From assembly GCA_964413095.1 (NCBI GenBank), contig CAYPRJ010000003.1, positions 1 to 60,172 on the forward strand: a DNA stretch of 60,172 nt, in the 5' to 3' direction. This stretch comes from Candidatus Woesearchaeota archaeon (GTDB lineage: Archaea; Nanobdellota; Nanobdellia; Pacearchaeales; GW2011-AR1). Below are positions 1-60,172 of this stretch, one piece after another (positions within the stretch are counted from its first letter, which is position 1; each line of letters begins with the position of its first letter). The position numbers and the translations under genes were made by a program. The notes below the pieces were generated by a model. That model was not told the DNA's origin. It was given only the letters and a program-made list of their open reading frames with translations, and ran no database searches.

Positions 1-215
1 TTTGTGGATTAATTTGAGCTGATAGGCGAACTATTTTTCATTCAAAAAACTCATCTGAGATACTGATAGATTTTGTATTTTTATTATAAGTTTTTATTGT
101 CCACACCATACTCAGAAATTGAAATTTCTGATACTCCAAAACTTGGGCTGTGCCTTCTCACAAACAACATTAAAAGTTTTGAGGTAATCGAACCTGTAAC
201 ACTGGTTCTTAGAAA

Positions 216-296
216 CGCCCGCTCCAGGACTCGAACCTGGATGCTCAGAAGAGCCTCGCCCTCCAAGCGAGTGCAATACCCTTATGCGAAGCGGGC
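216..296 (-). tRNA. tRNA-Ser(GGA)
   Basis: Cloverleaf on minus strand: GCCCGCT acceptor, CTCGC-TTGGAGG-GCGAG anticodon arm, long variable arm, CCAGG-TTCGAGT-CCTGG T arm; no encoded CCA. Confidence 0.95.
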
Positions 297-346
297 TTAC
301 TATAAAATCAAGTTACTTTTTTAAACACTTTTCCTTTTTTTAAATA

Positions 347-1072
347 ATGTATGAATTCATAGACAAAACATTATTCTTTCCTGAAAAGAGAATCCTTGCA
401 GTCGGAGATTTACATCTTGGCTATGAGTACCAGCTTCAACAATCAGGCATTTTATTGCCTGAAAATCAAGTTCAAGAAGTTATCTCTGAACTTAAAGAAA
501 CATTCAAACAAATAGAATCAAAAAAACAGAAAATAAAAAAAATAATTTTTATTGGAGACATAAAACACTCTTTTAGTTATGAATGGAAAGAGAAAAACTA
601 TTTTAATGAAGTTCTTGAATTTCTAAGACAAAAATTTGAAGACAAAAATATAATTTTAATAAAAGGCAATCATGACACAATAGATTATTCATTCAGCGAC
701 AAACTCCAAAATTATCATATAGAAGGAGATATAGCTTTCACTCACGGACACGAACCATTTCCAGAAATTTTTGGCAAAAAAATAAAAACAATAGTTATAG
801 GACACATCCATCCTTCAATTATTCTTTCAGACAAGCAAAATATCAAAAGAGAAAAATACAAATGTTTCTTAACAGGAAAATTCAAAAATAAAGAAATAAT
901 AATTTTGCCGAGTTTTTTAACAACAATAGAAGGCCAAACAATAAACAGCATCAGCGAAGAATACGAAGATTACTTCTCAATAATTCCAAAGAAATCATTG
1001 ATGAATTTCAGGGTTCATGTTGTTGGCAAAGACAAAGTTTATGATTTTGGTAAAGTCAAGGAGATTGATTAA
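347..1072 (+). CDS. Calcineurin-like metallophosphoesterase
   Basis: Motifs GDLHLG, IGD, KGNHD, THGH, GHIHP. Confidence 0.85.
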   Translation: MYEFIDKTLFFPEKRILAVGDLHLGYEYQLQQSGILLPENQVQEVISELKETFKQIESKKQKIKKIIFIGDIKHSFSYEWKEKNYFNEVLEFLRQKFEDKNIILIKGNHDTIDYSFSDKLQNYHIEGDIAFTHGHEPFPEIFGKKIKTIVIGHIHPSIILSDKQNIKREKYKCFLTGKFKNKEIIILPSFLTTIEGQTINSISEEYEDYFSIIPKKSLMNFRVHVVGKDKVYDFGKVKEID

Positions 1073-1086
1073 ATTTAGATTAAAAA

Positions 1087-1210
1087 TGGGCACGGAGGGA
1101 ATCGAACCCCCAGCTTCCGGGTTCTCACGAGTTCACTCGTTATTAATAAGACAGCTTGTTTCCAAACTTTCTCACTGGAGCCGGATACTTTGCCATTAAG
1201 CGACGCACCC
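1087..1210 (-). tRNA. tRNA-Trp(CCA) with 53-nt intron at 37/38 (intron 1122-1174)
   Basis: GGGTGCG acceptor; TCCGG-CT-CCA-G|intron|C-CCGGA anticodon arm; T loop TTCGATT; relaxed BHB. Confidence 0.9.
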
Positions 1211-1236
1211 TTGTTATAAAAAGAAATATATTATTT

Positions 1237-1920
1237 TTAACTCTTGCTATTCATACCTTTTATTTCTTTTATCTCCTCATTTGAAATAGCACATCCTTTA
1301 TATTTAACAGCATAAAGCAATGCCTCTAAAACACCATTTTTAACATCTATAATTTTTTTCTTAAACATAACATAAACCAACTCAGAAGAACGTATAAATT
1401 TAAATCCATGGAAAAATTTGTAATTCTCTTTTTTAGAATTTAACTTAGTATGTAACTTTTTTTCCATTAGTTTCTTAAGATTTTCCGGTCTCTCACTAAG
1501 CATTCTTGTTGTTCTTTCATCAACAGCAATAATATTTTTCATTTTTTTCTCATCCAACAACCTGCTCAACGCTAAACAAGATGCTTCACCGGCATCAATT
1601 AAATGGATATCTTTCTTAACACTCTCAAAAGTTGAATTAGCTGTATTCTCAAATTCTTTTGTTTTTTTAGAAACTAATTCAGGATCAACACCCAGAGAAG
1701 ATGACATCTCCAAAACATTATTCTCAATCAATCTATTAAGTCTAAGAGCCTCTAATTTAAATCTTGGAATTTTTATCGGCTTATCAACAATTTCTCTTTT
1801 AACATCTCTTGTAATCAAAAACTTTCCACTAAAAACTTTTTTCAGTTTTTCCAATTCACCAAGCAAGCCATTCATTGAAAGGCTTATCAAAGAGCTAGCA
1901 TCAAAAATTAGTGCTTTCAT
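1237..1920 (-). CDS. PIN-domain-like protein
   Basis: IFDASSL, DAGEASCLAL and VDE acidic motifs with PIN-like spacing. Confidence 0.6.
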   Translation of the reverse strand: MKALIFDASSLISLSMNGLLGELEKLKKVFSGKFLITRDVKREIVDKPIKIPRFKLEALRLNRLIENNVLEMSSSLGVDPELVSKKTKEFENTANSTFESVKKDIHLIDAGEASCLALSRLLDEKKMKNIIAVDERTTRMLSERPENLKKLMEKKLHTKLNSKKENYKFFHGFKFIRSSELVYVMFKKKIIDVKNGVLEALLYAVKYKGCAISNEEIKEIKGMNSKS

Positions 1921-2348
1921 CTTATCTTTTTCTCCATTTCATAGTATGTAATTTTGAAATTTAATTTTTTATAAAATTCAATTGCCTTTTCATTCTTAAT
2001 TTCTACGCCAATTTTGATTTTGTGAATTTTCCTTTTTCTTAAAATTTTAATGAATTCTTTAATCAAAGAAGTTCCTACTTTTTTTCTTCTTTCTTTTTTT
2101 GTTACAAAAATATCATCTATATAACCTATCTTCTTATAATTTTGAAAATATATATTACCAATCAAAAAACCTATAACTTTTTTGTTCTCCTCTGCAATAA
2201 ATAAAAATCTCTTTTTAGAACTTAATATATCATTAAATTCTTTGATATATTTCTTTTTGTTAATTCTTTTCCTATATTCTTTGAGCCATTTTTTTCTTAA
2301 TTCCAAATAATTTTCCAAATCTTCTTTTTTTGCTTTTCTAATTTTCAT
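1917..2348 (-). CDS. GNAT N-acetyltransferase
   Basis: MKIRKA start, YIDDIFV..ERRKKVGT acetyl-CoA motif, N..A..FY..LNF. Confidence 0.9.
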   Translation of the reverse strand: MKIRKAKKEDLENYLELRKKWLKEYRKRINKKKYIKEFNDILSSKKRFLFIAEENKKVIGFLIGNIYFQNYKKIGYIDDIFVTKKERRKKVGTSLIKEFIKILRKRKIHKIKIGVEIKNEKAIEFYKKLNFKITYYEMEKKIR

Positions 2349-2896
2349 TTTAAATCCTTTGGAAGATGGTTTATATCATTTAAGAATCTTAGGCCCCAAT
2401 TTTGATACTTTTCTTTCCACTCTAAAACACTTAGCCCTGTATTGTTTTGAGAAAAACGAAGTAGATTTTTTCTTAAAGGGAATTCCATTAGATATCCCAT
2501 AATAATTTTATTCGTAATTCCATGAGCAACTATAAGTATTGTTTTTTCTTCTTGTCTATCCTTAATTATCTCTTTCAGGAGTTTTTTTAATTTTTTAAGC
2601 CTTTTATTAAACAAATTTTTAAATCTTCTTCTTAGGTATTCTCCAGGATATTCATTTAATTCCCCAAAATTTTTCTCAATTGGAACCTCCATAATTTTAG
2701 AAATTATTTCTGCAGTTTCTTTGCTTCTTTTAAGATTACTGGTATAAATATAATCTATATCAATTTTTTGTTTTTTTAAAGTTCTCCCCAAGTATTTCGC
2801 TTGTTCCCCTCCTTTTTTGGTTAATCCCAAATCCAAATTTTCATTTATTTTTGCATTACGCTCTGATTCTCCATGCCTAACAATAAGTATTTTCAT
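2345..2896 (-). CDS. Histidine phosphatase family protein
   Basis: RHGES, S.LKRS.ETA, VAHG motifs. Confidence 0.9.
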   Translation of the reverse strand: MKILIVRHGESERNAKINENLDLGLTKKGGEQAKYLGRTLKKQKIDIDYIYTSNLKRSKETAEIISKIMEVPIEKNFGELNEYPGEYLRRRFKNLFNKRLKKLKKLLKEIIKDRQEEKTILIVAHGITNKIIMGYLMEFPLRKNLLRFSQNNTGLSVLEWKEKYQNWGLRFLNDINHLPKDLK

Positions 2897-3456
2897 CTAA
2901 ACATCTCCATTGCAGTTTTAATTCTTTGCTTGACTGAAAGAGTTTTAGCTTCTTTTTGTTCAGAAATTTCTTCTTTTTGTCCTGCATAACTTGCTAAATC
3001 AAACATTGTGATTCCGAGCAGAGAAGCAGTTTTTTCCATAGAAATACCATGTTCATAAATTTTCGAAGCTTTGTTTATTTTTGCCTTAACAAAAACATCT
3101 TGAACATATTTTTTCAATTTTCCAGAAAGTTTATTTATAGCTTTTCTTAAATTTACTAAACTTTTATTAAACTTCTTCTCGTCGTCTATTTTCAAATATT
3201 TGATAAAATTATCCATTGAATTATTAATATCTTTGTAGAATTTATTCCACCCAGGATATTTTCTATATTCTTTTCTTCCAACAATTTTACTTAAAGAATA
3301 TACAATTGTGGCTACAGCAATATTATTAGGGTCCTGAGTTGTTGAAGCAGTGTGAATTGTTTGGTCACTTAATTCTTTAAGTTTGTCAGCATCTTCTTTT
3401 TTCACAGCCTCCTTAGCTTCTTTAAAGATTCTAAGGACATTCTCTTTTTCTTGCAT
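2893..3456 (-). CDS. Hypothetical helical protein with possible C-terminal HTH
   Basis: 187-aa ORF in a run of overlapping genes; ISMEKTASLLGIT resembles an HTH. Confidence 0.6.
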   Translation of the reverse strand: MQEKENVLRIFKEAKEAVKKEDADKLKELSDQTIHTASTTQDPNNIAVATIVYSLSKIVGRKEYRKYPGWNKFYKDINNSMDNFIKYLKIDDEKKFNKSLVNLRKAINKLSGKLKKYVQDVFVKAKINKASKIYEHGISMEKTASLLGITMFDLASYAGQKEEISEQKEAKTLSVKQRIKTAMEMFR

Positions 3457-3680
3457 GATTAAAAAAAGAAAATTGTATTAATAAATGTTATTAATGAATC
3501 TGTTAGAATAACTTTTTATATCCTTTTTTTCTGTTTAATCTATGGAATATTTAATCATTATAGGAATTATATTATTTTTGATTATAATAGCATATGCTTT
3601 CTGGTTTTTCTCAAGAAATAAAAGAGGGTCTAAAATTTTTAAAAAAATATTAAATTTTTTGGAAAATCTCCATATATAAA

Positions 3681-4040
3681 ATGAAACAAACATTACTTGA
3701 TACCAGTTTTATTTTATCCTGTATTAGAAATAAAATTGATTTTTTTGAGCAATTAGAACTTGAAGGAATAAAAATCCTAGTTCCCCTGCAAGTTATTAGA
3801 GAACTTGAAGGAATTGTAAAAACAAGATTAGAAGCACAGACAGCCTTGAAAATTCTTGAAAAAAATAAAACCAAATTCAAAGAGCTTGATTTGAAAACCA
3901 AAAATACTGATGCTGGAATAATAAATTATGCAAGAAAAAATAAAGATTTAATTATAGCTACATTAGATGCAGAAATAAAAAATAAAACAAAAAATCAAAA
4001 GTTAATTATAAAGAGAAAGAAGAAGTTGGAGGTTGTCTAA
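3681..4040 (+). CDS. PIN domain protein (Fcf1/Utp23-like)
   Basis: LLDTSFI, TDAGII, IATLD; usual position upstream of rpoE1. Confidence 0.8.
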   Translation: MKQTLLDTSFILSCIRNKIDFFEQLELEGIKILVPLQVIRELEGIVKTRLEAQTALKILEKNKTKFKELDLKTKNTDAGIINYARKNKDLIIATLDAEIKNKTKNQKLIIKRKKKLEVV

Positions 4041-4380
4041 TAAATTTTTCAAGTTGAGTTATTCCTTCTACAGCAGACAAACCTTCTCTAAAAGTTCTAT
4101 CTTCTACTTCACAACCATTCAATACAGCAAGAGTTTCAATAAACTCATCATAATCCATTAATTTTTTCTTGCCATTATAATTGTAATTGTTGTCATAATT
4201 CATCTCATTATATTCTTTTAGCGGAGATTCAAAAAGTTTAGAAGAATATGCTCGTGCAATTATCTTATCATTAATTTTTAAAATTTGAACATATATCTCA
4301 TCATCAATAGAAGAATTGTATTGCTTAAAACTAACAATCATTTTTCTTCTTCCCTGTTCATCTCTCTCGCCAATTCCCAT
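4006..4380 (-). CDS. Hypothetical protein inserted antisense between the PIN gene and rpoE1
   Basis: ORF with plausible composition; real start may be the internal MIVSF. Confidence 0.45.
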   Translation of the reverse strand: MGIGERDEQGRRKMIVSFKQYNSSIDDEIYVQILKINDKIIARAYSSKLFESPLKEYNEMNYDNNYNYNGKKKLMDYDEFIETLAVLNGCEVEDRTFREGLSAVEGITQLEKFIRQPPTSSFSL

Positions 4381-4466
4381 AAAATATATACGCTTTATTA
4401 ATTTAAAAAAATTTATCTTTTTGATAATAACCTTTAAAAACCATTTCTTACTCTAATTTTCATAAA

Positions 4467-5078
4467 ATGTTTTACTTAACTAAAGTTGAAGATTATGTAA
4501 GAGTAGAGCCAAAGCTTTTTGGGCTTCCTACTTTAGAAGCTATTGAAAAACAGCTAAAAGAAACCTATACAAATTTTTACAATAAAGATTTAGGGAAAGT
4601 AATTTCAGTAATAGAAATTATGGGTGTTTCAGAGGGAGTTATGATTCCAGGAGATGGAGCAGCTTATTACAACTCACGATTCAAATTATTAGTTTGGAAA
4701 CCAGAGTTGCAGGGATTAGTTTATGGTGTGATTTCAGAAATTACAAATTTTGGAGCATTCATGAATCTTGGAGTTATGCAGGGTATGATCCACATAAGCC
4801 AGACAATGGATGATTATGTAAGTTTTAGCAAAGCAAACTCTTTATTAGGAAAATCAAGCAAAAGGAGTCTAAAAAAAGGAGATTTATGTCTAGCAAGAAT
4901 TGTGGCAATAAGCCATAAAGGAGAAGATGTTAAGATTGGTTTAACAATGAGGCAGCCAGGTTTAGGAAAGCTTGATTGGATTAAAGAAGATAAAATTAAA
5001 GAACAAAAAGCAGTTAAAAAGGCAGCTCGTGCAAATGCAAAAGAGGCAGAAAAAGCTGTTAAAGGAAAAAAGAAATAA
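4467..5078 (+). CDS. rpoE1: RNA polymerase subunit Rpo7 (E')
   Basis: S1 domain, FGAF..LG..QGMIHISQ, GLTMRQPGLGKLDW. Confidence 0.97.
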   Translation: MFYLTKVEDYVRVEPKLFGLPTLEAIEKQLKETYTNFYNKDLGKVISVIEIMGVSEGVMIPGDGAAYYNSRFKLLVWKPELQGLVYGVISEITNFGAFMNLGVMQGMIHISQTMDDYVSFSKANSLLGKSSKRSLKKGDLCLARIVAISHKGEDVKIGLTMRQPGLGKLDWIKEDKIKEQKAVKKAARANAKEAEKAVKGKKK

Positions 5079-5267
5079 ATGACAAAACAAAAAGCATGTA
5101 AAATTTGTAAGACAATTTATGAGGGGGAAAAATGTCCTAGATGTAACTCTAAAGAATCAACAGATGTATTTAAAGGGAGAATTGTAGTTACAAATCCAGA
5201 AAAATCTGAAATAGCTCAAAAACTTAATATTAAAGAAAAAGGAAATTTTGCAATTAAAGTAAAATAA
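5079..5267 (+). CDS. spt4: Transcription elongation factor Spt4 (RpoE'')
   Basis: KACKIC..CPRC zinc ribbon, PEKSEIA..L.I...G.FAIKV; follows rpoE1. Confidence 0.95.
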   Translation: MTKQKACKICKTIYEGEKCPRCNSKESTDVFKGRIVVTNPEKSEIAQKLNIKEKGNFAIKVK

Positions 5268-5271
5268 TTCT

Positions 5272-5754
5272 ATGGAAATAAAAAAAATTTTAGAAGAAAA
5301 AGAAAATCCTTTTTTTAATAGGAAAGAGATTATTATAGATATTGAATCGCAAACAAACCCGACAAAATCTGAAACAAGCCAATTACTTTCAGAGAAATTC
5401 TCAGTTCCTGTAGAATCTATAAAAATAAAAAATATTTTGGGAAAATTTGGTTCTCAAAGTTTTAAAATTGTTGCTAATATTTATTCTTCAAGAGAAGATA
5501 AAGATAAAATAGAGAGAAAAACAAAAAAAGAAATTGAGCAAGAAAAAAAGGAATTAGAAACCAAAAAAGCTGAAGAGGAAAAACAAACTGTACAAAAAGA
5601 GGAAAGCACTGAATCTTCATCACAAAGTAAAGTTCCTGCTCAAGAACAAACAGAAAACAAACAGGAAGAAAAAAAAGAAGAGACAAAGGAACAAGAATTA
5701 GCAAAACCAGATAAAGAACCTACTCAAAAAAATAAAGTTGAAAAAGAAGAATAA
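5272..5754 (+). CDS. rps24e: 30S ribosomal protein eS24 with long acidic C-terminal extension
   Basis: ENPFFNRKEI, I.GKFG, IY; conserved operon context. Confidence 0.88.
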   Translation: MEIKKILEEKENPFFNRKEIIIDIESQTNPTKSETSQLLSEKFSVPVESIKIKNILGKFGSQSFKIVANIYSSREDKDKIERKTKKEIEQEKKELETKKAEEEKQTVQKEESTESSSQSKVPAQEQTENKQEEKKEETKEQELAKPDKEPTQKNKVEKEE

Positions 5755-5981
5755 TGGCAAAAAAATCTAGAGCAAAAAAAGGAAAAAAACCCCATAAAAA
5801 TAAAAATACTAGCAAGAAATATTCCAAATATAAAATAGAGGGAGATAAAATAATAAGAGAAAAAATCTGTCCCCGTTGCGGTCCTGGAACTTTTTTAATG
5901 AATTCACAAGGAAGATTATATTGTGGAAAATGTCATTATAGTGAGTTTAGCTCAAGTGCACAAACTGAAAAAAATCAATAA
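5754..5981 (+). CDS. rps27ae: 30S ribosomal protein eS31 (S27ae)
   Basis: CPRCGPGTFL...R.YCGKCHYSE. Confidence 0.97.
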   Translation: MAKKSRAKKGKKPHKNKNTSKKYSKYKIEGDKIIREKICPRCGPGTFLMNSQGRLYCGKCHYSEFSSSAQTEKNQ

Positions 5982-6003
5982 GCATTGAGATGAACGAGTA
6001 GAG

Positions 6004-6156
6004 TTTGAAGACAAGAAAGCTGAAAAAAGAATCTTCAAAAAAATAATTATTAATTAACAGTGCCAGATTTTAGACTGGATTATTTTGTAATAATTATTAT
6101 AACCCTGGGAGATTCTTCAAGTCAACAAAACAGCAGACTTGAAGCCTCTCCTGGGG
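6004..6156 (+). other. Three consecutive intergenic hairpins; candidate structured RNA or terminator region
   Basis: TTTGAAGA/TCTTCAAA (6004-6039); AATAATTATTA/TAATAATTATT (6042-6098); CCCTGGGAGA..CTTCAAGTC/GACTTGAAG..TCTCCTGGGG (6103-6156). Confidence 0.45.
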
Positions 6157-6370
6157 AAAAAGAGGTGATATTAATTGTAATCATTCTATCTATATAAATC
6201 TTTCGGTTATGTTACCCTTGGAGAATGACAAGCCATAGTCAGTAAAGAGTAGTGATTAGTTATTTTAAAGTTAAGTCATATTTAATAACTACAAAAAATA
6301 TATAAACAAAAATAGTCACTACAATATCTATTTTCACTATCTTTATAAAATCTATTTTTTTTATATCTAA

Positions 6371-7237
6371 ATGAGCGAAAATAATACTTCTCAAGAGCAA
6401 ATTCAAGATCTTTTGTTTAAGAGAGAAATAGGTTGGCAGGAAATAATTTATGATTTGATTAATACAGAACAGCTTGATCCATGGGACATAAATATTACCC
6501 TGCTTTCAGATAAATATTTAGCTAAAATTCGGGAAATTGAAGAAGCAGATTTTTTTATTTCAAGCCAAGTCCTCTTAGCAGCGTCTTTATTATTAAAAAT
6601 AAAAACAGAAATTTTACTAAATAAATACATAAAGAGCATAGATGAAATCTTGTTTGGAAAAAAGGAAAAACAGCATTACCAAATAGAAAAAATAGAACTT
6701 GAAGAAGAAATTCCAGAACTGTTTCCAAAAACTCCTTTACCAAGATTCAAAAGAGTAACTTTACAGGAATTAATGCAATCTTTAAATAAAGCAATTAAAA
6801 CAGAGAACAGAAGAATAAAAAAAGAAATAATAAAGAAAAACACCATAATGGAATCTTCTTTTTCGATATCAAAGAAAAAAATTAATATCAGGGATAAGAT
6901 AAAGCAAATTTATTCTCAACTTTTTAATCATTTCAAAAAAAACAAAGATGCGAAAAAAATTTCATTATCAGAATTTGTAGGAGAAAACAAAGAAGAAAAA
7001 GTAATTTCTTTTTCTTCACTGCTTCACTTAGAAAATCAAAAGAAAATCTGGCTTGACCAGGAAAAACATTTTGATGAAATTTATATTTGGCTAAAAGAAA
7101 TTTATTTGAAACATAATCCAGATCCTTTTGCAGACTTAAAACAAGAATTAAATGAAAAAGTAAAAGATATGAACAAAGAAGAGAAAAAAAGACTTGAGAA
7201 AATAGAAAAAGATTTTTCAAATCCAATAGGTGAATAA
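6371..7237 (+). CDS. scpA: Segregation and condensation protein A (kleisin)
   Basis: DPWDINIT.L...YL, AASLLLKIK.E.L, R.VTL.EL, F.SLLHLE. Confidence 0.9.
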   Translation: MSENNTSQEQIQDLLFKREIGWQEIIYDLINTEQLDPWDINITLLSDKYLAKIREIEEADFFISSQVLLAASLLLKIKTEILLNKYIKSIDEILFGKKEKQHYQIEKIELEEEIPELFPKTPLPRFKRVTLQELMQSLNKAIKTENRRIKKEIIKKNTIMESSFSISKKKINIRDKIKQIYSQLFNHFKKNKDAKKISLSEFVGENKEEKVISFSSLLHLENQKKIWLDQEKHFDEIYIWLKEIYLKHNPDPFADLKQELNEKVKDMNKEEKKRLEKIEKDFSNPIGE

Positions 7238-7417
7238 ATGATAGAAGTTGAAGGTAAAAGCAAAAAACAATATATTATTTCTTTAAAAGGAAAAGAATAT
7301 TATGATGTCTATAATAGACTAGGAGATGAAGCTCATAAATCTCTCTTTAAACATGCCCAAGAAACATTAAAAGATAGTAAAAAAATAAAAAGAATTTATG
7401 ATATAAAAAAAGTATAA
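7238..7417 (+). CDS. Small hypothetical protein (59 aa, MIEVEGKSKK...)
   Basis: ATG abuts the scpA stop; open to TAA 7415-7417; below the ORF-track cutoff. Confidence 0.5.
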   Translation: MIEVEGKSKKQYIISLKGKEYYDVYNRLGDEAHKSLFKHAQETLKDSKKIKRIYDIKKV

Positions 7418-7575
7418 TCTGTGATCCTGTTAATGATCATTTTGAATTAGAAATTATTCTAATAGCAACTGTAGATTAATTAAATAAAATCAGAAACTCT
7501 CTGTGTTTTACTCCTGTTTTGAAAGATTTTTGTTTATTAGATAATATATTTAAAAGCCAATAAATTTTCTTCTTT

Positions 7576-8250
7576 ATGACAAAAGTCGGGGTTTTATTTT
7601 CAGGAGGAAAGGATTCTTGCTATTCAGCATACTTAGCAAAAAAACAAGATTATGAATTAACTTGTTTAATATCTGTTTTTTCAGAAAACAAAGAAAGTTA
7701 TATGTTTCATACTCCTAATATAAAATTAGTCAAACAACAATCTAAAGTTATGAATATTCCTCTAATAATTAAAAAGACAAAAGGAGAGAAAGAGAAAGAA
7801 CTAAAGGATTTAAAATTAGCAATAAAAAAAGCGAAAAAAAAATATAAAATCGAAGGAATTGCAACTGGTGCTGTTGCTTCAAATTATCAAAAATCAAGAA
7901 TTCAGAAAATTTGTGATGAATTAAATTTAAAATGTTTTAATCCCCTTTGGAAAAAAGACGAAATTAAATATTTAGAAGAAATTGTTAATTCTGATTTTAA
8001 GGTTATAGTTACAGGTGTTTTTGCATATCCTTTAGATAAATCCTGGCTTGGCAGAAAAATAGATAAGAAATTTATTGAAGATGTGAAAAAATTAAAAGAA
8101 AAATATAAAATTCATCCAGCAGGAGAAGGAGGAGAATTTGAAACTTTTGTTCTTAATTGCCCTTTATTTAACAAACCTTTAGAAGTAAAATCATTCAAAG
8201 ATTTTCAAGAAGGGCAAAATTCATGGAGACGAGAAATAAGAGTGGAATAA
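7576..8250 (+). CDS. dph6: Diphthine--ammonia ligase (Dph6, PP-loop)
   Basis: LFSGGKDS, SYMFH, GAVASNYQ, GEGGEFET. Confidence 0.92.
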   Translation: MTKVGVLFSGGKDSCYSAYLAKKQDYELTCLISVFSENKESYMFHTPNIKLVKQQSKVMNIPLIIKKTKGEKEKELKDLKLAIKKAKKKYKIEGIATGAVASNYQKSRIQKICDELNLKCFNPLWKKDEIKYLEEIVNSDFKVIVTGVFAYPLDKSWLGRKIDKKFIEDVKKLKEKYKIHPAGEGGEFETFVLNCPLFNKPLEVKSFKDFQEGQNSWRREIRVE

Positions 8251-8252
8251 AA

Positions 8253-8528
8253 TCAATAACCATGATTTTTAATGCATTTTGTCTTTATAGAGTTGATTTC
8301 ACTAACAGTTTCCCTTGTGAATCTTTTTAAGTCTTTTACATCACTAACAGCGCTATCAAGTTTGTGCATTGCCCACCCAACAAGATAAACTGCTCCAAAA
8401 ATAGGTGCATATTCAACCAATTCTGGTGTCTTAATCACCCCTAAAACTTTTAATATCAACCACATAAGTATAAGAAAAAGAATAATCCATGCTATAATAT
8501 CCCAAAAACTTAACCTCCTTTTAGCCAT
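8253..8528 (-). CDS. Small membrane protein with C-terminal coiled coil
   Basis: Two hydrophobic segments then a charged tail. Confidence 0.6.
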   Translation of the reverse strand: MAKRRLSFWDIIAWIILFLILMWLILKVLGVIKTPELVEYAPIFGAVYLVGWAMHKLDSAVSDVKDLKRFTRETVSEINSIKTKCIKNHGY

Positions 8529-8620
8529 ATTAATTATAATATCTGTTTCTATAAAAAACTTTGTTTAATACTTTTTTTAGGTGAGAGTGCAGAGAAAATG
8601 GAGATTAAAGTTGAATAAAT

Positions 8621-8923
8621 TTAATCCTGTTTATAATTTTCAAGTTCTCCTGTATTTAATAAATAACCTATAATAGAATAACCCATATTTCTAAAATTTT
8701 TAGGAGATAATTTTATTGGAGGATGACCTTTAATCCTCTCTTTTATCCTGAAAAGAGGAGGTGCAGTTTGTGATATCTTCTCAATAGTTTCTCTTGTTTT
8801 ATTCTTTTCAATCTTTTGGAATAAATCTATGTCTGGAACAACATATTCTGAATCCTCATAATTTATAATAAACTCTGTTCCATGTTTTTTAAACCATATG
8901 TCTTGGCAATGCGAACATCCCAT
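8621..8923 (-). CDS. Hypothetical protein
   Basis: 100-aa ORF; CSHC near N terminus. Confidence 0.5.
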   Translation of the reverse strand: MGCSHCQDIWFKKHGTEFIINYEDSEYVVPDIDLFQKIEKNKTRETIEKISQTAPPLFRIKERIKGHPPIKLSPKNFRNMGYSIIGYLLNTGELENYKQD

Positions 8924-8960
8924 TCTTCTTTATTTTCTTTGAAATTTATAAATATTTATA

Positions 8961-10124
8961 TCATGCAGACTGATTAAATCCGACATATTTTTCCTTGCCA
9001 GACTTCATATCTCTTACCTTGAATTTCTTTTTCTTAACTTCTTTTTCTCCCACAAAAATAACTTTATCTATATTTTTAGAATTTGCATAATCTAAAGCTT
9101 TTGATGGTTTTCCATAAAATATAGAAACATTTTCATTTTTATTCCTTAGTTTCTGTGTAATTTTAATTGCTTCTACATCCTGATTTATCGACAATACCAT
9201 TGTTTTTTCTTTTTCTGGTTTTATTTTTGAAAGCAGAGATAATCTTTCTAATCCAAATGAAATACCAGTACAAGAAACATCGTTGAAAGTATAACTCCCT
9301 CCACCAACAAGTGTCTCTTTTATTTCTTTAGATTTAATTTCAAAGACATTCCCATCATAATAACTTAAACCTCTTACAATAGTTGGAGAAAATAAAACTT
9401 CAAATCCGAATGCTCTGCAATATTCCATCAAGCTTATAATTTTTTTATAATTTTCAAATTTTTTAAAATAATTCTCTCCTTTTTTTAAAACACCAATAAT
9501 TTTTTCAGCATTATATTTTTTCAGATTCTTCTTAATTTCTTTTTCAGGAATCTTGTCATATTTATCAATTTCCCTTAAAACATTTTCTTTATCTTTTTCT
9601 TTAATTTTAAATTCATCTAAGATTTCATTCAAAAGTTTTCTGTTATTAATCAAAATAATTGGCCTTATTCCTAATTTTGAAATTATTTCATTTGATAATG
9701 CTAAAATTTCTGCCTCTTCTCGCGTCACTGAACTCGACGTGCCAACAATATCAGCGTCACATTGAATAAATTGCCTGTAACGGTTCTTGCCCACTGAAGT
9801 CGGCTCATCTCTAAAAACAGGACCAATTTGATATCTTTTATAAGGCAATTTTTTATTTTTCATCAACCTCTTCAATTGAAAAGTAAATTCATATCTCAAA
9901 GCAAGTTTTCTCTTCCCCTTATCTCTCAACTTAAAAATATCAGAAATAGCTTCATCTTGTCTATTTCCTTTTTTAACAAATTCTTCTCTTTCAATGATAG
10001 GTGTTTCAGCTGGCTCAAATCCATATTTTTCAAAAGTTCCAACTATGACTTTTTTAATTGCTTCTCGTTTTTCAGCTTTCTCTCCTGTATAATCATTAAA
10101 ACCTTTGACTCTTGAAGTTTTCAT
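8961..10124 (-). CDS. hisS: Histidine--tRNA ligase
   Basis: KGFND, LALRYEFT, FRDEP..RYRQFIQCDAD, RGLSYY, GGG.Y, GISFGLER, anticodon domain. Confidence 0.97.
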   Translation of the reverse strand: MKTSRVKGFNDYTGEKAEKREAIKKVIVGTFEKYGFEPAETPIIEREEFVKKGNRQDEAISDIFKLRDKGKRKLALRYEFTFQLKRLMKNKKLPYKRYQIGPVFRDEPTSVGKNRYRQFIQCDADIVGTSSSVTREEAEILALSNEIISKLGIRPIILINNRKLLNEILDEFKIKEKDKENVLREIDKYDKIPEKEIKKNLKKYNAEKIIGVLKKGENYFKKFENYKKIISLMEYCRAFGFEVLFSPTIVRGLSYYDGNVFEIKSKEIKETLVGGGSYTFNDVSCTGISFGLERLSLLSKIKPEKEKTMVLSINQDVEAIKITQKLRNKNENVSIFYGKPSKALDYANSKNIDKVIFVGEKEVKKKKFKVRDMKSGKEKYVGFNQSA

Positions 10125-10134
10125 TTTTTAAAAG

Positions 10135-10206
10135 GGTGGAAGCGGAGAATCGAACTCCGGTTTTGCGGACCACAACCACACGTTCTGCCACTAAACTACA
10201 ACCACC
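10135..10206 (-). tRNA. tRNA-His(GTG) with genome-encoded G-1
   Basis: G-1/C73; acceptor GTGGTTG/CTTCCAC (two U.U mismatches); TGTGG-TTGTGGT-CCGCA anticodon arm; T loop TTCGATT. Confidence 0.92.
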
Positions 10207-10356
10207 ATATTTATTTAATATTGAATTAGAATTAAAAAGGTTTGCACAGCTAAAGAAATCTTTCTTAACAATGATGGGGACATTTCCCATAATTTATAGC
10301 TATCATAGAAATTTAAAAAAAATAGAATTTTTAAAGTTAATCTTTTTAATTAATCT

Positions 10357-11277
10357 ATGATAAAATATTATATTAAAAAAAAGAATGAACAGCAGTTTAA
10401 AGAATCAGAAAGATATTCAAAAGGATGTTGGATTAATGTTGTAAATCCTTCAAATAAAGAAATAAACTTCTTAATAGAAAAATTCAATTTAAATAAGGAA
10501 AATTTAATGGATGGTTTAGACATTCATGAAAACTCCAGATTTGAAATGATTGATAAAAAAATTTACATATTCATAACCACTCCGACAGAAAACATTCCTC
10601 CAGAATATGATTGTTCTTTTCTAGTTATCTATTCAAAAGAAGCTTTCATAACTTTATCAAAATATCCCCTAGAAATTATTAATCAAATACTAGACATGAA
10701 AAATGAAAAAGAGAATTTTTCTTTCTCAAAACAATTATTGAGAATTTTATTTTTTATCTCAAGAAAATTTGAAATATCTGTTAGAAAAACAATAAGAGAA
10801 ATAAAAAAGAATAAAAAAGATTTGAAAACTCTGACAGATAAAGATATCGTGAAATTAATCCAAGAAGAAGATAAGTTGAATCAATATATTTCTTCATTTG
10901 GAGCAATAATACAAACTTACAATAGAACCCTTAGGGAAAAAACACTAAAACTTTTCAAAAAAGATGAGGCAACAATAGAAGATTTAATTATTGATTTAAA
11001 TGAAACACTTACACTTTGTAAATATACTCTTAAATCTATCTCAAATATGAGAGAATATTACTCAACAAAACTTTCAAATGATTTAAACAAAAAAGTTACT
11101 CTTTTAACTGTCTTTACAATTTTTTTAACAATTCCAACTCTTATTGCAGGAATTTATGGAATGAATGTTTCTCTACCTTCACAAAATTCTGATTATATTT
11201 TAGAAATTTTAGGGGCTCTAGTTATAGGAATTTGGTTATTAATGTTTTTTATCTTAAAACGTTTTAGGATACTTTAA
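10357..11277 (+). CDS. corA: CorA family magnesium transporter
   Basis: WINVVNP, IPTLIAGIYGMNV (GMN motif), two C-terminal TM helices. Confidence 0.93.
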   Translation: MIKYYIKKKNEQQFKESERYSKGCWINVVNPSNKEINFLIEKFNLNKENLMDGLDIHENSRFEMIDKKIYIFITTPTENIPPEYDCSFLVIYSKEAFITLSKYPLEIINQILDMKNEKENFSFSKQLLRILFFISRKFEISVRKTIREIKKNKKDLKTLTDKDIVKLIQEEDKLNQYISSFGAIIQTYNRTLREKTLKLFKKDEATIEDLIIDLNETLTLCKYTLKSISNMREYYSTKLSNDLNKKVTLLTVFTIFLTIPTLIAGIYGMNVSLPSQNSDYILEILGALVIGIWLLMFFILKRFRIL

Positions 11278-11278
11278 A

Positions 11279-12453
<1,175 letters not shown>

Positions 12454-12457
<4 letters not shown>

Positions 12458-12918
12458 AATTCAAAAGGTATTGTTTGTGAGCATAGATATTCATTACCAG
12501 AGTCATCTATGAAATAAGCTGTTACTTCTACTTCATCTGGATCAATTAATGTTGTATTAATATTTGGTTCAGTTTTTCCAACTAATCTTTGTATATTTCC
12601 TGAAACATCAATAACTGAAGAAGATTCATCTGTTGTTGAATCTCTAAATACTATCTTTGTTCCTCCAATTTCATGAGAACCACTTCCTGTTCTTTCAAAT
12701 GTTACATTACACACATCTGGATTTGAATCTGTACAAGACACTTTTGTAGCTCTTAAATCTAATGTTAAACATTTTCCTTCCATTTCACTACTTTCTGTGC
12801 CTGTTTGAATTAAATTATTTACAACAGCCCAAACAACTCCTACTGCAACTAAAACTAATGCTACTAAAATAACTGTAATCACAATAGCTGAAAGTCCTCT
12901 TTTATTTTCCATCATCAC
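12454..12918 (-). CDS. Archaeal type IV pilin-like protein
   Basis: Class III signal peptide KRG|LSAIVITVILVALVLVAVGVVW. Confidence 0.85.
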
Positions 12919-12958
12919 TCCTTTAAATTAGATAAAACAACTGCATTTAAAAATGTTT

Positions 12959-14170
12959 TTATGTTCTATTAAAATAATTTAAAAGCAGGAAATATTCTTT
13001 TTTATCAATGACTTTATCGCTTTTTGACAAGCCAACTCTCTCTGCAAATTTCCAAAATGCACGAGGTTTATAACCTTGTTTTTTTAATGAAGCAATTGTT
13101 GGCAATCTTTTATCATCCCATCCAGAATATTTTCCTGACTCAATTCCTTTTCTGAATTTTGTTGTCGATAATTCTAAATCTTTGAATTTTAATCTTCCTA
13201 AAAATTCTGTCCAGGGAAATTTCTTATTTAAAGCATTAAAAATCATTTTTTGTCTTTCAGCATTATCTTTATGATCTTTTGCTCTTATAACATGGGTCAT
13301 TTTTAATTCTATATCATCAACAGCAACAGCTAGATTCATTAATGGCCAAACTCTGTATTTGTTTCCTGTTTTAGGATGCTTTGTTTCATTAATTCTTGCT
13401 AAAGGAAAATCCCTAAAAGCAGGATTTTTGTTTTTCATTCCAGATTTAAATCTCAAAACTGCTTCTCCTTGTTTAAATCCTTTTTTATCTAACATTTTTT
13501 TCCATCTCTCTAGATTTTCTTTTATATCCAATTTTCTGCAAGGACAATTTTTCTTTTCTGAAACATAATTTTTGAATTCTTCAGAAGAGCATGTACAAAC
13601 ATATGTGGCATTCTTCTTAATTAATTTTTTAGCATATTCATAATAAATTTCCATTCTGTCTGACTGAATTATAATTTTAGCTTTATTATCAAAAAGCCAC
13701 CTGCTTTCTTCTTTAAGCATTTTATAAGCTGGTTTGTAAACATTTTCAGGATTTGTGTCTTCAATTCTTACATAAAATTTTCCGCCATACTTTTTCACAT
13801 ATAAAAAAGAAATACAACCAGTAGCTGCGTGTCCGACATGTAATGGTCCTGAAGCAGAAGGAGCAAATCTCATTATAACACCTTTTTTTTCTTCAATACC
13901 TGGAAGTTCTGGAAGTCCTTCACGAACTTTTCTCTCACTCACAAAATCTTTTAATTTTTCAAATTCCTTTTTTTGTTTCTCTAATGAAAGAGAATTAACT
14001 TCCTTTAAAATCTCAGAAATTTTTTTAATATATTTTTTTACTTCATCTTTTTTCAAACCATCATGAAACAACGAAGAAATCACTGCTCCTTGTTGGGCTT
14101 TTCCATCATAAGCCAGTGCATTTTTTAATGCATAAGCGCGAGCCTTTTTTTCAAGATTTTTTGAATTCAT
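12959..14170 (-). CDS. gltX: Glutamate--tRNA ligase, short form apparently lacking the C-terminal anticodon-binding domain
   Basis: MRFAPSASGPLHVGH, RIEDTNP, AYVCTC..CPCR, YRVWP..N, HVIRAKDH, WDD.RLPT; ends at 403 aa. Confidence 0.9.
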   Translation of the reverse strand: MNSKNLEKKARAYALKNALAYDGKAQQGAVISSLFHDGLKKDEVKKYIKKISEILKEVNSLSLEKQKKEFEKLKDFVSERKVREGLPELPGIEEKKGVIMRFAPSASGPLHVGHAATGCISFLYVKKYGGKFYVRIEDTNPENVYKPAYKMLKEESRWLFDNKAKIIIQSDRMEIYYEYAKKLIKKNATYVCTCSSEEFKNYVSEKKNCPCRKLDIKENLERWKKMLDKKGFKQGEAVLRFKSGMKNKNPAFRDFPLARINETKHPKTGNKYRVWPLMNLAVAVDDIELKMTHVIRAKDHKDNAERQKMIFNALNKKFPWTEFLGRLKFKDLELSTTKFRKGIESGKYSGWDDKRLPTIASLKKQGYKPRAFWKFAERVGLSKSDKVIDKKEYFLLLNYFNRT

Positions 14171-14619
14171 TTTAAAAATTTACTTATTAAATACATATCT
14201 TTTTTTCCTAATTTATGTTTTTTAAGTAAGTATTTATTAATAAATCCATTCTTTTTGTAAAAGCTTCTAGCTTTAGTATTATCTTTAGATACATAAACAA
14301 TTATTTTTTTTCCTTTTTTGGATTTAATATATTTATTGATTTCTTTTATCATCTTAGAACCTATGCCTTTTCTTCTAAAATTTTTATTTACTTGCATATG
14401 TCCTAGCCTCCAAATATAAGGTAAACAGGGATCTTCAAAAAATAATACATTTGCTATCTTTTTATCATTCTCTGTCACAATTAACACAAAACAATTGTGA
14501 ATTCCAGAATAATATTTTGAATTTTTTAAATAATCGTCTTCAATTAAATAAGATAATCTTTTGTTCTTTAATAAGGAAGAAAATTTGTAGATATTATATT
14601 TCATAAAAACAAAAAACAA
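14167..14619 (-). CDS. GNAT N-acetyltransferase
   Basis: V.KNFRRKGIGS, N.KARSFYKKNGF. Confidence 0.88.
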   Translation of the reverse strand: MFFVFMKYNIYKFSSLLKNKRLSYLIEDDYLKNSKYYSGIHNCFVLIVTENDKKIANVLFFEDPCLPYIWRLGHMQVNKNFRRKGIGSKMIKEINKYIKSKKGKKIIVYVSKDNTKARSFYKKNGFINKYLLKKHKLGKKDMYLISKFLK

Positions 14620-14638
14620 ATAACATTAATAAATCTAT

Positions 14639-14977
14639 TCAAACACCAGCTTTTTTTTCTAAAACTTCGACTCTTTGTTGCAAATGGTAAATTTGGTTTG
14701 ACAAATCTTCAAGTTTATTTGTCATGTCAACAAGCCTTTTAGCAAATTTTCTTTTTCTGTCTCCAGAAATATCAACATATTCAGAATTTTCTGTTTGAAA
14801 ATCAGAAGACTGGTTTGAAGCTGAAGCCATATTCCCCAAAAAATTAAAAGCTCCAGAATTTTCAGAACTGCTTTCTTTTTTCTCTTCTTCCATCTCTTTC
14901 AACTTCGCCTGTTGCTTTTTATATCTCTCTGTCAAATCAAGAACATCTTTTTTTCTTCCAAATTTAAATAAACTCAT
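14639..14977 (-). CDS. Hypothetical protein with C-terminal coiled coil
   Basis: 112-aa ORF; LEDLSNQIYHLQQRVEVLE heptads. Confidence 0.65.
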   Translation of the reverse strand: MSLFKFGRKKDVLDLTERYKKQQAKLKEMEEEKKESSSENSGAFNFLGNMASASNQSSDFQTENSEYVDISGDRKRKFAKRLVDMTNKLEDLSNQIYHLQQRVEVLEKKAGV

Positions 14978-15075
14978 AATATAATTAAGTGTTGTTTATT
15001 TTTAAATTTAGTTATACAGCATAATTAGACAACCCAATACAAACATTTTTTAAACAAATATTCTTAGAATAATTA

Positions 15076-16497
15076 ATGGTAGAAGCAAAAGCAGTTTCTG
15101 AAATAATTGGGGAAATTGTTCCTTATTATAAAAAGAAAGGTGAGCCAGAAGTAGAACACAAAATAGTCTATGATTCCTCTTCAGAACAATTAGAGCCAAT
15201 ATATTTCTTCATTTTAGATTTAATGAATGATTTTGGTTTTGAAACAGAGAAACTTGTTGATAATTTTACATCTTCTCCTGGAAGCGGACACTTCGCTGAA
15301 TTAGGACAAAGAGCAACAATTATGCAACAACAAGGAAGTAAATTATTAGGAGATATAAACACTGTTCTAAGAAGTGTATTAAATATTATTTATGATTTAA
15401 AAGAGTTCAGGATGAGATTGCAACATTATGAAAATTTAGAATCAAAAGATAAAGGTAAAAGTGAATCTGCAAAATTGGCATTAAAACAAGTCTGGATGGA
15501 TAAAGTAGATATTCAGAAAGGAAATTCTGCAATAAAACCAATGGCTATGCAGGGCGGTTTTCAAACTTTAATTGATGCTTTTTTAGCTGTAGATAGTGAA
15601 AAAGATGTCAGTAAGCTTGATTTAAATGAAAGAGTAAAAAGAGTTCTAAGACCAAGAATTATGGAATTTAACACTTGGCTTGAACAATCTAAAAAAGAAC
15701 TTAAAAAAAGATATGAACTTGAAAAAAATTATTTAAGAAGTCAGGTTAATAGCTTGAAATTATATTCTCGTTGGGCAAAACCTTATTTAAAAGCAGCACA
15801 CCAACTTGAAATGAAGGGTTCTGAAAAAAATCCATCTTTAGTTAAAGCATTTAATACAATTCTTTTGGAATTGACATTATTTGGGAAAAATAAAATAGAC
15901 ATAAAAAAACAGGCATTAAACGGAAAACTTCCGGCAGAATTTTCAAAAGAAAGTTTTCAAAAAACATTAAAAAGAAATTATTATGCTTGTGTGTTAGTGG
16001 ACTTTAATTTTAGAGGAATACCTCAGAGAGTTGCACAACAACCACATTATGCATTTGGAGGAAAAACAGAAATAACTTTCAAAGCTTATGCATTAAATGA
16101 CCAAGAATTAGAAAAAATTGAAGAAGAAATTGGAAACTCTGAAATAGAGGATGTTTTAAAATTAATTGAAGGAACAACTACTGAAAGTTTGGAACAACTA
16201 CAAGAAGAGATAAATTTCTTTTTGGAAGAAGATACAAAATCCAAAGAAAAACAAGAAAAACTAAAAGATACTTCAAATCCCTTTTTAGCTTTAATAGGAG
16301 CATATAACAAAGAAAAGAAACCAGAGAAAAAAGAAAAAAAAGAAACAAAACAAAAAAAGAAAGCACAAGAACTCAAATCAGATAATTTTATTGAAAAAGA
16401 ACATATAAGACCATTAACAGCTGAAGAAGCTTCTGATTCAGCATTTAACTTTTTTGATATTTACAAAAAAGCTCACGGCATGCCAAGTTATACATAA
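15076..16497 (+). CDS. Conserved-looking hypothetical protein (473 aa)
   Basis: Long ORF with typical codon use; no recognised family. Confidence 0.75.
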   Translation: MVEAKAVSEIIGEIVPYYKKKGEPEVEHKIVYDSSSEQLEPIYFFILDLMNDFGFETEKLVDNFTSSPGSGHFAELGQRATIMQQQGSKLLGDINTVLRSVLNIIYDLKEFRMRLQHYENLESKDKGKSESAKLALKQVWMDKVDIQKGNSAIKPMAMQGGFQTLIDAFLAVDSEKDVSKLDLNERVKRVLRPRIMEFNTWLEQSKKELKKRYELEKNYLRSQVNSLKLYSRWAKPYLKAAHQLEMKGSEKNPSLVKAFNTILLELTLFGKNKIDIKKQALNGKLPAEFSKESFQKTLKRNYYACVLVDFNFRGIPQRVAQQPHYAFGGKTEITFKAYALNDQELEKIEEEIGNSEIEDVLKLIEGTTTESLEQLQEEINFFLEEDTKSKEKQEKLKDTSNPFLALIGAYNKEKKPEKKEKKETKQKKKAQELKSDNFIEKEHIRPLTAEEASDSAFNFFDIYKKAHGMPSYT

Positions 16498-16628
16498 TAA
16501 CTTGGTGGTTGCAGGAGCCGTGATTTCAAAGAAAAAGGTTATCATTCAAATCCATCTAAGGCAATTAGGGATTTGGGTTGCAGGAGCTGTGAAGAACCCG
16601 CTGGTGGTTCTCAATGCCGAGTTATACA
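16480..16628 (+). other. GC-enriched structured insert between imperfect 15-bp direct repeats
   Basis: ATGCC(A/G)AGTTATACA at 16480-16494 and 16614-16628; two GGTTGCAGGAGCyGTGA motifs; several hairpins. Confidence 0.55.
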
Positions 16629-16638
16629 CAAGAGCATA

Positions 16639-17292
16639 ATGAAAGATAAACAAAAAGAAAATAAAAAACAAAAAAATGATTTTAAGAAAAAGAAGAAAAA
16701 TCAAAAAATAAAGAATAAGAAAAAAACTTCTAAGAATTCTGCAGAAAAAAATTTGGAAAAAGAGTGGAAAAAATTAAAAGAGAAAATTAAAGATAATTTA
16801 ACAAATAAATCTGAAAATAGAAGAGAACAAAAATCAGAATTAGAAGAAGAAATAAAAAAAGAAAGAGAAGTTAAAAAAAATCAGAACCAATTTAATAATT
16901 TTTCTCAATCTTTTAACACAGAAGTCAAAGAAATTCCAACAACAAATCTAAACAAAATTACAAACCAGTTTCAAGAAAGAAATTTAGAGCAAAGTTTTAA
17001 TCCTTTATTTACAAATCAAGAGCAGGAAAATGAACCTTTAAAATACAATATCTCCCAGACAACTCAAAACACAAGAGACAAATATCAGAACAATACAACA
17101 TTAAGACCTTTAAGAGTTCATGAAGAATCAGAAAGAGATTTATTCCTCAATCCAACAGAAAACACTATAATAAATCAACAAGACATTGATACAGACAGAA
17201 TGAATGTCGGATTTATGAATCAAGAAAGAAGATTACCATTTGAACAAGAGGATGAAAGATATAAAGAATATAAATTACGAAAAACAGAATAA
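16639..17292 (+). CDS. Hypothetical low-complexity K/N/Q/E-rich protein
   Basis: ATG at 16639 preferred; the TTG at 16573 lies inside the structured element. Confidence 0.65.
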   Translation: MKDKQKENKKQKNDFKKKKKNQKIKNKKKTSKNSAEKNLEKEWKKLKEKIKDNLTNKSENRREQKSELEEEIKKEREVKKNQNQFNNFSQSFNTEVKEIPTTNLNKITNQFQERNLEQSFNPLFTNQEQENEPLKYNISQTTQNTRDKYQNNTTLRPLRVHEESERDLFLNPTENTIINQQDIDTDRMNVGFMNQERRLPFEQEDERYKEYKLRKTE

Positions 17293-17414
17293 CACAATTA
17301 TTTTAAATAATAATTTCTTAATTATAATATGAAAAAGGGATTGGATTGGAGAGACATTATTATCTGGATATTATTAATATTAGCCTTCATAATTATAATA
17401 GTTTCATTCTTAAA

Positions 17415-17645
17415 ATGAAATTAATAGATATAATAATTTGGATTCTTGTGGTGGTTTCAATAGCAGTAGCATTGTGGTATATATTCGGTAAGTCGCCAAC
17501 ATTTGAACAAGCAATATTAGTTCTTGTATTAACTATCTTATTCACTCTAAGTTCTAAAATTATCAAATTAGACATAAAAATTACAAATATAGAGCATAGT
17601 TTTATTCATTTAGCAAAAGATTTTAAAGAACATTTAACTATATAA
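17415..17645 (+). CDS. Small membrane protein
   Basis: MKLIDIII..., two TM segments; ATG at 17415. Confidence 0.6.
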   Translation: MKLIDIIIWILVVVSIAVALWYIFGKSPTFEQAILVLVLTILFTLSSKIIKLDIKITNIEHSFIHLAKDFKEHLTI

Positions 17646-17684
17646 TAACATAGTTCAATTAAATAAACGAGCATAGCTGGACAA

Positions 17685-19439
17685 ATGGTAAAAAAAGGTG
17701 ATTATACAATAAGTGATATTTATCAAGGAGGTTATTCTAGTTTAAAACCTAATTACGGAGATGTTTTTACTGGCTACAGAACAAGCGCAGGAAGCCTTGG
17801 ATTAACAACAGACCTAAGAACAGCAAATATGTTGCAAGAAGCATCTTCAAAATTATCTACAGGAATAAAACAAATAGAATTAAGTGGTGTAAGTCCTGAG
17901 ATTTTCGAATCAATTCCAAAACAACATTTAAAAGAAATTAACCGTTTAAGTAAACTTACTGGAACAGAAATTACTCTTCATGGTCCTGTAGTAGAAGCTT
18001 CAGGAATAACACAACAAGGTTTCTCTGAGAATAATAGGGAAGCAACAGAAAGACAAATGACTCAAGCAATTGAAAGAGGACATGAACTAAATCCAAAAGG
18101 AAATATTCCAGTAACATTTCATTCTTCTGCAATTATTCCTCAAGAAATAACAACTCCAGGAAAAAAACCACAAGAAGTCCTAATAATAAATACAGAATCA
18201 GGTTCAATAAATAAAATTCCCATTAAAGAAAAAAAATATCCTGGTGAAGAAACAGAAGTTACTATACAGGGAGAAATAAAAAAACAAAATGAACATAGCT
18301 GGAATGAAAATTTAAGGCAGGTTGCATATTATTCAGATATTGGAGGAGATGCTGTAGACAAAACAAAAATATTAAAAAAATTAGCAGAATCAGAAAAAAG
18401 AGCTGGGAAAGAACTTACTACTGAAGAAAAAAATGCAATATCCTCTTATAACAGAGGTTCAACATTTTTAGATAGTTCTTATGGAAGTTTAAAAGATATG
18501 TTTTCACTTGCTTATGATAATGTACCTAAAGTAGAAAAACATAAAATAGAAAATTTCTATAAAAAAATACAATCCAAGGCAGAACAAATAAATAAGAATA
18601 AAAAAAGTTATGAGAATGCAGAGATAAAAAAAGAAATAATTGATGAAGGTATAGAACTATTGCACTCTTTGTCTACTCCTGAAATAATCAAACCTTTAGA
18701 TGACTTTGCTAAAGAAAAAACAGTACGAACTTTTGGAAATGTTGCATGGAATTCTTATAAAAAATTCAAAGATAAATCTCCAATTATTAGTGTTGAGAAT
18801 CCTCCTGCTGGAGGTGCTTTTTCAACTGGAAAAGAACTTAAAGATGTTGTAGAAAAAGCAAGAAAACAATTTATTGAAAAAGCTGTTAAAGAAGGTATGG
18901 ATAAAGAGAAAGCAAGAAAAGCAGCTGAAAGAGTTATAGGAGTTACTTGGGATGTAGGACATATAAATATGATGAGAAAATATGGCTACAAAACAGAGGA
19001 TATAATCAAAGAAACAGAAGCTGTAAAACCTCTTGTAAAGCATGTTCATTTATCAGATAATTTTGGAGGAGAGCATACTGAATTGCCTATGGGAATGGGA
19101 AATGTTCCTTTGAAAGAAATGTTAAAAAAACTTGGAAAAGAGGGAGAACAAGCAAAAAAAATCATTGAAGCAGGAAATTGGTTTCAACATTTTAAAACTT
19201 CTCCTGTAAAAGAAACTTTTGAAGCTCTCGGCTCTCCGATTTATTCTATGGAAATGGCTCCTTACTGGAATCAATCTCTCGGTTATCAGCAAGGTTATTT
19301 TGGTGGTTATGGACAAATGTTGCCTCAAGGGCATTTTGAGACTTATGGAATACCAGGTTTTTCACAATTGCCAACAGAACTTGGAGGACAACGTCAAGTA
19401 GCACAAGGAAGCAGAATGTCTGGAAAACCTATGGAATAA
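17685..19439 (+). CDS. Xylose isomerase/AP endonuclease 2-like TIM barrel protein with large insertion
   Basis: TLHGP, TFHSS, SVENPP, TWDVGHIN, HVHLSDN..H, IIEAG metal-site pattern. Confidence 0.75.
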   Translation: MVKKGDYTISDIYQGGYSSLKPNYGDVFTGYRTSAGSLGLTTDLRTANMLQEASSKLSTGIKQIELSGVSPEIFESIPKQHLKEINRLSKLTGTEITLHGPVVEASGITQQGFSENNREATERQMTQAIERGHELNPKGNIPVTFHSSAIIPQEITTPGKKPQEVLIINTESGSINKIPIKEKKYPGEETEVTIQGEIKKQNEHSWNENLRQVAYYSDIGGDAVDKTKILKKLAESEKRAGKELTTEEKNAISSYNRGSTFLDSSYGSLKDMFSLAYDNVPKVEKHKIENFYKKIQSKAEQINKNKKSYENAEIKKEIIDEGIELLHSLSTPEIIKPLDDFAKEKTVRTFGNVAWNSYKKFKDKSPIISVENPPAGGAFSTGKELKDVVEKARKQFIEKAVKEGMDKEKARKAAERVIGVTWDVGHINMMRKYGYKTEDIIKETEAVKPLVKHVHLSDNFGGEHTELPMGMGNVPLKEMLKKLGKEGEQAKKIIEAGNWFQHFKTSPVKETFEALGSPIYSMEMAPYWNQSLGYQQGYFGGYGQMLPQGHFETYGIPGFSQLPTELGGQRQVAQGSRMSGKPME

Positions 19440-19863
19440 ATATTAACCAATTCATAAAAATTAATAAAAAATTAAAATAAAAAACTCCAAAAAAATTAAT
19501 AAATTCAGACGAGAATGCTCAAACAAACTAATTATTAAAATATATCATAGAAAATTGCTTTGCAATTTTCCTAGATTTAAACATAATTAAACAAACCTAC
19601 TAAATTATAGTGTGTTACATGACTACTTTTCTATTAATTTGTATGTAATTTTATTTTTTCTAATAATTCTATAGATTACTATGACGAGTATAATTAATAA
19701 AACCCTGTTTTTGGTATAGCTTTAGTAAGATCATTTCATAAAGTTTTATTTTCTTTATTAAATAAATGAGAGATTTATTTTTTGGGAGCAAGTATATAAA
19801 AACAACTAATCAAAGGTTGATAACACTAAAAACATATATAAGTGACTTTTTGCCTATCTTAAT

Positions 19864-21003
19864 ATGAAAAAGGTGGTGTGGATTTCAAGTTATTTAACCC
19901 GTTCATGTGGTATTGCTTACTATTCAGACTCTTATATTTCTGCTTTGAAAAAGTATTTTAAGAAAACAAATAAAAAAATATCAATTAAAATTATAGCTCA
20001 TACTGATGCGACCTTGGCTGATTATCCAATCATAGATAATGAGTCTGATAAAAAATGGCATTATAAAGTTTTTGAAGTTGTTAAGAAAGAAAAACCAGAT
20101 GTTGTTCATATTCAGCATGAATACGGTATGTATGAAACTTATGGAGATAATAATCAGAGAGTTATTGATTTGATAAAGATGATTAGGGAGAGGGGTATTC
20201 CTGTTGTAATGACTTATCATAGTGTTTACAGAAAATTAAAGCCACCCCATAAAAAATTTGTTTCAGAATCTTTGAAGATTTTGGATGCAGGAATTTTGCA
20301 CGAAGACTATCAAAAAAATTCTTTGCCTTCTAATATCAGCTGGAAACCTAAAAATATTTATGTGTTGCCTCATGGTTCAAGAGAGGATTTTAAAGAGAGC
20401 AAAGACAAAATAAGGAAAGAAATGGATTATGGTAAGAATGATTTGATTGTTGGTTCTGCTGGATTGGCTGATGAAAGGAAAGGTTTTAGGACATTAGTTA
20501 GACAATGGCCAAAAGTTATTAAGAAAATTCCTAATGCAAAACTTGTTTTAGAGGTTAAACCATTGTTTGCCCCTCAAACAAAAATTTACATAAGTGAGTT
20601 AATGAAGGTTATCATGGAAAGCCCTGTTAGTCGTAATATTGCTCTTGTTGTCAAAGACTATGGTTCAGAGGAGTTTTACAGAAGGTTGAGAAGTTTTGAT
20701 GTTTTGGTTTTACCTTACAAATCAGAGTCTCAATCAGGAGTATTGGCTCACGGTTTTGCAACAGGAACACCAGCAATTGTAACAGATATCGAGGGGCTTG
20801 GCGCAGAAATAAGAAATAGCAAGGCAGGAATTGCTGTTAAAAAAAGAGAGGATTTTTACAAAGCAATTATTAAAATGCTAAAATCAAAAAAACTTAGAGA
20901 TAGATATTCCAAAAATGCGTTAGATTATGTTAAGAAAGTTAATGGTTGGAATATAATTGCTAAAAAGACTTTTGATATTTGGAAGGAAGTTCAAAAAGAT
21001 TAA
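19864..21003 (+). CDS. Glycosyltransferase family 4 (GT-B)
   Basis: CGIAYY, PDVVHIQHEYG, VLPY....QSGVLA.GF..GTP.I.TD. Confidence 0.9.
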   Translation: MKKVVWISSYLTRSCGIAYYSDSYISALKKYFKKTNKKISIKIIAHTDATLADYPIIDNESDKKWHYKVFEVVKKEKPDVVHIQHEYGMYETYGDNNQRVIDLIKMIRERGIPVVMTYHSVYRKLKPPHKKFVSESLKILDAGILHEDYQKNSLPSNISWKPKNIYVLPHGSREDFKESKDKIRKEMDYGKNDLIVGSAGLADERKGFRTLVRQWPKVIKKIPNAKLVLEVKPLFAPQTKIYISELMKVIMESPVSRNIALVVKDYGSEEFYRRLRSFDVLVLPYKSESQSGVLAHGFATGTPAIVTDIEGLGAEIRNSKAGIAVKKREDFYKAIIKMLKSKKLRDRYSKNALDYVKKVNGWNIIAKKTFDIWKEVQKD

Positions 21004-21148
21004 TACCATTCCAATCCTTTAAAATCAAATTTGAAATCTATGTTTTTTCCTTAAATTTTCTTTTTTAGATTAATCATACAACACACTACTAAATTAAAAA
21101 TATTTAAAAACCAAATAAACTTAACATAATTATAACGTATGGTTTTCA

Positions 21149-21250
21149 GACTTCCATCAGAGGCAATAAAAGGAAGTCGCTTGAGGGGCGAGTGATTTCG
21201 CGTATCGCCTCAACAAATAGCGAGGTCAGGAGTAAAAACCGTAGGTTTTG
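21149..21250. repeat. Dispersed structured element, copy 1 (copy 2 lies in the tRNA-Asp intron)
   Basis: Colinear blocks GACTTCC, CAGAGGCAAT, AAAAGGAAG, GCGAGTGATTTCGC, AGCGARGTCAGGAGT, AAACC..GGTTT shared with 37813-37938. Confidence 0.85.
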
Positions 21251-21258
21251 AAAAGAGT

Positions 21259-22128
21259 GTGAATATGGCAAAGAAAAAAAGTTCTTCAAATTTAAAAAAG
21301 AAATCTGAGAAAAAATCCAAATCAAAAAAAGAGAAAAAAAATTATCCAACATTAAATATTAAAGATGAATCAGAAATTGCTATGGATTTTGCTATCAAGG
21401 CATATAAAAAATTTGACAAACTTATCAAATCAATAGTTTTATTTGGTTCAAGTGTTAAACAATCTTCTTCTGCAGGTTCAGATATTGATATAGTTATCAT
21501 AATCGATGATGCTTCTGTAAAATGGGATCAGGAGTTAATAACATGGTATAGGAAAGAATTAGATAAGCTTCTAAGAGCTAATCCTTATAAAAAAGATTTA
21601 CATATCAATACAATAAAACTAACTACCTGGTGGGAAGATTTGATAAGGGGTGATCCTGTTGTTATAAATATTATAAGATATGGAGAGCCAATGATTGATA
21701 TGGCAGGATTTTTTGAACCCTTAAAGCATCTTTTAGTTGAAGGAAAAATAAAATCAACACCAGAAGCAATTCATGCTTGTCTTCAAAGAGCTCCTATGCA
21801 TATGGCAAGGAGCAAAGCATCTGAAATGAATTCTGTAGAAGGATTATATTGGGCAATGGTTGATACTGCTCATGCAGCTTTAATTGCTGCAAAAATTCCA
21901 CCAGCTTCTCCAGAACATATTCCTAGAGATTTAAAAGAAACTTTTGTCAATAAAGGAAAACTAAAAATGAAATATGTTCTTTGGTATAGAGATTTATTAT
22001 TATTACATAAAAAAATTGCTCACGGAGAAACCAATGACTTAAAAGGAGTGGAAGTAGATATGTGGCAAGAAAGAACTGAAGATTTTATGGAAACAATGGC
22101 TCAGTTAGTAAAAAACATAGTTGGTTAA
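21259..22128 (+). CDS. Nucleotidyltransferase (Pol-beta/MNT) + HEPN-like fusion
   Basis: LFGSS...SDIDIV; C-terminal YWAM..TAHAAL helical domain. Confidence 0.8.
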   Translation: MNMAKKKSSSNLKKKSEKKSKSKKEKKNYPTLNIKDESEIAMDFAIKAYKKFDKLIKSIVLFGSSVKQSSSAGSDIDIVIIIDDASVKWDQELITWYRKELDKLLRANPYKKDLHINTIKLTTWWEDLIRGDPVVINIIRYGEPMIDMAGFFEPLKHLLVEGKIKSTPEAIHACLQRAPMHMARSKASEMNSVEGLYWAMVDTAHAALIAAKIPPASPEHIPRDLKETFVNKGKLKMKYVLWYRDLLLLHKKIAHGETNDLKGVEVDMWQERTEDFMETMAQLVKNIVG

Positions 22129-22668
22129 CTATGCTGTTTCTCCTTCAGAATTTTCTTTAGGATATAAACTCTCTAAAGTTTGTGTTGTTAAACTATTAAA
22201 AATAGAAAGTGTTTTTTCTCTTAATTTTCTATCTCTAAGAGTATTTATAGCTTGATATGCTTTTCCAATTTTTTCTTTATCTTCATCAGAAATTTCTTTA
22301 TCTTTTGTTTTCTTAGATAAATCTTCTAATGTTGATTCATTATACTCTGAAAGTGCACTTTTAGCTTCTTCAGGAATACTATATCCTTCTTCTAAGTAAT
22401 TAACAAGCTCAGAGAATTTTGTTGAATTAAATGCTTTTTCATATTTTCCAGAATAACTTTGTATTGCTTGAGCAACACCGTAATTTGTTAATCCAGCTTC
22501 TCCGCCTGAAGCAGCTTCTTGTAATGATTTATTTATAATTGGATCATCTTCATCTAATATATTTTTATAAAAATCACCTAAAGCTACAACTGCTAATTGA
22601 TTGTCTTTTTTTACATTTGAAGCAGCTACTGCAGCTGATTCATATCTTGTTAAATCTTCTAAAGTCAT
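22129..22668 (-). CDS. Hypothetical acidic helical protein
   Basis: 179-aa ORF. Confidence 0.6.
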   Translation of the reverse strand: MTLEDLTRYESAAVAASNVKKDNQLAVVALGDFYKNILDEDDPIINKSLQEAASGGEAGLTNYGVAQAIQSYSGKYEKAFNSTKFSELVNYLEEGYSIPEEAKSALSEYNESTLEDLSKKTKDKEISDEDKEKIGKAYQAINTLRDRKLREKTLSIFNSLTTQTLESLYPKENSEGETA

Positions 22669-22743
22669 TTTCTATAATAATTCTAAAAATCTAAACTTTA
22701 TAAATGTTTCTATTTTGTCATCATTAAGTAGTTAAAAATTATC

Positions 22744-23280
22744 TTATTTTTTAACTTCATGCACAACTTTTGTTTTTCCTGGAAGCTTAGAATTTACTTG
22801 GGCTAATAACTTCCTAACAAATTTAACTGCTTTTTCATTTGGAAGAGCAATGAAGAATATTTTTCTTCCTTTGTTTACAATAGCTGCTTTTCCTGCAGCT
22901 TTTCCAAAAGCCAACTGCATTCCTGTTTGCATTCTGTCTGCTCCTGCTCCAGTAAGCATCTTGTTCTCTCTTTGAATGTGATGTGGAAAAGGAATAACTC
23001 TAAACAAATATTGTCCAGAAAGTTCTTTATCAAGTTTTTTATTTATGAACTGTCTGCAAGCTTCTAGAGCATTATGTCTAATCTGAATATTTTCCTCTGA
23101 AACAAGATTTAATTCATAGGGAAGCTTCCCTCTTTTATACAAAGAATAATTTCCCATATTAAACTTAACGATTTTCTGTTGTGGTACAGTTTTTATGTAA
23201 GATTTTCCCTTTCTTTTACTGGTTCTTGTATAAGGAACAGTTCTTTTTTTTGAATATGCTGTAGCTTTTCTAAGTGCCAT
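22744..23280 (-). CDS. rpl10e: 50S ribosomal protein uL16 (L10e)
   Basis: QIRHNALEACR, FPHHIQRENKMLTGAGADR..GM..AFGK. Confidence 0.97.
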   Translation of the reverse strand: MALRKATAYSKKRTVPYTRTSKRKGKSYIKTVPQQKIVKFNMGNYSLYKRGKLPYELNLVSEENIQIRHNALEACRQFINKKLDKELSGQYLFRVIPFPHHIQRENKMLTGAGADRMQTGMQLAFGKAAGKAAIVNKGRKIFFIALPNEKAVKFVRKLLAQVNSKLPGKTKVVHEVKK

Positions 23281-23642
23281 TATCCCCTCTCTGAAACAAA
23301 ATATTTATTTCCTCCACCCAATTTTTCAAAATAATTTATTTCATTTTTAATACCCTTGATATCTAATCTTCTATTTGGAGATATAAATACCCCTCCTTTT
23401 CCACCAATCTTTGCTTTAAAAAAATATTCTTTATTTTCATCTAATTCTTCAAGAAAAATTTCTTCTCCTTTTATTCCAGAAGAAATACTTGATATTTTAG
23501 TAACTAAAAAACTTTCTTTTTTTTCAGGATTTTGACTTTCTTCTTTACAATCCTCCAAATTTTTTTCATAATTTTCTTTTATTTTAATTTCCTCGTTCTC
23601 ATAATCTTTCTCTAAATTTTTTTGTGAATCTAAATCACTCAT
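23280..23642 (-). CDS. Hypothetical protein
   Basis: ORF coupled between rpl35ae and rpl10e. Confidence 0.55.
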   Translation of the reverse strand: MSDLDSQKNLEKDYENEEIKIKENYEKNLEDCKEESQNPEKKESFLVTKISSISSGIKGEEIFLEELDENKEYFFKAKIGGKGGVFISPNRRLDIKGIKNEINYFEKLGGGNKYFVSERG

Positions 23643-23911
23643 TTTTCTTTAACCTCTAAAATTTCTAAGTCAGTTGTAATAGATTGTCCTGGCAAACCTT
23701 TTTCAAAAATTGCTCTGACAATTCCATTATTTCCATGAGCAGAAGAAATTTTTCCTTTAATTATTTTGCCGCTAGGAGATTTCCACTCAACTTTTTTGCC
23801 AACAAATTTTTCAGCTTCTTCTCTGCTTTTTGCTCCCACATCTATCAAAAAGTGCCTTTCATGAATTGTATGTCTTCCTCGTCTAAATTGAACAACTTTT
23901 CCTTTAATCAT
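23639..23911 (-). CDS. rpl35ae: 50S ribosomal protein eL33 (L35Ae)
   Basis: FRRGRHT, GKKVEWKSPSG, HGNNG.VRA.F..GLPGQ. Confidence 0.95.
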   Translation of the reverse strand: MIKGKVVQFRRGRHTIHERHFLIDVGAKSREEAEKFVGKKVEWKSPSGKIIKGKISSAHGNNGIVRAIFEKGLPGQSITTDLEILEVKEK

Positions 23912-23988
23912 TTAATTAATCACTAAACTAAAAATTTAGTTAATATTTAATGAAAAATTTAGTTTTTAAAATTATTCTTTCTTTATTG

Positions 23989-24351
23989 TCATCTAAATTT
24001 CTTTGGGATAATAGGTCCATTTAAAAGATAAAAATCAACAAGTTGCTTTAAAACATAAGGAGCATGCTTAAGTGAAGTAAAATATGCTAATTTTACTATT
24101 TCTTCATCTAAATAATCTTGATTGCTTTCATCCTTTAAAGTTCTTAAAGAATTAATAAATTCTCTTAATTCTGGACCATTGTTTTTCAAATCTTCATCTG
24201 AAAAATTTTCCTCTCCTAATCTCTCTAAAAGACCTCCTGCGCTGTCACATAATTCTTTATAATCTTTTTCACTTAATTTCTTCTCAGAAGATTCATGAAG
24301 ATTCTCAACACATTCAATCATATCTAAAATATCATCATATAAATTAATCAT
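23989..24351 (-). CDS. Hypothetical protein
   Basis: 120-aa acidic ORF overlapping the upstream stop. Confidence 0.55.
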   Translation of the reverse strand: MINLYDDILDMIECVENLHESSEKKLSEKDYKELCDSAGGLLERLGEENFSDEDLKNNGPELREFINSLRTLKDESNQDYLDEEIVKLAYFTSLKHAPYVLKQLVDFYLLNGPIIPKKFR

Positions 24352-25946
24352 TTTTCCTCCTTGCTCTTACCATTTGCCAACTCACATCTTTGATTATATT
24401 CAATTAAATCATTAATTAAAATTGAAGCATTTTTCCTTGCTTCATCAACTTTATGAATATTTAATTTTCCCTTTTTAAAATCAGCTCTTGCAGTAACAAT
24501 ATTTTTCAAAATTCTCAAAGATTGTGGAGTCATTTTTCCTTTTTTAACCAGTTTTTTTTCAAATTCTTCAATTATTGCTTTTTGTGATTTTTTTCCAAAC
24601 ATGTTTTTTAAAATTGCAAAAGTATCCTGATAAATTTGTTCAATAGTTTTTTCCTGAGCTCTTTTTTCAATCTGCTCTCTTAGTTCTTTAAGCCTCTTCA
24701 AATAAGCTTCAGAATCTTTAATCAGCTTGTCGATTTCAGCTCCTTTAATTTCTTTAATTTTTTCATGCTCATAATCTTTGTAAATCTTAACAACTTTCTC
24801 TAAAATATCAATATATTTTTTTTCCAACATTTTTTCTTTTACCATAAAAGATTTTTTCATTTCTTCAACCAAATGTTTTGGTGCAGGGGGCGGTGAGCCA
24901 TTCAGCATCATTAATGCTTGACTAGGAGTTGTAACACTCCAATAAATATCATGAACAGCAATATCTAATAAAGCCCTTTTTGCCCTTGATACAGTTTTAT
25001 CACCCATAGACATAAACATATCAATAGCTTCTGGAGAAGGCTTAAGTTTCCCCATTTTCAAAAGAGCTTTCCATGGCATAAATGTTCCTCTGTCATAAAT
25101 TGGAATTCCATCTCTGATAAAAGTAAAAATAACAGGATGAGCATCTTTAACTGATTCCCAAAAATCAGTAAGCAAATAAATTTGTGGCTCAAGTTTATTT
25201 TTAACTCCAGCCAAGTTTGTAGCTTCTGAAACATACTGATAAATAATCCCTCTAAGTCTTTCTTTTAATTCTAAACGCGGCATTCTTTTAACATCTGTAT
25301 CATTAATAACAATAAAAACATCAACATCAGAATCTTTTCCTGCTTCTCCCCTCACTAAACTTCCACCAATAACATAACTTACAACATATCTTTCAAATTT
25401 TTGCAAAACCAAAGACTTGTGTATTTCTGCAACTCTAAGAGCTCCAAGAACTCCCTTATCATAAAGAGGAAAAGACATTGCTATAGCAGAAGCAATTTCA
25501 AATTTACTGTCAAGACAAAGTTCCCAGATATCTAAAGGAGTTTTAACATAAATCCAAACATTTTGTTTATTTTTTTCAATTTGTTCAATAATCTCTTTTT
25601 TTATCTTTGGAATTTCTTTGGATTTCTCTTCAGGAACAATAATATACAAATGAATTTTTTTCATGAGTTTATTTATTTTTTCTTCAGGCAAACCTTCCCC
25701 AACTTCTTCCTCAATAAAATTCTTTAGTGTTTGTGGAGGAATAATTCCTATTCCTTGAATATAAGAATATTTTTTAATAATGTAATTTTTCAATTTCTCA
25801 AGTTCTTTCTTAACTTTTTCCATATTTTTTTTATCTTTTTGAGGAGTTTCCGGAGCAATTGGTTTTTTATTAGAATACTGATTCTGGGCTCCAATACCCA
25901 TTTCTGGAATTTCTGATTCATCTTGAGTTTTTTTCTTTGATTCCAT
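24348..25946 (-). CDS. Multi-domain nucleotidyltransferase + HEPN-like protein
   Basis: GGSLVRGE...SDVDVF; degenerate N-terminal NT-like repeat; IYWS..TPSQAL helical domain. Confidence 0.8.
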   Translation of the reverse strand: MESKKKTQDESEIPEMGIGAQNQYSNKKPIAPETPQKDKKNMEKVKKELEKLKNYIIKKYSYIQGIGIIPPQTLKNFIEEEVGEGLPEEKINKLMKKIHLYIIVPEEKSKEIPKIKKEIIEQIEKNKQNVWIYVKTPLDIWELCLDSKFEIASAIAMSFPLYDKGVLGALRVAEIHKSLVLQKFERYVVSYVIGGSLVRGEAGKDSDVDVFIVINDTDVKRMPRLELKERLRGIIYQYVSEATNLAGVKNKLEPQIYLLTDFWESVKDAHPVIFTFIRDGIPIYDRGTFMPWKALLKMGKLKPSPEAIDMFMSMGDKTVSRAKRALLDIAVHDIYWSVTTPSQALMMLNGSPPPAPKHLVEEMKKSFMVKEKMLEKKYIDILEKVVKIYKDYEHEKIKEIKGAEIDKLIKDSEAYLKRLKELREQIEKRAQEKTIEQIYQDTFAILKNMFGKKSQKAIIEEFEKKLVKKGKMTPQSLRILKNIVTARADFKKGKLNIHKVDEARKNASILINDLIEYNQRCELANGKSKEEK

Positions 25947-26101
25947 ACTGAAAAAACGTTTTTCGACTTATATAAAGTTTGTGTTATAATTATCAACTGA
26001 TTAGATAAATTTTAAAACAGTAGAAACTTAAAAAATATAAGGCCCATTATGTAAGTGCCCTAAAAAGCTGTTATAGATAGTAAAAGTCAGTCACTATTCA
26101 A

Positions 26102-26173
26102 GGCCCATTAGTCCAACGGCTAAGACGACTCGTTTACACCGAGTAAACCAAGGTTCAACTCCTTGATGGGCCA
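26102..26173 (+). tRNA. tRNA-Val(TAC)
   Basis: GGCCCAT/ATGGGCC acceptor; ACTCG-TTTACAC-CGAGT; T arm CAAGG-TTCAACT-CCTTG. Confidence 0.95.
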
Positions 26174-26413
26174 TCTTAATTTTTTAAAATAAAATACTAA
26201 TTAATGAACTTAAAACAAAAACACCTGAAGTAAATGATGATGAATACTCTTCATTAACTTTCCTAATGTTGAAGTAAATGTTAGAGATGGAGAAATAAAT
26301 ATAGTTTCGAAAATTGAACTAAAATTAGATAATATTGATATTGACAAAACAATAAAAATAACCATTAACCAACCCCAATTAATCTTAAAAAGTATTTCTT
26401 CTTAAAAAAATAA

Positions 26414-26484
26414 GCGTGAGTAGTTTAATGGCAGAACAGGACGTTGCCAACGTTCAAATCGGGGTTCAATTCCCCGTTCGCGCA
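26414..26484 (+). tRNA. tRNA-Gly(GCC)
   Basis: GCGTGAG/TTCGCGC; GGACG-TTGCCAA-CGTTC; CGGGG-TTCAATT-CCCCG. Confidence 0.95.
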
Positions 26485-26493
26485 TTTTGATAG

Positions 26494-26883
26494 TTATCTT
26501 TTAGATTTTTTAGATTTATTTCTTCCTTTTTCTTCTTCAAAATTTTCTATTCTTCTTATTACTTTCTTAATTTTTCTTTTTTTCTTTTTTCTTCCCCATT
26601 TTGCTATAACAATCATAATAAAAATTACAATAAAGGTTACAATTATTGCTGAAACAAAATTATACAAATAAGCTTTATCTAATAATCCAGCTCTAGTGAG
26701 AAATTCATCTATACCAGATTTAATAGCATCTCTCCAAATTAAAGCAATTATAAAACCAAAACTTGCAACAACAGCAGGAGTTACATCATGTTTTAGTTCT
26801 CTTTTAATATTTTTTAAATCAGTTTGCAATTCAGCAACAATTTCATTCTTATTTTTCTTTTTATTCTTCTTCCTCTTTTTCAT
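26494..26883 (-). CDS. Small membrane protein (DUF5654-like)
   Basis: ASFGFIIALIWRDAIK..I motif; ATG at 26883. Confidence 0.7.
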   Translation of the reverse strand: MKKRKKNKKKNKNEIVAELQTDLKNIKRELKHDVTPAVVASFGFIIALIWRDAIKSGIDEFLTRAGLLDKAYLYNFVSAIIVTFIVIFIMIVIAKWGRKKKKRKIKKVIRRIENFEEEKGRNKSKKSKR

Positions 26884-26967
26884 AACATCTCCAATAAAAT
26901 AAATCTTATAAGTCTTTTGGATAATGAAGTTTTTTAAACACATGTTTCTTAAAAATAAAGAGGTGAA

Positions 26968-27819
26968 ATGTTTTACATTCCTATAATTGGAGCTTTAGCA
27001 TTAGCTGTTGGAACAATTTTACAGAAGACAGTATTAAAAAGAAAGCGAATTGATATAAAGCTCTACCATGTCCTAGAATTTCTAGCAATAGTTGCAGTAA
27101 TGATTCCACTTATTTTCTTTTTCTGGAATATTGAGTCAGAAGCATTTCAATTAAAAAATATTTTAATATTTTCTGTAGTTATAGTTTTTTCAATATTTGC
27201 AAATCTTTTTATGTTTTATTCTATGAAATGGGAAAAAATATCTAGCTTAGAACCGGCAAAAATTCTCGAGCCACTTTTTGTAATTATTTTAGCTTTAATA
27301 TTTAGTTTTATCTTCGGAGAAACTCTTTATGACAGAAATCTCAACATATTAATTCCATCACTAATTGCTGGAGTGGCTCTTACTTTTTCGCACATAAAAA
27401 AACATCATCTAACATTCAACAAATATTTTATTGCAGCAGTTTTAGGAAGTTTATTTTTTGCATTTGAATTAATAATTTCAAGATTAATTTTAGACTTTTA
27501 CTCTCCACTAACATTTTATTTCCTAAGATGTTCTTCAATTCTTCTGATAAGTTTTGCTTTATTCAGACCAAAAATAAAAAAAGCAGAAAAAATAAAATGG
27601 CACATAATTTTTATAGGAATTGTTCTTGTGATTTATAGGGTTGTAGTTTATTATGGTTATCAAAACCTCGGAATTATGTTCACAACATTGATGATAATGT
27701 TAACACCTGTTTTTATATACACTTTTGCAAGAATTTTCTTAAAAGAAAAATTAAACTGGAAAAATATTCTTTCAGCAGCAGTTATAATTTCATGTATTGT
27801 CTATGTTCTTTTAAACTAA
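26968..27819 (+). CDS. DMT/EamA family transporter
   Basis: About 10 TM segments in two repeats; FLKEKL at C terminus. Confidence 0.85.
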   Translation: MFYIPIIGALALAVGTILQKTVLKRKRIDIKLYHVLEFLAIVAVMIPLIFFFWNIESEAFQLKNILIFSVVIVFSIFANLFMFYSMKWEKISSLEPAKILEPLFVIILALIFSFIFGETLYDRNLNILIPSLIAGVALTFSHIKKHHLTFNKYFIAAVLGSLFFAFELIISRLILDFYSPLTFYFLRCSSILLISFALFRPKIKKAEKIKWHIIFIGIVLVIYRVVVYYGYQNLGIMFTTLMIMLTPVFIYTFARIFLKEKLNWKNILSAAVIISCIVYVLLN

Positions 27820-27832
27820 TTAAAAATTATAA

Positions 27833-29476
27833 CTAATATCCAGAATATCCCATATCTCCATAGTTGCTAGGATTGCCCATATTCATTTTCATGTTTCTAT
27901 TCATACCTTGTTTGCTCTCTCCAGAAGCAATAACATCATCTATACGTAAAATCATTATAGCTACTTCACTAGCAGAACTTATTGCCTGGCTTTTAATTTT
28001 ATATGGTTCAATAATTCTTTTTTCTAAAACATTTTCAATTTTATTGTTAAACAAATTTAATCCAATATTTTTTTCACCAGCATCATGTTTTGATTTTAAC
28101 TCAGTAAGAACATCTATTGGATCAAGTCCTCCATTCTCAGCAAGGGTGGCAGGAATAGCTTCTAAAGCAGAGGCGAATTCCTCAACAGCAAGCTGCTCTC
28201 TACCACTTAATCCTTGTGAAAACTCTCTAAGTCTTTTAGATAACTCAACTTCAATAGCACCTCCCCCAGGAACTACTAAGCCAGTTTTAAAAGAAGAAAT
28301 AACATCTCCTAATCCATCTCTTAAAGCTCTTTCAATTTCATCAATAACATGCTCTGTTCCCCCGTGAATTAAAATAGTTAAAGCTTTGGGATTTTCACAA
28401 CCTTCAATGTAAGTTAAAGTATCTTCACCATGGCTAACTTCTCTAATTGTTTCAGCATTTCCTAATTCCTGCTGAGAAAGCTCTCCTAAATTACTAACAA
28501 TTTTTCCACCAGTAGCTTTTGCTATTTTCTCCATATCACTTTTAGCAACTCTCCTGCAAGCATAAATTCCTGCTCTTGAAAGCAAATACTGAGCAAAATC
28601 ATCAATTCCTTTTTGGCAAAAAATAACATTAGCCCCTGACTCTTTAACTTTCTCAATCATATTCTTTATTGTTTTTTCTTCCTGGTCAACAAAACCCTGT
28701 AATTGTTCAGGAGAAGAAATTGAAATTTTTGTATCTATTTCTGGGTTTTTAATTTCAAGAGGAAAATCAATTAAAGCTATTTTCGCTCCATGAACATTTG
28801 AAGGCATTTCATTGGATGTTTTTTCTTTATCTAAAACAATCCCTGAAATAAGTTCTGTATCCTGCACACCATTACCTTTTGATTTTTCAATTTTAATGTC
28901 ATTTAAATTTACATTTCCATTATTCTGAATTTTCATCACTGCATCAACAATAACCTGGGCAAATTTCTCCTTAAATCCTTCTGCACCTTTTCCAGTCATA
29001 GCTGTAATTGCAATATACTTCAAAATATTCTCGTCTTGCGCAGTCATTCTCAAAGAAATATCTTTCAAAATTCCTTGGCATTTTTCAGCTGCCATTCTAT
29101 AACCTTTAGTAATAACTGTAGGATGAATTTTCTTGTCTAAAAGTTTCTCGGCATTCTCTAAAAGTTTGCCAGCAATCATAACTGCTGTTGTTGTTCCATC
29201 ACCAATTTCAGTTTCCTGTGTTTTTGCAATATCAACCATCATTCGCGCAGCAGGGTGTTCTATTTGCATTTCTTCTAAAATTGTGACTCCATCATTTGTA
29301 ATAATAATTTCACTGCTAGGAGATACAAGCATTTTGTCCATTCCTTTAGGTCCAAGAGTAGTTTTAATCATATCTGCAACCATTCTTGCAGCTAAAATAT
29401 TATTCCTTTGTGCATCTTTTCCCATCATCCTCTGAACATCCTCAGGCATAAGAACTATTGGTTGTTTTTCTGCCAT
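27833..29476 (-). CDS. ths: Thermosome (group II chaperonin) subunit
   Basis: [35 protein letters not shown]. Confidence 0.98.
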
Positions 29477-29561
29477 ATTTAAAAGTTTAACTTCTAATAT
29501 TTAAACATTATTGTGATGAAAAAACAAGAAAATTTAATAAGTATAAATCCCTTAATATATA

Positions 29562-30119
29562 ATGAAAAATATAGTGGTTTCAGACATAATGACTCGAGAA
29601 CCTCTAACAGTGAGACCCAGCACAAATCTCTTGGAATGTGCTAAACAAATGGTCAAAAAAAGACTTAATAGCTTACCAATTACTAACAAAAAAAAGCTTG
29701 TGGGTTTTATTTCTCAAAGAGATATTTTATGGGCAATGGTAAAAAAATCCAAAAAGGACTTAACGCACATAAAAGCAATAAGTATTTCTCCAAAAAAAAT
29801 TGCAATATTAAAACCCTCAGCTTCAATTGAAGAAGCAATTAGTAAAATAAAAAAATACAAATTTTACAAATACCCTGTAACAAAAAATAATGGAGAATTA
29901 GTAGGAATAATCACAATAAGGGATATCCTAAACTTTTATCCGCAACTTCAACCAGAATTCAGAGAATTAGAACTGATTAGAGAAGAAAAAGAAAAACTAA
30001 AAAGATTGAAAACTGGAGCCAAAAAAATAAAAAACATCTGTGAAAAATGCGGAAAAAATGATTATCTCTACAAATTTAATGGAATGCTTCTCTGTGAAAC
30101 CTGCATGAATTCTATGTAA
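29562..30119 (+). CDS. CBS-domain protein with C-terminal zinc ribbon
   Basis: Tandem CBS repeats; CEKCG...LCETC. Confidence 0.9.
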   Translation: MKNIVVSDIMTREPLTVRPSTNLLECAKQMVKKRLNSLPITNKKKLVGFISQRDILWAMVKKSKKDLTHIKAISISPKKIAILKPSASIEEAISKIKKYKFYKYPVTKNNGELVGIITIRDILNFYPQLQPEFRELELIREEKEKLKRLKTGAKKIKNICEKCGKNDYLYKFNGMLLCETCMNSM

Positions 30120-30195
30120 TTGATTTAATTAGAAAAGAAACTTCTATCCAACTTTGTGTATAAAGTCTGAATAATGACTTACTCTTTACACAGAA

Positions 30196-30279
30196 TTAGA
30201 CAGTTAAAATAAAATTAATTGTTAAAAGAACAAGTATAGCAAAATACCCATATTTATCTACAAAGTCTGTAAAATCCAT
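30196..30279 (-). CDS. Possible 27-aa single-TM micro-protein (MDFTDFVDKYGYFAILVLLTINFILTV)
   Basis: ATG-to-TAA open frame filling an otherwise empty gap. Confidence 0.35.
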   Translation of the reverse strand: MDFTDFVDKYGYFAILVLLTINFILTV

Positions 30280-30401
30280 AAGTTATATTAGGTTTGGTTA
30301 TTAAAAAATCTTTTTATTTAGATTTTTTATCTTTAAGCCCAATTAAGTTAACAATACATTATATCCGAAGAATATTTAAATAAAGTTTCATATATTTTAA
30401 A

Positions 30402-30905
30402 ATGGCTGAAAAAAATGATATATTTTCAAGCAAGATAAAACACGATGGAATTTTTTCTTTCAAGGATTTTTATAAGTTTTGTTATGACTGGCTTACAGAA
30501 GAGGCAGGATTAAAAGTTTCAGAAGAAAAATATGTGGAAAAATTAGGTGGAGATTCAAAAAATATAGATGTTGAATGGGTTGGAAAAAAAGATGTTACTG
30601 ATTATTTTAAATTTGAAATTAGTGTAACTTTTAAAATTGTTGGTTTAACAAATGTGGAAATAAACCAAGCTGGAAAAAAGATAAAAACAAATAAAGGAAG
30701 TGTTGAAGTTAAAATTAAAGGAACACTTGTAAAAGATTATGAAGGAAAATTTGAGAAAACAGCTTTTCAGAAATTTATGAGAAGTATTTATGAAAAATGG
30801 ATAATTCATGCAAGAATTTCAGAATATGAAGACAAATTAGCAGGAGATTGTGATGAATTCTTAAATCAGGCAAAAGCCTATCTTGATTTAGAAGGGAAGA
30901 AATAA
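30402..30905 (+). CDS. Hypothetical protein
   Basis: 167-aa ORF preceded by a TATA-like TTTAAATA. Confidence 0.75.
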   Translation: MAEKNDIFSSKIKHDGIFSFKDFYKFCYDWLTEEAGLKVSEEKYVEKLGGDSKNIDVEWVGKKDVTDYFKFEISVTFKIVGLTNVEINQAGKKIKTNKGSVEVKIKGTLVKDYEGKFEKTAFQKFMRSIYEKWIIHARISEYEDKLAGDCDEFLNQAKAYLDLEGKK

Positions 30906-31124
30906 TAAACAAGCTTTATTGGAAAAGTTGCTATTTTTTTGATTTATTCGATATTGTTCTTTAACCCTCTTTATAGTCTTTTCATCTTGTATAAAAGCAA
31001 GTTCTTTTTCTTTAAATTTAGAAACAAATTTTTTTATTAAGTCCTCTCCCCATTTTAGAAACCCTTCTGTTGCACCTTTTGCTGCACTTTCTATTGGGTC
31101 ATATGACATCTCCAAACTCCTCAA
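30888..31124 (-). CDS. Hypothetical protein, possibly truncated
   Basis: Short ORF; its C terminus runs into the convergent gene. Confidence 0.4.
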   Translation of the reverse strand: MRSLEMSYDPIESAAKGATEGFLKWGEDLIKKFVSKFKEKELAFIQDEKTIKRVKEQYRINQKNSNFSNKACLLFLPF

Positions 31125-31341
31125 GATATTTAGAGAGGCTTAGTTCATTATCGTCGAGTATAATTTCACTTCCTGGCAAAATAACCATATTTTCAACCTT
31201 AACTGGAATTTCCAAATATTTGTCTAAAATCCTATTCCCTTTAGAATCTAAAACAAATTCTCCATCTGAAGAATATCCCAATTCTTTTAATAATGCAATT
31301 TTAGATTCAGAAGAAACTTGTTTTAATGATATTAATTCCAT
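31099..31341 (-). CDS. Hypothetical protein
   Basis: 80-aa ORF. Confidence 0.55.
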   Translation of the reverse strand: MELISLKQVSSESKIALLKELGYSSDGEFVLDSKGNRILDKYLEIPVKVENMVILPGSEIILDDNELSLSKYLEEFGDVI

Positions 31342-31404
31342 ATTTTATTTAAGAGTATATTGTTTATAAATTTGGTGGTGAATTATTCTAATGATTTTTT
31401 GAAA

Positions 31405-31905
31405 TTATCTAAGACAGGAGACTCTCTTATTTTCTAAATGCTTTCTCCAATTTACTTGTGAATTTTTCAACTCATTTGCTAATTTTATTATCCACTCATT
31501 CTTTCTGCTTTCTGTTTCTGAATTAATAATTAAAGAAAGTATTGGATGTTCAATTTTTTCAATCAGGGTGCATGGATTTGGTATTACAAAATTACCTGAA
31601 TGAAGATGCCTATAACCATGAGCCTCATCAACACCTATAACTCTTTTATTCTTTTTATCCACTCTTTTATCAACCACAACAGAATCATACAAAAAGAAAA
31701 ATTTGTTTTTATCCCATTTAATTTTAAGAATTAGTTTATATTTTTCATTTTCAAAAATTATCTTCTCACCAGAGCCCTTATTTTCTTTAATTGCTTTTTT
31801 CCCCAATTCTTCAAAATTTGCAGTTTGATTTTGTGGATTGTTAATAGCAGAAATTATGATTCCTTCCCAATCAACTTGATTTAAATCAATCATTTTTATC
31901 CTCAA
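31405..31905 (-). CDS. Hypothetical protein with D..HG..H.H motif (toxin-like?)
   Basis: IGVDEAHGYRHLH. Confidence 0.5.
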   Translation of the reverse strand: MRIKMIDLNQVDWEGIIISAINNPQNQTANFEELGKKAIKENKGSGEKIIFENEKYKLILKIKWDKNKFFFLYDSVVVDKRVDKKNKRVIGVDEAHGYRHLHSGNFVIPNPCTLIEKIEHPILSLIINSETESRKNEWIIKLANELKNSQVNWRKHLENKRVSCLR

Positions 31906-31927
31906 TAATTTTCTTTTTCTTCCATTC

Positions 31928-32125
31928 TTATAATAATAAAGGTTTATCGCTATAGGTAGTTAATCCTTTTTTAAATATTGTATCTCTATTCTTTGAGTTA
32001 AGCAAACCCAACAAATAATAAGGATTTATCTTCTCTTCAGGCATAGAATCTCTTTCGCTTTTTGGAATAGACAGAAATTTCTTAACTATCTTCTCTACTT
32101 CTAATTTTGCACTTTCTTTATCCAT
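31928..32125 (-). pseudogene. Internally deleted type IIG restriction-modification gene remnant
   Basis: N-terminus-like MDKESAKLEVEKIVKKF...PEE joined to a target-recognition-domain motif YYLLGLLNSK. Confidence 0.55.
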
Positions 32126-32274
32126 AAAAATGTTATTGATTATAAACTTAAAAATCTACCTAAAAGTCCCGACAAGTTAACAAGGAATTATTAAACAAAC
32201 CTTAATAAGCATAAATTACTAAATATACTTCTCACTAACAAAACTTTTAAATACAAATTATCTGTTTTTTAACT

Positions 32275-33648
32275 ATGAAAAAGATATTTGCCTTAATGGT
32301 TTTACTATTAATTATTCCAAATGTTATTGCAATAAACCTAAATGTAGAAAAAACAAGTTCTGATGAAGTTTTAATTCCTGAATTAAATAAACCTGTTGAG
32401 GTGAGTTTGAAAGTAACAAATAATGGAAATACAGATGATTTTATATTTTATACTTTTTTTGGCTCAGGAATGAATCCAACAGAAAGCATTAGGATAAATG
32501 CAGGAGAAACAAAAAATATAGAAGCAGAGATTTATCCAAGACTTGATTTGCAAAGAGGTTTTGTAACATTTAGTTATTTTATACAAGGTGATAAAGGAGA
32601 TCATGAAGAAAGACTGACAATAAAAGTTATAGATTTAGAAGATGCTTTTGAAATAGGAGCAGAAGAATTCAACCTAGAAGAAAATTCTATAAAAGTTTAT
32701 ATAAAAAACAAAGTAAATTTTAATTTCGAAAAAATTGAAGCAGACTTCTCATCACCTTTTTTTGAATTCACTGAAAGTTTTAATTTAGAACCAAATAAAA
32801 TAAAAGAATTTGATATTCAGGTTGATAAAGAAGATTTCAAAAAGTTAATGGCTGGTTTTTACACTTTAGAAGCAGATATTTTTATAGAAGATAAAAATGC
32901 AGAAGTGAATGGAGTTATAGAATTTGTAGAGAAAAATCAATTAACCACAAAGCAAGAAAAAAAAGGATTTATTATTACTACTCAGACAATCAAAAAAATC
33001 AATGAAGGAAATGTTGAAGTCGGCTCTGAAATAAAAATAAAAAAGAATATAATCTCAAGACTTTTCACAACCCTGATTCCTCAACCAGATATTGTTGAGA
33101 GAAAAGGATTAAATGTTTATTACACCTGGAACAAAGAAGTAAAACCAGGAGAAACTTTAGAGATAAAAGCAAGAACTAACTGGTTTTTTCCTTTATTAAT
33201 AGTATTTTTTATTGTGTCAATAATAATCTTAGCAAAACAATATTCAAAAACAAATGTTATATTAAAAAAGAGAATTAATTTTGTGAGGGCAAAAGGAGGA
33301 GAATTTGCATTAAAAGTAACTATAAAAGTTCAGGCGAAAAAATATGTAGAAAGAGTTAGTGTGACAGACAGACTTCCTCCTTTAGTAAAAATCCATGAAA
33401 GATTTGGAACAGAAAAACCCAAAAAAGTAGATGAGCAAAAGAAAAAAATAGAATGGTTTTTTGAAAAATTAGAAACAGGGGAAACTAGAGTTCTTAGTTA
33501 TATAATTTATTCAAAAGTGGGTGTAGTCGGAAAATTTGCATTGCCTTCTGCAACAGCAATATATGAAAGAGACGGACAAATTCAAGAATCAAATTCAAAC
33601 AAGGCTTTTTTTGTAGCAGAACAAAGACAAAAAGGAAAAGAAGAATAA
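32275..33648 (+). CDS. Secreted, membrane-anchored beta-rich hypothetical protein
   Basis: Signal peptide, Ig-like segments, TM at WFFPLLIVFFIVSIIIL. Confidence 0.75.
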   Translation: MKKIFALMVLLLIIPNVIAINLNVEKTSSDEVLIPELNKPVEVSLKVTNNGNTDDFIFYTFFGSGMNPTESIRINAGETKNIEAEIYPRLDLQRGFVTFSYFIQGDKGDHEERLTIKVIDLEDAFEIGAEEFNLEENSIKVYIKNKVNFNFEKIEADFSSPFFEFTESFNLEPNKIKEFDIQVDKEDFKKLMAGFYTLEADIFIEDKNAEVNGVIEFVEKNQLTTKQEKKGFIITTQTIKKINEGNVEVGSEIKIKKNIISRLFTTLIPQPDIVERKGLNVYYTWNKEVKPGETLEIKARTNWFFPLLIVFFIVSIIILAKQYSKTNVILKKRINFVRAKGGEFALKVTIKVQAKKYVERVSVTDRLPPLVKIHERFGTEKPKKVDEQKKKIEWFFEKLETGETRVLSYIIYSKVGVVGKFALPSATAIYERDGQIQESNSNKAFFVAEQRQKGKEE

Positions 33649-33690
33649 TCAAGAAAATCTTTAAAAGCTGTTATTTCTTTTATATTTTAA

Positions 33691-33761
33691 CCCTCCATAG
33701 CTTAGTGGTAGAGCAGTCGGCTGTAGCCCGACGTGTCCCAGTTCGATTCTGGGTGGAGGGA
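33691..33761 (+). tRNA. tRNA-Tyr(GTA), intron-less
   Basis: Archaeal C1-G72 acceptor CCCTCCA/TGGAGGG; GTCGG-CTGTAGC-CCGAC; short variable loop. Confidence 0.95.
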
Positions 33762-33780
33762 TTCAAATGAATGAAGGCAT

Positions 33781-33995
33781 ATATTATTCCCATAATCGAA
33801 CTTTCGATTCCGAGCATTTACACGAGTGTTAATCCATAAAAAAATGAGTGTGGGTGCGAGTTGTGGTAGAGGGATAAATGGAGCTTTATGCCCATACTCC
33901 CAGGATTTAACAGTGTTACCAGTTCGATTACAACGAATTGCTTTGCAATTCGTGTTGCCAAAATTCCACAGGAATTTTTAGCACTGGGAAATATT
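33781..33995 (+). ncRNA. Unassigned structured RNA candidate (four-way junction)
   Basis: Nested helices listed in findings; G-U pairs favour the plus strand. Confidence 0.65.
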
Positions 33996-34018
33996 ATCAA
34001 AAAGAGGAAAAATATCTA

Positions 34019-35161
34019 ATGAAGCTTAAACTAAGTCAAAGACATAAAAAATTATTTACTGCTGTTTCAATAATAACTGGAACTATTGTTGGTGCTGGAT
34101 TTTTAGGAATTCCTTATGTTGCAGCAAAATCTGGTTTTTTTGTTGCTCTTGGATACCTGATTGTTATTGCAGGTTTAAGTTTATTAATTAATCTGTCTTT
34201 TGGAGAAATAATTCTAAGAACAAAAGGAGAACATCATCTTGTAGGATTTGCATATAAATATCTTGGAAAAAAAGGAAAAGATATTCTGTTTATATTATTC
34301 AACATTGCAATAATCTCTGCTTTATTAGCTTATATGATGGGAGTGGGAGAAAGTTTGAGTGTCTTAATTTTCGGAAGTGCAAAATATAAAATTATGATTG
34401 GAGCTTTATTTGGTTTTTTCATGTCTTATATTTTATGGGGAGGAATTTCTTCATTAAGAAAATTCGAGAAAATTGGTGTCCTGGCTATTGCACTAATAGC
34501 TATTTTTATTGCTGTATTCTTTCTTAAAGATATATCTTATTCTAATTTATTAGGATTTAATAAAAAATATATATTCCTGCCTTTCGGGGTGATAATCTTT
34601 TCTTTAATGGAATTTTTTTCTTTCCCAGCTGTTAGAAGAGTTTTGAATAAAAACGAGGATTTAACAAAAAAAGCAATTATTATTGGAACATTAATTCCTG
34701 CAATATTCTATGCTTTCTTTATGTTCATTATTGTGGGTGTTGCAGGCCTAAAAACTCCTGAAGTTTCTACACTAGCTTTCGGACCTTTGTTTATAATCTT
34801 AGGAATTGTGACTATGTTTACTTCATATTTAGGTTTAGGAACATCTTTAGAAAGAAGTTATATGGTTGATTATACAAATAAGAAGAAAAAGGCATGGTTT
34901 AAAGCAGCTATAATACCAATAGCCTTATTTTTATTAATTGGATTTTTTGAATTCTTTTCTTTTACAACTATTCTTTCTATTGGAGGAGTTTTTGCAGGAG
35001 GCATAATTGGAATGATGGTTTTAATTATACATAAAAAGGCAGACACTCAGGGAAATAGAATTCCAGAATACAAAGTTCATTTAAGCAAGGCTGTTATTAT
35101 TTTGATTTCACTTCTATATATTGGAGGAGTGGTAGTTGAAATATTAAAATTTTTTAATTAA
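34019..35161 (+). CDS. Aromatic amino acid permease (TyrP/Mtr-like)
   Basis: GTIVGAGFLGIPYV..KSG, PFGVIIFS, GT.IP..FY, TSYLG; ATG at 34019 with GAGG upstream. Confidence 0.8.
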   Translation: MKLKLSQRHKKLFTAVSIITGTIVGAGFLGIPYVAAKSGFFVALGYLIVIAGLSLLINLSFGEIILRTKGEHHLVGFAYKYLGKKGKDILFILFNIAIISALLAYMMGVGESLSVLIFGSAKYKIMIGALFGFFMSYILWGGISSLRKFEKIGVLAIALIAIFIAVFFLKDISYSNLLGFNKKYIFLPFGVIIFSLMEFFSFPAVRRVLNKNEDLTKKAIIIGTLIPAIFYAFFMFIIVGVAGLKTPEVSTLAFGPLFIILGIVTMFTSYLGLGTSLERSYMVDYTNKKKKAWFKAAIIPIALFLLIGFFEFFSFTTILSIGGVFAGGIIGMMVLIIHKKADTQGNRIPEYKVHLSKAVIILISLLYIGGVVVEILKFFN

Positions 35162-35172
35162 TCTTTTCTATT

Positions 35173-35526
35173 TCATCCATACAAATAAATTCCTGTTATC
35201 ATTGATATATGCATAAATATCCAAATAGTGTTTGCCATTACAATAGGTTTATTTTTTATGAAAATGCCGTAAGCCAGCCAAAATGAAGCTATAAACAAAT
35301 ATGCTCCCCATGTTATAAGCGAGAGACCTTCAGCAGTTTTCTCTGTGAAAATTTTTATTACTTGAGGCAAAGTCATTATTGGTCCAGCAATACTAAAAAG
35401 TATAACAAATTCTTCAATAAAATTTGCTAAACGTTTCTGTGTTCTTTTTGGTAATTGTTTTTTAAAACGATTTAATCTTTGAAATATAAATTCAGAAATT
35501 CCAAAATCATTACTAAAAAGACTCAT
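35173..35526 (-). CDS. PQ-loop/SemiSWEET-like transporter
   Basis: TLPQVIKI...K.AEGLS, WL.YG....PI. Confidence 0.8.
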   Translation of the reverse strand: MSLFSNDFGISEFIFQRLNRFKKQLPKRTQKRLANFIEEFVILFSIAGPIMTLPQVIKIFTEKTAEGLSLITWGAYLFIASFWLAYGIFIKNKPIVMANTIWIFMHISMITGIYLYG

Positions 35527-35716
35527 AATATAAATATAAAATTCATACTTAAAAAATTAACTTTTATTCTATTAAGTTTTAGATTAAATTTTTCTCACTT
35601 TAAAATAGAAAAAATTTGTTGTAAAAAATTTCCAAAAAAACAATCTAACCTTTCAAGAATAGAAGATTTTAAAAACTAAATAAATCTCTAAAAATCAATA
35701 AAAAATGAGGTAAACA

Positions 35717-35794
35717 ATGGAGGAGGATTTAAATTTTTCTGATGAAGAAGGATTCTTCGACGAAGATATTGATGATTTAGAACTCGACGATTAA
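35717..35794 (+). CDS. 25-aa very acidic micro-protein (MEEDLNFSDEEGFFDEDIDDLELDD)
   Basis: GAGGT Shine-Dalgarno upstream of ATG; open to TAA. Confidence 0.55.
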   Translation: MEEDLNFSDEEGFFDEDIDDLELDD

Positions 35795-35795
35795 T

Positions 35796-36704
35796 TTATT
35801 TTTTCATTTTTAATTTTATTTTATTATTTTCTTTTTCCAATTCTTCAAAATCTGATTCAATAATTAAATTCAACTCTCTGATATTTATTTTTGAAACAAA
35901 AACATTGCTTAGACTTAATGTTATTCCTTCTCCAATCCCTATTGATTCTAAATTAACTTCTTTTAAAAAATCATCATCAAGGTAAATCTTTACATTTGCA
36001 TTTTCTGATTTTTTTAATCCATTGTTTCTTATACTCATATTTATATCTAAATATCTTTTTTCAATTTTAGCATGCACATTCTCAAAAGACAAATCAGGCT
36101 GGCTTGGATAAGAATAAATTTCATTTAATAACTGCAGAGTATCTTCTCCAATAACCTGAGAACACTTAGTTACAGGATACATTATATTGTTAGGATTAGA
36201 AGAATGATTAAAACCAAGCACATGTAAAAGTTCATGTATTGCAACATTCGGTCTTTCGCATTTTACATCTCTTATTAATAAAATATTTCCATGAAAAATA
36301 ACATCAAACTTTTCTCCAGAAATTATTTTTGTAGGACCTCCCTCACCTGCAATAAACATTCCTCCTTCAATTTTATTTTTTTCATCACATGTTACAGAGA
36401 TTTCTTCATTTGAATTTATAGGATAAAATTCTAAAATAGTATCCTGAGAAATTATTTGAAAGGCTCTTTTCATATCATTCTTTTTTTGAAGAGAACAATC
36501 CTGATTAATTTTATAAGATATTGTTGAATTTGGAAATCTCATATTAGAATAAAATTGCATTTCTGTAGAATTATCTAAGGTAAAGTTAGAACTTGAAGGA
36601 GAACCCAAAAAAAACTCTGCATTATTAGGAATAAACCAATAAAAAATCAAAAGTGCTATTGCAATTAAGCTAAAAAAAGCACCAAGAACAACTTTCCACT
36701 CCAT
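35796..36704 (-). CDS. Matrixin-like zinc metalloprotease with C-terminal CARDB-like domain
   Basis: HELLHVLGFNH, Met-turn IMYP, N-terminal TM, IRNNG Ig-like domain. Confidence 0.88.
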   Translation of the reverse strand: MEWKVVLGAFFSLIAIALLIFYWFIPNNAEFFLGSPSSSNFTLDNSTEMQFYSNMRFPNSTISYKINQDCSLQKKNDMKRAFQIISQDTILEFYPINSNEEISVTCDEKNKIEGGMFIAGEGGPTKIISGEKFDVIFHGNILLIRDVKCERPNVAIHELLHVLGFNHSSNPNNIMYPVTKCSQVIGEDTLQLLNEIYSYPSQPDLSFENVHAKIEKRYLDINMSIRNNGLKKSENANVKIYLDDDFLKEVNLESIGIGEGITLSLSNVFVSKINIRELNLIIESDFEELEKENNKIKLKMKK

Positions 36705-36780
36705 ACGAATAAATTATTAATGGATTATATAAAACTATTTATTAAAAAATAAAAAATAAAAGAATAAGATTTTTACTCAA

Positions 36781-36972
36781 TTATTCAGATTGTTCATTAA
36801 CTTCTGAACTATCTGACTCTGAAGATTCTTGTAATGGTTCTCGTGGTTGAGGAGTGCTTTCCTCTTCTGTTTCTCCAGAAGGTTGGCTCTCTTCTTGTTC
36901 GGGTTGTTCTTGTGGTTGAACCTCTTCAGATTCCTCTTGAGTTTTTTCTGCGTTTTGAGTTTCGTCTTCCAT
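36781..36972 (-). CDS. Acidic disordered small protein
   Basis: 63-aa E/Q/S-rich ORF. Confidence 0.55.
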   Translation of the reverse strand: MEDETQNAEKTQEESEEVQPQEQPEQEESQPSGETEEESTPQPREPLQESSESDSSEVNEQSE

Positions 36973-37060
36973 TTGAAATAAAATTTTTAATTTATATTAA
37001 TTAGGCAAAATTCTCTTTTAAAGTTTTTGAATTCCAATAAACAGCATGAATTTTATTATA

Positions 37061-37076
37061 ATGAATCAAAACGCCC
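37061..37076. repeat. Direct repeat of the tRNA-Asp 3' end and trailer (partner 37729-37744)
   Basis: ATGAAT(C/A)AAAACGCCC, 15/16 identical. Confidence 0.55.
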
Positions 37077-37194
37077 TGAGCGAAAACTCTCCTCGACAAA
37101 ATTAGTGGTGTAATTTTGGATTTTAATTCTGTTGTTCTAAGATTTTTAAAGATTCTTAAGATAGATTTATTAAATTCTAATCTTATAAAAAGAG

Positions 37195-37509
37195 ATGTAT
37201 AAAGTTTATGTAATCAATTCTTTCAAAACTATATTAAATACATTATCCAGAGATGAACAAGAGAAAGTTAATAAGATATTTTTACAACTTAAAGAGAATC
37301 CTTATGTAGGAGATCAATTAAGGTACAGATTTTTTAGAGAAAAAAGAATAAAAGAAAAAAGAGTTTACTATTTAATTTATGATTATATCAAAATAGTTTT
37401 GATGGTTGGTATAAGCGACAAAAAAGCGCAACAAAGCACAATAAACCAAATTGTTAGATATTTTAAAGAATACAGAAAATATGCTGAAAATTTATCAAAA
37501 GAAGATTAA
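37195..37509 (+). CDS. RelE/ParE-like toxin
   Basis: L.ENPYVGDQL, REKRIKEKRVYY.I. Confidence 0.75.
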   Translation: MYKVYVINSFKTILNTLSRDEQEKVNKIFLQLKENPYVGDQLRYRFFREKRIKEKRVYYLIYDYIKIVLMVGISDKKAQQSTINQIVRYFKEYRKYAENLSKED

Positions 37510-37671
37510 TTAAGCAACTCTTTCAACCCTGCCTGCTTTTAAGTCATCAAGTCCTTCTTTAAATTGTCTTATTAAATCCCAGTCTACTTCTTTCACTCTC
37601 TCAAGCTCTTCAGCTTTTCTTTCAAGCTCCTCTAATCTTTCCTTTGATATTTTTACCATCTGTTTTTCCAT
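37510..37671 (-). CDS. RelB-like antitoxin (53 aa), convergent with the toxin
   Basis: MEKQMVKISKERLEEL...DWDLIRQFKEGLDDLKAGRVERVA; missed by the ORF track. Confidence 0.7.
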   Translation of the reverse strand: MEKQMVKISKERLEELERKAEELERVKEVDWDLIRQFKEGLDDLKAGRVERVA

Positions 37672-37739
37672 ATTTTTCACAGGTTTCTTAAATATTTAAG
37701 GTTTTTCTTTTTCTGAAAGTGTGTAATTATGAATAAAAA

Positions 37740-37983
37740 CGCCCACGCCGGGAATTGAACCCGGGTTATGTCCGTTCTGCACGAAAGGAGCCATTTACAT
37801 CCTCTTCACTGCGACTTCCCAGAGGCAATTTGAAATCGTCTTTCAGTGCCAAAAAGGAAGGTGTGTGCGAGTGATTTCGCAAACCTATTTTTCGCCCTTT
37901 ATTGTGAGCGAAGTCAGGAGTTAAGGAAACCAAGGTTTCCTTCATGCGACAGGGACATGTCTTAGCCACTGGACCACGTAGGC
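37740..37983 (-). tRNA. tRNA-Asp(GTC) with 172-nt BHB intron (37775-37946)
   Basis: GCCTACG/CGTGGGC-G73; TGTCC-CT-GTC-G|intron|C-GGACA; BHB central helix CUGU/GCAG with two 3-nt bulges. Confidence 0.92.
37813..37938. repeat. Dispersed structured element, copy 2, inside the tRNA-Asp intron
   Basis: Colinear blocks shared with 21149-21250. Confidence 0.85.
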
Positions 37984-38037
37984 ATAGAATATACTACAAG
38001 AAATTATTTTTAAACTTTACTAAAGCAGATTATTAAT

Positions 38038-38154
38038 CTACTTTTTCTTTTTTTTAAGTGCAGCTTTGCAAACAGCCCAAGGATTAACCTTTTTTCTCTT
38101 TCCTTTATTTTTTCTCTTAACTTTCTTAACACACTTATCTAGTTTCTTCGGCAT
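38038..38154 (-). CDS. 38-aa basic micro-protein (MPKKLDKCVKKV...NPWAVCKAALKKKKK)
   Basis: Clean ATG-to-TAG frame directly after the upstream gene. Confidence 0.7.
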   Translation of the reverse strand: MPKKLDKCVKKVKRKNKGKRKKVNPWAVCKAALKKKKK

Positions 38155-38162
38155 TTTCACTT

Positions 38163-38435
38163 CTATTTATTTTTTCTTCTGTTTTTGCGTATAACATAAA
38201 TGAAATATATAACTAAAGTCAATGCAAACAAATAATTAACAATATAAAATACAGGAGATAATGAAGGAGTTATTACCTGAGCGCAAATCTCAGAAGTTTT
38301 TCCGAAAGGATTAAAAAAATTTGGAGTGCATGAATCTGGCCAGGAAACTTCGACAAAAGACAAAACTAACAGCACAGCTAACTCTACAAATAATATCACA
38401 ATAAATATTTTATTTTTGTTTTTCATTACATCCAC
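38163..38435 (-). CDS. Small two-TM protein
   Basis: Two hydrophobic segments around a C..C loop; start may be MKNKNK. Confidence 0.65.
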   Translation of the reverse strand: MDVMKNKNKIFIVILFVELAVLLVLSFVEVSWPDSCTPNFFNPFGKTSEICAQVITPSLSPVFYIVNYLFALTLVIYFIYVIRKNRRKNK

Positions 38436-38610
38436 AGCGAGGATACCACTGCTTTAAAGCAGGAAGGAATCGCCGTCCTCAAAATTTAATTCTGTTAATA
38501 AAGTAAAATCATACTGGTTATAACCAACTACTTTAGTTCTTCTCAACCCTGGGTTTGTTAGTTTTAACATTTTATTATTGATACCTCGCACTTTAGCGCG
38601 GGGTCATTCA
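38436..38610 (-). mobile_element. Non-autonomous IS200/IS605-type miniature element (palindromic ends)
   Basis: Ends TGAATGACCCCGCGCTAAAGTGCGAGGT and GGCGATTCCTTCCTGCTTTAAAGCAGTGGTATCCTCGC resemble the TAAAG-loop subterminal hairpins of this superfamily; no ORF. Confidence 0.6.
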
Positions 38611-38612
38611 TT

Positions 38613-39905
38613 TTAATTTTTTCTCTTCTTGCTCTTAACTTCAATTTTCTTTTTTCCATTCATATATTTTTGAAGAACTTTTGGAATTTTTACACTGTTG
38701 TCTTTTTGCTGATAATTCTCAAGAATAGCAACCATAATTCTTGAAGTTGCAATAGCTGTATTATTTAAGGTGTGCAAAACATATCTTTCTCCTTTTTTGC
38801 CAATTCCTTTAATATTCAAATCTCTTGCCTGATAATCTGTGCAATTACTCAAAGATGTAACTTCTCCAAAATCTTTTGTTGTAGGTCTGTAAACTTCAAT
38901 ATCCTCGCTTTTAGATTTCCAGTCCCCTAAATCTCCACTGCATGATTCAATAATTCTATAAGGCAGTCCTAATTTTTTCATAATCTCTTCTGAATTTCTT
39001 TTCAATTCATCATAATATTTCCAAGAGTCTTCTGGTTTGCAAAAAACAAACTGCTCAACTTTGTTAAATTGATGTGTTCTCCAAAGTCCCTTCTCATTAA
39101 TTCCATGAGAGCCAATTTCTTTTCTAAAACACATCGAGTAGCCAAAAAACTTCAAGGGCAAATTTTCTTCTTTTATTGTTTGTTCAGAAAGCATTCCTAA
39201 AATTGTATCCTCAGCAGTTGGAATCAAATACAAATTTTCTTTTTCAATTTTATACAAGGCATTTTTAAAACCTTCAAAATCACCTTTTGCTTTTGCTATT
39301 TCTTCTTTAATCATTAATGGAGGTTCAATATATTTGTATTTCTTTTTCTCCATAAAATCAATAGCAAAATTAATTAATGCCCTATTTAACAAAGCCAAAT
39401 CTCCCTTCAAATAATAAAAACCATTTCCAGAAGTTTTTGCAGACTCGTCAAAATTACCCAATCCTAAATTTTCCATAATCTCAACATGATTTTTAACAGG
39501 AAAGCTGAACTTAGGAATTTTCCCTGCTTTTTTCCCCACAACATTATCTTTTTCATCTTTTCCTTCCGGAACACTTTCATGCATTAAATTAGGAATTTCA
39601 TAAAGCTTCTCTTTAAGTTTTTCATAAATCTTTTTTTCTTTGTCTTCTGATTTTTTTATTTCTTCTGGGATTTTCTTTGCTTTTTTTATTAAAGAAGAAA
39701 CATTTTTTCCTTTCTTTTTTTCTTCATTAATTCTCTTAGATATAGAGTTTCTCTCAGCTCTTAGTTTGTCTGTTTTTAATTTTATTTTTCTCCAATCCTC
39801 GTCTATTTTCAAAACTTTTTTGACAATTAAACTGTCTTTATTCCTTTTTTTAATATCTTTAATATAAGTTTCAGGTCTTTCTCTCAAATCCTTAATATCA
39901 ATCAT
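38613..39905 (-). CDS. serS: Serine--tRNA ligase
   Basis: MIDIK, N-terminal coiled coil, IPN, PTAE, FRKEIG.HG, R.HQF.KVEQF, SNCTDYQAR, HTLNNTAIA. Confidence 0.98.
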   Translation of the reverse strand: MIDIKDLRERPETYIKDIKKRNKDSLIVKKVLKIDEDWRKIKLKTDKLRAERNSISKRINEEKKKGKNVSSLIKKAKKIPEEIKKSEDKEKKIYEKLKEKLYEIPNLMHESVPEGKDEKDNVVGKKAGKIPKFSFPVKNHVEIMENLGLGNFDESAKTSGNGFYYLKGDLALLNRALINFAIDFMEKKKYKYIEPPLMIKEEIAKAKGDFEGFKNALYKIEKENLYLIPTAEDTILGMLSEQTIKEENLPLKFFGYSMCFRKEIGSHGINEKGLWRTHQFNKVEQFVFCKPEDSWKYYDELKRNSEEIMKKLGLPYRIIESCSGDLGDWKSKSEDIEVYRPTTKDFGEVTSLSNCTDYQARDLNIKGIGKKGERYVLHTLNNTAIATSRIMVAILENYQQKDNSVKIPKVLQKYMNGKKKIEVKSKKRKN

Positions 39906-39987
39906 AACAACTAAAAGAGAATATTGTATTTAAATTTAATGAAACCAAAAAATGAAAATTTATAAATACTGTTTTCTAAATTAATGT

Positions 39988-40665
39988 ATGTTAGAGGTGA
40001 GCAATTTTACTTCAAGTATTATAGAAGGTTATGAAACAGTAATGGCTTCATTGCCGCCTTTCACAAGGAATTTTATCAATCTTTTTCTTTTAGTAGTGTT
40101 AGTTGTCATTTATGCTATTTTTATCTGGAAGTTTTACAGGTTTATTGCACAGAAAAATATTCTTGGTCTTGACCTTAACAAATATAATAAAACTTCACGT
40201 CCGCTTTTAACAAAAATTTTTGCAGGAGGACTTTATTTTCTTGAATATGTTTTAATTTTGCCGATTATAATTTTTATAGGATTTGGTGTATTTACTTTAT
40301 TTTTAATTTTTTTAAATGAAGGTTTAGAAACTCAAACAATCTTAATAATTTCTGCTACAATAGTTGCTGCAATAAGAATGACTGCTTATTATAAAGAAGA
40401 TTTATCAAAAGAACTTGCAAAAATTCTGCCTTTTATGTTGCTGGCTGTTTCTCTTCTAAATCCTGAATTTTTTAATTTCGAAAGAATCTTAGGAAACATA
40501 AGTCAAATTCCTGGTCTTTTAAATAATATTTTTTATTATCTGGTTTTTATAATTGTCATTGAAGTAATCTTAAGATTATTTGATTTTGCATTTTCTCTCT
40601 TTGGATTGCAAGAAGAAACAGAAGAAGAGGAAAAAACTAAAGAAGAATCTAAGAGTGGAAGTTAA
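39988..40665 (+). CDS. Multi-pass membrane hypothetical protein
   Basis: About 5 TM segments. Confidence 0.75.
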   Translation: MLEVSNFTSSIIEGYETVMASLPPFTRNFINLFLLVVLVVIYAIFIWKFYRFIAQKNILGLDLNKYNKTSRPLLTKIFAGGLYFLEYVLILPIIIFIGFGVFTLFLIFLNEGLETQTILIISATIVAAIRMTAYYKEDLSKELAKILPFMLLAVSLLNPEFFNFERILGNISQIPGLLNNIFYYLVFIIVIEVILRLFDFAFSLFGLQEETEEEEKTKEESKSGS

Positions 40666-40690
40666 TTTTGTATAATTTTATTTAATAAAA

Positions 40691-40906
40691 ATGGGGAAGA
40701 TTAGAGAATTGTCTGCAAGGAAAGTTATCAAAATACTAAAAAAATTTGGGTTTGAATATTTAAGAACCGGAAGACACGATATATATTATAATAAAGAAAA
40801 GAACAAGAAAATTCCTGTTCCAGTAAGTCATGGGATTATAACAAGAGGAGTTATTAAATCTTTAATTAGACAAACAGGAATACCAAGAGAAGAATTTTTT
40901 GATTAA
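40691..40906 (+). CDS. hicA: HicA-like mRNA interferase toxin
   Basis: KVIKILKKFGF...GRH......IPVP. Confidence 0.82.
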   Translation: MGKIRELSARKVIKILKKFGFEYLRTGRHDIYYNKEKNKKIPVPVSHGIITRGVIKSLIRQTGIPREEFFD

Positions 40907-41190
40907 AGGAATATTCTAGTAATCATTGGAGCAGTTTCTTCCTTAGTTTCTATAAGCTCCTTTTGTGTTTCTTCAGAATTTTCCAACACGATTTCTGCTG
41001 CGTCTTTAACATTCTCAAGAGCCTCTTCTAAAGATAATCCTTGCGAAGCTACATCTATTTGAATGCCTTGAGCAACAAAAAAAGTTCTGTTATCTATTTT
41101 TTCCTGAGTTATAATTACATCTAAAATAATCTTCCCATCATTAAGCTTACATTTCTTTTTCATTTTAGAATTCACTTCCTCATCCAACAT
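40903..41190 (-). CDS. hicB: HicB-like antitoxin (partial RNase H fold), convergent
   Basis: VASQG.SLEEALENVKDA. Confidence 0.82.
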   Translation of the reverse strand: MLDEEVNSKMKKKCKLNDGKIILDVIITQEKIDNRTFFVAQGIQIDVASQGLSLEEALENVKDAAEIVLENSEETQKELIETKEETAPMITRIFL

Positions 41191-41229
41191 AATTAAACAT
41201 ATACATATATGTTTATAAATATTTCCAAA

Positions 41230-41394
41230 TTATCTCCTTGTTAAATTAATCAAAAATTCAGCAAGATTAAAGTTATCACAAGACTTAAAAGAATGAGGGG
41301 TATTTTTCATGATTTTAAAATTTGTTTCATGATAATCTCCTCCACAATTTGGACATCTTGTTACAATTTCACTTGCAAGTCTAACGAGATTCAT
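41230..41394 (-). CDS. Possible 54-aa protein with CPNCG motif
   Basis: ATG-to-TAA frame below the track cutoff. Confidence 0.35.
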   Translation of the reverse strand: MNLVRLASEIVTRCPNCGGDYHETNFKIMKNTPHSFKSCDNFNLAEFLINLTRR

Positions 41395-41420
41395 AGTCAA
41401 ATAAAGATATTTTTCTTTAT

Positions 41421-41441
41421 AAAATTATTTAATTAGTTTTT
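41421..41441. repeat. 21-bp exact direct repeat flanking the thermonuclease gene (partner 42279-42299)
   Basis: AAAATTATTTAATTAGTTTTT at both positions. Confidence 0.7.
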
Positions 41442-41465
41442 CTAAGAAGAAACAAACAAAGTGGA

Positions 41466-42221
41466 TTAAAGTAAACTTTCACAAGCTATTCCGTCTTTAT
41501 CTCCGTCTAACCAATGAACATCATTATCTGTCCCGCCGCAGGTTTCAAAAACTTCTTGTGCTTCTTCTTGACTTGAGAAATCCCCGCAATTATAAACATT
41601 AGTGCTACATACATATTCTTTTTCTAAGGGAGCAGTTTCAGTTTTTTCAATGTCCCAAATTCCGAGATTATCTTTTTCAGCTAATTTTTCGGCATTTTCA
41701 ATCTGAGGGCATAATCTCGTGCTTTGTCCGTAAGGATAAGCAACACCATATCCTAATCTAACTATTTTTTCGTTGACAAATTCTCCTTCAGAATAGATAT
41801 ATCTCAATAATCTACCATATTTATCTCTTTCAGTAACATCCTTGACTAGTTTTACTTCTTCATTCAAAATAAAATCTGAAAGAAAATCCTTTGCTTCTTT
41901 GTATCCTTTTTCTCCGGTTTCAGGAGTATTAACACAAATTAATCTTACTCTTTCGCCATTTTCAATTTCAATAGTGTCTCCATCAATAACCCTTGTAACT
42001 AAAAAATATCCCTCTTGAATTGATTCTCCTGATATATCTGATTTTTCCGAAATCTCTACTTGATTTTCTTCTTGATTATTAATTGCATGTCCTGTAATAT
42101 CATTTTCATTTATAATATTAGAATCAGAAGAATTATTTCCGTTTGCAATTAATCCAATAATAATTATAACTAAAACTCCAATAATAAAATAAGGAATAGT
42201 CTGTTTGTTTAATCTTTTCAT
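41466..42221 (-). CDS. Thermonuclease (SNase) with C-terminal Excalibur Ca-binding domain
   Basis: [30 protein letters not shown]...[11 protein letters not shown]. Confidence 0.92.
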
Positions 42222-42331
42222 GGATATTTTAGGGATTATATGTTTTTATTATTTTCTAAAACCAAAATCAAGATTCCTAAAATTATTTAATTAGTTTTTT
42301 CTTCGGTTTTCCCAATAAAAATTCTTATTAT

Positions 42332-43039
42332 TTAATCTTTTCTTTTGTTTACAATCAAAATCAGCAAAATTAGAACTAAAATTAATGCCATACTAGAAAA
42401 TAAAAATATCTGGAAAGAAGGAACTTTAGATTGCAATTTCTTTCCTTCTAACTCATCACCAGTATCACATAAAGTTCTCTCAATTGGTTTATCATAACTA
42501 ACATCACAATAATTTGTATCATAACACTCTCTTGTCATAACTTCATTAGCACTAACACAAGAACTCCATCCTGAACATTCCCAATTCGGACGACAAAACT
42601 CCCCTCTTACTAATTCTTTATCTCCATCATCATTATCGTCTTTTTCTTCCTCGTCTTCTTCCTGGTCATCTTCATCTTCTGTATCCTCTGTATCATTCAC
42701 TGGAGGAGTTGGTTGTTCAATATTTATTATAAAATCTAACCTTGTTACTTCAAATTCCTTAAATGTATAATTTCCAAGATTTTCATTATTAAAATAAAAT
42801 TTAATTAAACCCCCATATTCTGATTCTATGATTAAATTATATTCTCCATCTAAAATTACAGTACTCCCAACTATATTTTCATTGATTTTTGTTATTATTT
42901 CTCCAGTATTAACTTTTTCTCCGTTAGAATAATTTACCTCTCCGTAAAATGCATGCGGAAAAGAAATAGCAGATACAGAATTAATTAAAAAAATCAAGGT
43001 AACTATTAAAATTATAATTAAAGATTTTTTATTTAACAT
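42332..43039 (-). CDS. Secreted membrane-anchored surface protein with Cys-rich repeat
   Basis: Signal peptide, PHAFYGEV domain, acidic linker, C.PNWEC.GWS.C repeat, C-terminal TM. Confidence 0.75.
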   Translation of the reverse strand: MLNKKSLIIILIVTLIFLINSVSAISFPHAFYGEVNYSNGEKVNTGEIITKINENIVGSTVILDGEYNLIIESEYGGLIKFYFNNENLGNYTFKEFEVTRLDFIINIEQPTPPVNDTEDTEDEDDQEEDEEEKDDNDDGDKELVRGEFCRPNWECSGWSSCVSANEVMTRECYDTNYCDVSYDKPIERTLCDTGDELEGKKLQSKVPSFQIFLFSSMALILVLILLILIVNKRKD

Positions 43040-43763
43040 TTTTAGGTGATTTCTTTTTTATTAATATCACCCCTATTCCTACAATAGCAATAAATGCAAC
43101 CAAAACACCAATTCCTGTCCCAGATTTAACAAAGTCAAGTATTGCTGAACCTGTTAAAGGAGCATTTTCTTGAGAAGTTAATTCATCTTGATTTTCATTA
43201 TCTTCTTGATTAGAATCTGTATTTACACTGCTTCCAGTTAAACTTCCTCCAGAATCACCAGAAGAACTTGAAGATAAACTGCTGGAACCACTGCCAGAAG
43301 AACCTCCTCCTGAACTTCCACCTCCACCTGAAGAACCCCCAGAACTTCCTCCAGAAGAACCCCCTGAAGAACTGTCAGAATCTCCATCACTACTTTCAGA
43401 ATCAGAAGAAGTTTGATTTGGATTAGGATTTTCTAAATCTGTTGTGAAATTCAGTTCAGTAACTTCAAAAGAAATAAATTCAGAACTTCCAATTGATTCT
43501 GACAAACCTTCAATGTAAAACTCAATTGTTCCTTCTCCACTTTCAGATTCAACTACTAAGTCATATGCTCCCTCATCAAGAATTGATGTGAAATTATTAT
43601 CATTAAATTCAGCTCTTATCTCCAAACTCTCTTGTATTGGAGTTCCATCAGAATAAAAAACATATCCGTGAAATCCATGGGGAGTTGTAGGAGATTGCGC
43701 AAGAATGAGACTAGTTAGAAAAATTAAAGTTAAAAACGTAAAGATGATAAATGATTTTCTCAT
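43029..43763 (-). CDS. Secreted membrane-anchored surface protein with Gly/Ser linker
   Basis: PHGFHGYV domain related to its neighbour, SSGG repeats, C-terminal TM. Confidence 0.75.
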   Translation of the reverse strand: MRKSFIIFTFLTLIFLTSLILAQSPTTPHGFHGYVFYSDGTPIQESLEIRAEFNDNNFTSILDEGAYDLVVESESGEGTIEFYIEGLSESIGSSEFISFEVTELNFTTDLENPNPNQTSSDSESSDGDSDSSSGGSSGGSSGGSSGGGGSSGGGSSGSGSSSLSSSSSGDSGGSLTGSSVNTDSNQEDNENQDELTSQENAPLTGSAILDFVKSGTGIGVLVAFIAIVGIGVILIKKKSPKNVK

Positions 43764-43866
43764 ATTTTTCTAATGAAAATTGTCTTTAAAAGTATTGTTA
43801 TCTTTCAGAGATTATGTTAAAAAATAAAAAAAGAAAGAAAAAGAAAAAATAAAAATTAAAATTGGA

Positions 43867-45927
43867 TTAAAGTTTGTATTCGTAGTAGTCTAGGTTGCTA
43901 TTATATGGCTCTGTCATTGATAACCAGTAAGATTTTCCTGATTCTAAATCATCTTCACTAACACTTTTAAGGTTTCCATCTAGAATACTCTTATATAGTT
44001 TATAGCCTTCTGTAGATTCTAAACTTTCTAGAGATTTATTTGCATCTTCATATCCAAATATACCTACTAAATTGTATCCTCTATTTGAAAGTTTAATTAC
44101 CGGCATCCAAGGAATTTCTGAACTCTCACTCTCTGGATCATCTCGCGTTACTCCTCCTCGCGCATTTCCATATAATACATCATCATCTTTCATAAATACA
44201 ATGTAACCATACCCTGGAGTAATCTCTTGTAATGATCCACTACTCCATCCACAAGAACTACTTACTGTTTTGTAAATCCACTTGTTTTCATCTGTAGATT
44301 CATCATATTGGTATGACCAAACTTTATCAATGTTACATTTTACTCCTTCTAACACCTCCTGGTAATCGGTGCTTTCAGGAACAAAAGGAATTGATATCAT
44401 ATTAACTTTGTCTTTGTAAAGCGGAATCATCCAATCTGGTTTTTCTGCATTTACTACAACCATCGTAGTTTCGCTTGCAATATTTCCAGTTTTATCTTGT
44501 ACTCTTAACTCAACAGTATATTCTCCTTCTTCATCATATAAATGTGTCTCATTTACAATCGCTGACATATTGTGTTCTCCAGCAAAAGTTCCTGTGACAT
44601 TTTCATCATCTCCAAAATAAAGAGTATAGTTAGATAATGCTCTATCATCAGATACATTTGCTGTTATTACAACATCTTCACCAACAAGTCCGAAATAAGG
44701 TTCATTCATGAATTCTATCGTTGGATCTGTTGTGTCGGGAGTACATTCTGGGTCAAAGCACCATGGGTCGAAATCAACATCTCCGTCAGTTAATGCTTCA
44801 ATATCGTCGTAGGTTGTAACACCCCACCAGTTGTATGTTGCGTTTGTAATAAATGAATTATCATTTCTTACTGCTGGAGATTCATCCCCAAGAAAGCTGT
44901 TTCTATTTACAGTAATAGAATCCTTCCAAAGCTCTACAACTGCGTAGCCAATGTTGGAAGCTGAGAACTCGTTGTTTCTAATTTCGCTGTTTTCTGCTTC
45001 TGTTCCTAATACAAGATTGTTGTCCACAGTTCCTGTGAATGTATTATTGATGAAGTTAACATTGTCTGATCCTGTAGAAGTTGGAATACTTACATCTCCA
45101 TTAACATAGACCATCCGTAGCACATTATCTCCTATTAATGTATTATTCTCGAATAAAACATTTGTCTGTTCTGTCTCAGTAAGTATAACATACTTTCCAT
45201 CAGTAGCAGAATTAAGTACATTGTCTTTAATTTCTATATTATCGTTAGAGGTCTGAAGAAGAATTGCTGAATGTTCTGCAGCATTAATTGTAAATCCTTT
45301 CAATATTACATCATCACTAGTGACAGTAACCGCACCCGAGTATCCTGTATCTTGACCATTTATAGTCGTGGAACCAGGACCATCTACCGAAGTTAGAGTT
45401 ATATCTTTGTTTATCGTTACATCTTCTTCATAAACTCCAGCAGGAACTGTTACTGTACCAGTTGTATCTTCATTAATCGCATTTTGGATTGTTTGAACAG
45501 TTACTGGTACAAGATTTGTAACCTGAGAAACTCCATCAGAAGTTTTAACACTCCAATTATAATCTCCAAAATCAGTAGACTCTGAAGTTACAGAAAATGT
45601 TTGAGATTCTCCTGTCTCAATATCTTCTCCAGCATTAGCATCAAAAATACAAGAGGTAGAAGATTCTGTAACATCCCAGCCAGAAAGTTCTTCACAACTA
45701 ATTCCTGAAAAATCACCTGGTTTTTGAACTATTACTGTCATAATAGAATCTCCTCCAGTGTTTTCCACAGTGAACTCTAAATCTACGCTACCTAATGTAA
45801 GCCATCCGCTTGGACTCACTTCAACACTTGAACTATGAGTAGCACTAACACCACCAATCATCATGAACATCAAACCTGTCATTACTAGTAAACTTAAAAT
45901 TGTTTTTTGTTTATTCATATTTTTCAT
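43867..45927 (-). CDS. Large secreted surface protein (beta-helix + PKD-like)
   Basis: Signal peptide, TIQNAIN..V.VPAG.Y.E, parallel beta-helix, NATYNWWG, PKD-like Y...G.YTV.L.V.D. Confidence 0.8.
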   Translation of the reverse strand: MKNMNKQKTILSLLVMTGLMFMMIGGVSATHSSSVEVSPSGWLTLGSVDLEFTVENTGGDSIMTVIVQKPGDFSGISCEELSGWDVTESSTSCIFDANAGEDIETGESQTFSVTSESTDFGDYNWSVKTSDGVSQVTNLVPVTVQTIQNAINEDTTGTVTVPAGVYEEDVTINKDITLTSVDGPGSTTINGQDTGYSGAVTVTSDDVILKGFTINAAEHSAILLQTSNDNIEIKDNVLNSATDGKYVILTETEQTNVLFENNTLIGDNVLRMVYVNGDVSIPTSTGSDNVNFINNTFTGTVDNNLVLGTEAENSEIRNNEFSASNIGYAVVELWKDSITVNRNSFLGDESPAVRNDNSFITNATYNWWGVTTYDDIEALTDGDVDFDPWCFDPECTPDTTDPTIEFMNEPYFGLVGEDVVITANVSDDRALSNYTLYFGDDENVTGTFAGEHNMSAIVNETHLYDEEGEYTVELRVQDKTGNIASETTMVVVNAEKPDWMIPLYKDKVNMISIPFVPESTDYQEVLEGVKCNIDKVWSYQYDESTDENKWIYKTVSSSCGWSSGSLQEITPGYGYIVFMKDDDVLYGNARGGVTRDDPESESSEIPWMPVIKLSNRGYNLVGIFGYEDANKSLESLESTEGYKLYKSILDGNLKSVSEDDLESGKSYWLSMTEPYNSNLDYYEYKL

Positions 45928-45933
45928 ATTCGT

Positions 45934-46212
45934 TTATTTTAAACCTCCTTTCAGCTCTGTTTCTAAATCATCTGCGAGACAGACTAAGCTGTTATACTCA
46001 TCTAATTTGTTATATGTATAACTATGATATGTATAACCATGAATTAATGAAAAAGTTTGTGAAGCTTGTGAAGATTTGTGAAATGAAGAATAAGAACAAG
46101 GATTAGAGTGATAATAAGAATGTAATAATGAGTGTTGGAATAAGAGCGAGGATGATAAAAGATGAGAACAAATTGAAGTGTTTGAAGAATTAATTAAATC
46201 TTTTCTTGACAT
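45934..46212 (-). CDS. Ser/His/Tyr-rich ORF, or an untranslated leader
   Basis: Open frame after a TATA-like box; its end contains the GGAGG SD of the next gene. Confidence 0.35.
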   Translation of the reverse strand: MSRKDLINSSNTSICSHLLSSSLLFQHSLLHSYYHSNPCSYSSFHKSSQASQTFSLIHGYTYHSYTYNKLDEYNSLVCLADDLETELKGGLK

Positions 46213-46246
46213 ACTCTTTTCAGTTTAATTTTATTTAAAAACATTA

Positions 46247-46290
46247 TTATCCTCGAGAAATAGGTTTTTGTTGTTATTTGAGGTGGTGAA
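46247..46290. repeat. Junction repeat R, copy 1 (others: 47365-47380 partial, 48243-48286, 48886-48928, 49827-49867)
   Basis: Consensus TTATCCTCGAGAAAATACTTTTTGTTGTTATTTGAGGTGGTGAA. Confidence 0.85.
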
Positions 46291-46318
46291 AATTTTGCAA
46301 AAACCCCATGTTACCATA

Positions 46319-46378
46319 ATGAAATCTTCTAAAAATAGAAAGATTGTAATTTATATTGATGGAAGCAAATTATCTTGA
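46319..46378 (+). pseudogene. N-terminal remnant of a NYN-domain-like gene
   Basis: MKSSKNRKIVIYIDGSK then stop; tandem GATGGAAGCAAAT duplication. Confidence 0.4.
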
Positions 46379-46680
46379 TGGAAGCAAATCTTCTTGAAAA
46401 AAATAGAAATGTTTTTAAAATTGACTATATTATAAATAACATGAATAAAAAAGTTTGTATTAATATTATAATAGAAAAAGAAAAACAAGATTCAAATGTC
46501 TTTTTTGTAGCTTCAAGTCCCAACATAAATGTTTTTGCAGAAGGAAAAAATATTGACGAAGTAAGAAGTAAATTCATTGAAGGAGTTAAACATCACTTTG
46601 AAACTTTTCCAGAAGAAAGAGAATTACTCATCAAAAAAGAAAAATGCGAAAGACCATTAATTCAAAGAATTTTTCTATAA
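46375..46680 (+). CDS. hicB: HicB-like antitoxin
   Basis: FFVASSPNINVFAEGKNIDEV...F.EG; start may be MNKKV. Confidence 0.75.
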   Translation: MMEANLLEKNRNVFKIDYIINNMNKKVCINIIIEKEKQDSNVFFVASSPNINVFAEGKNIDEVRSKFIEGVKHHFETFPEERELLIKKEKCERPLIQRIFL

Positions 46681-46884
46681 TTAATAAAATTCTTCCTTAG
46701 GTATTCCTGTAAAACGGGATATTTTATTGAAAACGCCGATTGTTGTCAAGGGCAACACAACTGTTATGTGAATTTCTCCATTAGATAAAGAAACATGACT
46801 GCCCCTTCTACTTTTAATCTCATAACCATTCTTTATCAAAACCTTGATTATGTTCTGACCTTTCACCACTTTTGGAGTTTTCAT
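46681..46884 (-). CDS. hicA: HicA-like toxin, convergent
   Basis: IIKVLIKNGY...RRGSHV.L...ITV.LP. Confidence 0.8.
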   Translation of the reverse strand: MKTPKVVKGQNIIKVLIKNGYEIKSRRGSHVSLSNGEIHITVVLPLTTIGVFNKISRFTGIPKEEFY

Positions 46885-46935
46885 TTATCTATTGATATTA
46901 TTTTATTTAAAAATATTTTATTATAAATTATATAA

Positions 46936-47214
46936 TTAAAAGTTTATTTCAGATTGTAAATTAAAAGAATTATTACCCTTTAAAGAATATCTTACAAAAC
47001 TCTTTTCCTGAAATCTGAACCAGCTTGGCCATTCTTGTTTTCGTTTGCTTAAATTAAATATTTTATATCCTGTAAGTTCATTTGTCTCTTTGCTTCGTCC
47101 TTCAAATAAGTCATCATCTATTTCATTATAATAAGAAGGTACAGGGTCTCCTATAAAAATCTCCAAAAGATCTGTTTCAGGACTGTAATTTATTTCTATT
47201 TTTTTATTTATCAT
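46936..47214 (-). CDS. DUF2283-like antitoxin, chimeric copy
   Basis: INYSPETDLLEIFIG; nearly identical to 48944-49180 up to KQEW, then unrelated. Confidence 0.7.
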   Translation of the reverse strand: MINKKIEINYSPETDLLEIFIGDPVPSYYNEIDDDLFEGRSKETNELTGYKIFNLSKRKQEWPSWFRFQEKSFVRYSLKGNNSFNLQSEINF

Positions 47215-47334
47215 TTTTTCTTAATGTGCTGAGTGTAAAATGATGTAATTACAAAACCCTCGCCATTTAAATGTTCTTTGTCAGCTTTATTTTTCTCCTT
47301 GTTTTATCTTTAACTTCAAAAATAATATCATCAT
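47212..47334 (-). pseudogene. Internally deleted copy of the toxin-like gene at 49500-49796
   Basis: 5' IIFEVKDKTRRKIKLTK fused directly to 3' HLNGEGFVITSFYTQHIKK. Confidence 0.75.
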
Positions 47335-47379
47335 TAATTAATCAAAAGAACAAGCTATAAAAAATTATCGTCGAGAAAA

Positions 47380-47736
47380 TTATTCACAACTTGCAATTAA
47401 CGGACTGGTATATTCAGACTTTCTTAATGGAGGCAGTTGAACTCTTATCTTTTTCCCATCTTTTTCAAAAACAAGAACAATGAACCAATTATTTCTGTAA
47501 TTCTTATATTCTATTAAAACATTTTCAACAGATTCTAATAAAGATTTTGTAATAATTTTATTCAAAGCAGAAAAAAATTCACTTGCATAAAATATTTCCA
47601 GTCCAACAATACCCCTGTCTTTGTCAATATCTATATTCAAAAATTCAGAAAATTCAACTGTTTCATTTGGTTTATGCTCATCATCATAAACAGTGAATAC
47701 ATCATCTTCTTCATTATAATGTATTTTTATTCCCAT
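47380..47736 (-). CDS. DUF2283-like protein
   Basis: IHYNEEDDV, IDIDKDRGIVGLEIF.AS. Confidence 0.8.
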   Translation of the reverse strand: MGIKIHYNEEDDVFTVYDDEHKPNETVEFSEFLNIDIDKDRGIVGLEIFYASEFFSALNKIITKSLLESVENVLIEYKNYRNNWFIVLVFEKDGKKIRVQLPPLRKSEYTSPLIASCE

Positions 47737-47751
47737 AGTTATTATAACAAA

Positions 47752-48084
47752 TTATACTTTTTTAAACTTTCTCTTATAATTTTTTAGTGTTTGTCTCCCA
47801 ATTGAATAAACTGTGATTATTCTTATTTTCTCAGTAAATTTCAAGACATAAACTCTGCCGGTTTTTGAACTGTAGACAAAATATAACTTATATCTGGTTT
47901 CTCCTTGCTCTTTTTGTTTATCAACAAATTCAACACATTCATAATTAAGTATTTCTTTCTCCATCTCTTCTTTAGAACAGCCATTTCTGAATTCAAGATA
48001 ATCTATGGGCTTCCCCCATTCAAAACCTTTTTCTTTATATTTTTCAATTAATATTCTCAGTTCCTCAAAATAATTTTTAGCCAT
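47752..48084 (-). CDS. DUF4258/BrnT-like toxin candidate
   Basis: RYKLYF.YS, IRIITVY at C terminus; upstream of a DUF2283-like gene. Confidence 0.55.
   Translation of the reverse strand: MAKNYFEELRILIEKYKEKGFEWGKPIDYLEFRNGCSKEEMEKEILNYECVEFVDKQKEQGETRYKLYFVYSSKTGRVYVLKFTEKIRIITVYSIGRQTLKNYKRKFKKV

Positions 48085-60172: not shown

Follow-up and report, generated by a model that had tools for sequence, protein, structure and literature searches.

Two copies of one gene-less, hairpin-forming element lie in the window (the whole stretch of DNA that was analysed, 60,172 nucleotides long): one in the spacer ahead of a nucleotidyltransferase gene, the other inside the intron of the tRNA-Asp gene. 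They are separate insertions, and the element family to which they belong is dispersed in this genome and in related DPANN archaea. The copies are probably those of a non-autonomous mobile element that persists solely at harmless sites.

Similarity of the two copies and census of the family

The blocks that the original prediction had described as common to the two stretches were all found on the plus strand, where it had placed them. In a local alignment, positions 21146-21255 and 37806-37948 scored 41; dinucleotide shuffles scored 15.8 ± 2.4, and none of 1000 reached the observed value. Comparison of the two stretches in reverse complement gave no significant match. A genome search with a covariance model (CM) of the first hairpin, P1, returned 27 matches, about 19 of them convincing, and other searches contributed two further copies. 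The proposal of a repeated element was thus borne out: the count comes to about 21 copies in this Pacearchaeota-like genome of 0.77 Mb (G000), with others in relatives. A search of Rfam gave nothing at the gathering threshold and, at E-values up to 10, only matches at chance level, an outcome in favor of the finding; nor did we find a published description of the family.

Could the likeness be a purely local affair? The copies are separated by only 16.6 kb of the contig and have two exact blocks, of 14 and 14/15 nt, in common, which would suit a one-off duplication or gene conversion between spacer and intron, without any wider family. The census refutes this account, and we give it practically no credence. 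Besides the copies in G000, at least 49 central modules (see below) occur in other genomes; each window copy resembles a copy on another contig more than it resembles its partner (the spacer copy, C10:8743-8850; the intron copy, C7:5857-5998, about 91% identical over 92 nt); and the two belong to different scaffold subtypes. Near-identical copies are few within G000, which gives little sign of recent activity. Between genera, copies with the same stems occur at non-orthologous loci with 89-92% identity, and in one pair P1 and P3 are 100% identical. Because copies with identical stems are found across genera, the covariation reported below is covariation between element lineages.

The window also holds a third, diverged copy on the plus strand (16498..16613; CM score 18.8 bits), with P1 at 16547-16575 and P3 at 16593-16611. 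It sits at the 3' end of the gene at 15076-16497 and is flanked by a 15-nt duplication, ATGCCRAGTTATACA, at 16480-16494 and 16614-16628.

Architecture and sites of the window copies

The scaffold of the element consists of three hairpins: P1, P2 (or a linker in its place) and P3. The loop of P1 is conserved as YC-RGAGGCA-RU, with its GAGGCA part almost invariant. Across 27 copies, 96.8% of the cells in the P1 helix are paired and all seven pairs show compensatory changes; the covariation score was 0.989, compared with 0.288 in shuffles, none of 500 of which scored as high. Some copies, four of them in G000, also carry an optional central module, a long hairpin nested just 5' of P3 and closed by GYGAUUUCGC/GCGARGUCR. 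Elsewhere in Pacearchaeota and Woesearchaeota we counted at least 49 distinct copies of this module, which in other genomes serves by itself as a tRNA intron. At the free Y:R position of its helix, the 49 distinct copies had C-G 32 times, U-A 12 times, U·G three times and C·A twice (Fisher 4e-7). Hence, covariation, named beforehand as a check, was positive for the P1 helix and the central helix alike. Throughout the family it is the loops that are conserved and the stems that vary, and the two ends of the element (an AT-rich tail or P1, and P3) do not form an inverted-repeat pair.

The spacer copy (21145..21249, plus strand; CM score 47.4 bits) is of type B with a central module and is sense to the downstream gene. 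Its P1, GACTTCC / ATCAGAGGCAATAAAA / GGAAGTC (21149..21178), matches the CM and is followed by GCTTGAGG and by P3, AAAACC-GTA-GGTTTT (21235..21249); pattern and covariation analysis place the central module, GCGAG-T-GATTTCGC…GCGAGGTC-A, at 21188..21229. The intron copy (37811..37942, plus strand) is of type A with a central module (37867-37917). Its P1, GCGACTTC-CCAGAGGCAATTT-GAAATCG(T)C (37811-37840), and P2, CTTTC-AGTGCCAAAA-AGGAAGG (37840-37861), were delimited by alignment with the iMet and Lys introns and with a copy in polB; its P3, GGAAACC-AA-GGTTTCC, spans 37923-37942. The extra hairpin that had originally been read within a CTTCC/GGAAG loop is an alternative fold, as the sibling introns and the polB copy favor the P1/P2 parse. 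The closest likeness between the two window copies resides in the inserted central module.

At the spacer locus, the site before insertion can be compared directly. The relative G005 furnishes an exact empty site: its promoter and spacer run almost identical to those of G000 as far as ATGGT, after which the element is present in G000 only. The BRE/TATA promoter, AAAAATATTTAAAAACCA (21103..21120, plus strand), scores highest (10.7) against a promoter matrix derived from this genome and was kept upstream of the insertion; G005 has the same sequence and spacing before ATGGTG. Alignment with the G005 orthologue identifies ATGGTT at 21139..21144 (plus strand) as a relic of the ancestral start. From the relic, an 18-codon frame runs to a TGA (21193-21195) within the central module. 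The present frame (21265..22128, plus strand) begins anew 15 nt past the element, at an in-frame ATG, and encodes a conserved nucleotidyltransferase-domain protein (Pfam NTP_transf_2 and Polbeta) with orthologues in 40 of 41 relatives; at 29 orthologous loci in relatives, no element was found upstream. The element would have entered after codon 2, the start being replaced by the next ATG, and the insert would then have been transcribed as a structured leader.

The tRNA-Asp(GTC) gene (37740..37983) lies on the minus strand, a point missed in the earlier description: the plus-strand element is antisense to the intron RNA. ARAGORN with long introns, exon BLAST and a scan for bulge-helix-bulge (BHB) motifs delimit a 5' exon (37983-37947), an intron (37946-37775) and a 3' exon (37774-37740). 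ARAGORN gives a tRNA of 74 nt with a 172-nt intron, which lies at the canonical position 37/38. The joined exons are 78-85% identical to the intronless tRNA-Asp genes of relatives. The splice motif is supplied by a 3' tail of the intron that lies outside the element (37775..37810, minus strand): GCAG pairs with CUGU of the anticodon loop, AAC forms the 3' bulge and CCUUUCGU pairs with AUGAAGG. The BHB scan describes an hBHBh' motif (h=6, H=CUGU/GCAG, h'=7) whose cuts yield the 172-nt intron at 37/38. From this flanking sequence, the splicing endonuclease would remove the insert from tRNA-Asp. The motif is canonical here, as it is in the Arg, Leu and iMet introns, and the RCAGAAC tail recurs in the tRNA-Asp introns of G010 and G020. 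The tRNA-Asp gene is intronless in at least eight related genera. The earlier suggestion of a mobile or repeated element for which a BHB intron is a safe haven is accordingly supported: there are the copies here and in relatives, empty sites for both window copies, target duplications at several copies and a canonical hBHBh' motif in tRNA-Asp.

Archaeal tRNA introns can host box C/D guide RNAs, and the element contains GTGATT and CTGA, which superficially resemble C and D boxes. It is nonetheless very improbable that the element is a known intron-borne guide of the pre-tRNA-Trp type or another described RNA family or riboswitch: Rfam was empty both at the gathering threshold and at the permissive E-value, on inspection the box-like strings fall within covarying stems or lack C/D or k-turn spacing, and the leader copies are not kept upstream of orthologous genes, as would be expected of a riboswitch. 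The pre-tRNA-Trp guide is also a structured RNA in a long tRNA intron at 37/38; the present element differs from it in having neither C/D boxes nor a match in Rfam, in lying antisense in the intron and in not being conserved in the orthologous tRNA of relatives.

Other sites, orientation and possible host function

P1, P2 and P3 are common to the introns of six tRNAs (Asp, Arg-TCG, Leu-TAA, iMet, Lys-CTT and Ser-GCT). All six intron copies are antisense to their tRNA, and a copy that follows the SRP RNA is likewise antisense. The family is not confined to tRNA or rRNA genes, with 14 of the approximately 21 copies outside introns. Copies that precede protein genes are sense to them and usually 1-4 nt from the ATG; among about 20 non-tRNA copies in G000 and relatives, 16 are sense and end 1-4 nt before a start codon. 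The genes so preceded include those for EF-1α, L7Ae, L11, Spt5, RNase J, TBP, RFC and SMC. Further copies occupy the 3' ends of genes and RNAs or stand next to tRNA genes, where an end of the tRNA is duplicated, and the polB copy is an in-frame insertion inside the protein. The orientation rule is strict, and goes beyond what harmlessness alone accounts for.

Do these placements mean that the element works for its host? It could be a host-functional RNA, a structured leader acting in cis, with mobility only its route of arrival; such a leader might present the start codon, stabilize the 5' end of the mRNA or bind a protein through the P1 loop. Besides the sense copies next to start codons and the almost invariant GAGGCA, the folding energies are in keeping with this account: in leader copies, the mRNA sense gives a more stable fold than the complement (mean 2.8 kcal/mol, p=0.009), a bias that hints at selection on the transcribed RNA. 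Intron copies do not have it. Moreover, most genes of G000 are leaderless, and so the 100-nt structured leader on the EF-1α mRNA must be compatible with high expression. The sites, however, are not conserved: in 25-29 related genera the same genes have no element (at EF-1α, none in 25 relatives), and relatives carry it ahead of other genes. Copies at gene 3' ends, within polB and beside tRNAs fit poorly with a leader function, and the spacer copy is not adjacent to its start codon, with the frame of the relic ATG stopping inside the element. We therefore deem a host function doubtful, though it deserves more weight than any other alternative to the mobile element.

Two more specific proposals found no support. 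A cis-regulatory leader or riboswitch is recognized by a conserved position, and the element is absent in 29 relatives at the nucleotidyltransferase gene and in 25 at EF-1α. A BHB intron in mRNA (of the cbf5 type) was not borne out either, no motif bracketing the element in the mRNA sense; at the boundaries of 10 copies in mRNA contexts we found no BHB motif, only weak AT-rich candidates of the kind chance provides.

The original prediction had also considered that a single functional RNA domain might serve in the intron, once excised, and in the leader of the gene. As stated, this was not supported: the intron copy is antisense to its tRNA, so the two transcripts would be complementary rather than the same RNA, and related genera conserve neither of the two sites. 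The complementarity itself could be put to use. Intron RNA is exactly complementary to the P1 loop, and largely complementary to the scaffold as a whole, of the copies in the leaders of the EF-1α, L7Ae, L11, Spt5 and RNase J mRNAs, and the excised introns are probably circular. Conceivably, the introns act in trans as antisense RNAs through loop-loop kissing with these leaders. We consider this quite unlikely; if true, tRNA production would be tied to how the machinery of translation and transcription is expressed in a mostly leaderless genome.

Mode of spread and comparison with known systems

We thus return to the non-autonomous mobile element as the preferred explanation. It would be a modular, non-coding insertion, a three-hairpin scaffold with a nested central module in some copies. 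Its copies would persist in tRNA anticodon loops, where predicted BHB splicing removes the insert; at the extreme 5' ends of protein genes, where the start codon is duplicated or replaced by the next ATG; at gene and RNA 3' ends; beside tRNAs; and occasionally in frame, as in polB. The junction at the P3 end is precise and the P1 side is variable. Target duplications measure 13 and 25-32 nt beside tRNAs and 19 and 32 nt in relatives; overall they range from 3 to 32 nt and are not fixed in length. From this pattern, we infer a copy-and-paste spread at the level of DNA, with a folded single strand as the intermediate. Neither a reverse transcriptase domain (RVT_1) nor Y1_Tnp (PF01797) was found in the 88%-complete G000 assembly; of 26 genomes searched, 6 have PF01797, and its occurrence does not follow element copy number; no viral carrier of the element was found.

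Spread through RNA, in the manner of a SINE, would have an excised intron or cleaved leader copied into DNA at a target nick. The precise P3 junction, the variable tail on the P1 side and the duplications of 3 to 32 nt would all suit it, and the leader copies are the complement of the intron RNA, as expected of a first-strand copy. The same features suit DNA template switching, however, and the missing reverse transcriptase domain and the absence of an A-tail weigh against spread through RNA; we judge this route unlikely.

Several known systems resemble the family in part. Like MITEs and the hairpin repeats derived from IS200/IS605 (PATE/REP), it is non-autonomous, structured and multi-copy, with subfamilies common to several genomes. 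Unlike a MITE, it has no terminal inverted repeats and its duplications vary from 3 to 32 nt. In contrast to IS200/IS605-derived repeats, whose insertion follows a fixed tetranucleotide and leaves no duplication, it has duplications and no Y1 transposase in G000, and its conserved loops and variable stems are the reverse of the usual transposase-bound ends. Rickettsia palindromic elements (RPEs) are likewise short, gene-less repeats that form hairpins and belong to a reduced genome, where they are tolerated between genes, within RNA genes and in frame in proteins. The comparison concerns only how they work, since RPEs are bacterial and have no sequence relationship with the present element. 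RPEs are not known to be spliced out, nor has a preference for start codons been described as one of their features.

A close precedent is found in Thermoproteales, with their families of transposed introns in different tRNA isoacceptor genes (Fujishima et al. 2010, as summarised in PMC4090602); according to the same summary, their spread is thought to occur at the DNA level by an unknown route. Both cases involve related introns across isoacceptors in one genome (six tRNAs here) and BHB-dependent removal. The present family differs in extending beyond tRNA genes, to positions ahead of start codons, at the ends of genes, in frame within polB and following the SRP RNA; in being modular, with flanking target duplications, in a DPANN host; and in the fixed orientation of its intron copies, which is the reverse of that seen in mRNAs.

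The gain of archaeal tRNA introns is an open question, the Thermoproteales case being the only intron "transposition" described and its mechanism not known. The element provides a rare visible example of how such introns may arrive. Because the family occurs both as (predicted) spliceable introns and as free insertions, with exact empty sites, target duplications, one precise and one variable end, and subfamilies common to several genera, the arrival step is directly testable. The family also adds two covariation-supported motifs, of RNA or single-stranded DNA, that have no described counterpart, and it reveals that a compact, mostly leaderless genome tolerates insertions at the start codons of essential genes.

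Two window copies and their family

The original prediction described a series of colinear blocks shared by the spacer copy (about 21145-21250, ahead of the nucleotidyltransferase gene at 21265) and the tRNA-Asp intron copy (about 37811-37942). Every one of these blocks was found on the plus strand, at 21149-21250 and 37813-37938. The local alignment score of the two copies was 41, a value reached by none of 1,000 dinucleotide-preserving shuffles (15.8 ± 2.4); the reverse-complement comparison stayed at background level. Neither region matched Rfam at curated (gathering) thresholds or at E-values up to 10. The resemblance is real, but the family is larger than the pair first described, with about 21 copies in the genome. 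The earlier account also omitted that the intron copy is antisense to its tRNA: ARAGORN, with long introns allowed, located tRNA-Asp(GTC), interrupted by a 172-nt intron, at 37984-37739 of the minus strand, and the plus-strand element therefore runs against it.

The search covered the whole assembly (770 kb, 51 contigs, 29% G+C), in which the window is contig C3. BLAST with the spacer copy returned a near full-length match on contig C10 and partial matches elsewhere. Scanning for the motif and searching with a covariance model of P1, the hairpin that comes first, turned up additional copies in the same genome, bringing the convincing ones to about 19; inspection and a second search added two more. 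P1 has a stem of 7-9 bp and a loop of 12-18 nt (YC-RGAGGCA-RU-NAAA). In second position, type A scaffolds carry P2 (UUCC…GGAA), which a GCUUGAGGGAUAC linker replaces in type B. The P3 hairpin also differs by type (GGAAACC-nn-GGUUUCC in A, AAAACC-GUA-GGUUUU in B). The “central” blocks among those originally listed form a separate module, and the two scaffolds differ (B in the spacer, A in the intron).

The P1 helix covaries. Across 27 aligned copies, 96.8% of cells were paired and each of the seven pairs had changes in both partners, with a covariation score of 0.989 vs. 0.288 in shuffles (0 of 500); slid controls scored far lower. Subfamilies defined by their stems are common to different genera at non-orthologous loci. 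The covariation therefore separates lineages of the element and does not record compensatory change locus by locus.

The central blocks, GCGAGTGATTTCGC … AGCGARGTCAGGAGT, are present in only four copies in this genome: the two window copies, the L7Ae leader on C10 and the copy behind the SRP RNA gene on C7. All four have the module directly 5' of P3. A pattern scan gave 15 loci in MAGs of Pacearchaeota, Woesearchaeota and Nanoarchaeota from the GTDB species set, plus many metagenome contigs; bacterial matches, from GC-rich genomes, were rejected as chance, and 49 distinct copies were counted after GC-rich chance matches had been discarded. The module folds through a long-range helix in which GYGAUUUCGC pairs with GCGARGUCR. 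Its sole free position pair covaries, being C-G in 32 copies, U-A in 12, U·G in three and C·A in two (Fisher, 4e-7). Because the plus sense has one or two U·G pairs where the complement would have C·A mismatches, the plus sense is the folding strand of the module. The strings GTGATT/CTGA and the GA·AG step beside this helix were considered as box C/D or k-turn motifs, an idea rejected because of their unsuitable spacing; in P1, box-like strings fall in covarying stems.

On its own, the central module forms sense-oriented introns elsewhere, in tRNA-His (six contigs) and in one tRNA called Glu by ARAGORN. In type A scaffolds of other genera it again lies between P2 and P3. Given this recurrence of scaffold plus module across genera, the composite is old and no local accident. 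Two tandem central modules were seen at about 7300-7423 of locus L092 (Woesearchaeota MAG contig CAZJEO010000008.1), seemingly in a low-complexity coding region.

Empty sites and genomic placement

Are the window copies insertions? The tRNA-Asp gene has no intron in eight or more related genera (G001, G002, G005, G014, G015, G021, G023 and G039). Among relatives, only G010 (115 nt) and G020 (123 nt) have one at the same position; these introns have scaffold order and the 3' tail RCAGAAC in common and are without the central module, and that of G020 contains a P1-like hairpin that is antisense, as in the window copy. The nucleotidyltransferase gene is a conserved core gene (40 of 41 relatives), and none of the 29 orthologous loci examined carries the element. 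Relative G005 has a promoter and spacer almost identical to the window's (AAATATTTAAAAACCAAtTAAACTTAACATAATTATAA), followed directly by ATGGTG; the matching stretch of the window leads to ATGGTT (21139-21144) and then to the element. After P3, the in-phase frame reads E-K-S-V-N-M-A-K-K-K…, the present start being at 21265. The empty-site match and the resumed frame together indicate that the element entered after codon 2 and that the gene now begins at an internal methionine. As judged from these sequence comparisons, both window copies are insertions.

The relic ATGGTT opens an 18-codon frame (MVFRLPSEAIKGSRLRGE; 21139-21195), whose TGA stop falls within the conserved GAGTGATTT of the central module. 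Should transcription still begin some 7 nt before it, this frame would be an upstream reading frame with almost no leader. We rejected the broader notion that a leaderless frame from a relic ATG always crosses the element and is coupled to the genuine start codon: 16 copies showed no consistent pattern, and several “relic ATGs” are not ancestral, an EF-1α relative having ACG at that position. Likewise rejected was the idea that element and transcript begin at exactly the same point: P1 is 15-25 nt downstream of the predicted transcription starts. The element is absent before EF-1α in each of 25 relatives, and EF-1α of G008 has a similar AT-rich leader that is element-free. A Logan assembly contig (run SRR7048220; exact-protein look-up) carries an identical spacer, which is not an independent population sample.

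Eight copies in the genome lie in sense orientation directly 5' of protein genes (a conserved unknown, Spt5, L11, the nucleotidyltransferase, signal-peptide peptidase, RNase J, EF-1α and L7Ae), with 1-4 nt between the end of P3 and the ATG in seven of them. Six are introns at position 37/38 of tRNAs (Asp, Arg-TCG, Leu-TAA, initiator Met, Lys-CTT and Ser-GCT). Four more lie beside tRNA genes, and 13-32 nt of the tRNA end are duplicated at their flanks. One follows the SRP RNA gene (C7:5999-6290, minus strand; locus L007:1583-1874), identified by its match to Rfam RF00169 (core, C7:6053-6146). This copy (C7:5857-5998), the closest to the Asp-intron copy, begins at most 1-2 nt from the 3' end of the RNA. 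Another is a 29-codon insert in the family-B DNA polymerase (C22:3715-3801, minus strand); its 87 nt are in frame and stop-free within the exonuclease domain (…KGLKED-[29 aa]-VEYLKDEADML…).

A further copy occupies window positions 16498-16613, at the 3' end of gene 15076-16497 (473 aa), and is bordered by a 15-nt duplication of the last codons of that gene, with ATGCCRAGTTATACA on either flank. This third window copy (16480-16631) is diverged, with P1 at 16547-16575 and P3 at 16593-16611; a P2-like piece, GGTTGCAGGAGCYGTGA, occurs in it twice, at 16507 and 16576.

Other features of RNA genes were observed. Type B copies, along with one or two extra tRNA 3' ends (TTYGAATCCTTTCTCCCGCA), come after two tRNA-Leu genes (C1:58540-58700 and C4:36400-36560), and the tRNA-adjacent tail there includes GGATTCGAAC, the complement of the T-loop region. 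A tRNA-Trp with a 53-nt intron lies at window 1087-1210 (minus strand). The 16S rRNA gene (C5:44800-46143) is split by an ORF-bearing insert whose text is typical of a LAGLIDADG-type intron ORF; it leaves the contig before its 3' end, so that the anti-Shine-Dalgarno sequence is unassembled.

Splicing, leaders and strand

With a scanner requiring two 3-nt bulges separated by 4 bp, the tRNA-Asp intron showed a textbook hBHBh' motif (outer helix of 6 bp, central CUGU/GCAG, inner helix of 7 bp), and the predicted cuts yield exactly the 172-nt intron. Equivalent motifs were found for the Arg, Leu and initiator-Met introns. The Asp splice motif comes from the anticodon loop together with the part of the intron outside the element, its tail at 37775-37810; the element contributes nothing to it. 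We rejected BHB splicing of the copies in mRNA contexts because no motif brackets them; presumably these copies are transcribed as leaders. The polymerase copy, too, has no bracketing splice motif, and its insert is therefore probably translated.

A BRE/TATA consensus (cGAAA..TTTATAAA) occurs at an unvarying distance (-36 to -22) before the ATG of a quarter or more of long ORFs, and Shine-Dalgarno signals are weak across the genome. From these two features, most mRNAs of this organism appear to be leaderless or nearly so. In a leaderless genome, an insertion near a gene is non-destructive only at the boundary of the start codon or beyond the stop codon, which in part accounts for where the element is placed.

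Orientation follows a strict rule, in that copies ahead of protein genes are sense and those in the six introns, like the one after the SRP RNA, are all antisense. Folding of the leader copies favours the mRNA sense over the complement, by a mean of 2.8 kcal/mol (14 of 17; Wilcoxon p = 0.009). No strand preference was seen in the intron copies, which differ from the leaders as a class (p = 0.016). A single substitution in the Asp P1 stem, relative to sibling introns, gives G·U in the tRNA sense and C·A in the plus sense; Asp P2 has the opposite pattern. The folding bias and these substitutions suggest some selection on whichever strand is transcribed. Such selection would be compatible with a possible cis function of the leaders and with a speculative antisense pairing between introns and leaders.

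Mobility and known systems

In relatives, scaffolds precede different genes (RFC, SMC, TBP, a GatE-like gene and others), again in sense and again with P3 against the start; one RFC insert is in frame and translated. The RNase J leader of the present genome is 89% identical to the SMC leader of G010, with identical P1 and P3, and its Spt5 leader is 92% identical to a G008 copy. Target duplications of 19 and 32 nt were found in relatives, at a gene end and a gene start. Overall, duplications span 3-32 nt, and junctions are always precise on the P3 side, with a variable tail on the P1 side. This pattern fits, without proving it, a copying process that uses a single-stranded template and is primed at the target site.

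The assembly, which is 88% complete, contains neither an RVT_1 domain nor a Y1 transposase (Y1_Tnp), and in relatives the latter is uncorrelated with copy number. No viral carrier was found, the two IMG/VR pattern matches being GC-rich chance. In G005, a Y1 (IS200-type) transposase gene was seen about 1.4 kb from a P1 copy (C110:8119-8472 and 9912-9946).

The closest described case is that of the Thermoproteales, where “transposition” of introns among tRNA genes is reported, with its mechanism unknown (PMC4090602). The present family differs in that it also occurs outside tRNA genes, has target duplications, is modular in build, keeps a fixed orientation and prefers start codons. Rickettsia palindromic elements share the tolerance of in-frame insertion but are unrelated. 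For Asgard tRNA introns, a 2026 preprint tested several arrival routes and found none to be general (10.64898/2026.10.13.758758). No account of elements like these from DPANN archaea came up in full-text literature searches.

The original idea of a mobile element using an intron as a safe haven agrees with the BHB-spliceable insertion and the empty sites, but the family is not confined to introns, as its copies in eight gene leaders, the polymerase gene and gene ends attest. The reading favoured is that of a mobile element without genes, present throughout the lineage, which also serves as a tRNA intron.

Follow-up and report, generated by a model that had tools for sequence, protein, structure and literature searches.

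Copies of the tRNA-Tyr 3' end and a two-hairpin module between tRNA-Tyr and a permease gene in a Candidatus Woesearchaeota archaeon

The tRNA-Tyr–permease locus and its predicted fold

The window analyzed here is a 60,172-nt stretch of contig CAYPRJ010000003.1 from the genome of a Candidatus Woesearchaeota archaeon (assembly GCA_964413095.1, hereafter G000; 770 kb in 51 contigs, 88% complete). An intact, intron-less tRNA-Tyr(GTA) gene lies on the forward strand at 33691–33761 (ARAGORN; Rfam tRNA, 63.4 bits). It is preceded by a TATA-like sequence, CTTTAAAAGC (33660–33669), as its promoter and followed by a trailer (33762–33786, forward strand) whose last six nucleotides, read from the sequence, are ATATTA (33781–33786). 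The variable loop plus T-arm of this tRNA, GTGTCCCAGTTCGATTCTGGG (33733–33753, forward strand), together with the tRNA 3' end, is the source of the downstream copies described below. A spacer of 257 nt separates the tRNA from a gene of the Trp/Tyr permease family (34019–35161, forward strand; Pfam PF03222, E = 1.7e-20), whose ATG at 34019 lies 23 nt past position 33995 and is preceded by a GAGG Shine-Dalgarno-like motif (34003–34006). A first-pass annotation of this DNA had named tRNA-Tyr and an aromatic amino acid permease as the neighbors of the spacer, and both identifications were correct; the permease gene itself lies outside the element considered here.

The same annotation read positions 33781–33995 as a ~210-nt four-way-junction RNA, either an unassigned non-coding RNA or a switchable leader coupling tRNA-Tyr to amino acid import. 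The helices it listed are all present, amounting to 60 pairs that are all canonical and include 4 G·U pairs, and the minimum free energy of the plus strand is −64.0 kcal/mol (z = −4.37), as good as which none of 200 shuffles folded. The proposal that G-U pairs favor the plus strand did not hold, since the minus strand reaches −58.2 kcal/mol (z = −4.40 against its own shuffles) and the mirrored structure carries a penalty of only ~1 kcal/mol. As drawn, the whole structure has an energy of −53.7 kcal/mol, versus −64.0 kcal/mol for the minimum, and its helices are predicted to form with very different probabilities: 0.89 for the closing helix TTCCCA/TGGGAA, 0.87 for the arm-base helix TAATCGAACT/AGTTCGATTA, 1.00 and 0.94 for the first and second hairpins, and ~0.08 for the long arm's three interior helices (ACAC/GTGT, TGTTAATCC/GGATTTAACA and GAGTGTGGGT/GCCCATACTC). 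In the folding model, only the two hairpins and the outer helix of 16 bp are thermodynamically robust, such that these parts of the four-way junction stand but the interior of its long arm does not.

An Rfam scan of positions 33000–34600 to E = 10 matched only tRNA-Tyr, and at the gathering threshold the whole window yielded five tRNAs and nothing else. The description of the element as unassigned is therefore upheld for 33781–33995 (E ≤ 10). A divergent SRP or RNase P RNA, the identity against which that description had been set, can be dismissed: the candidate matched neither, and the genome carries its own RNase P RNA on contig C15 (140 bits) and its own SRP RNA on C7 (77.7 bits). The candidate was likewise unmatched to 5S rRNA, which is encoded on C4 (58.7 bits), and a T-box leader (RF00230), which has a specifier loop in its stem I, a conserved T-box sequence and an antiterminator/terminator pair, was rejected, with no Rfam match at E = 10 and no specifier or T-box sequence identified.

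Copies of tRNA-Tyr sequence in the spacer

The spacer shares an excess of short words with the tRNA upstream of it. Common 7-mers cover 44 nt of the spacer, compared with 5.7 ± 6.4 nt expected, a value that none of 2000 dinucleotide shuffles reached, and the sharing of 7-mers and 8-mers, counted on both strands, exceeded that in all 2000 shuffles. The tRNA-Tyr-like fragments reported in the first-pass annotation are borne out by this coverage, and the element is genuinely linked to tRNA-Tyr, since its sequence consists of T-arm and 3'-end copies from that gene.

Downstream of the trailer, the first of these is an inverted T-arm copy, TTCCCATAATCGAACT (33787–33802, forward strand), which matches the reverse complement of the tRNA-Tyr T-arm at 13/14 positions (blastn-short) and abuts a direct T-loop copy, TTCGATTC (33803–33810, forward strand). 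A local quasi-palindrome, ATTTACAC-GA-GTGTTAAT (33816–33833, forward strand; read from the sequence), could either fold on itself or pair with 33903–33916, and may have been left by an earlier module that has since degenerated. At 33846–33881 (forward strand), repeat search and local alignment identified two direct copies of the 3' part of tRNA-Tyr, both degenerate and overlapping each other, within which GAGTGTGGGTG resembles GATTCTGGGTG, and GTGCGAGTTGTGGTAGAGGGATAAATG resembles GTTCGATTCTGGGTGGAGGGATTCAAATG (T-loop, 3' end and trailer). The T-loop/3'-end/trailer copy, at 33854–33881, has a local alignment score of 23, whereas the null expectation is 13.9 ± 2.3 and as high a score arose in 5 of 1000 shuffles, and a direct alignment of the two spacer halves (33731–33845 against 33846–34018) was equalled by 1 of 1000 shuffles. 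The sequence GTGGTAGAG, previously taken for a D-loop piece, sits inside this copy, and part of a decayed 3'-end copy is the better reading of it. A second inverted T-arm-like copy, TTATGCCCATACTC (33886–33899, forward strand), matches TTATTCCCATAATC (33784–33797) at 12/14 positions and pairs with 33846–33855 to give the tip helix of the long arm as originally drawn.

The most distal copy, GTGT-TA-CCAGTTCGATT (33913–33929, forward strand), comprises the variable loop, the T-stem 5' strand and the T-loop in direct orientation (11/11 exact repeat). The T-stem 3' strand that belongs to it, CTGGG (33984–33988), followed by AA (33984–33990 in all, forward strand), is reached only after a 54-nt two-hairpin module (33930–33983, forward strand) that thus separates the T-loop from the T-stem 3' strand. 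The module consists, in order, of AC, hairpin A (ACGAATTGC-TTT-GCAATTCGT), GTT, hairpin B (GCCAAAATTCC-ACA-GGAATTTTTAGC, 33957–33982) and A, all in forward orientation, and has no target-site duplication of its own. Removal of the 54 nt restores the distal T-arm, with 33913–33929 plus 33984–33988 agreeing at 20/21 host positions (33733–33753). Moreover, a repeat search found that TTCCCATAATCGAACT (33787–33802) and AGTTCGATTA (33921–33930) joined to TGGGAA (33985–33990) are perfectly reverse-complementary (16/16), and this inverted repeat is interrupted by precisely the 54-nt module. TTCCCATAATCGAACT therefore supplies both the closing helix and the base of the long arm (pair probabilities 0.87–0.89), and, because the spacer is made of tRNA-Tyr copies, three of the four long helices are pairings between direct and inverted T-arm copies.

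The hexamer ATATTA stands immediately outside the inverted repeat on both sides (33781–33786 and 33991–33996), like a 6-bp target-site duplication to judge from its position and sequence; a chance 6-nt repeat in such AT-rich DNA has, by rough estimate, a frequency of ~1e-3 per position. These features could reflect a single MITE-like composite, 33787–33990, that inserted once into the tRNA-Tyr–permease spacer, the 54-nt module having nested in its right end later. Its terminal inverted repeat would be a perfect one of 16 bp (16/16), mimicking the T-arm and broken only by the module, and the repeat with its ATATTA flanks would suit one insertion as well as an array. Deletion of the block and one ATATTA would leave a plausible spacer of 47 nt, compared with 23 nt in the closest relative with the same synteny, a Logan contig (L053) encoding a permease of 70% amino acid identity with tRNA-Tyr directly upstream. 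We nevertheless consider a single insertion unlikely. An AT-only hexamer at ~30% GC is weak evidence of duplication. In addition, multiple copies would be expected of such an element, but the 241-nt stretch used as a query found only itself in its own genome and had no blastn homolog in 60 relatives, each of another genus. Finally, its interior carries the host tRNA 3' end and trailer together with the junction to the left repeat, which would be unexpected in an imported transposon.

The near-complete distal copy could alternatively derive from a second tRNA-Tyr gene now in decay. This would be a pseudogene that arose by tandem duplication or else the 3' part of an ancestral intron-bearing gene, in which the 54 nt would be a T-loop intron formerly excised by the splicing endonuclease. 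The agreement of the module-less copy with 20/21 host positions, from variable loop to T-stem 3' strand, is what such a gene would leave, introns are numerous in DPANN tRNAs, and the tRNA-Tyr of L053 contains an intron of ~165 nt at the canonical position. Only the T-arm is present here, however. Attempts to assemble the acceptor, D and anticodon arms of a second tRNA by hand failed, and the copy of the acceptor strand that relatives have is lacking, CTGGG being followed by AAATATT. A hidden intron-bearing tRNA was also rejected computationally: ARAGORN with introns allowed returned only tRNA-Tyr, relaxed thresholds gave low-threshold calls of which none was credible, and the candidate had no match to the tRNA model RF00005 at E ≤ 10. 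By-eye, rather than computed, inspection of the module junctions (TTCGATT/AC and AGCA/CTGGG, with the T-stem as outer helix) yielded no drawable bulge-helix-bulge, a motif in which a 4-bp helix separates two 3-nt bulges, the similarity of the spacer to the L053 intron was not above that of shuffles, and one instance of the module is inverted beside a tRNA-Val gene in another genome (G055). A second tRNA-Tyr is thus very unlikely.

Distribution of the element and of its module

As a unit, the element appears to be restricted to this genome. Besides its absence from the 60 relatives, it was absent downstream of the tRNA-Tyr genes of G061, G123 and G011 (97%, 93% and 82% identical, respectively), where unrelated sequence or an oligo-T run directly follows the tRNA, and upstream of ~33 permease orthologs of 41–75% amino acid identity (29 from family genomes, at 41–66%, and four from further contigs, at 70–75%). 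No closer permease homologs were found in metagenome contigs or species-representative genomes, the nearest proteins being 70–75% identical. The conservation and synteny that an RNA gene or leader would be expected to have at tRNA-Tyr or at the permease were therefore not found.

The 54-nt module, by contrast with the ~210-nt junction, has relatives. The hairpin-B pattern, GCCAAAATTNCNNNGNAATTTTTAGC, has nine exact matches in a collection of species-representative genomes, eight of which are in metagenome-assembled genomes (MAGs) of Pacearchaeota, Nanoarchaeota or Woesearchaeota type (DPANN) and one in a MAG labelled Paceibacterota. With up to two mismatches allowed, the arms of hairpin B (GCCAAAATTNC...GNAATTTTTAGC) were found in 26 of 401 family genomes, representing 22 of 191 genera, at no more than five copies per genome, whereas the reversed pattern, used as a control, gave no match in the same 401 genomes; a loose hairpin-B-like pattern returned only noise in G000, the candidate excepted. 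We define the family by the order AC, a variable hairpin A, 1–3 nt, hairpin B (N-CC-AAAATTNN-loop-NNAATTTT-TAG-N') and one purine, with a T-loop copy before the module and the T-stem 3' strand after it. Positions 33930–33983 show every one of these elements, and the pattern match is exact. The module is 87% identical to one in G089 and 85% identical to one in G207, located in other genera behind tRNA-Gly and another tRNA, and hairpin A shows a compensatory G:C to A:T change; across the family, hairpin A varies in sequence and is always a hairpin.

Hairpin B is constrained in structure. Across 39 distinct sequences, 98.7% of cells are paired, and compensatory changes affect 5 of its 10 pairs, with 43 double-change cells compared with 8.1 in shuffles (0/500). 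Just outside the search pattern, the flanking pair is T:A in six cases and C:G in four, and an irregularity, a C opposite UA, is invariant. On the tRNA-sense strand, 10 cells are G·U versus 5 that are unpaired. The covariation shows selection on structure, of which RNA could be the target. The claim of a structured RNA is supported in part, for the two hairpins, which belong to a conserved, covarying family, but not for the ~210-nt junction as a unit.

Of the 34 distinct hairpin-B instances with flanking sequence, 17 have a tRNA gene on the same strand within 330 nt upstream, the module lying 44–246 nt downstream of the tRNA. Ten tRNA identities are represented at these 17 loci: Met, Lys, Thr, Ser, Glu, Trp, Gly, Leu and Pro, plus Tyr in G000. 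The general order is tRNA, inverted T-loop/T-stem copy, T-loop copy, AC, hairpin A, hairpin B, purine, and then the T-stem 3' strand with the acceptor 3' strand. At 10 of the 17 loci, the 8 nt that begin one base past the hairpin recur in the 3' end of the cognate tRNA; this continuation into the acceptor 3' strand is lacking at tRNA-Tyr. An array in G089 contains five tRNA-Gly(TCC) 3' ends with four modules between them.

These loci bear on whether the element is a functional structured RNA, be it a tRNA-Tyr trailer/permease leader that switches between the tRNA T-arm and its distal copy and so adjusts permease expression, or an independent non-coding RNA. The fold is strong (z = −4.4), the inverted T-arm copy does have two alternative partners, hairpin B covaries, and tRNA-Tyr also adjoins the permease in L053, which makes co-transcription plausible. 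Yet in L053 just 23 nt lie between the end of the tRNA and the ATG, with no element, and the other permease orthologs have neither the tRNA nor the element. Homologous modules follow many unrelated tRNAs, and no permease homolog is encoded at any of 38 module loci (151 kb in total); on the first-pass annotation's own criterion, this refutes the T-box-like reading of a permease leader. The long arm is not thermodynamically favored, the fold is strand-symmetric, and neither T-box nor any other Rfam family was matched. We therefore regard a dedicated functional RNA as the least probable of the explanations weighed here. An archaeal T-box-like switch tying tRNA-Tyr to aromatic amino acid import would have been remarkable if true; the sequence does not support it, and a false lead is thereby removed.

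Archaeal RNA polymerase terminates at oligo-T, and the first T5 run after tRNA-Tyr (33975–33979) falls inside hairpin B. The first run of five or more T residues after the tRNA falls in hairpin B at 11 of the 17 tRNA-linked loci, tRNA-Tyr included. The stretch is probably transcribed as a 3' trailer of tRNA-Tyr up to this T5 run, and, because the polymerase stops at such runs, the module may incidentally serve as the terminator of the tRNA transcript.

Copies of tRNA 3' ends are not limited to tRNA-Tyr in this genome. In all, eight tRNA genes have their own 3' parts repeated downstream: Leu(TAA), Leu(CAA), Arg(TCT), Ile(GAT), Glu(TTC), Glu(CTC), Lys(CTT) and Tyr. Behind the first seven lie a structured insert and a second, sometimes a third, T-loop-to-3'-end copy, and most of the seven also have an inverted copy of their own T-loop on the 3' side. 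The insert families recur elsewhere within the genome (including window positions 16490–16640 and 21146–21255 and, arrayed in tandem, the beginning of contig C17), and insert-related sequence is also found, antisense to the tRNA, inside the canonical intron of tRNA-Asp (window positions 37813–37938). A free-standing module at 21050–21350 had no Rfam match. The same architecture occurs in relatives at tRNA-Arg (L033 and L035) and tRNA-Val (L010), the common pattern being an intact tRNA, an inverted T-loop/T-arm copy, a structured insert of ~45–110 nt and a direct T-loop-to-3'-end copy, in units that are sometimes arrayed.

The turnover of these inserts can be seen in congeneric species whose tRNA-Lys(TTT) genes are 90–98% identical. 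Downstream of this gene, G417 has a module of the tRNA-Tyr type, G434 and G336 have no such insert, G361 has an insert of another kind, accompanied by a distal copy of the 3' end, and G436 has tandem units of a third type. Judged from these sequences, such polymorphism in presence and type is how mobile or unstable DNA behaves, and is not the behavior of an RNA gene under conservation.

A proposed layered insertion model and its relation to known systems

We think it likely that 33781–33995 is a lineage-specific composite at the tRNA-Tyr 3' end, built up by small modules, non-coding and directed at the T-arm of tRNA genes, and not a dedicated RNA gene or riboswitch. The tRNA-Tyr flank contains at least two layers: an older, degenerate unit at ~33762–33881, and a younger unit in which the intact 54-nt module (33930–33983) splits a distal T-arm copy that is almost perfect. 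Pairing of the inverted T-arm copy with the split distal copy gives the closing helix and the long arm's base, pairing of a degenerate direct copy with the second inverted copy gives the tip of the arm, and the two hairpins are the module itself. The apparent four-way junction is a consequence of this layered build of copies plus module.

We infer that the modules are a form of mobile DNA, inserted at the T-loop/T-stem junction by an enzyme acting in trans. Each insertion would keep the tRNA intact on the proximal side and push the older copy of its 3' end distally, and repeated events followed by decay would produce the two-layered flank of tRNA-Tyr, an order of events reconstructed from one genome. 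As to the enzyme, a Cas1 (casposase) was rejected, Cas1 being absent from the genome. The Y1 transposase (PF01797) was rejected as well, since, of 12 genomes with the module, which are incomplete MAGs, no more than 3 encode it, and it is absent from G000. Two tyrosine recombinases (PF00589) are encoded on other contigs, C4 (position 31270) and C8 (position 18852), and no integrase lies between the direct repeats.

The proposed composite resembles several known systems in part. Tyrosine integrases of archaeal elements that use the T-loop sublocation (SSV- and pNOB8-type) generate partial attL/attR duplications of the tRNA in which, as here, the tRNA stays intact and a direct copy from T-loop to 3' end is left downstream; repeated events produce arrays, and fragments and intron-like inserts arise fast and differ between close relatives. 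In contrast, the inserts described here are non-coding and ~45–110 nt long, the repeats enclose no integrase, their architecture includes an inverted T-loop copy, and the module lies inside the distal T-arm copy. The same module is also found behind tRNAs with different 3' ends, and therefore contains no fixed attP.

MITEs, palindrome-associated elements and REP sequences (mobilized by IS200/IS605 Y1 transposases) are likewise short, non-coding and rich in hairpins with compensatory changes and an invariant irregularity, vary in copy number per genome and are patchy across genera; that the 54-nt module lacks a target-site duplication is a further likeness. Unlike them, the module is present in one copy in G000, is tied tightly to tRNA T-arm copies, and has the Y1 distribution given above. 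Archaeal bulge-helix-bulge tRNA introns have been proposed to be transposable in Thermoproteales, and non-canonical introns of this kind share with the module a structured insert at a precise T-loop/T-stem position and related sequences at different tRNAs. Here, however, an intact, intron-less tRNA lies upstream, making splicing unnecessary, and the module occurs in both orientations. The likeness to bacterial T-box riboswitches (RF00230) extends only to an RNA beside an amino acid-related gene with a possible tRNA contact, whereas the tRNA-Tyr element shows no conservation together with the permease, and its homologs are unlinked to amino acid genes.

No published description of such two-hairpin modules was found in the literature, where the closest concept is a model in which integrating mobile elements disrupt tRNA genes in Caldiarchaeum (PMC3293823). 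To our knowledge, insertions of this small size that copy tRNA ends, the tRNA-Tyr element among them, are a recurrent, rapidly turning-over class that is apparently undescribed. Such a class bears on the origin of archaeal tRNA introns, fragments and split forms, on the tolerance of mobile DNA at essential single-copy genes in tiny symbiont genomes, and on tRNA annotation in DPANN genomes. Hairpin B, as a searchable and strongly covarying motif, can be used to trace the enzyme that recognizes it.

More tentatively, and with somewhat less than even confidence, we suggest that DPANN archaea of the Pacearchaeota type harbor a class of ~50–110-nt non-coding, structure-conserved modules that home to tRNA T-arms, regenerate the tRNA 3' end with every insertion, build CRISPR-like arrays and supply an oligo-T terminator. 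The tRNA-Tyr element would be a decayed two-layer array of this kind, and hairpin B, with its invariant C/UA irregularity, would be the recognition site for a recombinase or an RNA-processing enzyme. In the comparison with CRISPR, the tRNA 3' end takes the place of the repeat and the modules take the place of the spacers.

tRNA genes beside amino acid permease genes

The pairing of tRNA-Tyr with a permease gene of the Trp/Tyr family, which in the window spans 33691-34019, is found again in a contig from a relative (Logan contig L053, 1-260), where the permease is 70% identical to that of the window, the tRNA-Tyr carries an intron of ~165 nt, and only 23 nt separate the end of the tRNA from the permease ATG. 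A second tRNA, tRNA-Arg(TCG), precedes a paralogous permease (44% identity) in the genome under study (G000; contig C6:32814-34127) and in five relatives (contigs L031-L033, L035 and L041). tRNA promoters may drive the permease genes.

The minus strand of the element between tRNA-Tyr and the permease (33781-33995) contains a T7 run at 33837-33845 (CTCATTTTTTTATGG); any antisense RNA running through the element would meet a strong signal for archaeal transcription termination there.

Tandem arrays and inserts

Short structured non-coding inserts (modules) and copies of the tRNA 3' end often follow tRNA genes, sometimes stacked in arrays. The 3' end of tRNA-Ile(GAT), GTGCAGGCTCAT, is present in each of three 74-nt units of a tandem array in G000 (C17:1-200), and 69-nt units, each consisting of a tRNA-Lys(CTT) 3' end and a module, are repeated at C20:5959-6260 in an array that spans an assembly gap. 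Contig L072, from family genome G089, contains five copies of the tRNA-Gly(TCC) 3' end, CCGGCCCGCGCA, at ~1180-1620, with four modules between them. These modules fall into three types, two of the four being identical, and the layout resembles the repeats and spacers of CRISPR.

Inserts are also present elsewhere in the window. Two units of ~45 nt of the kind we call type 2, together with a tRNA 3'-end-like fragment (TCAAATCCATCTAAGGCAAT), lie at 16490-16640, directly past the end of a gene and with no tRNA close by; they are flanked on both sides by the direct repeat GCCRAGTTATACA, resembling an insertion with target duplication. A free-standing type 1-like module (21146-21255), directly 5' of a gene start, contains the hairpin GACTTCC...GGAAGTC with loop GAGGCA and a terminal AAAACC-GTA-GGTTTT, and a second (37813-37938) lies within the 172-nt intron of tRNA-Asp(GTC), antisense to the tRNA. 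Rfam gave no match for this module.

tRNA gene complement

ARAGORN, applied to the whole of G000, found no tRNA-Ala, tRNA-Pro, tRNA-Phe(GAA), tRNA-Thr(TGT/GGT) or tRNA-Gln(TTG) and a single tRNA-Met gene, and predicted long introns in many tRNAs. Non-canonical inserts may mask some of the missing genes, or these may reside in the 12% of the genome that is missing. At C9:2390-2430, a leader (ACAGGCTCAT) abutting the 5' end of tRNA-Ile(GAT) is a copy of that tRNA's own acceptor 3' strand plus discriminator, a third partial 3'-end copy.

Follow-up and report, generated by a model that had tools for sequence, protein, structure and literature searches.

Can a protein toxin and its protein antidote be kept in balance when their genes, instead of sharing an operon, converge on each other from opposite strands? 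The question is raised by a stretch of 60,172 nucleotides from the tiny genome of a Candidatus Woesearchaeota archaeon, hereafter the window (GenBank assembly GCA_964413095.1, contig CAYPRJ010000003.1), in which three toxin–antitoxin pairs lie tail-to-tail with gaps or overlaps of 0, 4 and 0 nt (Table 1). All six reading frames were confirmed in the list of open reading frames and, together with the junction sequences, they bear out the convergent geometry described in an earlier, sequence-only reading. As in type II systems, each pair joins a gene for a toxin protein to a neighbouring gene for an antitoxin protein; the tandem, same-strand, co-transcribed arrangement of that type is absent, all three pairs being convergent and the layout being kept in their families. 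Nor are the antidotes non-coding antisense RNAs, as they are in type I, for their genes encode conserved proteins, and an Rfam search of positions 36000–48500 matched no known RNA family.

Table 1. Features of the three convergent pairs, in positions of the window
Position	Strand	Feature	Basis
37049..37076	.	Left copy of 28-nt direct repeat bounding the RelE cassette, core GGGCGTTTTGATTCAT on minus strand	Repeat search
37166..37174	+	TATA-like box TTTATTAAA, 21–29 nt upstream of RelE-like start codon	Sequence, at family-wide peak
37195..37509	+	RelE-fold toxin gene, 104 aa, C-terminal two-helix extension	ORF, AF2 model, Foldseek
37509/37510	+/-	RelE-like/partner junction	TAATTA, gap 0
37510..37671	-	Antitoxin-like partner, 53 aa, short form of AbrB-type antitoxin family, C-terminal helix (D.DLIRQFKEGLDDLKAGRV) kept	ORF, alignment
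37690..37699	-	TATA-like box TTAAATATTT (minus strand), 19–28 nt upstream of partner ATG	Sequence, family-wide peak
37717..37744	.	Right copy of direct repeat, 3′ end and trailer of tRNA-Asp(GTC)	Repeat search, sequence
40660..40678	+	A/T-rich TATA-like stretch upstream of hicA1, weak evidence	Sequence
40691..40906	+	hicA1, HicA toxin gene, 71 aa	PF07927
40903-40906	+/-	hicA1/hicB1 junction	Stop overlap, 4 nt TTAA
40903..41190, probable start 41163 (86 aa)	-	hicB1, HicB-fold antitoxin-like gene without DNA-binding domain	Homologues, hhalign
41212..41219	-	TATA-like box TTTATAAA upstream of hicB1, 22–29 nt from the 41190 ATG	Sequence
46407..46419	+	TATA box region TTTTTAAA, 22–34 nt upstream of hicB2 start 46441	TATA at -32..-23 in 7/7 hicB2-type loci
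46441..46680, ORF open from 46375	+	hicB2, paralogue of hicB1	Homologues
46680/46681	+/-	hicB2/hicA2 junction	Gap 0
46681..46884	-	hicA2, HicA toxin gene, 67 aa, GSH motif	PF07927
46906..46918	-	TATA box region upstream of hicA2	TATA at about -32..-22 in 5/5 hicA2-type loci

Identity of the toxins and of their partners

The three pairs are toxin–antitoxin-type cassettes of known protein families. The RelE-like protein is modelled with a confident RelE fold (AF2 pLDDT 94.9); the top Foldseek matches of the model are RelE toxins, namely 9g12_B (E 2e-5), 4fxe_E and 1wmi_A (TMt 0.79), and all 26 PDB matches with E ≤ 0.001 are toxins of the RelE/ParE superfamily (RelE, HigB2, ParE2, YoeB, PfiT). 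The window protein itself has no Pfam match, ParE_toxin (PF05016) included; this profile is matched below the Pfam cut-off by 7 of 14 homologues (best E 1.2e-4), and some database homologues carry precomputed PF05016 matches. Basic and tyrosine positions are conserved in the family at R48 E49 K50, K55 R56, Y58, Y62 and K76 K77.

The 53-aa partner had been named RelB-like, an identity rejected here since it gave no RelB match and the long forms of its family bear an AbrB/MazE domain (PF04014, E 2e-9, in 4 long-form members among 14 aligned homologues). A C-terminal helix, SLEDIKxGRI, is common to the family, and to it many members add the N-terminal AbrB/MazE DNA-binding domain. Of the other names given in the sequence-only reading, HicA is upheld by Pfam, and HicB-like and RelE-like by profile or fold comparison. 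The two repeats that bound this cassette are 79 % identical, the left copy repeating (as read by eye) the 3′ end and trailer of the tRNA-Asp; insertion beside tRNA genes was nevertheless rejected as a general rule, a tRNA gene being present in the flanks of just 5 of 60 loci (with ARAGORN, which misses intron-bearing tRNAs).

Both HicA proteins, 35 % identical to each other, pass the curated PF07927 cut-off of 27 bits (hicA1, 49.3 bits; hicA2, 28.4 bits) and keep the Gly-x-His motif, as GRH and GSH, respectively. The histidine (His29 in hicA1) is invariant in 15 of 15 aligned HicA sequences and the glycine (Gly27) is present in at least 90 % of them; by homology, the two products are probably RNase-type toxins. 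A convergent hicA2 orthologue occurs in four of the five contigs looked up and also at locus L016. Public gene callers overlooked hicA2 in three of four contigs.

As to their partners, hicB1 has 80 homologues (45–79 % identity), mostly 86 aa long, which places its start probably at 41163, whereas hicB2, 31 % identical to hicB1, has homologues of 78–80 aa, which place its start at 46441. Neither protein matches the HicB antitoxin profiles PF15919 (HicB_lk_antitox) or PF21748 (UPF0150) at E ≤ 0.1; however, the family aligns by hhalign with Pfam-verified DPANN HicB (97.7 %, E 1.4e-12), the reference alignment including proteins over the PF15919 cut-off, and the PDB profile match of hicB1 is TTHA1756 (E 1.3e-3). 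HicB identity was therefore taken from profile comparison in place of a fold search, the AF2 model being of moderate pLDDT (68.6), with four strands followed by helices, and giving no Foldseek match against the PDB at E ≤ 0.001. The absence of a DNA-binding domain, already remarked upon, is confirmed: proteins of 79–86 aa comprise the HicB core and a predicted disordered tail, and the C-terminal RHH/HTH domain of canonical long HicB was found in neither window protein. The tail was considered and dismissed as a trait of convergent pairs, for co-directional HicB proteins have it too (L017, L018 and three phylum-wide matches).

Conservation and extent of the convergent layout

Each window pair belongs to a subfamily in which the genes are fixed tail-to-tail, so far in DPANN archaea only. 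The RelE family is convergent in 17/17 relatives' loci and in 77/77 testable metagenome loci, the remaining 3 of 80 stopping at a contig edge, while phylum-wide 79 convergent loci stand against 11 co-directional ones among 90 determinable. The hicAB1 clade is convergent in 9 of 11 loci and the hicAB2 clade in 6 of 7, the window's own pair included; altogether, the layout is kept at about 170 loci related to the RelE pair and at about 15 of the two hicAB clades. Stop codons abut or overlap across the subfamilies, typically by 4 nt and by up to 33 nt; overlaps in the metagenome loci of the RelE family amount to 4 nt in 26, 18 nt in 12, 27 nt in 23 and 33 nt in 5. With flanks that are not conserved, these frequencies substantiate the view that convergence exceeds chance.

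Flanking genes differ between loci and genomic contexts are unrelated, which indicates that the units, about 0.5–0.65 kb long, are mobile two-gene cassettes, and the persistence of the layout in other DPANN archaea indicates that their design is inherited. Toxin and partner move together: orientation is clustered on the HicA tree and likewise on the HicB tree (0/500 shuffles as low), and these trees need 3–4 orientation changes; the RelE toxin and its partner diverge in step (Mantel r=0.65, 0/1000 permutations as high); and at locus L153 a RelE-like domain and the partner motif are fused in a single 178-aa ORF. The RelE-type family has about 2,400 database relatives and occurs in 74 of the 301 phylum-sample genomes, about a quarter. 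Carriage by viruses was rejected, an IMG/VR search having returned no RelE-type locus and one weak HicB-like locus.

Is this, then, a design of the lineage, as had been suggested? The conserved, non-random layout speaks for the suggestion, but its lineage-wide form fails because hicBA and RelE/ParE operons of the usual co-directional kind occur in the very genomes that have the convergent pairs. Indeed, orientation tabulated for DPANN hicBA across the phylum is co-directional in 61 of 64 determinable pairs, and in the window itself a PIN pair and a BrnT-like/DUF2283 pair are co-directional. The convergent layout is thus a trait of particular cassette subfamilies. Its cause does not lie in a missing DNA-binding domain, a candidate ruled out by the AbrB domain that 45 of 77 convergent RelE partners have.

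Promoters, candidate operator and 3′ ends

The genes of RelE-family and hicAB2-clade pairs are each preceded by a TATA box of their own, which lies at the cassette's outer end. TATA-like hexamers upstream of the RelE-like genes peak at -30..-26, with 68 matches versus at most 9 in any other bin, those of the partner genes have a family-wide peak at -35..-26, and both hicAB2 genes have them at -32..-22; the TATA box regions of hicA2 and hicB2 form a 13-nt inverted repeat, 92 % complementary. In the hicA1 clade the TATA-like position is not conserved and several members have a GAGG-type leader instead. The independent promoters envisaged by the sequence-only reading thus find support in the positioned hexamers of the RelE family and of both hicAB2 genes, and in the fact that hicB is preceded by a divergent gene at 10 of 13 loci.

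A repeat of the form C[T/C]TAC-N3-C[T/C]TAC, a candidate operator, sits between the TATA box and the ATG of the AbrB-type partner. It is present in 34/41 long-form as opposed to 1/24 short-form loci (Fisher 1.8e-10, relatedness uncorrected) and was never found near the toxin promoter in the RelE-family loci examined.

A search for RNA runs containing the window sequence or a related locus found none, only microbial-mat metagenome DNA runs giving matches. All sampled words of positions 39900–42300, around the second pair, occur in one DNA run, X1, which may be the source sample.

Explanations and known systems

The explanation that we place just on the probable side is that these are convergent cassettes of known families in which genes with promoters of their own combine direct neutralisation with negatively coupled, 3′-overlapping transcription. 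The small partner would neutralise the toxin by direct binding, toxicity and neutralisation in the three pairs being presumed from homology, and an AbrB-bearing partner would repress its own promoter only, through the candidate operator. Since no space for a terminator is left between the genes, full-length toxin and antitoxin mRNAs are expected to be complementary at their 3′ ends and polymerases to meet head-on. Expression of the two genes would be coupled negatively at the transcription or RNA level, and this coupling would take over from the translational coupling and joint autoregulation that an operon provides. That antisense read-through or polymerase collision may set the toxin:antitoxin ratio is suggested by the geometry. 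Against this explanation count the window's own RelE partner, which has neither AbrB domain nor candidate operator; the distance from stop codons to the first T5 run, which does not depart from the genome background and therefore cannot size the 3′ overlap; spacers of 46–134 nt in some members, whose overlap is thus not obligatory; the moderate HicB-like model without a significant fold match; and the small hicAB1 clade, in which co-divergence is not significant (Mantel r=0.13).

A more far-reaching possibility, less likely than not, is that the 3′-overlapping layout is a working regulatory design, a type II and type I hybrid with in-cis suppression of the toxin mRNA, which evolved repeatedly in DPANN. 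The protein antitoxin would neutralise the toxin, and transcription of its gene, together with the 3′ portion of the resulting mRNA, would also suppress full-length toxin mRNA in cis, by collision and antisense pairing. If so, shutting off the antitoxin promoter would directly raise toxin synthesis, and the toxin could be activated with neither a shared operator nor conditional cooperativity.

Could the orientation be, on the other hand, a frozen accident? One small single-gene inversion per subfamily might have been retained because the toxin is inseparable from its antidote, the 3′ abutment reflecting compaction and convergence having no regulatory role. Orientation is clade-specific and compatible with a single origin per clade, co-directional sister forms exist (toxin-first in the RelE family, antitoxin-first in hicBA), DPANN genomes are very compact and the spacers just mentioned make the overlap dispensable. 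Yet two toxin families that are not related to each other arrived at this layout, the orientation changes required by the HicAB trees are several, reversion is seen in none of the 77/77 and 17/17 loci, both genes gained positioned promoters of their own and overlaps have lengthened up to 33 nt, so that an accident appears rather unlikely. An invertible segment (phase variation) was also considered and rejected, no inverted repeats flanking one gene of a pair by itself; such inverted matches as were detected are the A/T-rich promoter boxes.

It is improbable that the neighbours are not cognate, the small proteins being independent regulators or other antidotes and the toxins orphan or inactive. 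The window HicB-like and RelE-partner proteins do lack a significant Pfam match, and toxin copies often decay (L004, L041 and L148; about a quarter of the phylum-wide RelE matches have in-frame stops), but decay of the toxin with retention of the antitoxin is typical of toxin–antitoxin loci. Adjacency, furthermore, is strictly kept in unrelated contexts, the HicB-like family is homologous to HicB encoded in operons with HicA, long-form partners have an antitoxin domain, and co-divergence as well as the natural fusion tie toxin to partner. An artefact, with either a fortuitous reading frame in each pair or an orientation produced by misassembly, can practically be dismissed: the ORFs are short (53–104 aa) and hicA2 escaped the gene callers, but at 28 % G+C chance ORFs in this genome are short, half of the sampled 39900–42300 words recur in X2, a second DNA run of the same study, and conservation of both partners at the protein level extends to about 90 independent assemblies and to the phylum-sample genomes mentioned above, so that this reading is already contradicted by the comparative data.

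Among known systems, the type II HicAB modules (bacterial hicAB; the stand-alone HicB/UPF0150 protein TTHA1756 of T. thermophilus, PDB 2yzt) have in common with the window pairs a HicA with Gly-x-His, the HicB/UPF0150 core and tight adjacency. Unlike canonical hicAB, which forms one operon, the window pairs converge with abutting or overlapping stops, and unlike canonical HicB their partner has no RHH/HTH domain and bears a conserved ...P(M/L)xxR(I/V)FL tail; ordinary DPANN hicBA, too, differ in being co-directional with the antitoxin first. With AbrB-RelE and RelBE modules (E. coli RelBE, 4FXE; M. tuberculosis RelBE1, 9G12; P. horikoshii aRelBE, 1WMI) the family shares the RelE fold, the AbrB/MazE domain of long-form partners and a multi-copy, patchy occurrence with frequent toxin decay. 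The family described here departs from them in its convergence with 3′ overlap of up to 33 nt and in a toxin with two extra C-terminal helices and a conserved promoter of its own, and the window's partner, for its part, no longer has an AbrB domain.

Convergent genes are also found in type I systems, txpA/RatA, bsrG/SR4 and E. faecalis par being further examples of the arrangement. With type I loci having convergent, 3′-overlapping antisense RNAs (B. subtilis yonT/SR6, PMC5848175) the window pairs share opposite strands, converging genes and expected 3′-complementary transcripts; the antidote, however, is a conserved protein that belongs to a known antitoxin family and not a non-coding RNA, the toxins are of RNase type and not small membrane peptides, and RNA–RNA control is a conjecture here. 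Restriction–modification systems with convergent or antisense promoters (EcoRI, Eco29kI; PMC12707154) are likewise two-protein addiction modules, and their harmful:protective ratio is partly set by head-on transcription and antisense RNA; proteins and targets are unrelated, and this effect, measured for Eco29kI according to the review, is conjectural for the window pairs.

A full-text literature search, with subscription-only papers outside its scope, found no description of conserved convergent protein toxin–antitoxin pairs. The survey of Makarova et al. 2009 (PMC2701414), which lists the AbrB-RelE pairing, took co-directed neighbours only and was therefore unable to find convergent pairs; TADB 3.0 (PMC10767807) defines type II as two tandem, same-strand, co-transcribed genes, and TAfinder includes an operon-structure module. 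Co-transcription from one promoter is thus built into both the working definition and the search pipelines, a rule that the RelE family and two HicAB clades break, and toxin–antitoxin censuses of DPANN are therefore bound to under-count convergent pairs and to mislabel their genes as orphans. The convergent cassettes represent a natural experiment in which the toxin:antitoxin balance is kept without an operon, and their separate promoters, candidate operator on the antitoxin side only and forced 3′ overlap offer concrete hypotheses on control by head-on transcription in archaea.

Paired proteins and their known relatives

The six open reading frames of the three tail-to-tail pairs noticed in the sequence-only reading are all present as described there; the window has a G+C content of 28–30% and represents contig C3 of a 770-kb genome that is 88% complete. 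From the length of the homologues, the start of hicB1 is probably at 41163, yielding a protein of 86 aa, and that of hicB2 is placed at 46441 (79 aa).

Positions of the three gene pairs and of the features surrounding them
Feature	Position	Strand	Remarks
RelE-like gene	37195–37509	+	ORF
RelE partner gene	37510–37671	−	ORF; abuts RelE-like gene, junction TAATTA
hicA1	40691–40906	+	ORF; 4 nt (TTAA) common to hicA1 and hicB1
hicB1	40903–41190	−	ORF
hicB2	open from 46375, end 46680	+	ORF; abuts hicA2
hicA2	46681–46884	−	ORF
tRNA-Asp(GTC)	about 37985–37741	−	long intron; missed by ARAGORN and Rfam
tRNA-Asp 3′ end + trailer, two copies	37049–37076, 37717–37744		GGGCGTTTT[T/G]ATTCAT
44-nt repeat, four copies	46247–46290, 48243–48286, 48885–48928, 49827–49870
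Zn-ribbon-like ORF	41230–41400	−	56 aa
Putative nuclease gene	41466–42221	−	251 aa
Small ORF	46936–47214	−	between hicA2 and the DUF2283/BrnT-like pair
DUF2283 gene	47380–47736	−
BrnT-like ORF (weak)	47752–48084	−	upstream of DUF2283 gene

Both HicA proteins exceed the Pfam gathering score of 27 (49.3 bits for hicA1 and 28.4 for hicA2) and retain the Gly-x-His motif, whose His is unchanged across all 15 aligned sequences. The products of hicB1 and hicB2 are paralogues (31% identity) for which a Pfam search gave no match; the profile of this HicB-like family retrieves, in the genomes of relatives, small proteins encoded in operons with strong HicA matches, 5 out of 10 of which exceed the Pfam HicB_lk_antitox cut-off, and profile–profile comparison of the family with this operon-borne set yields a probability of 97.7% (E = 1.4e-12). 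The closest solved relative is TTHA1756 (E = 1.3e-3), and a fold search with an AF2 model of moderate confidence (pLDDT 68.6) returned no significant match. No DNA-binding domain was found in either HicB-like protein of the window, in keeping with what had been surmised.

The AF2 model of the RelE-like protein is confident (pLDDT 94.9) and among PDB entries it matches RelE toxins best, archaeal aRelE being one of them; the fold is therefore that of RelE/ParE, to which the model adds two C-terminal helices. The partner had been termed “RelB-like”, a label that must be abandoned: the family is not RelB, its long form having an N-terminal AbrB/MazE domain (PF04014, E = 2e-9), and what its members have in common is a C-terminal helix, …DxDLxxQxKxSLEDxKxGRI…; the form found in the window is the short one, without the AbrB/MazE domain. 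An orphan fragment resembling this helix (IDDNIVDKIKRSLEDIKAGRIK) occurs in the same genome (C6:18829–18921, − strand) with no adjoining RelE-like gene.

The proteins of the window pairs are of HicAB type and AbrB–RelE type, but their convergent arrangement is not that of such systems. In TADB 3.0, types II–VII are said to be made up of genes in tandem on the same strand, and TAfinder, which belongs to it, includes an operon-structure module (PMC10767807), and a comparative survey of 2009 gathered co-directed neighbors only (PMC2701414). Convergent layouts have been described for type I systems, whose antidote is an RNA (e.g., PMC5848175), unlike the protein-coding antidote gene of the window's pairs, and in restriction-modification systems convergent promoters and antisense RNA are known to exert control (PMC12707154, section 12). 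Full-text searches of the openly accessible literature yielded no description of conserved convergent protein toxin–antitoxin pairs.

Distribution of the convergent orientation

Within the cassette families the convergent layout is conserved. In the RelE family it is found in 17/17 loci of 61 related genomes, the relatives being DPANN archaea with the labels Nanoarchaeota, Woesearchaeota or Pacearchaeota, and in 77/80 metagenome loci, the remaining three reaching a contig edge. The ORFs of the convergent metagenome loci overlap by 4 nt (26 loci), 18 nt (12), 27 nt (23) or 33 nt (5) and, in overlapping pairs, the last codons of the two proteins are the same bases read on opposite strands. Among 300 high-quality genomes drawn evenly from the phylum the toxin is present in 74, with 79 pairs convergent, 11 co-directional with the toxin first and 19 left unassigned, the coordinates of toxin and partner having been paired by hand and the co-directional cases checked in the sequence. 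In these co-directional pairs the partner consists of the C-terminal helix alone (35–45 aa). Five compared loci (L150, L151, L152, L155, L156) constitute a co-directional, toxin-first sister group of the family, and the convergent form could be derived from such a sister form by inversion of the downstream partner gene.

As to the HicAB cassettes, hicA1 lies directly downstream, on the opposite strand, in 9/11 species-representative genomes having a hicB1 orthologue, with a 4-nt overlap in 8/9 of these loci. A convergent hicA2 is found in the window, in locus L016 and in 4/5 looked-up contigs; in 3/4 public contigs where tblastn detects it (L146, L147, L148), hicA2 is absent from the recorded gene calls, one of these copies having an in-frame stop and another being apparently truncated at its N-terminus.

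The premise of a lineage-wide convergent design, on the other hand, did not hold, even though the conserved layout and the independent promoters that formed part of the same interpretation did. Phylum-wide, 61 of the 64 hicB–hicA pairs whose orientation could be determined are co-directional, and two of the three convergent ones are those of the window; in the 61 relatives there are 16 co-directional operons vs. 5 convergent pairs, the latter distributed over 4 genomes and including the window's own two (14 convergent pairs in total, with nine GTDB loci). The same genomes also have RelE/ParE operons in which an RHH- or Phd-type antitoxin is co-directional with the toxin, and a PIN pair and the BrnT-like/DUF2283 pair are co-directional in the window itself. 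Orientation is strongly clustered on both HicA and HicB trees (0/500 shuffles as low), where 3–4 changes are required and a single origin of the convergent state is still allowed. Given these ordinary operons and this clustering, convergence is therefore a property of cassette subfamilies.

Pair membership and promoters

The adjacency of toxin and partner is strict although the genomic contexts are unrelated; indeed, the window flanks of hicAB1 (SerRS, a membrane protein, a Zn-ribbon protein and a nuclease) are absent at the other convergent hicAB1 loci. The Zn-ribbon-like ORF and the 251-aa gene, which from its sequence might encode a staphylococcal-nuclease-like secreted nuclease, are located upstream of hicB1 and share its strand, and neither is conserved beside hicB1 elsewhere. 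Two sister pairs of loci (L003 + L014 and L006 + L009) recur in both HicA and HicB trees, and the RelE-like toxin co-diverges with the C-terminal helix of its partner (Mantel r = 0.65, 0/1000 permutations as high), whereas in the nine-member hicAB1 clade co-divergence is not significant (r = 0.13). Furthermore, at one locus (L153, G147:C14:16300–17400) a single 178-aa ORF (343–879, − strand) contains the RelE-like domain and the partner helix motif (…LLKKLVRGLEDVKAGRIKPFK) and, by its sequence, is a natural toxin–antitoxin fusion. Together with the co-directional partners of 35–45 aa, this fusion suggests that the helix by itself may suffice for binding to the toxin. Adjacency, matching tree sisters, RelE co-divergence, the fusion and known antitoxin domains are evidence for pair membership, from which we infer that toxin and partner bind physically and that the former is neutralized. 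The toxin is often interrupted while the partner is intact (loci L004, L041, L056/L061, L148), and in-frame stops occur in about a quarter of 110 phylum-wide RelE-like matches.

The proposal that the two genes have independent promoters is borne out by positioned TATA boxes in the RelE family and in hicAB2; the promoter of hicA1 is less clear, several orthologues having a GAGG-type leader instead. In 62 distinct regions upstream of RelE-like genes, aligned at the start codon, 68 TATA-like hexamers (consensus aAAnAtTTAaAAA) fall at −30 to −26, with ≤9 in any other bin; the peak of the partner genes is at −35 to −26 (81 matches vs. ≤10 elsewhere), and for each of the two hicAB2 genes a TATA box is located around −32 to −22 in all loci examined (7/7 and 5/5). 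The upstream gene is divergent in 10/13 loci for hicB and in 5/14 for hicA, so that in those loci read-through from the neighbor cannot supply the transcript.

Between the partner's TATA box and its ATG, mostly 14–17 nt upstream of the latter, the direct repeat C[T/C]TAC-N3-C[T/C]TAC occurs in 34/41 long-form (AbrB) metagenome loci (e.g., L065, L069, L071) vs. 1/24 short-form loci (Fisher 1.8e-10, a statistic that ignores the relatedness of the loci). In two loci both half-sites are CCTAC, having changed together, and the repeat was not found elsewhere in the examined loci, hence not at the toxin promoter. The repeat is a candidate operator, presumably serving a self-repression that is confined to the antitoxin gene.

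Proposed coupling by convergence, and cassette context

With two promoters at the outer ends and no intergenic space, complete toxin and antitoxin mRNAs would be complementary over at least the overlap, and the polymerases from the two promoters would converge. Negative coupling of the two genes could follow from this geometry, by way of polymerase collision, of antisense pairing or of both, and would substitute for the coupling of an operon. The distance of T-runs downstream of the stop codons does not differ from the genome background and gives no measure of the 3′ overlap. The main rival explanation is that the layout represents a neutral inversion frozen in very compact genomes, and some members having spacers of 46–134 nt, the overlap is inessential, as this explanation would have it; however, the layout arose repeatedly and in unrelated families, no reversion is seen among >90 loci, and both genes acquired dedicated promoters, all of which argues against neutrality.

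On either side of the RelE cassette there is a copy of the 3′ end of tRNA-Asp with its trailer, and the ~640 bp between the copies contain the toxin–antitoxin pair only, with no integrase, an arrangement suggestive of site-specific insertion at the tRNA-Asp end. The hicAB2 cassette starts directly after the first copy of a 44-nt repeat whose four copies separate small toxin–antitoxin-like modules, a layout resembling a cassette array. Beside the convergent pairs lie the co-directional DUF2283 and BrnT-like genes, with a third small ORF between them and hicA2. Elsewhere, hicAB2-type cassettes are surrounded by other toxin–antitoxin or defense genes (HEPN/MNT, Fic, HepT; L145 1865–2281, − strand, and the flanks of L146 and L148), and in one contig an IS200-type Y1 transposase gene replaces hicA2.
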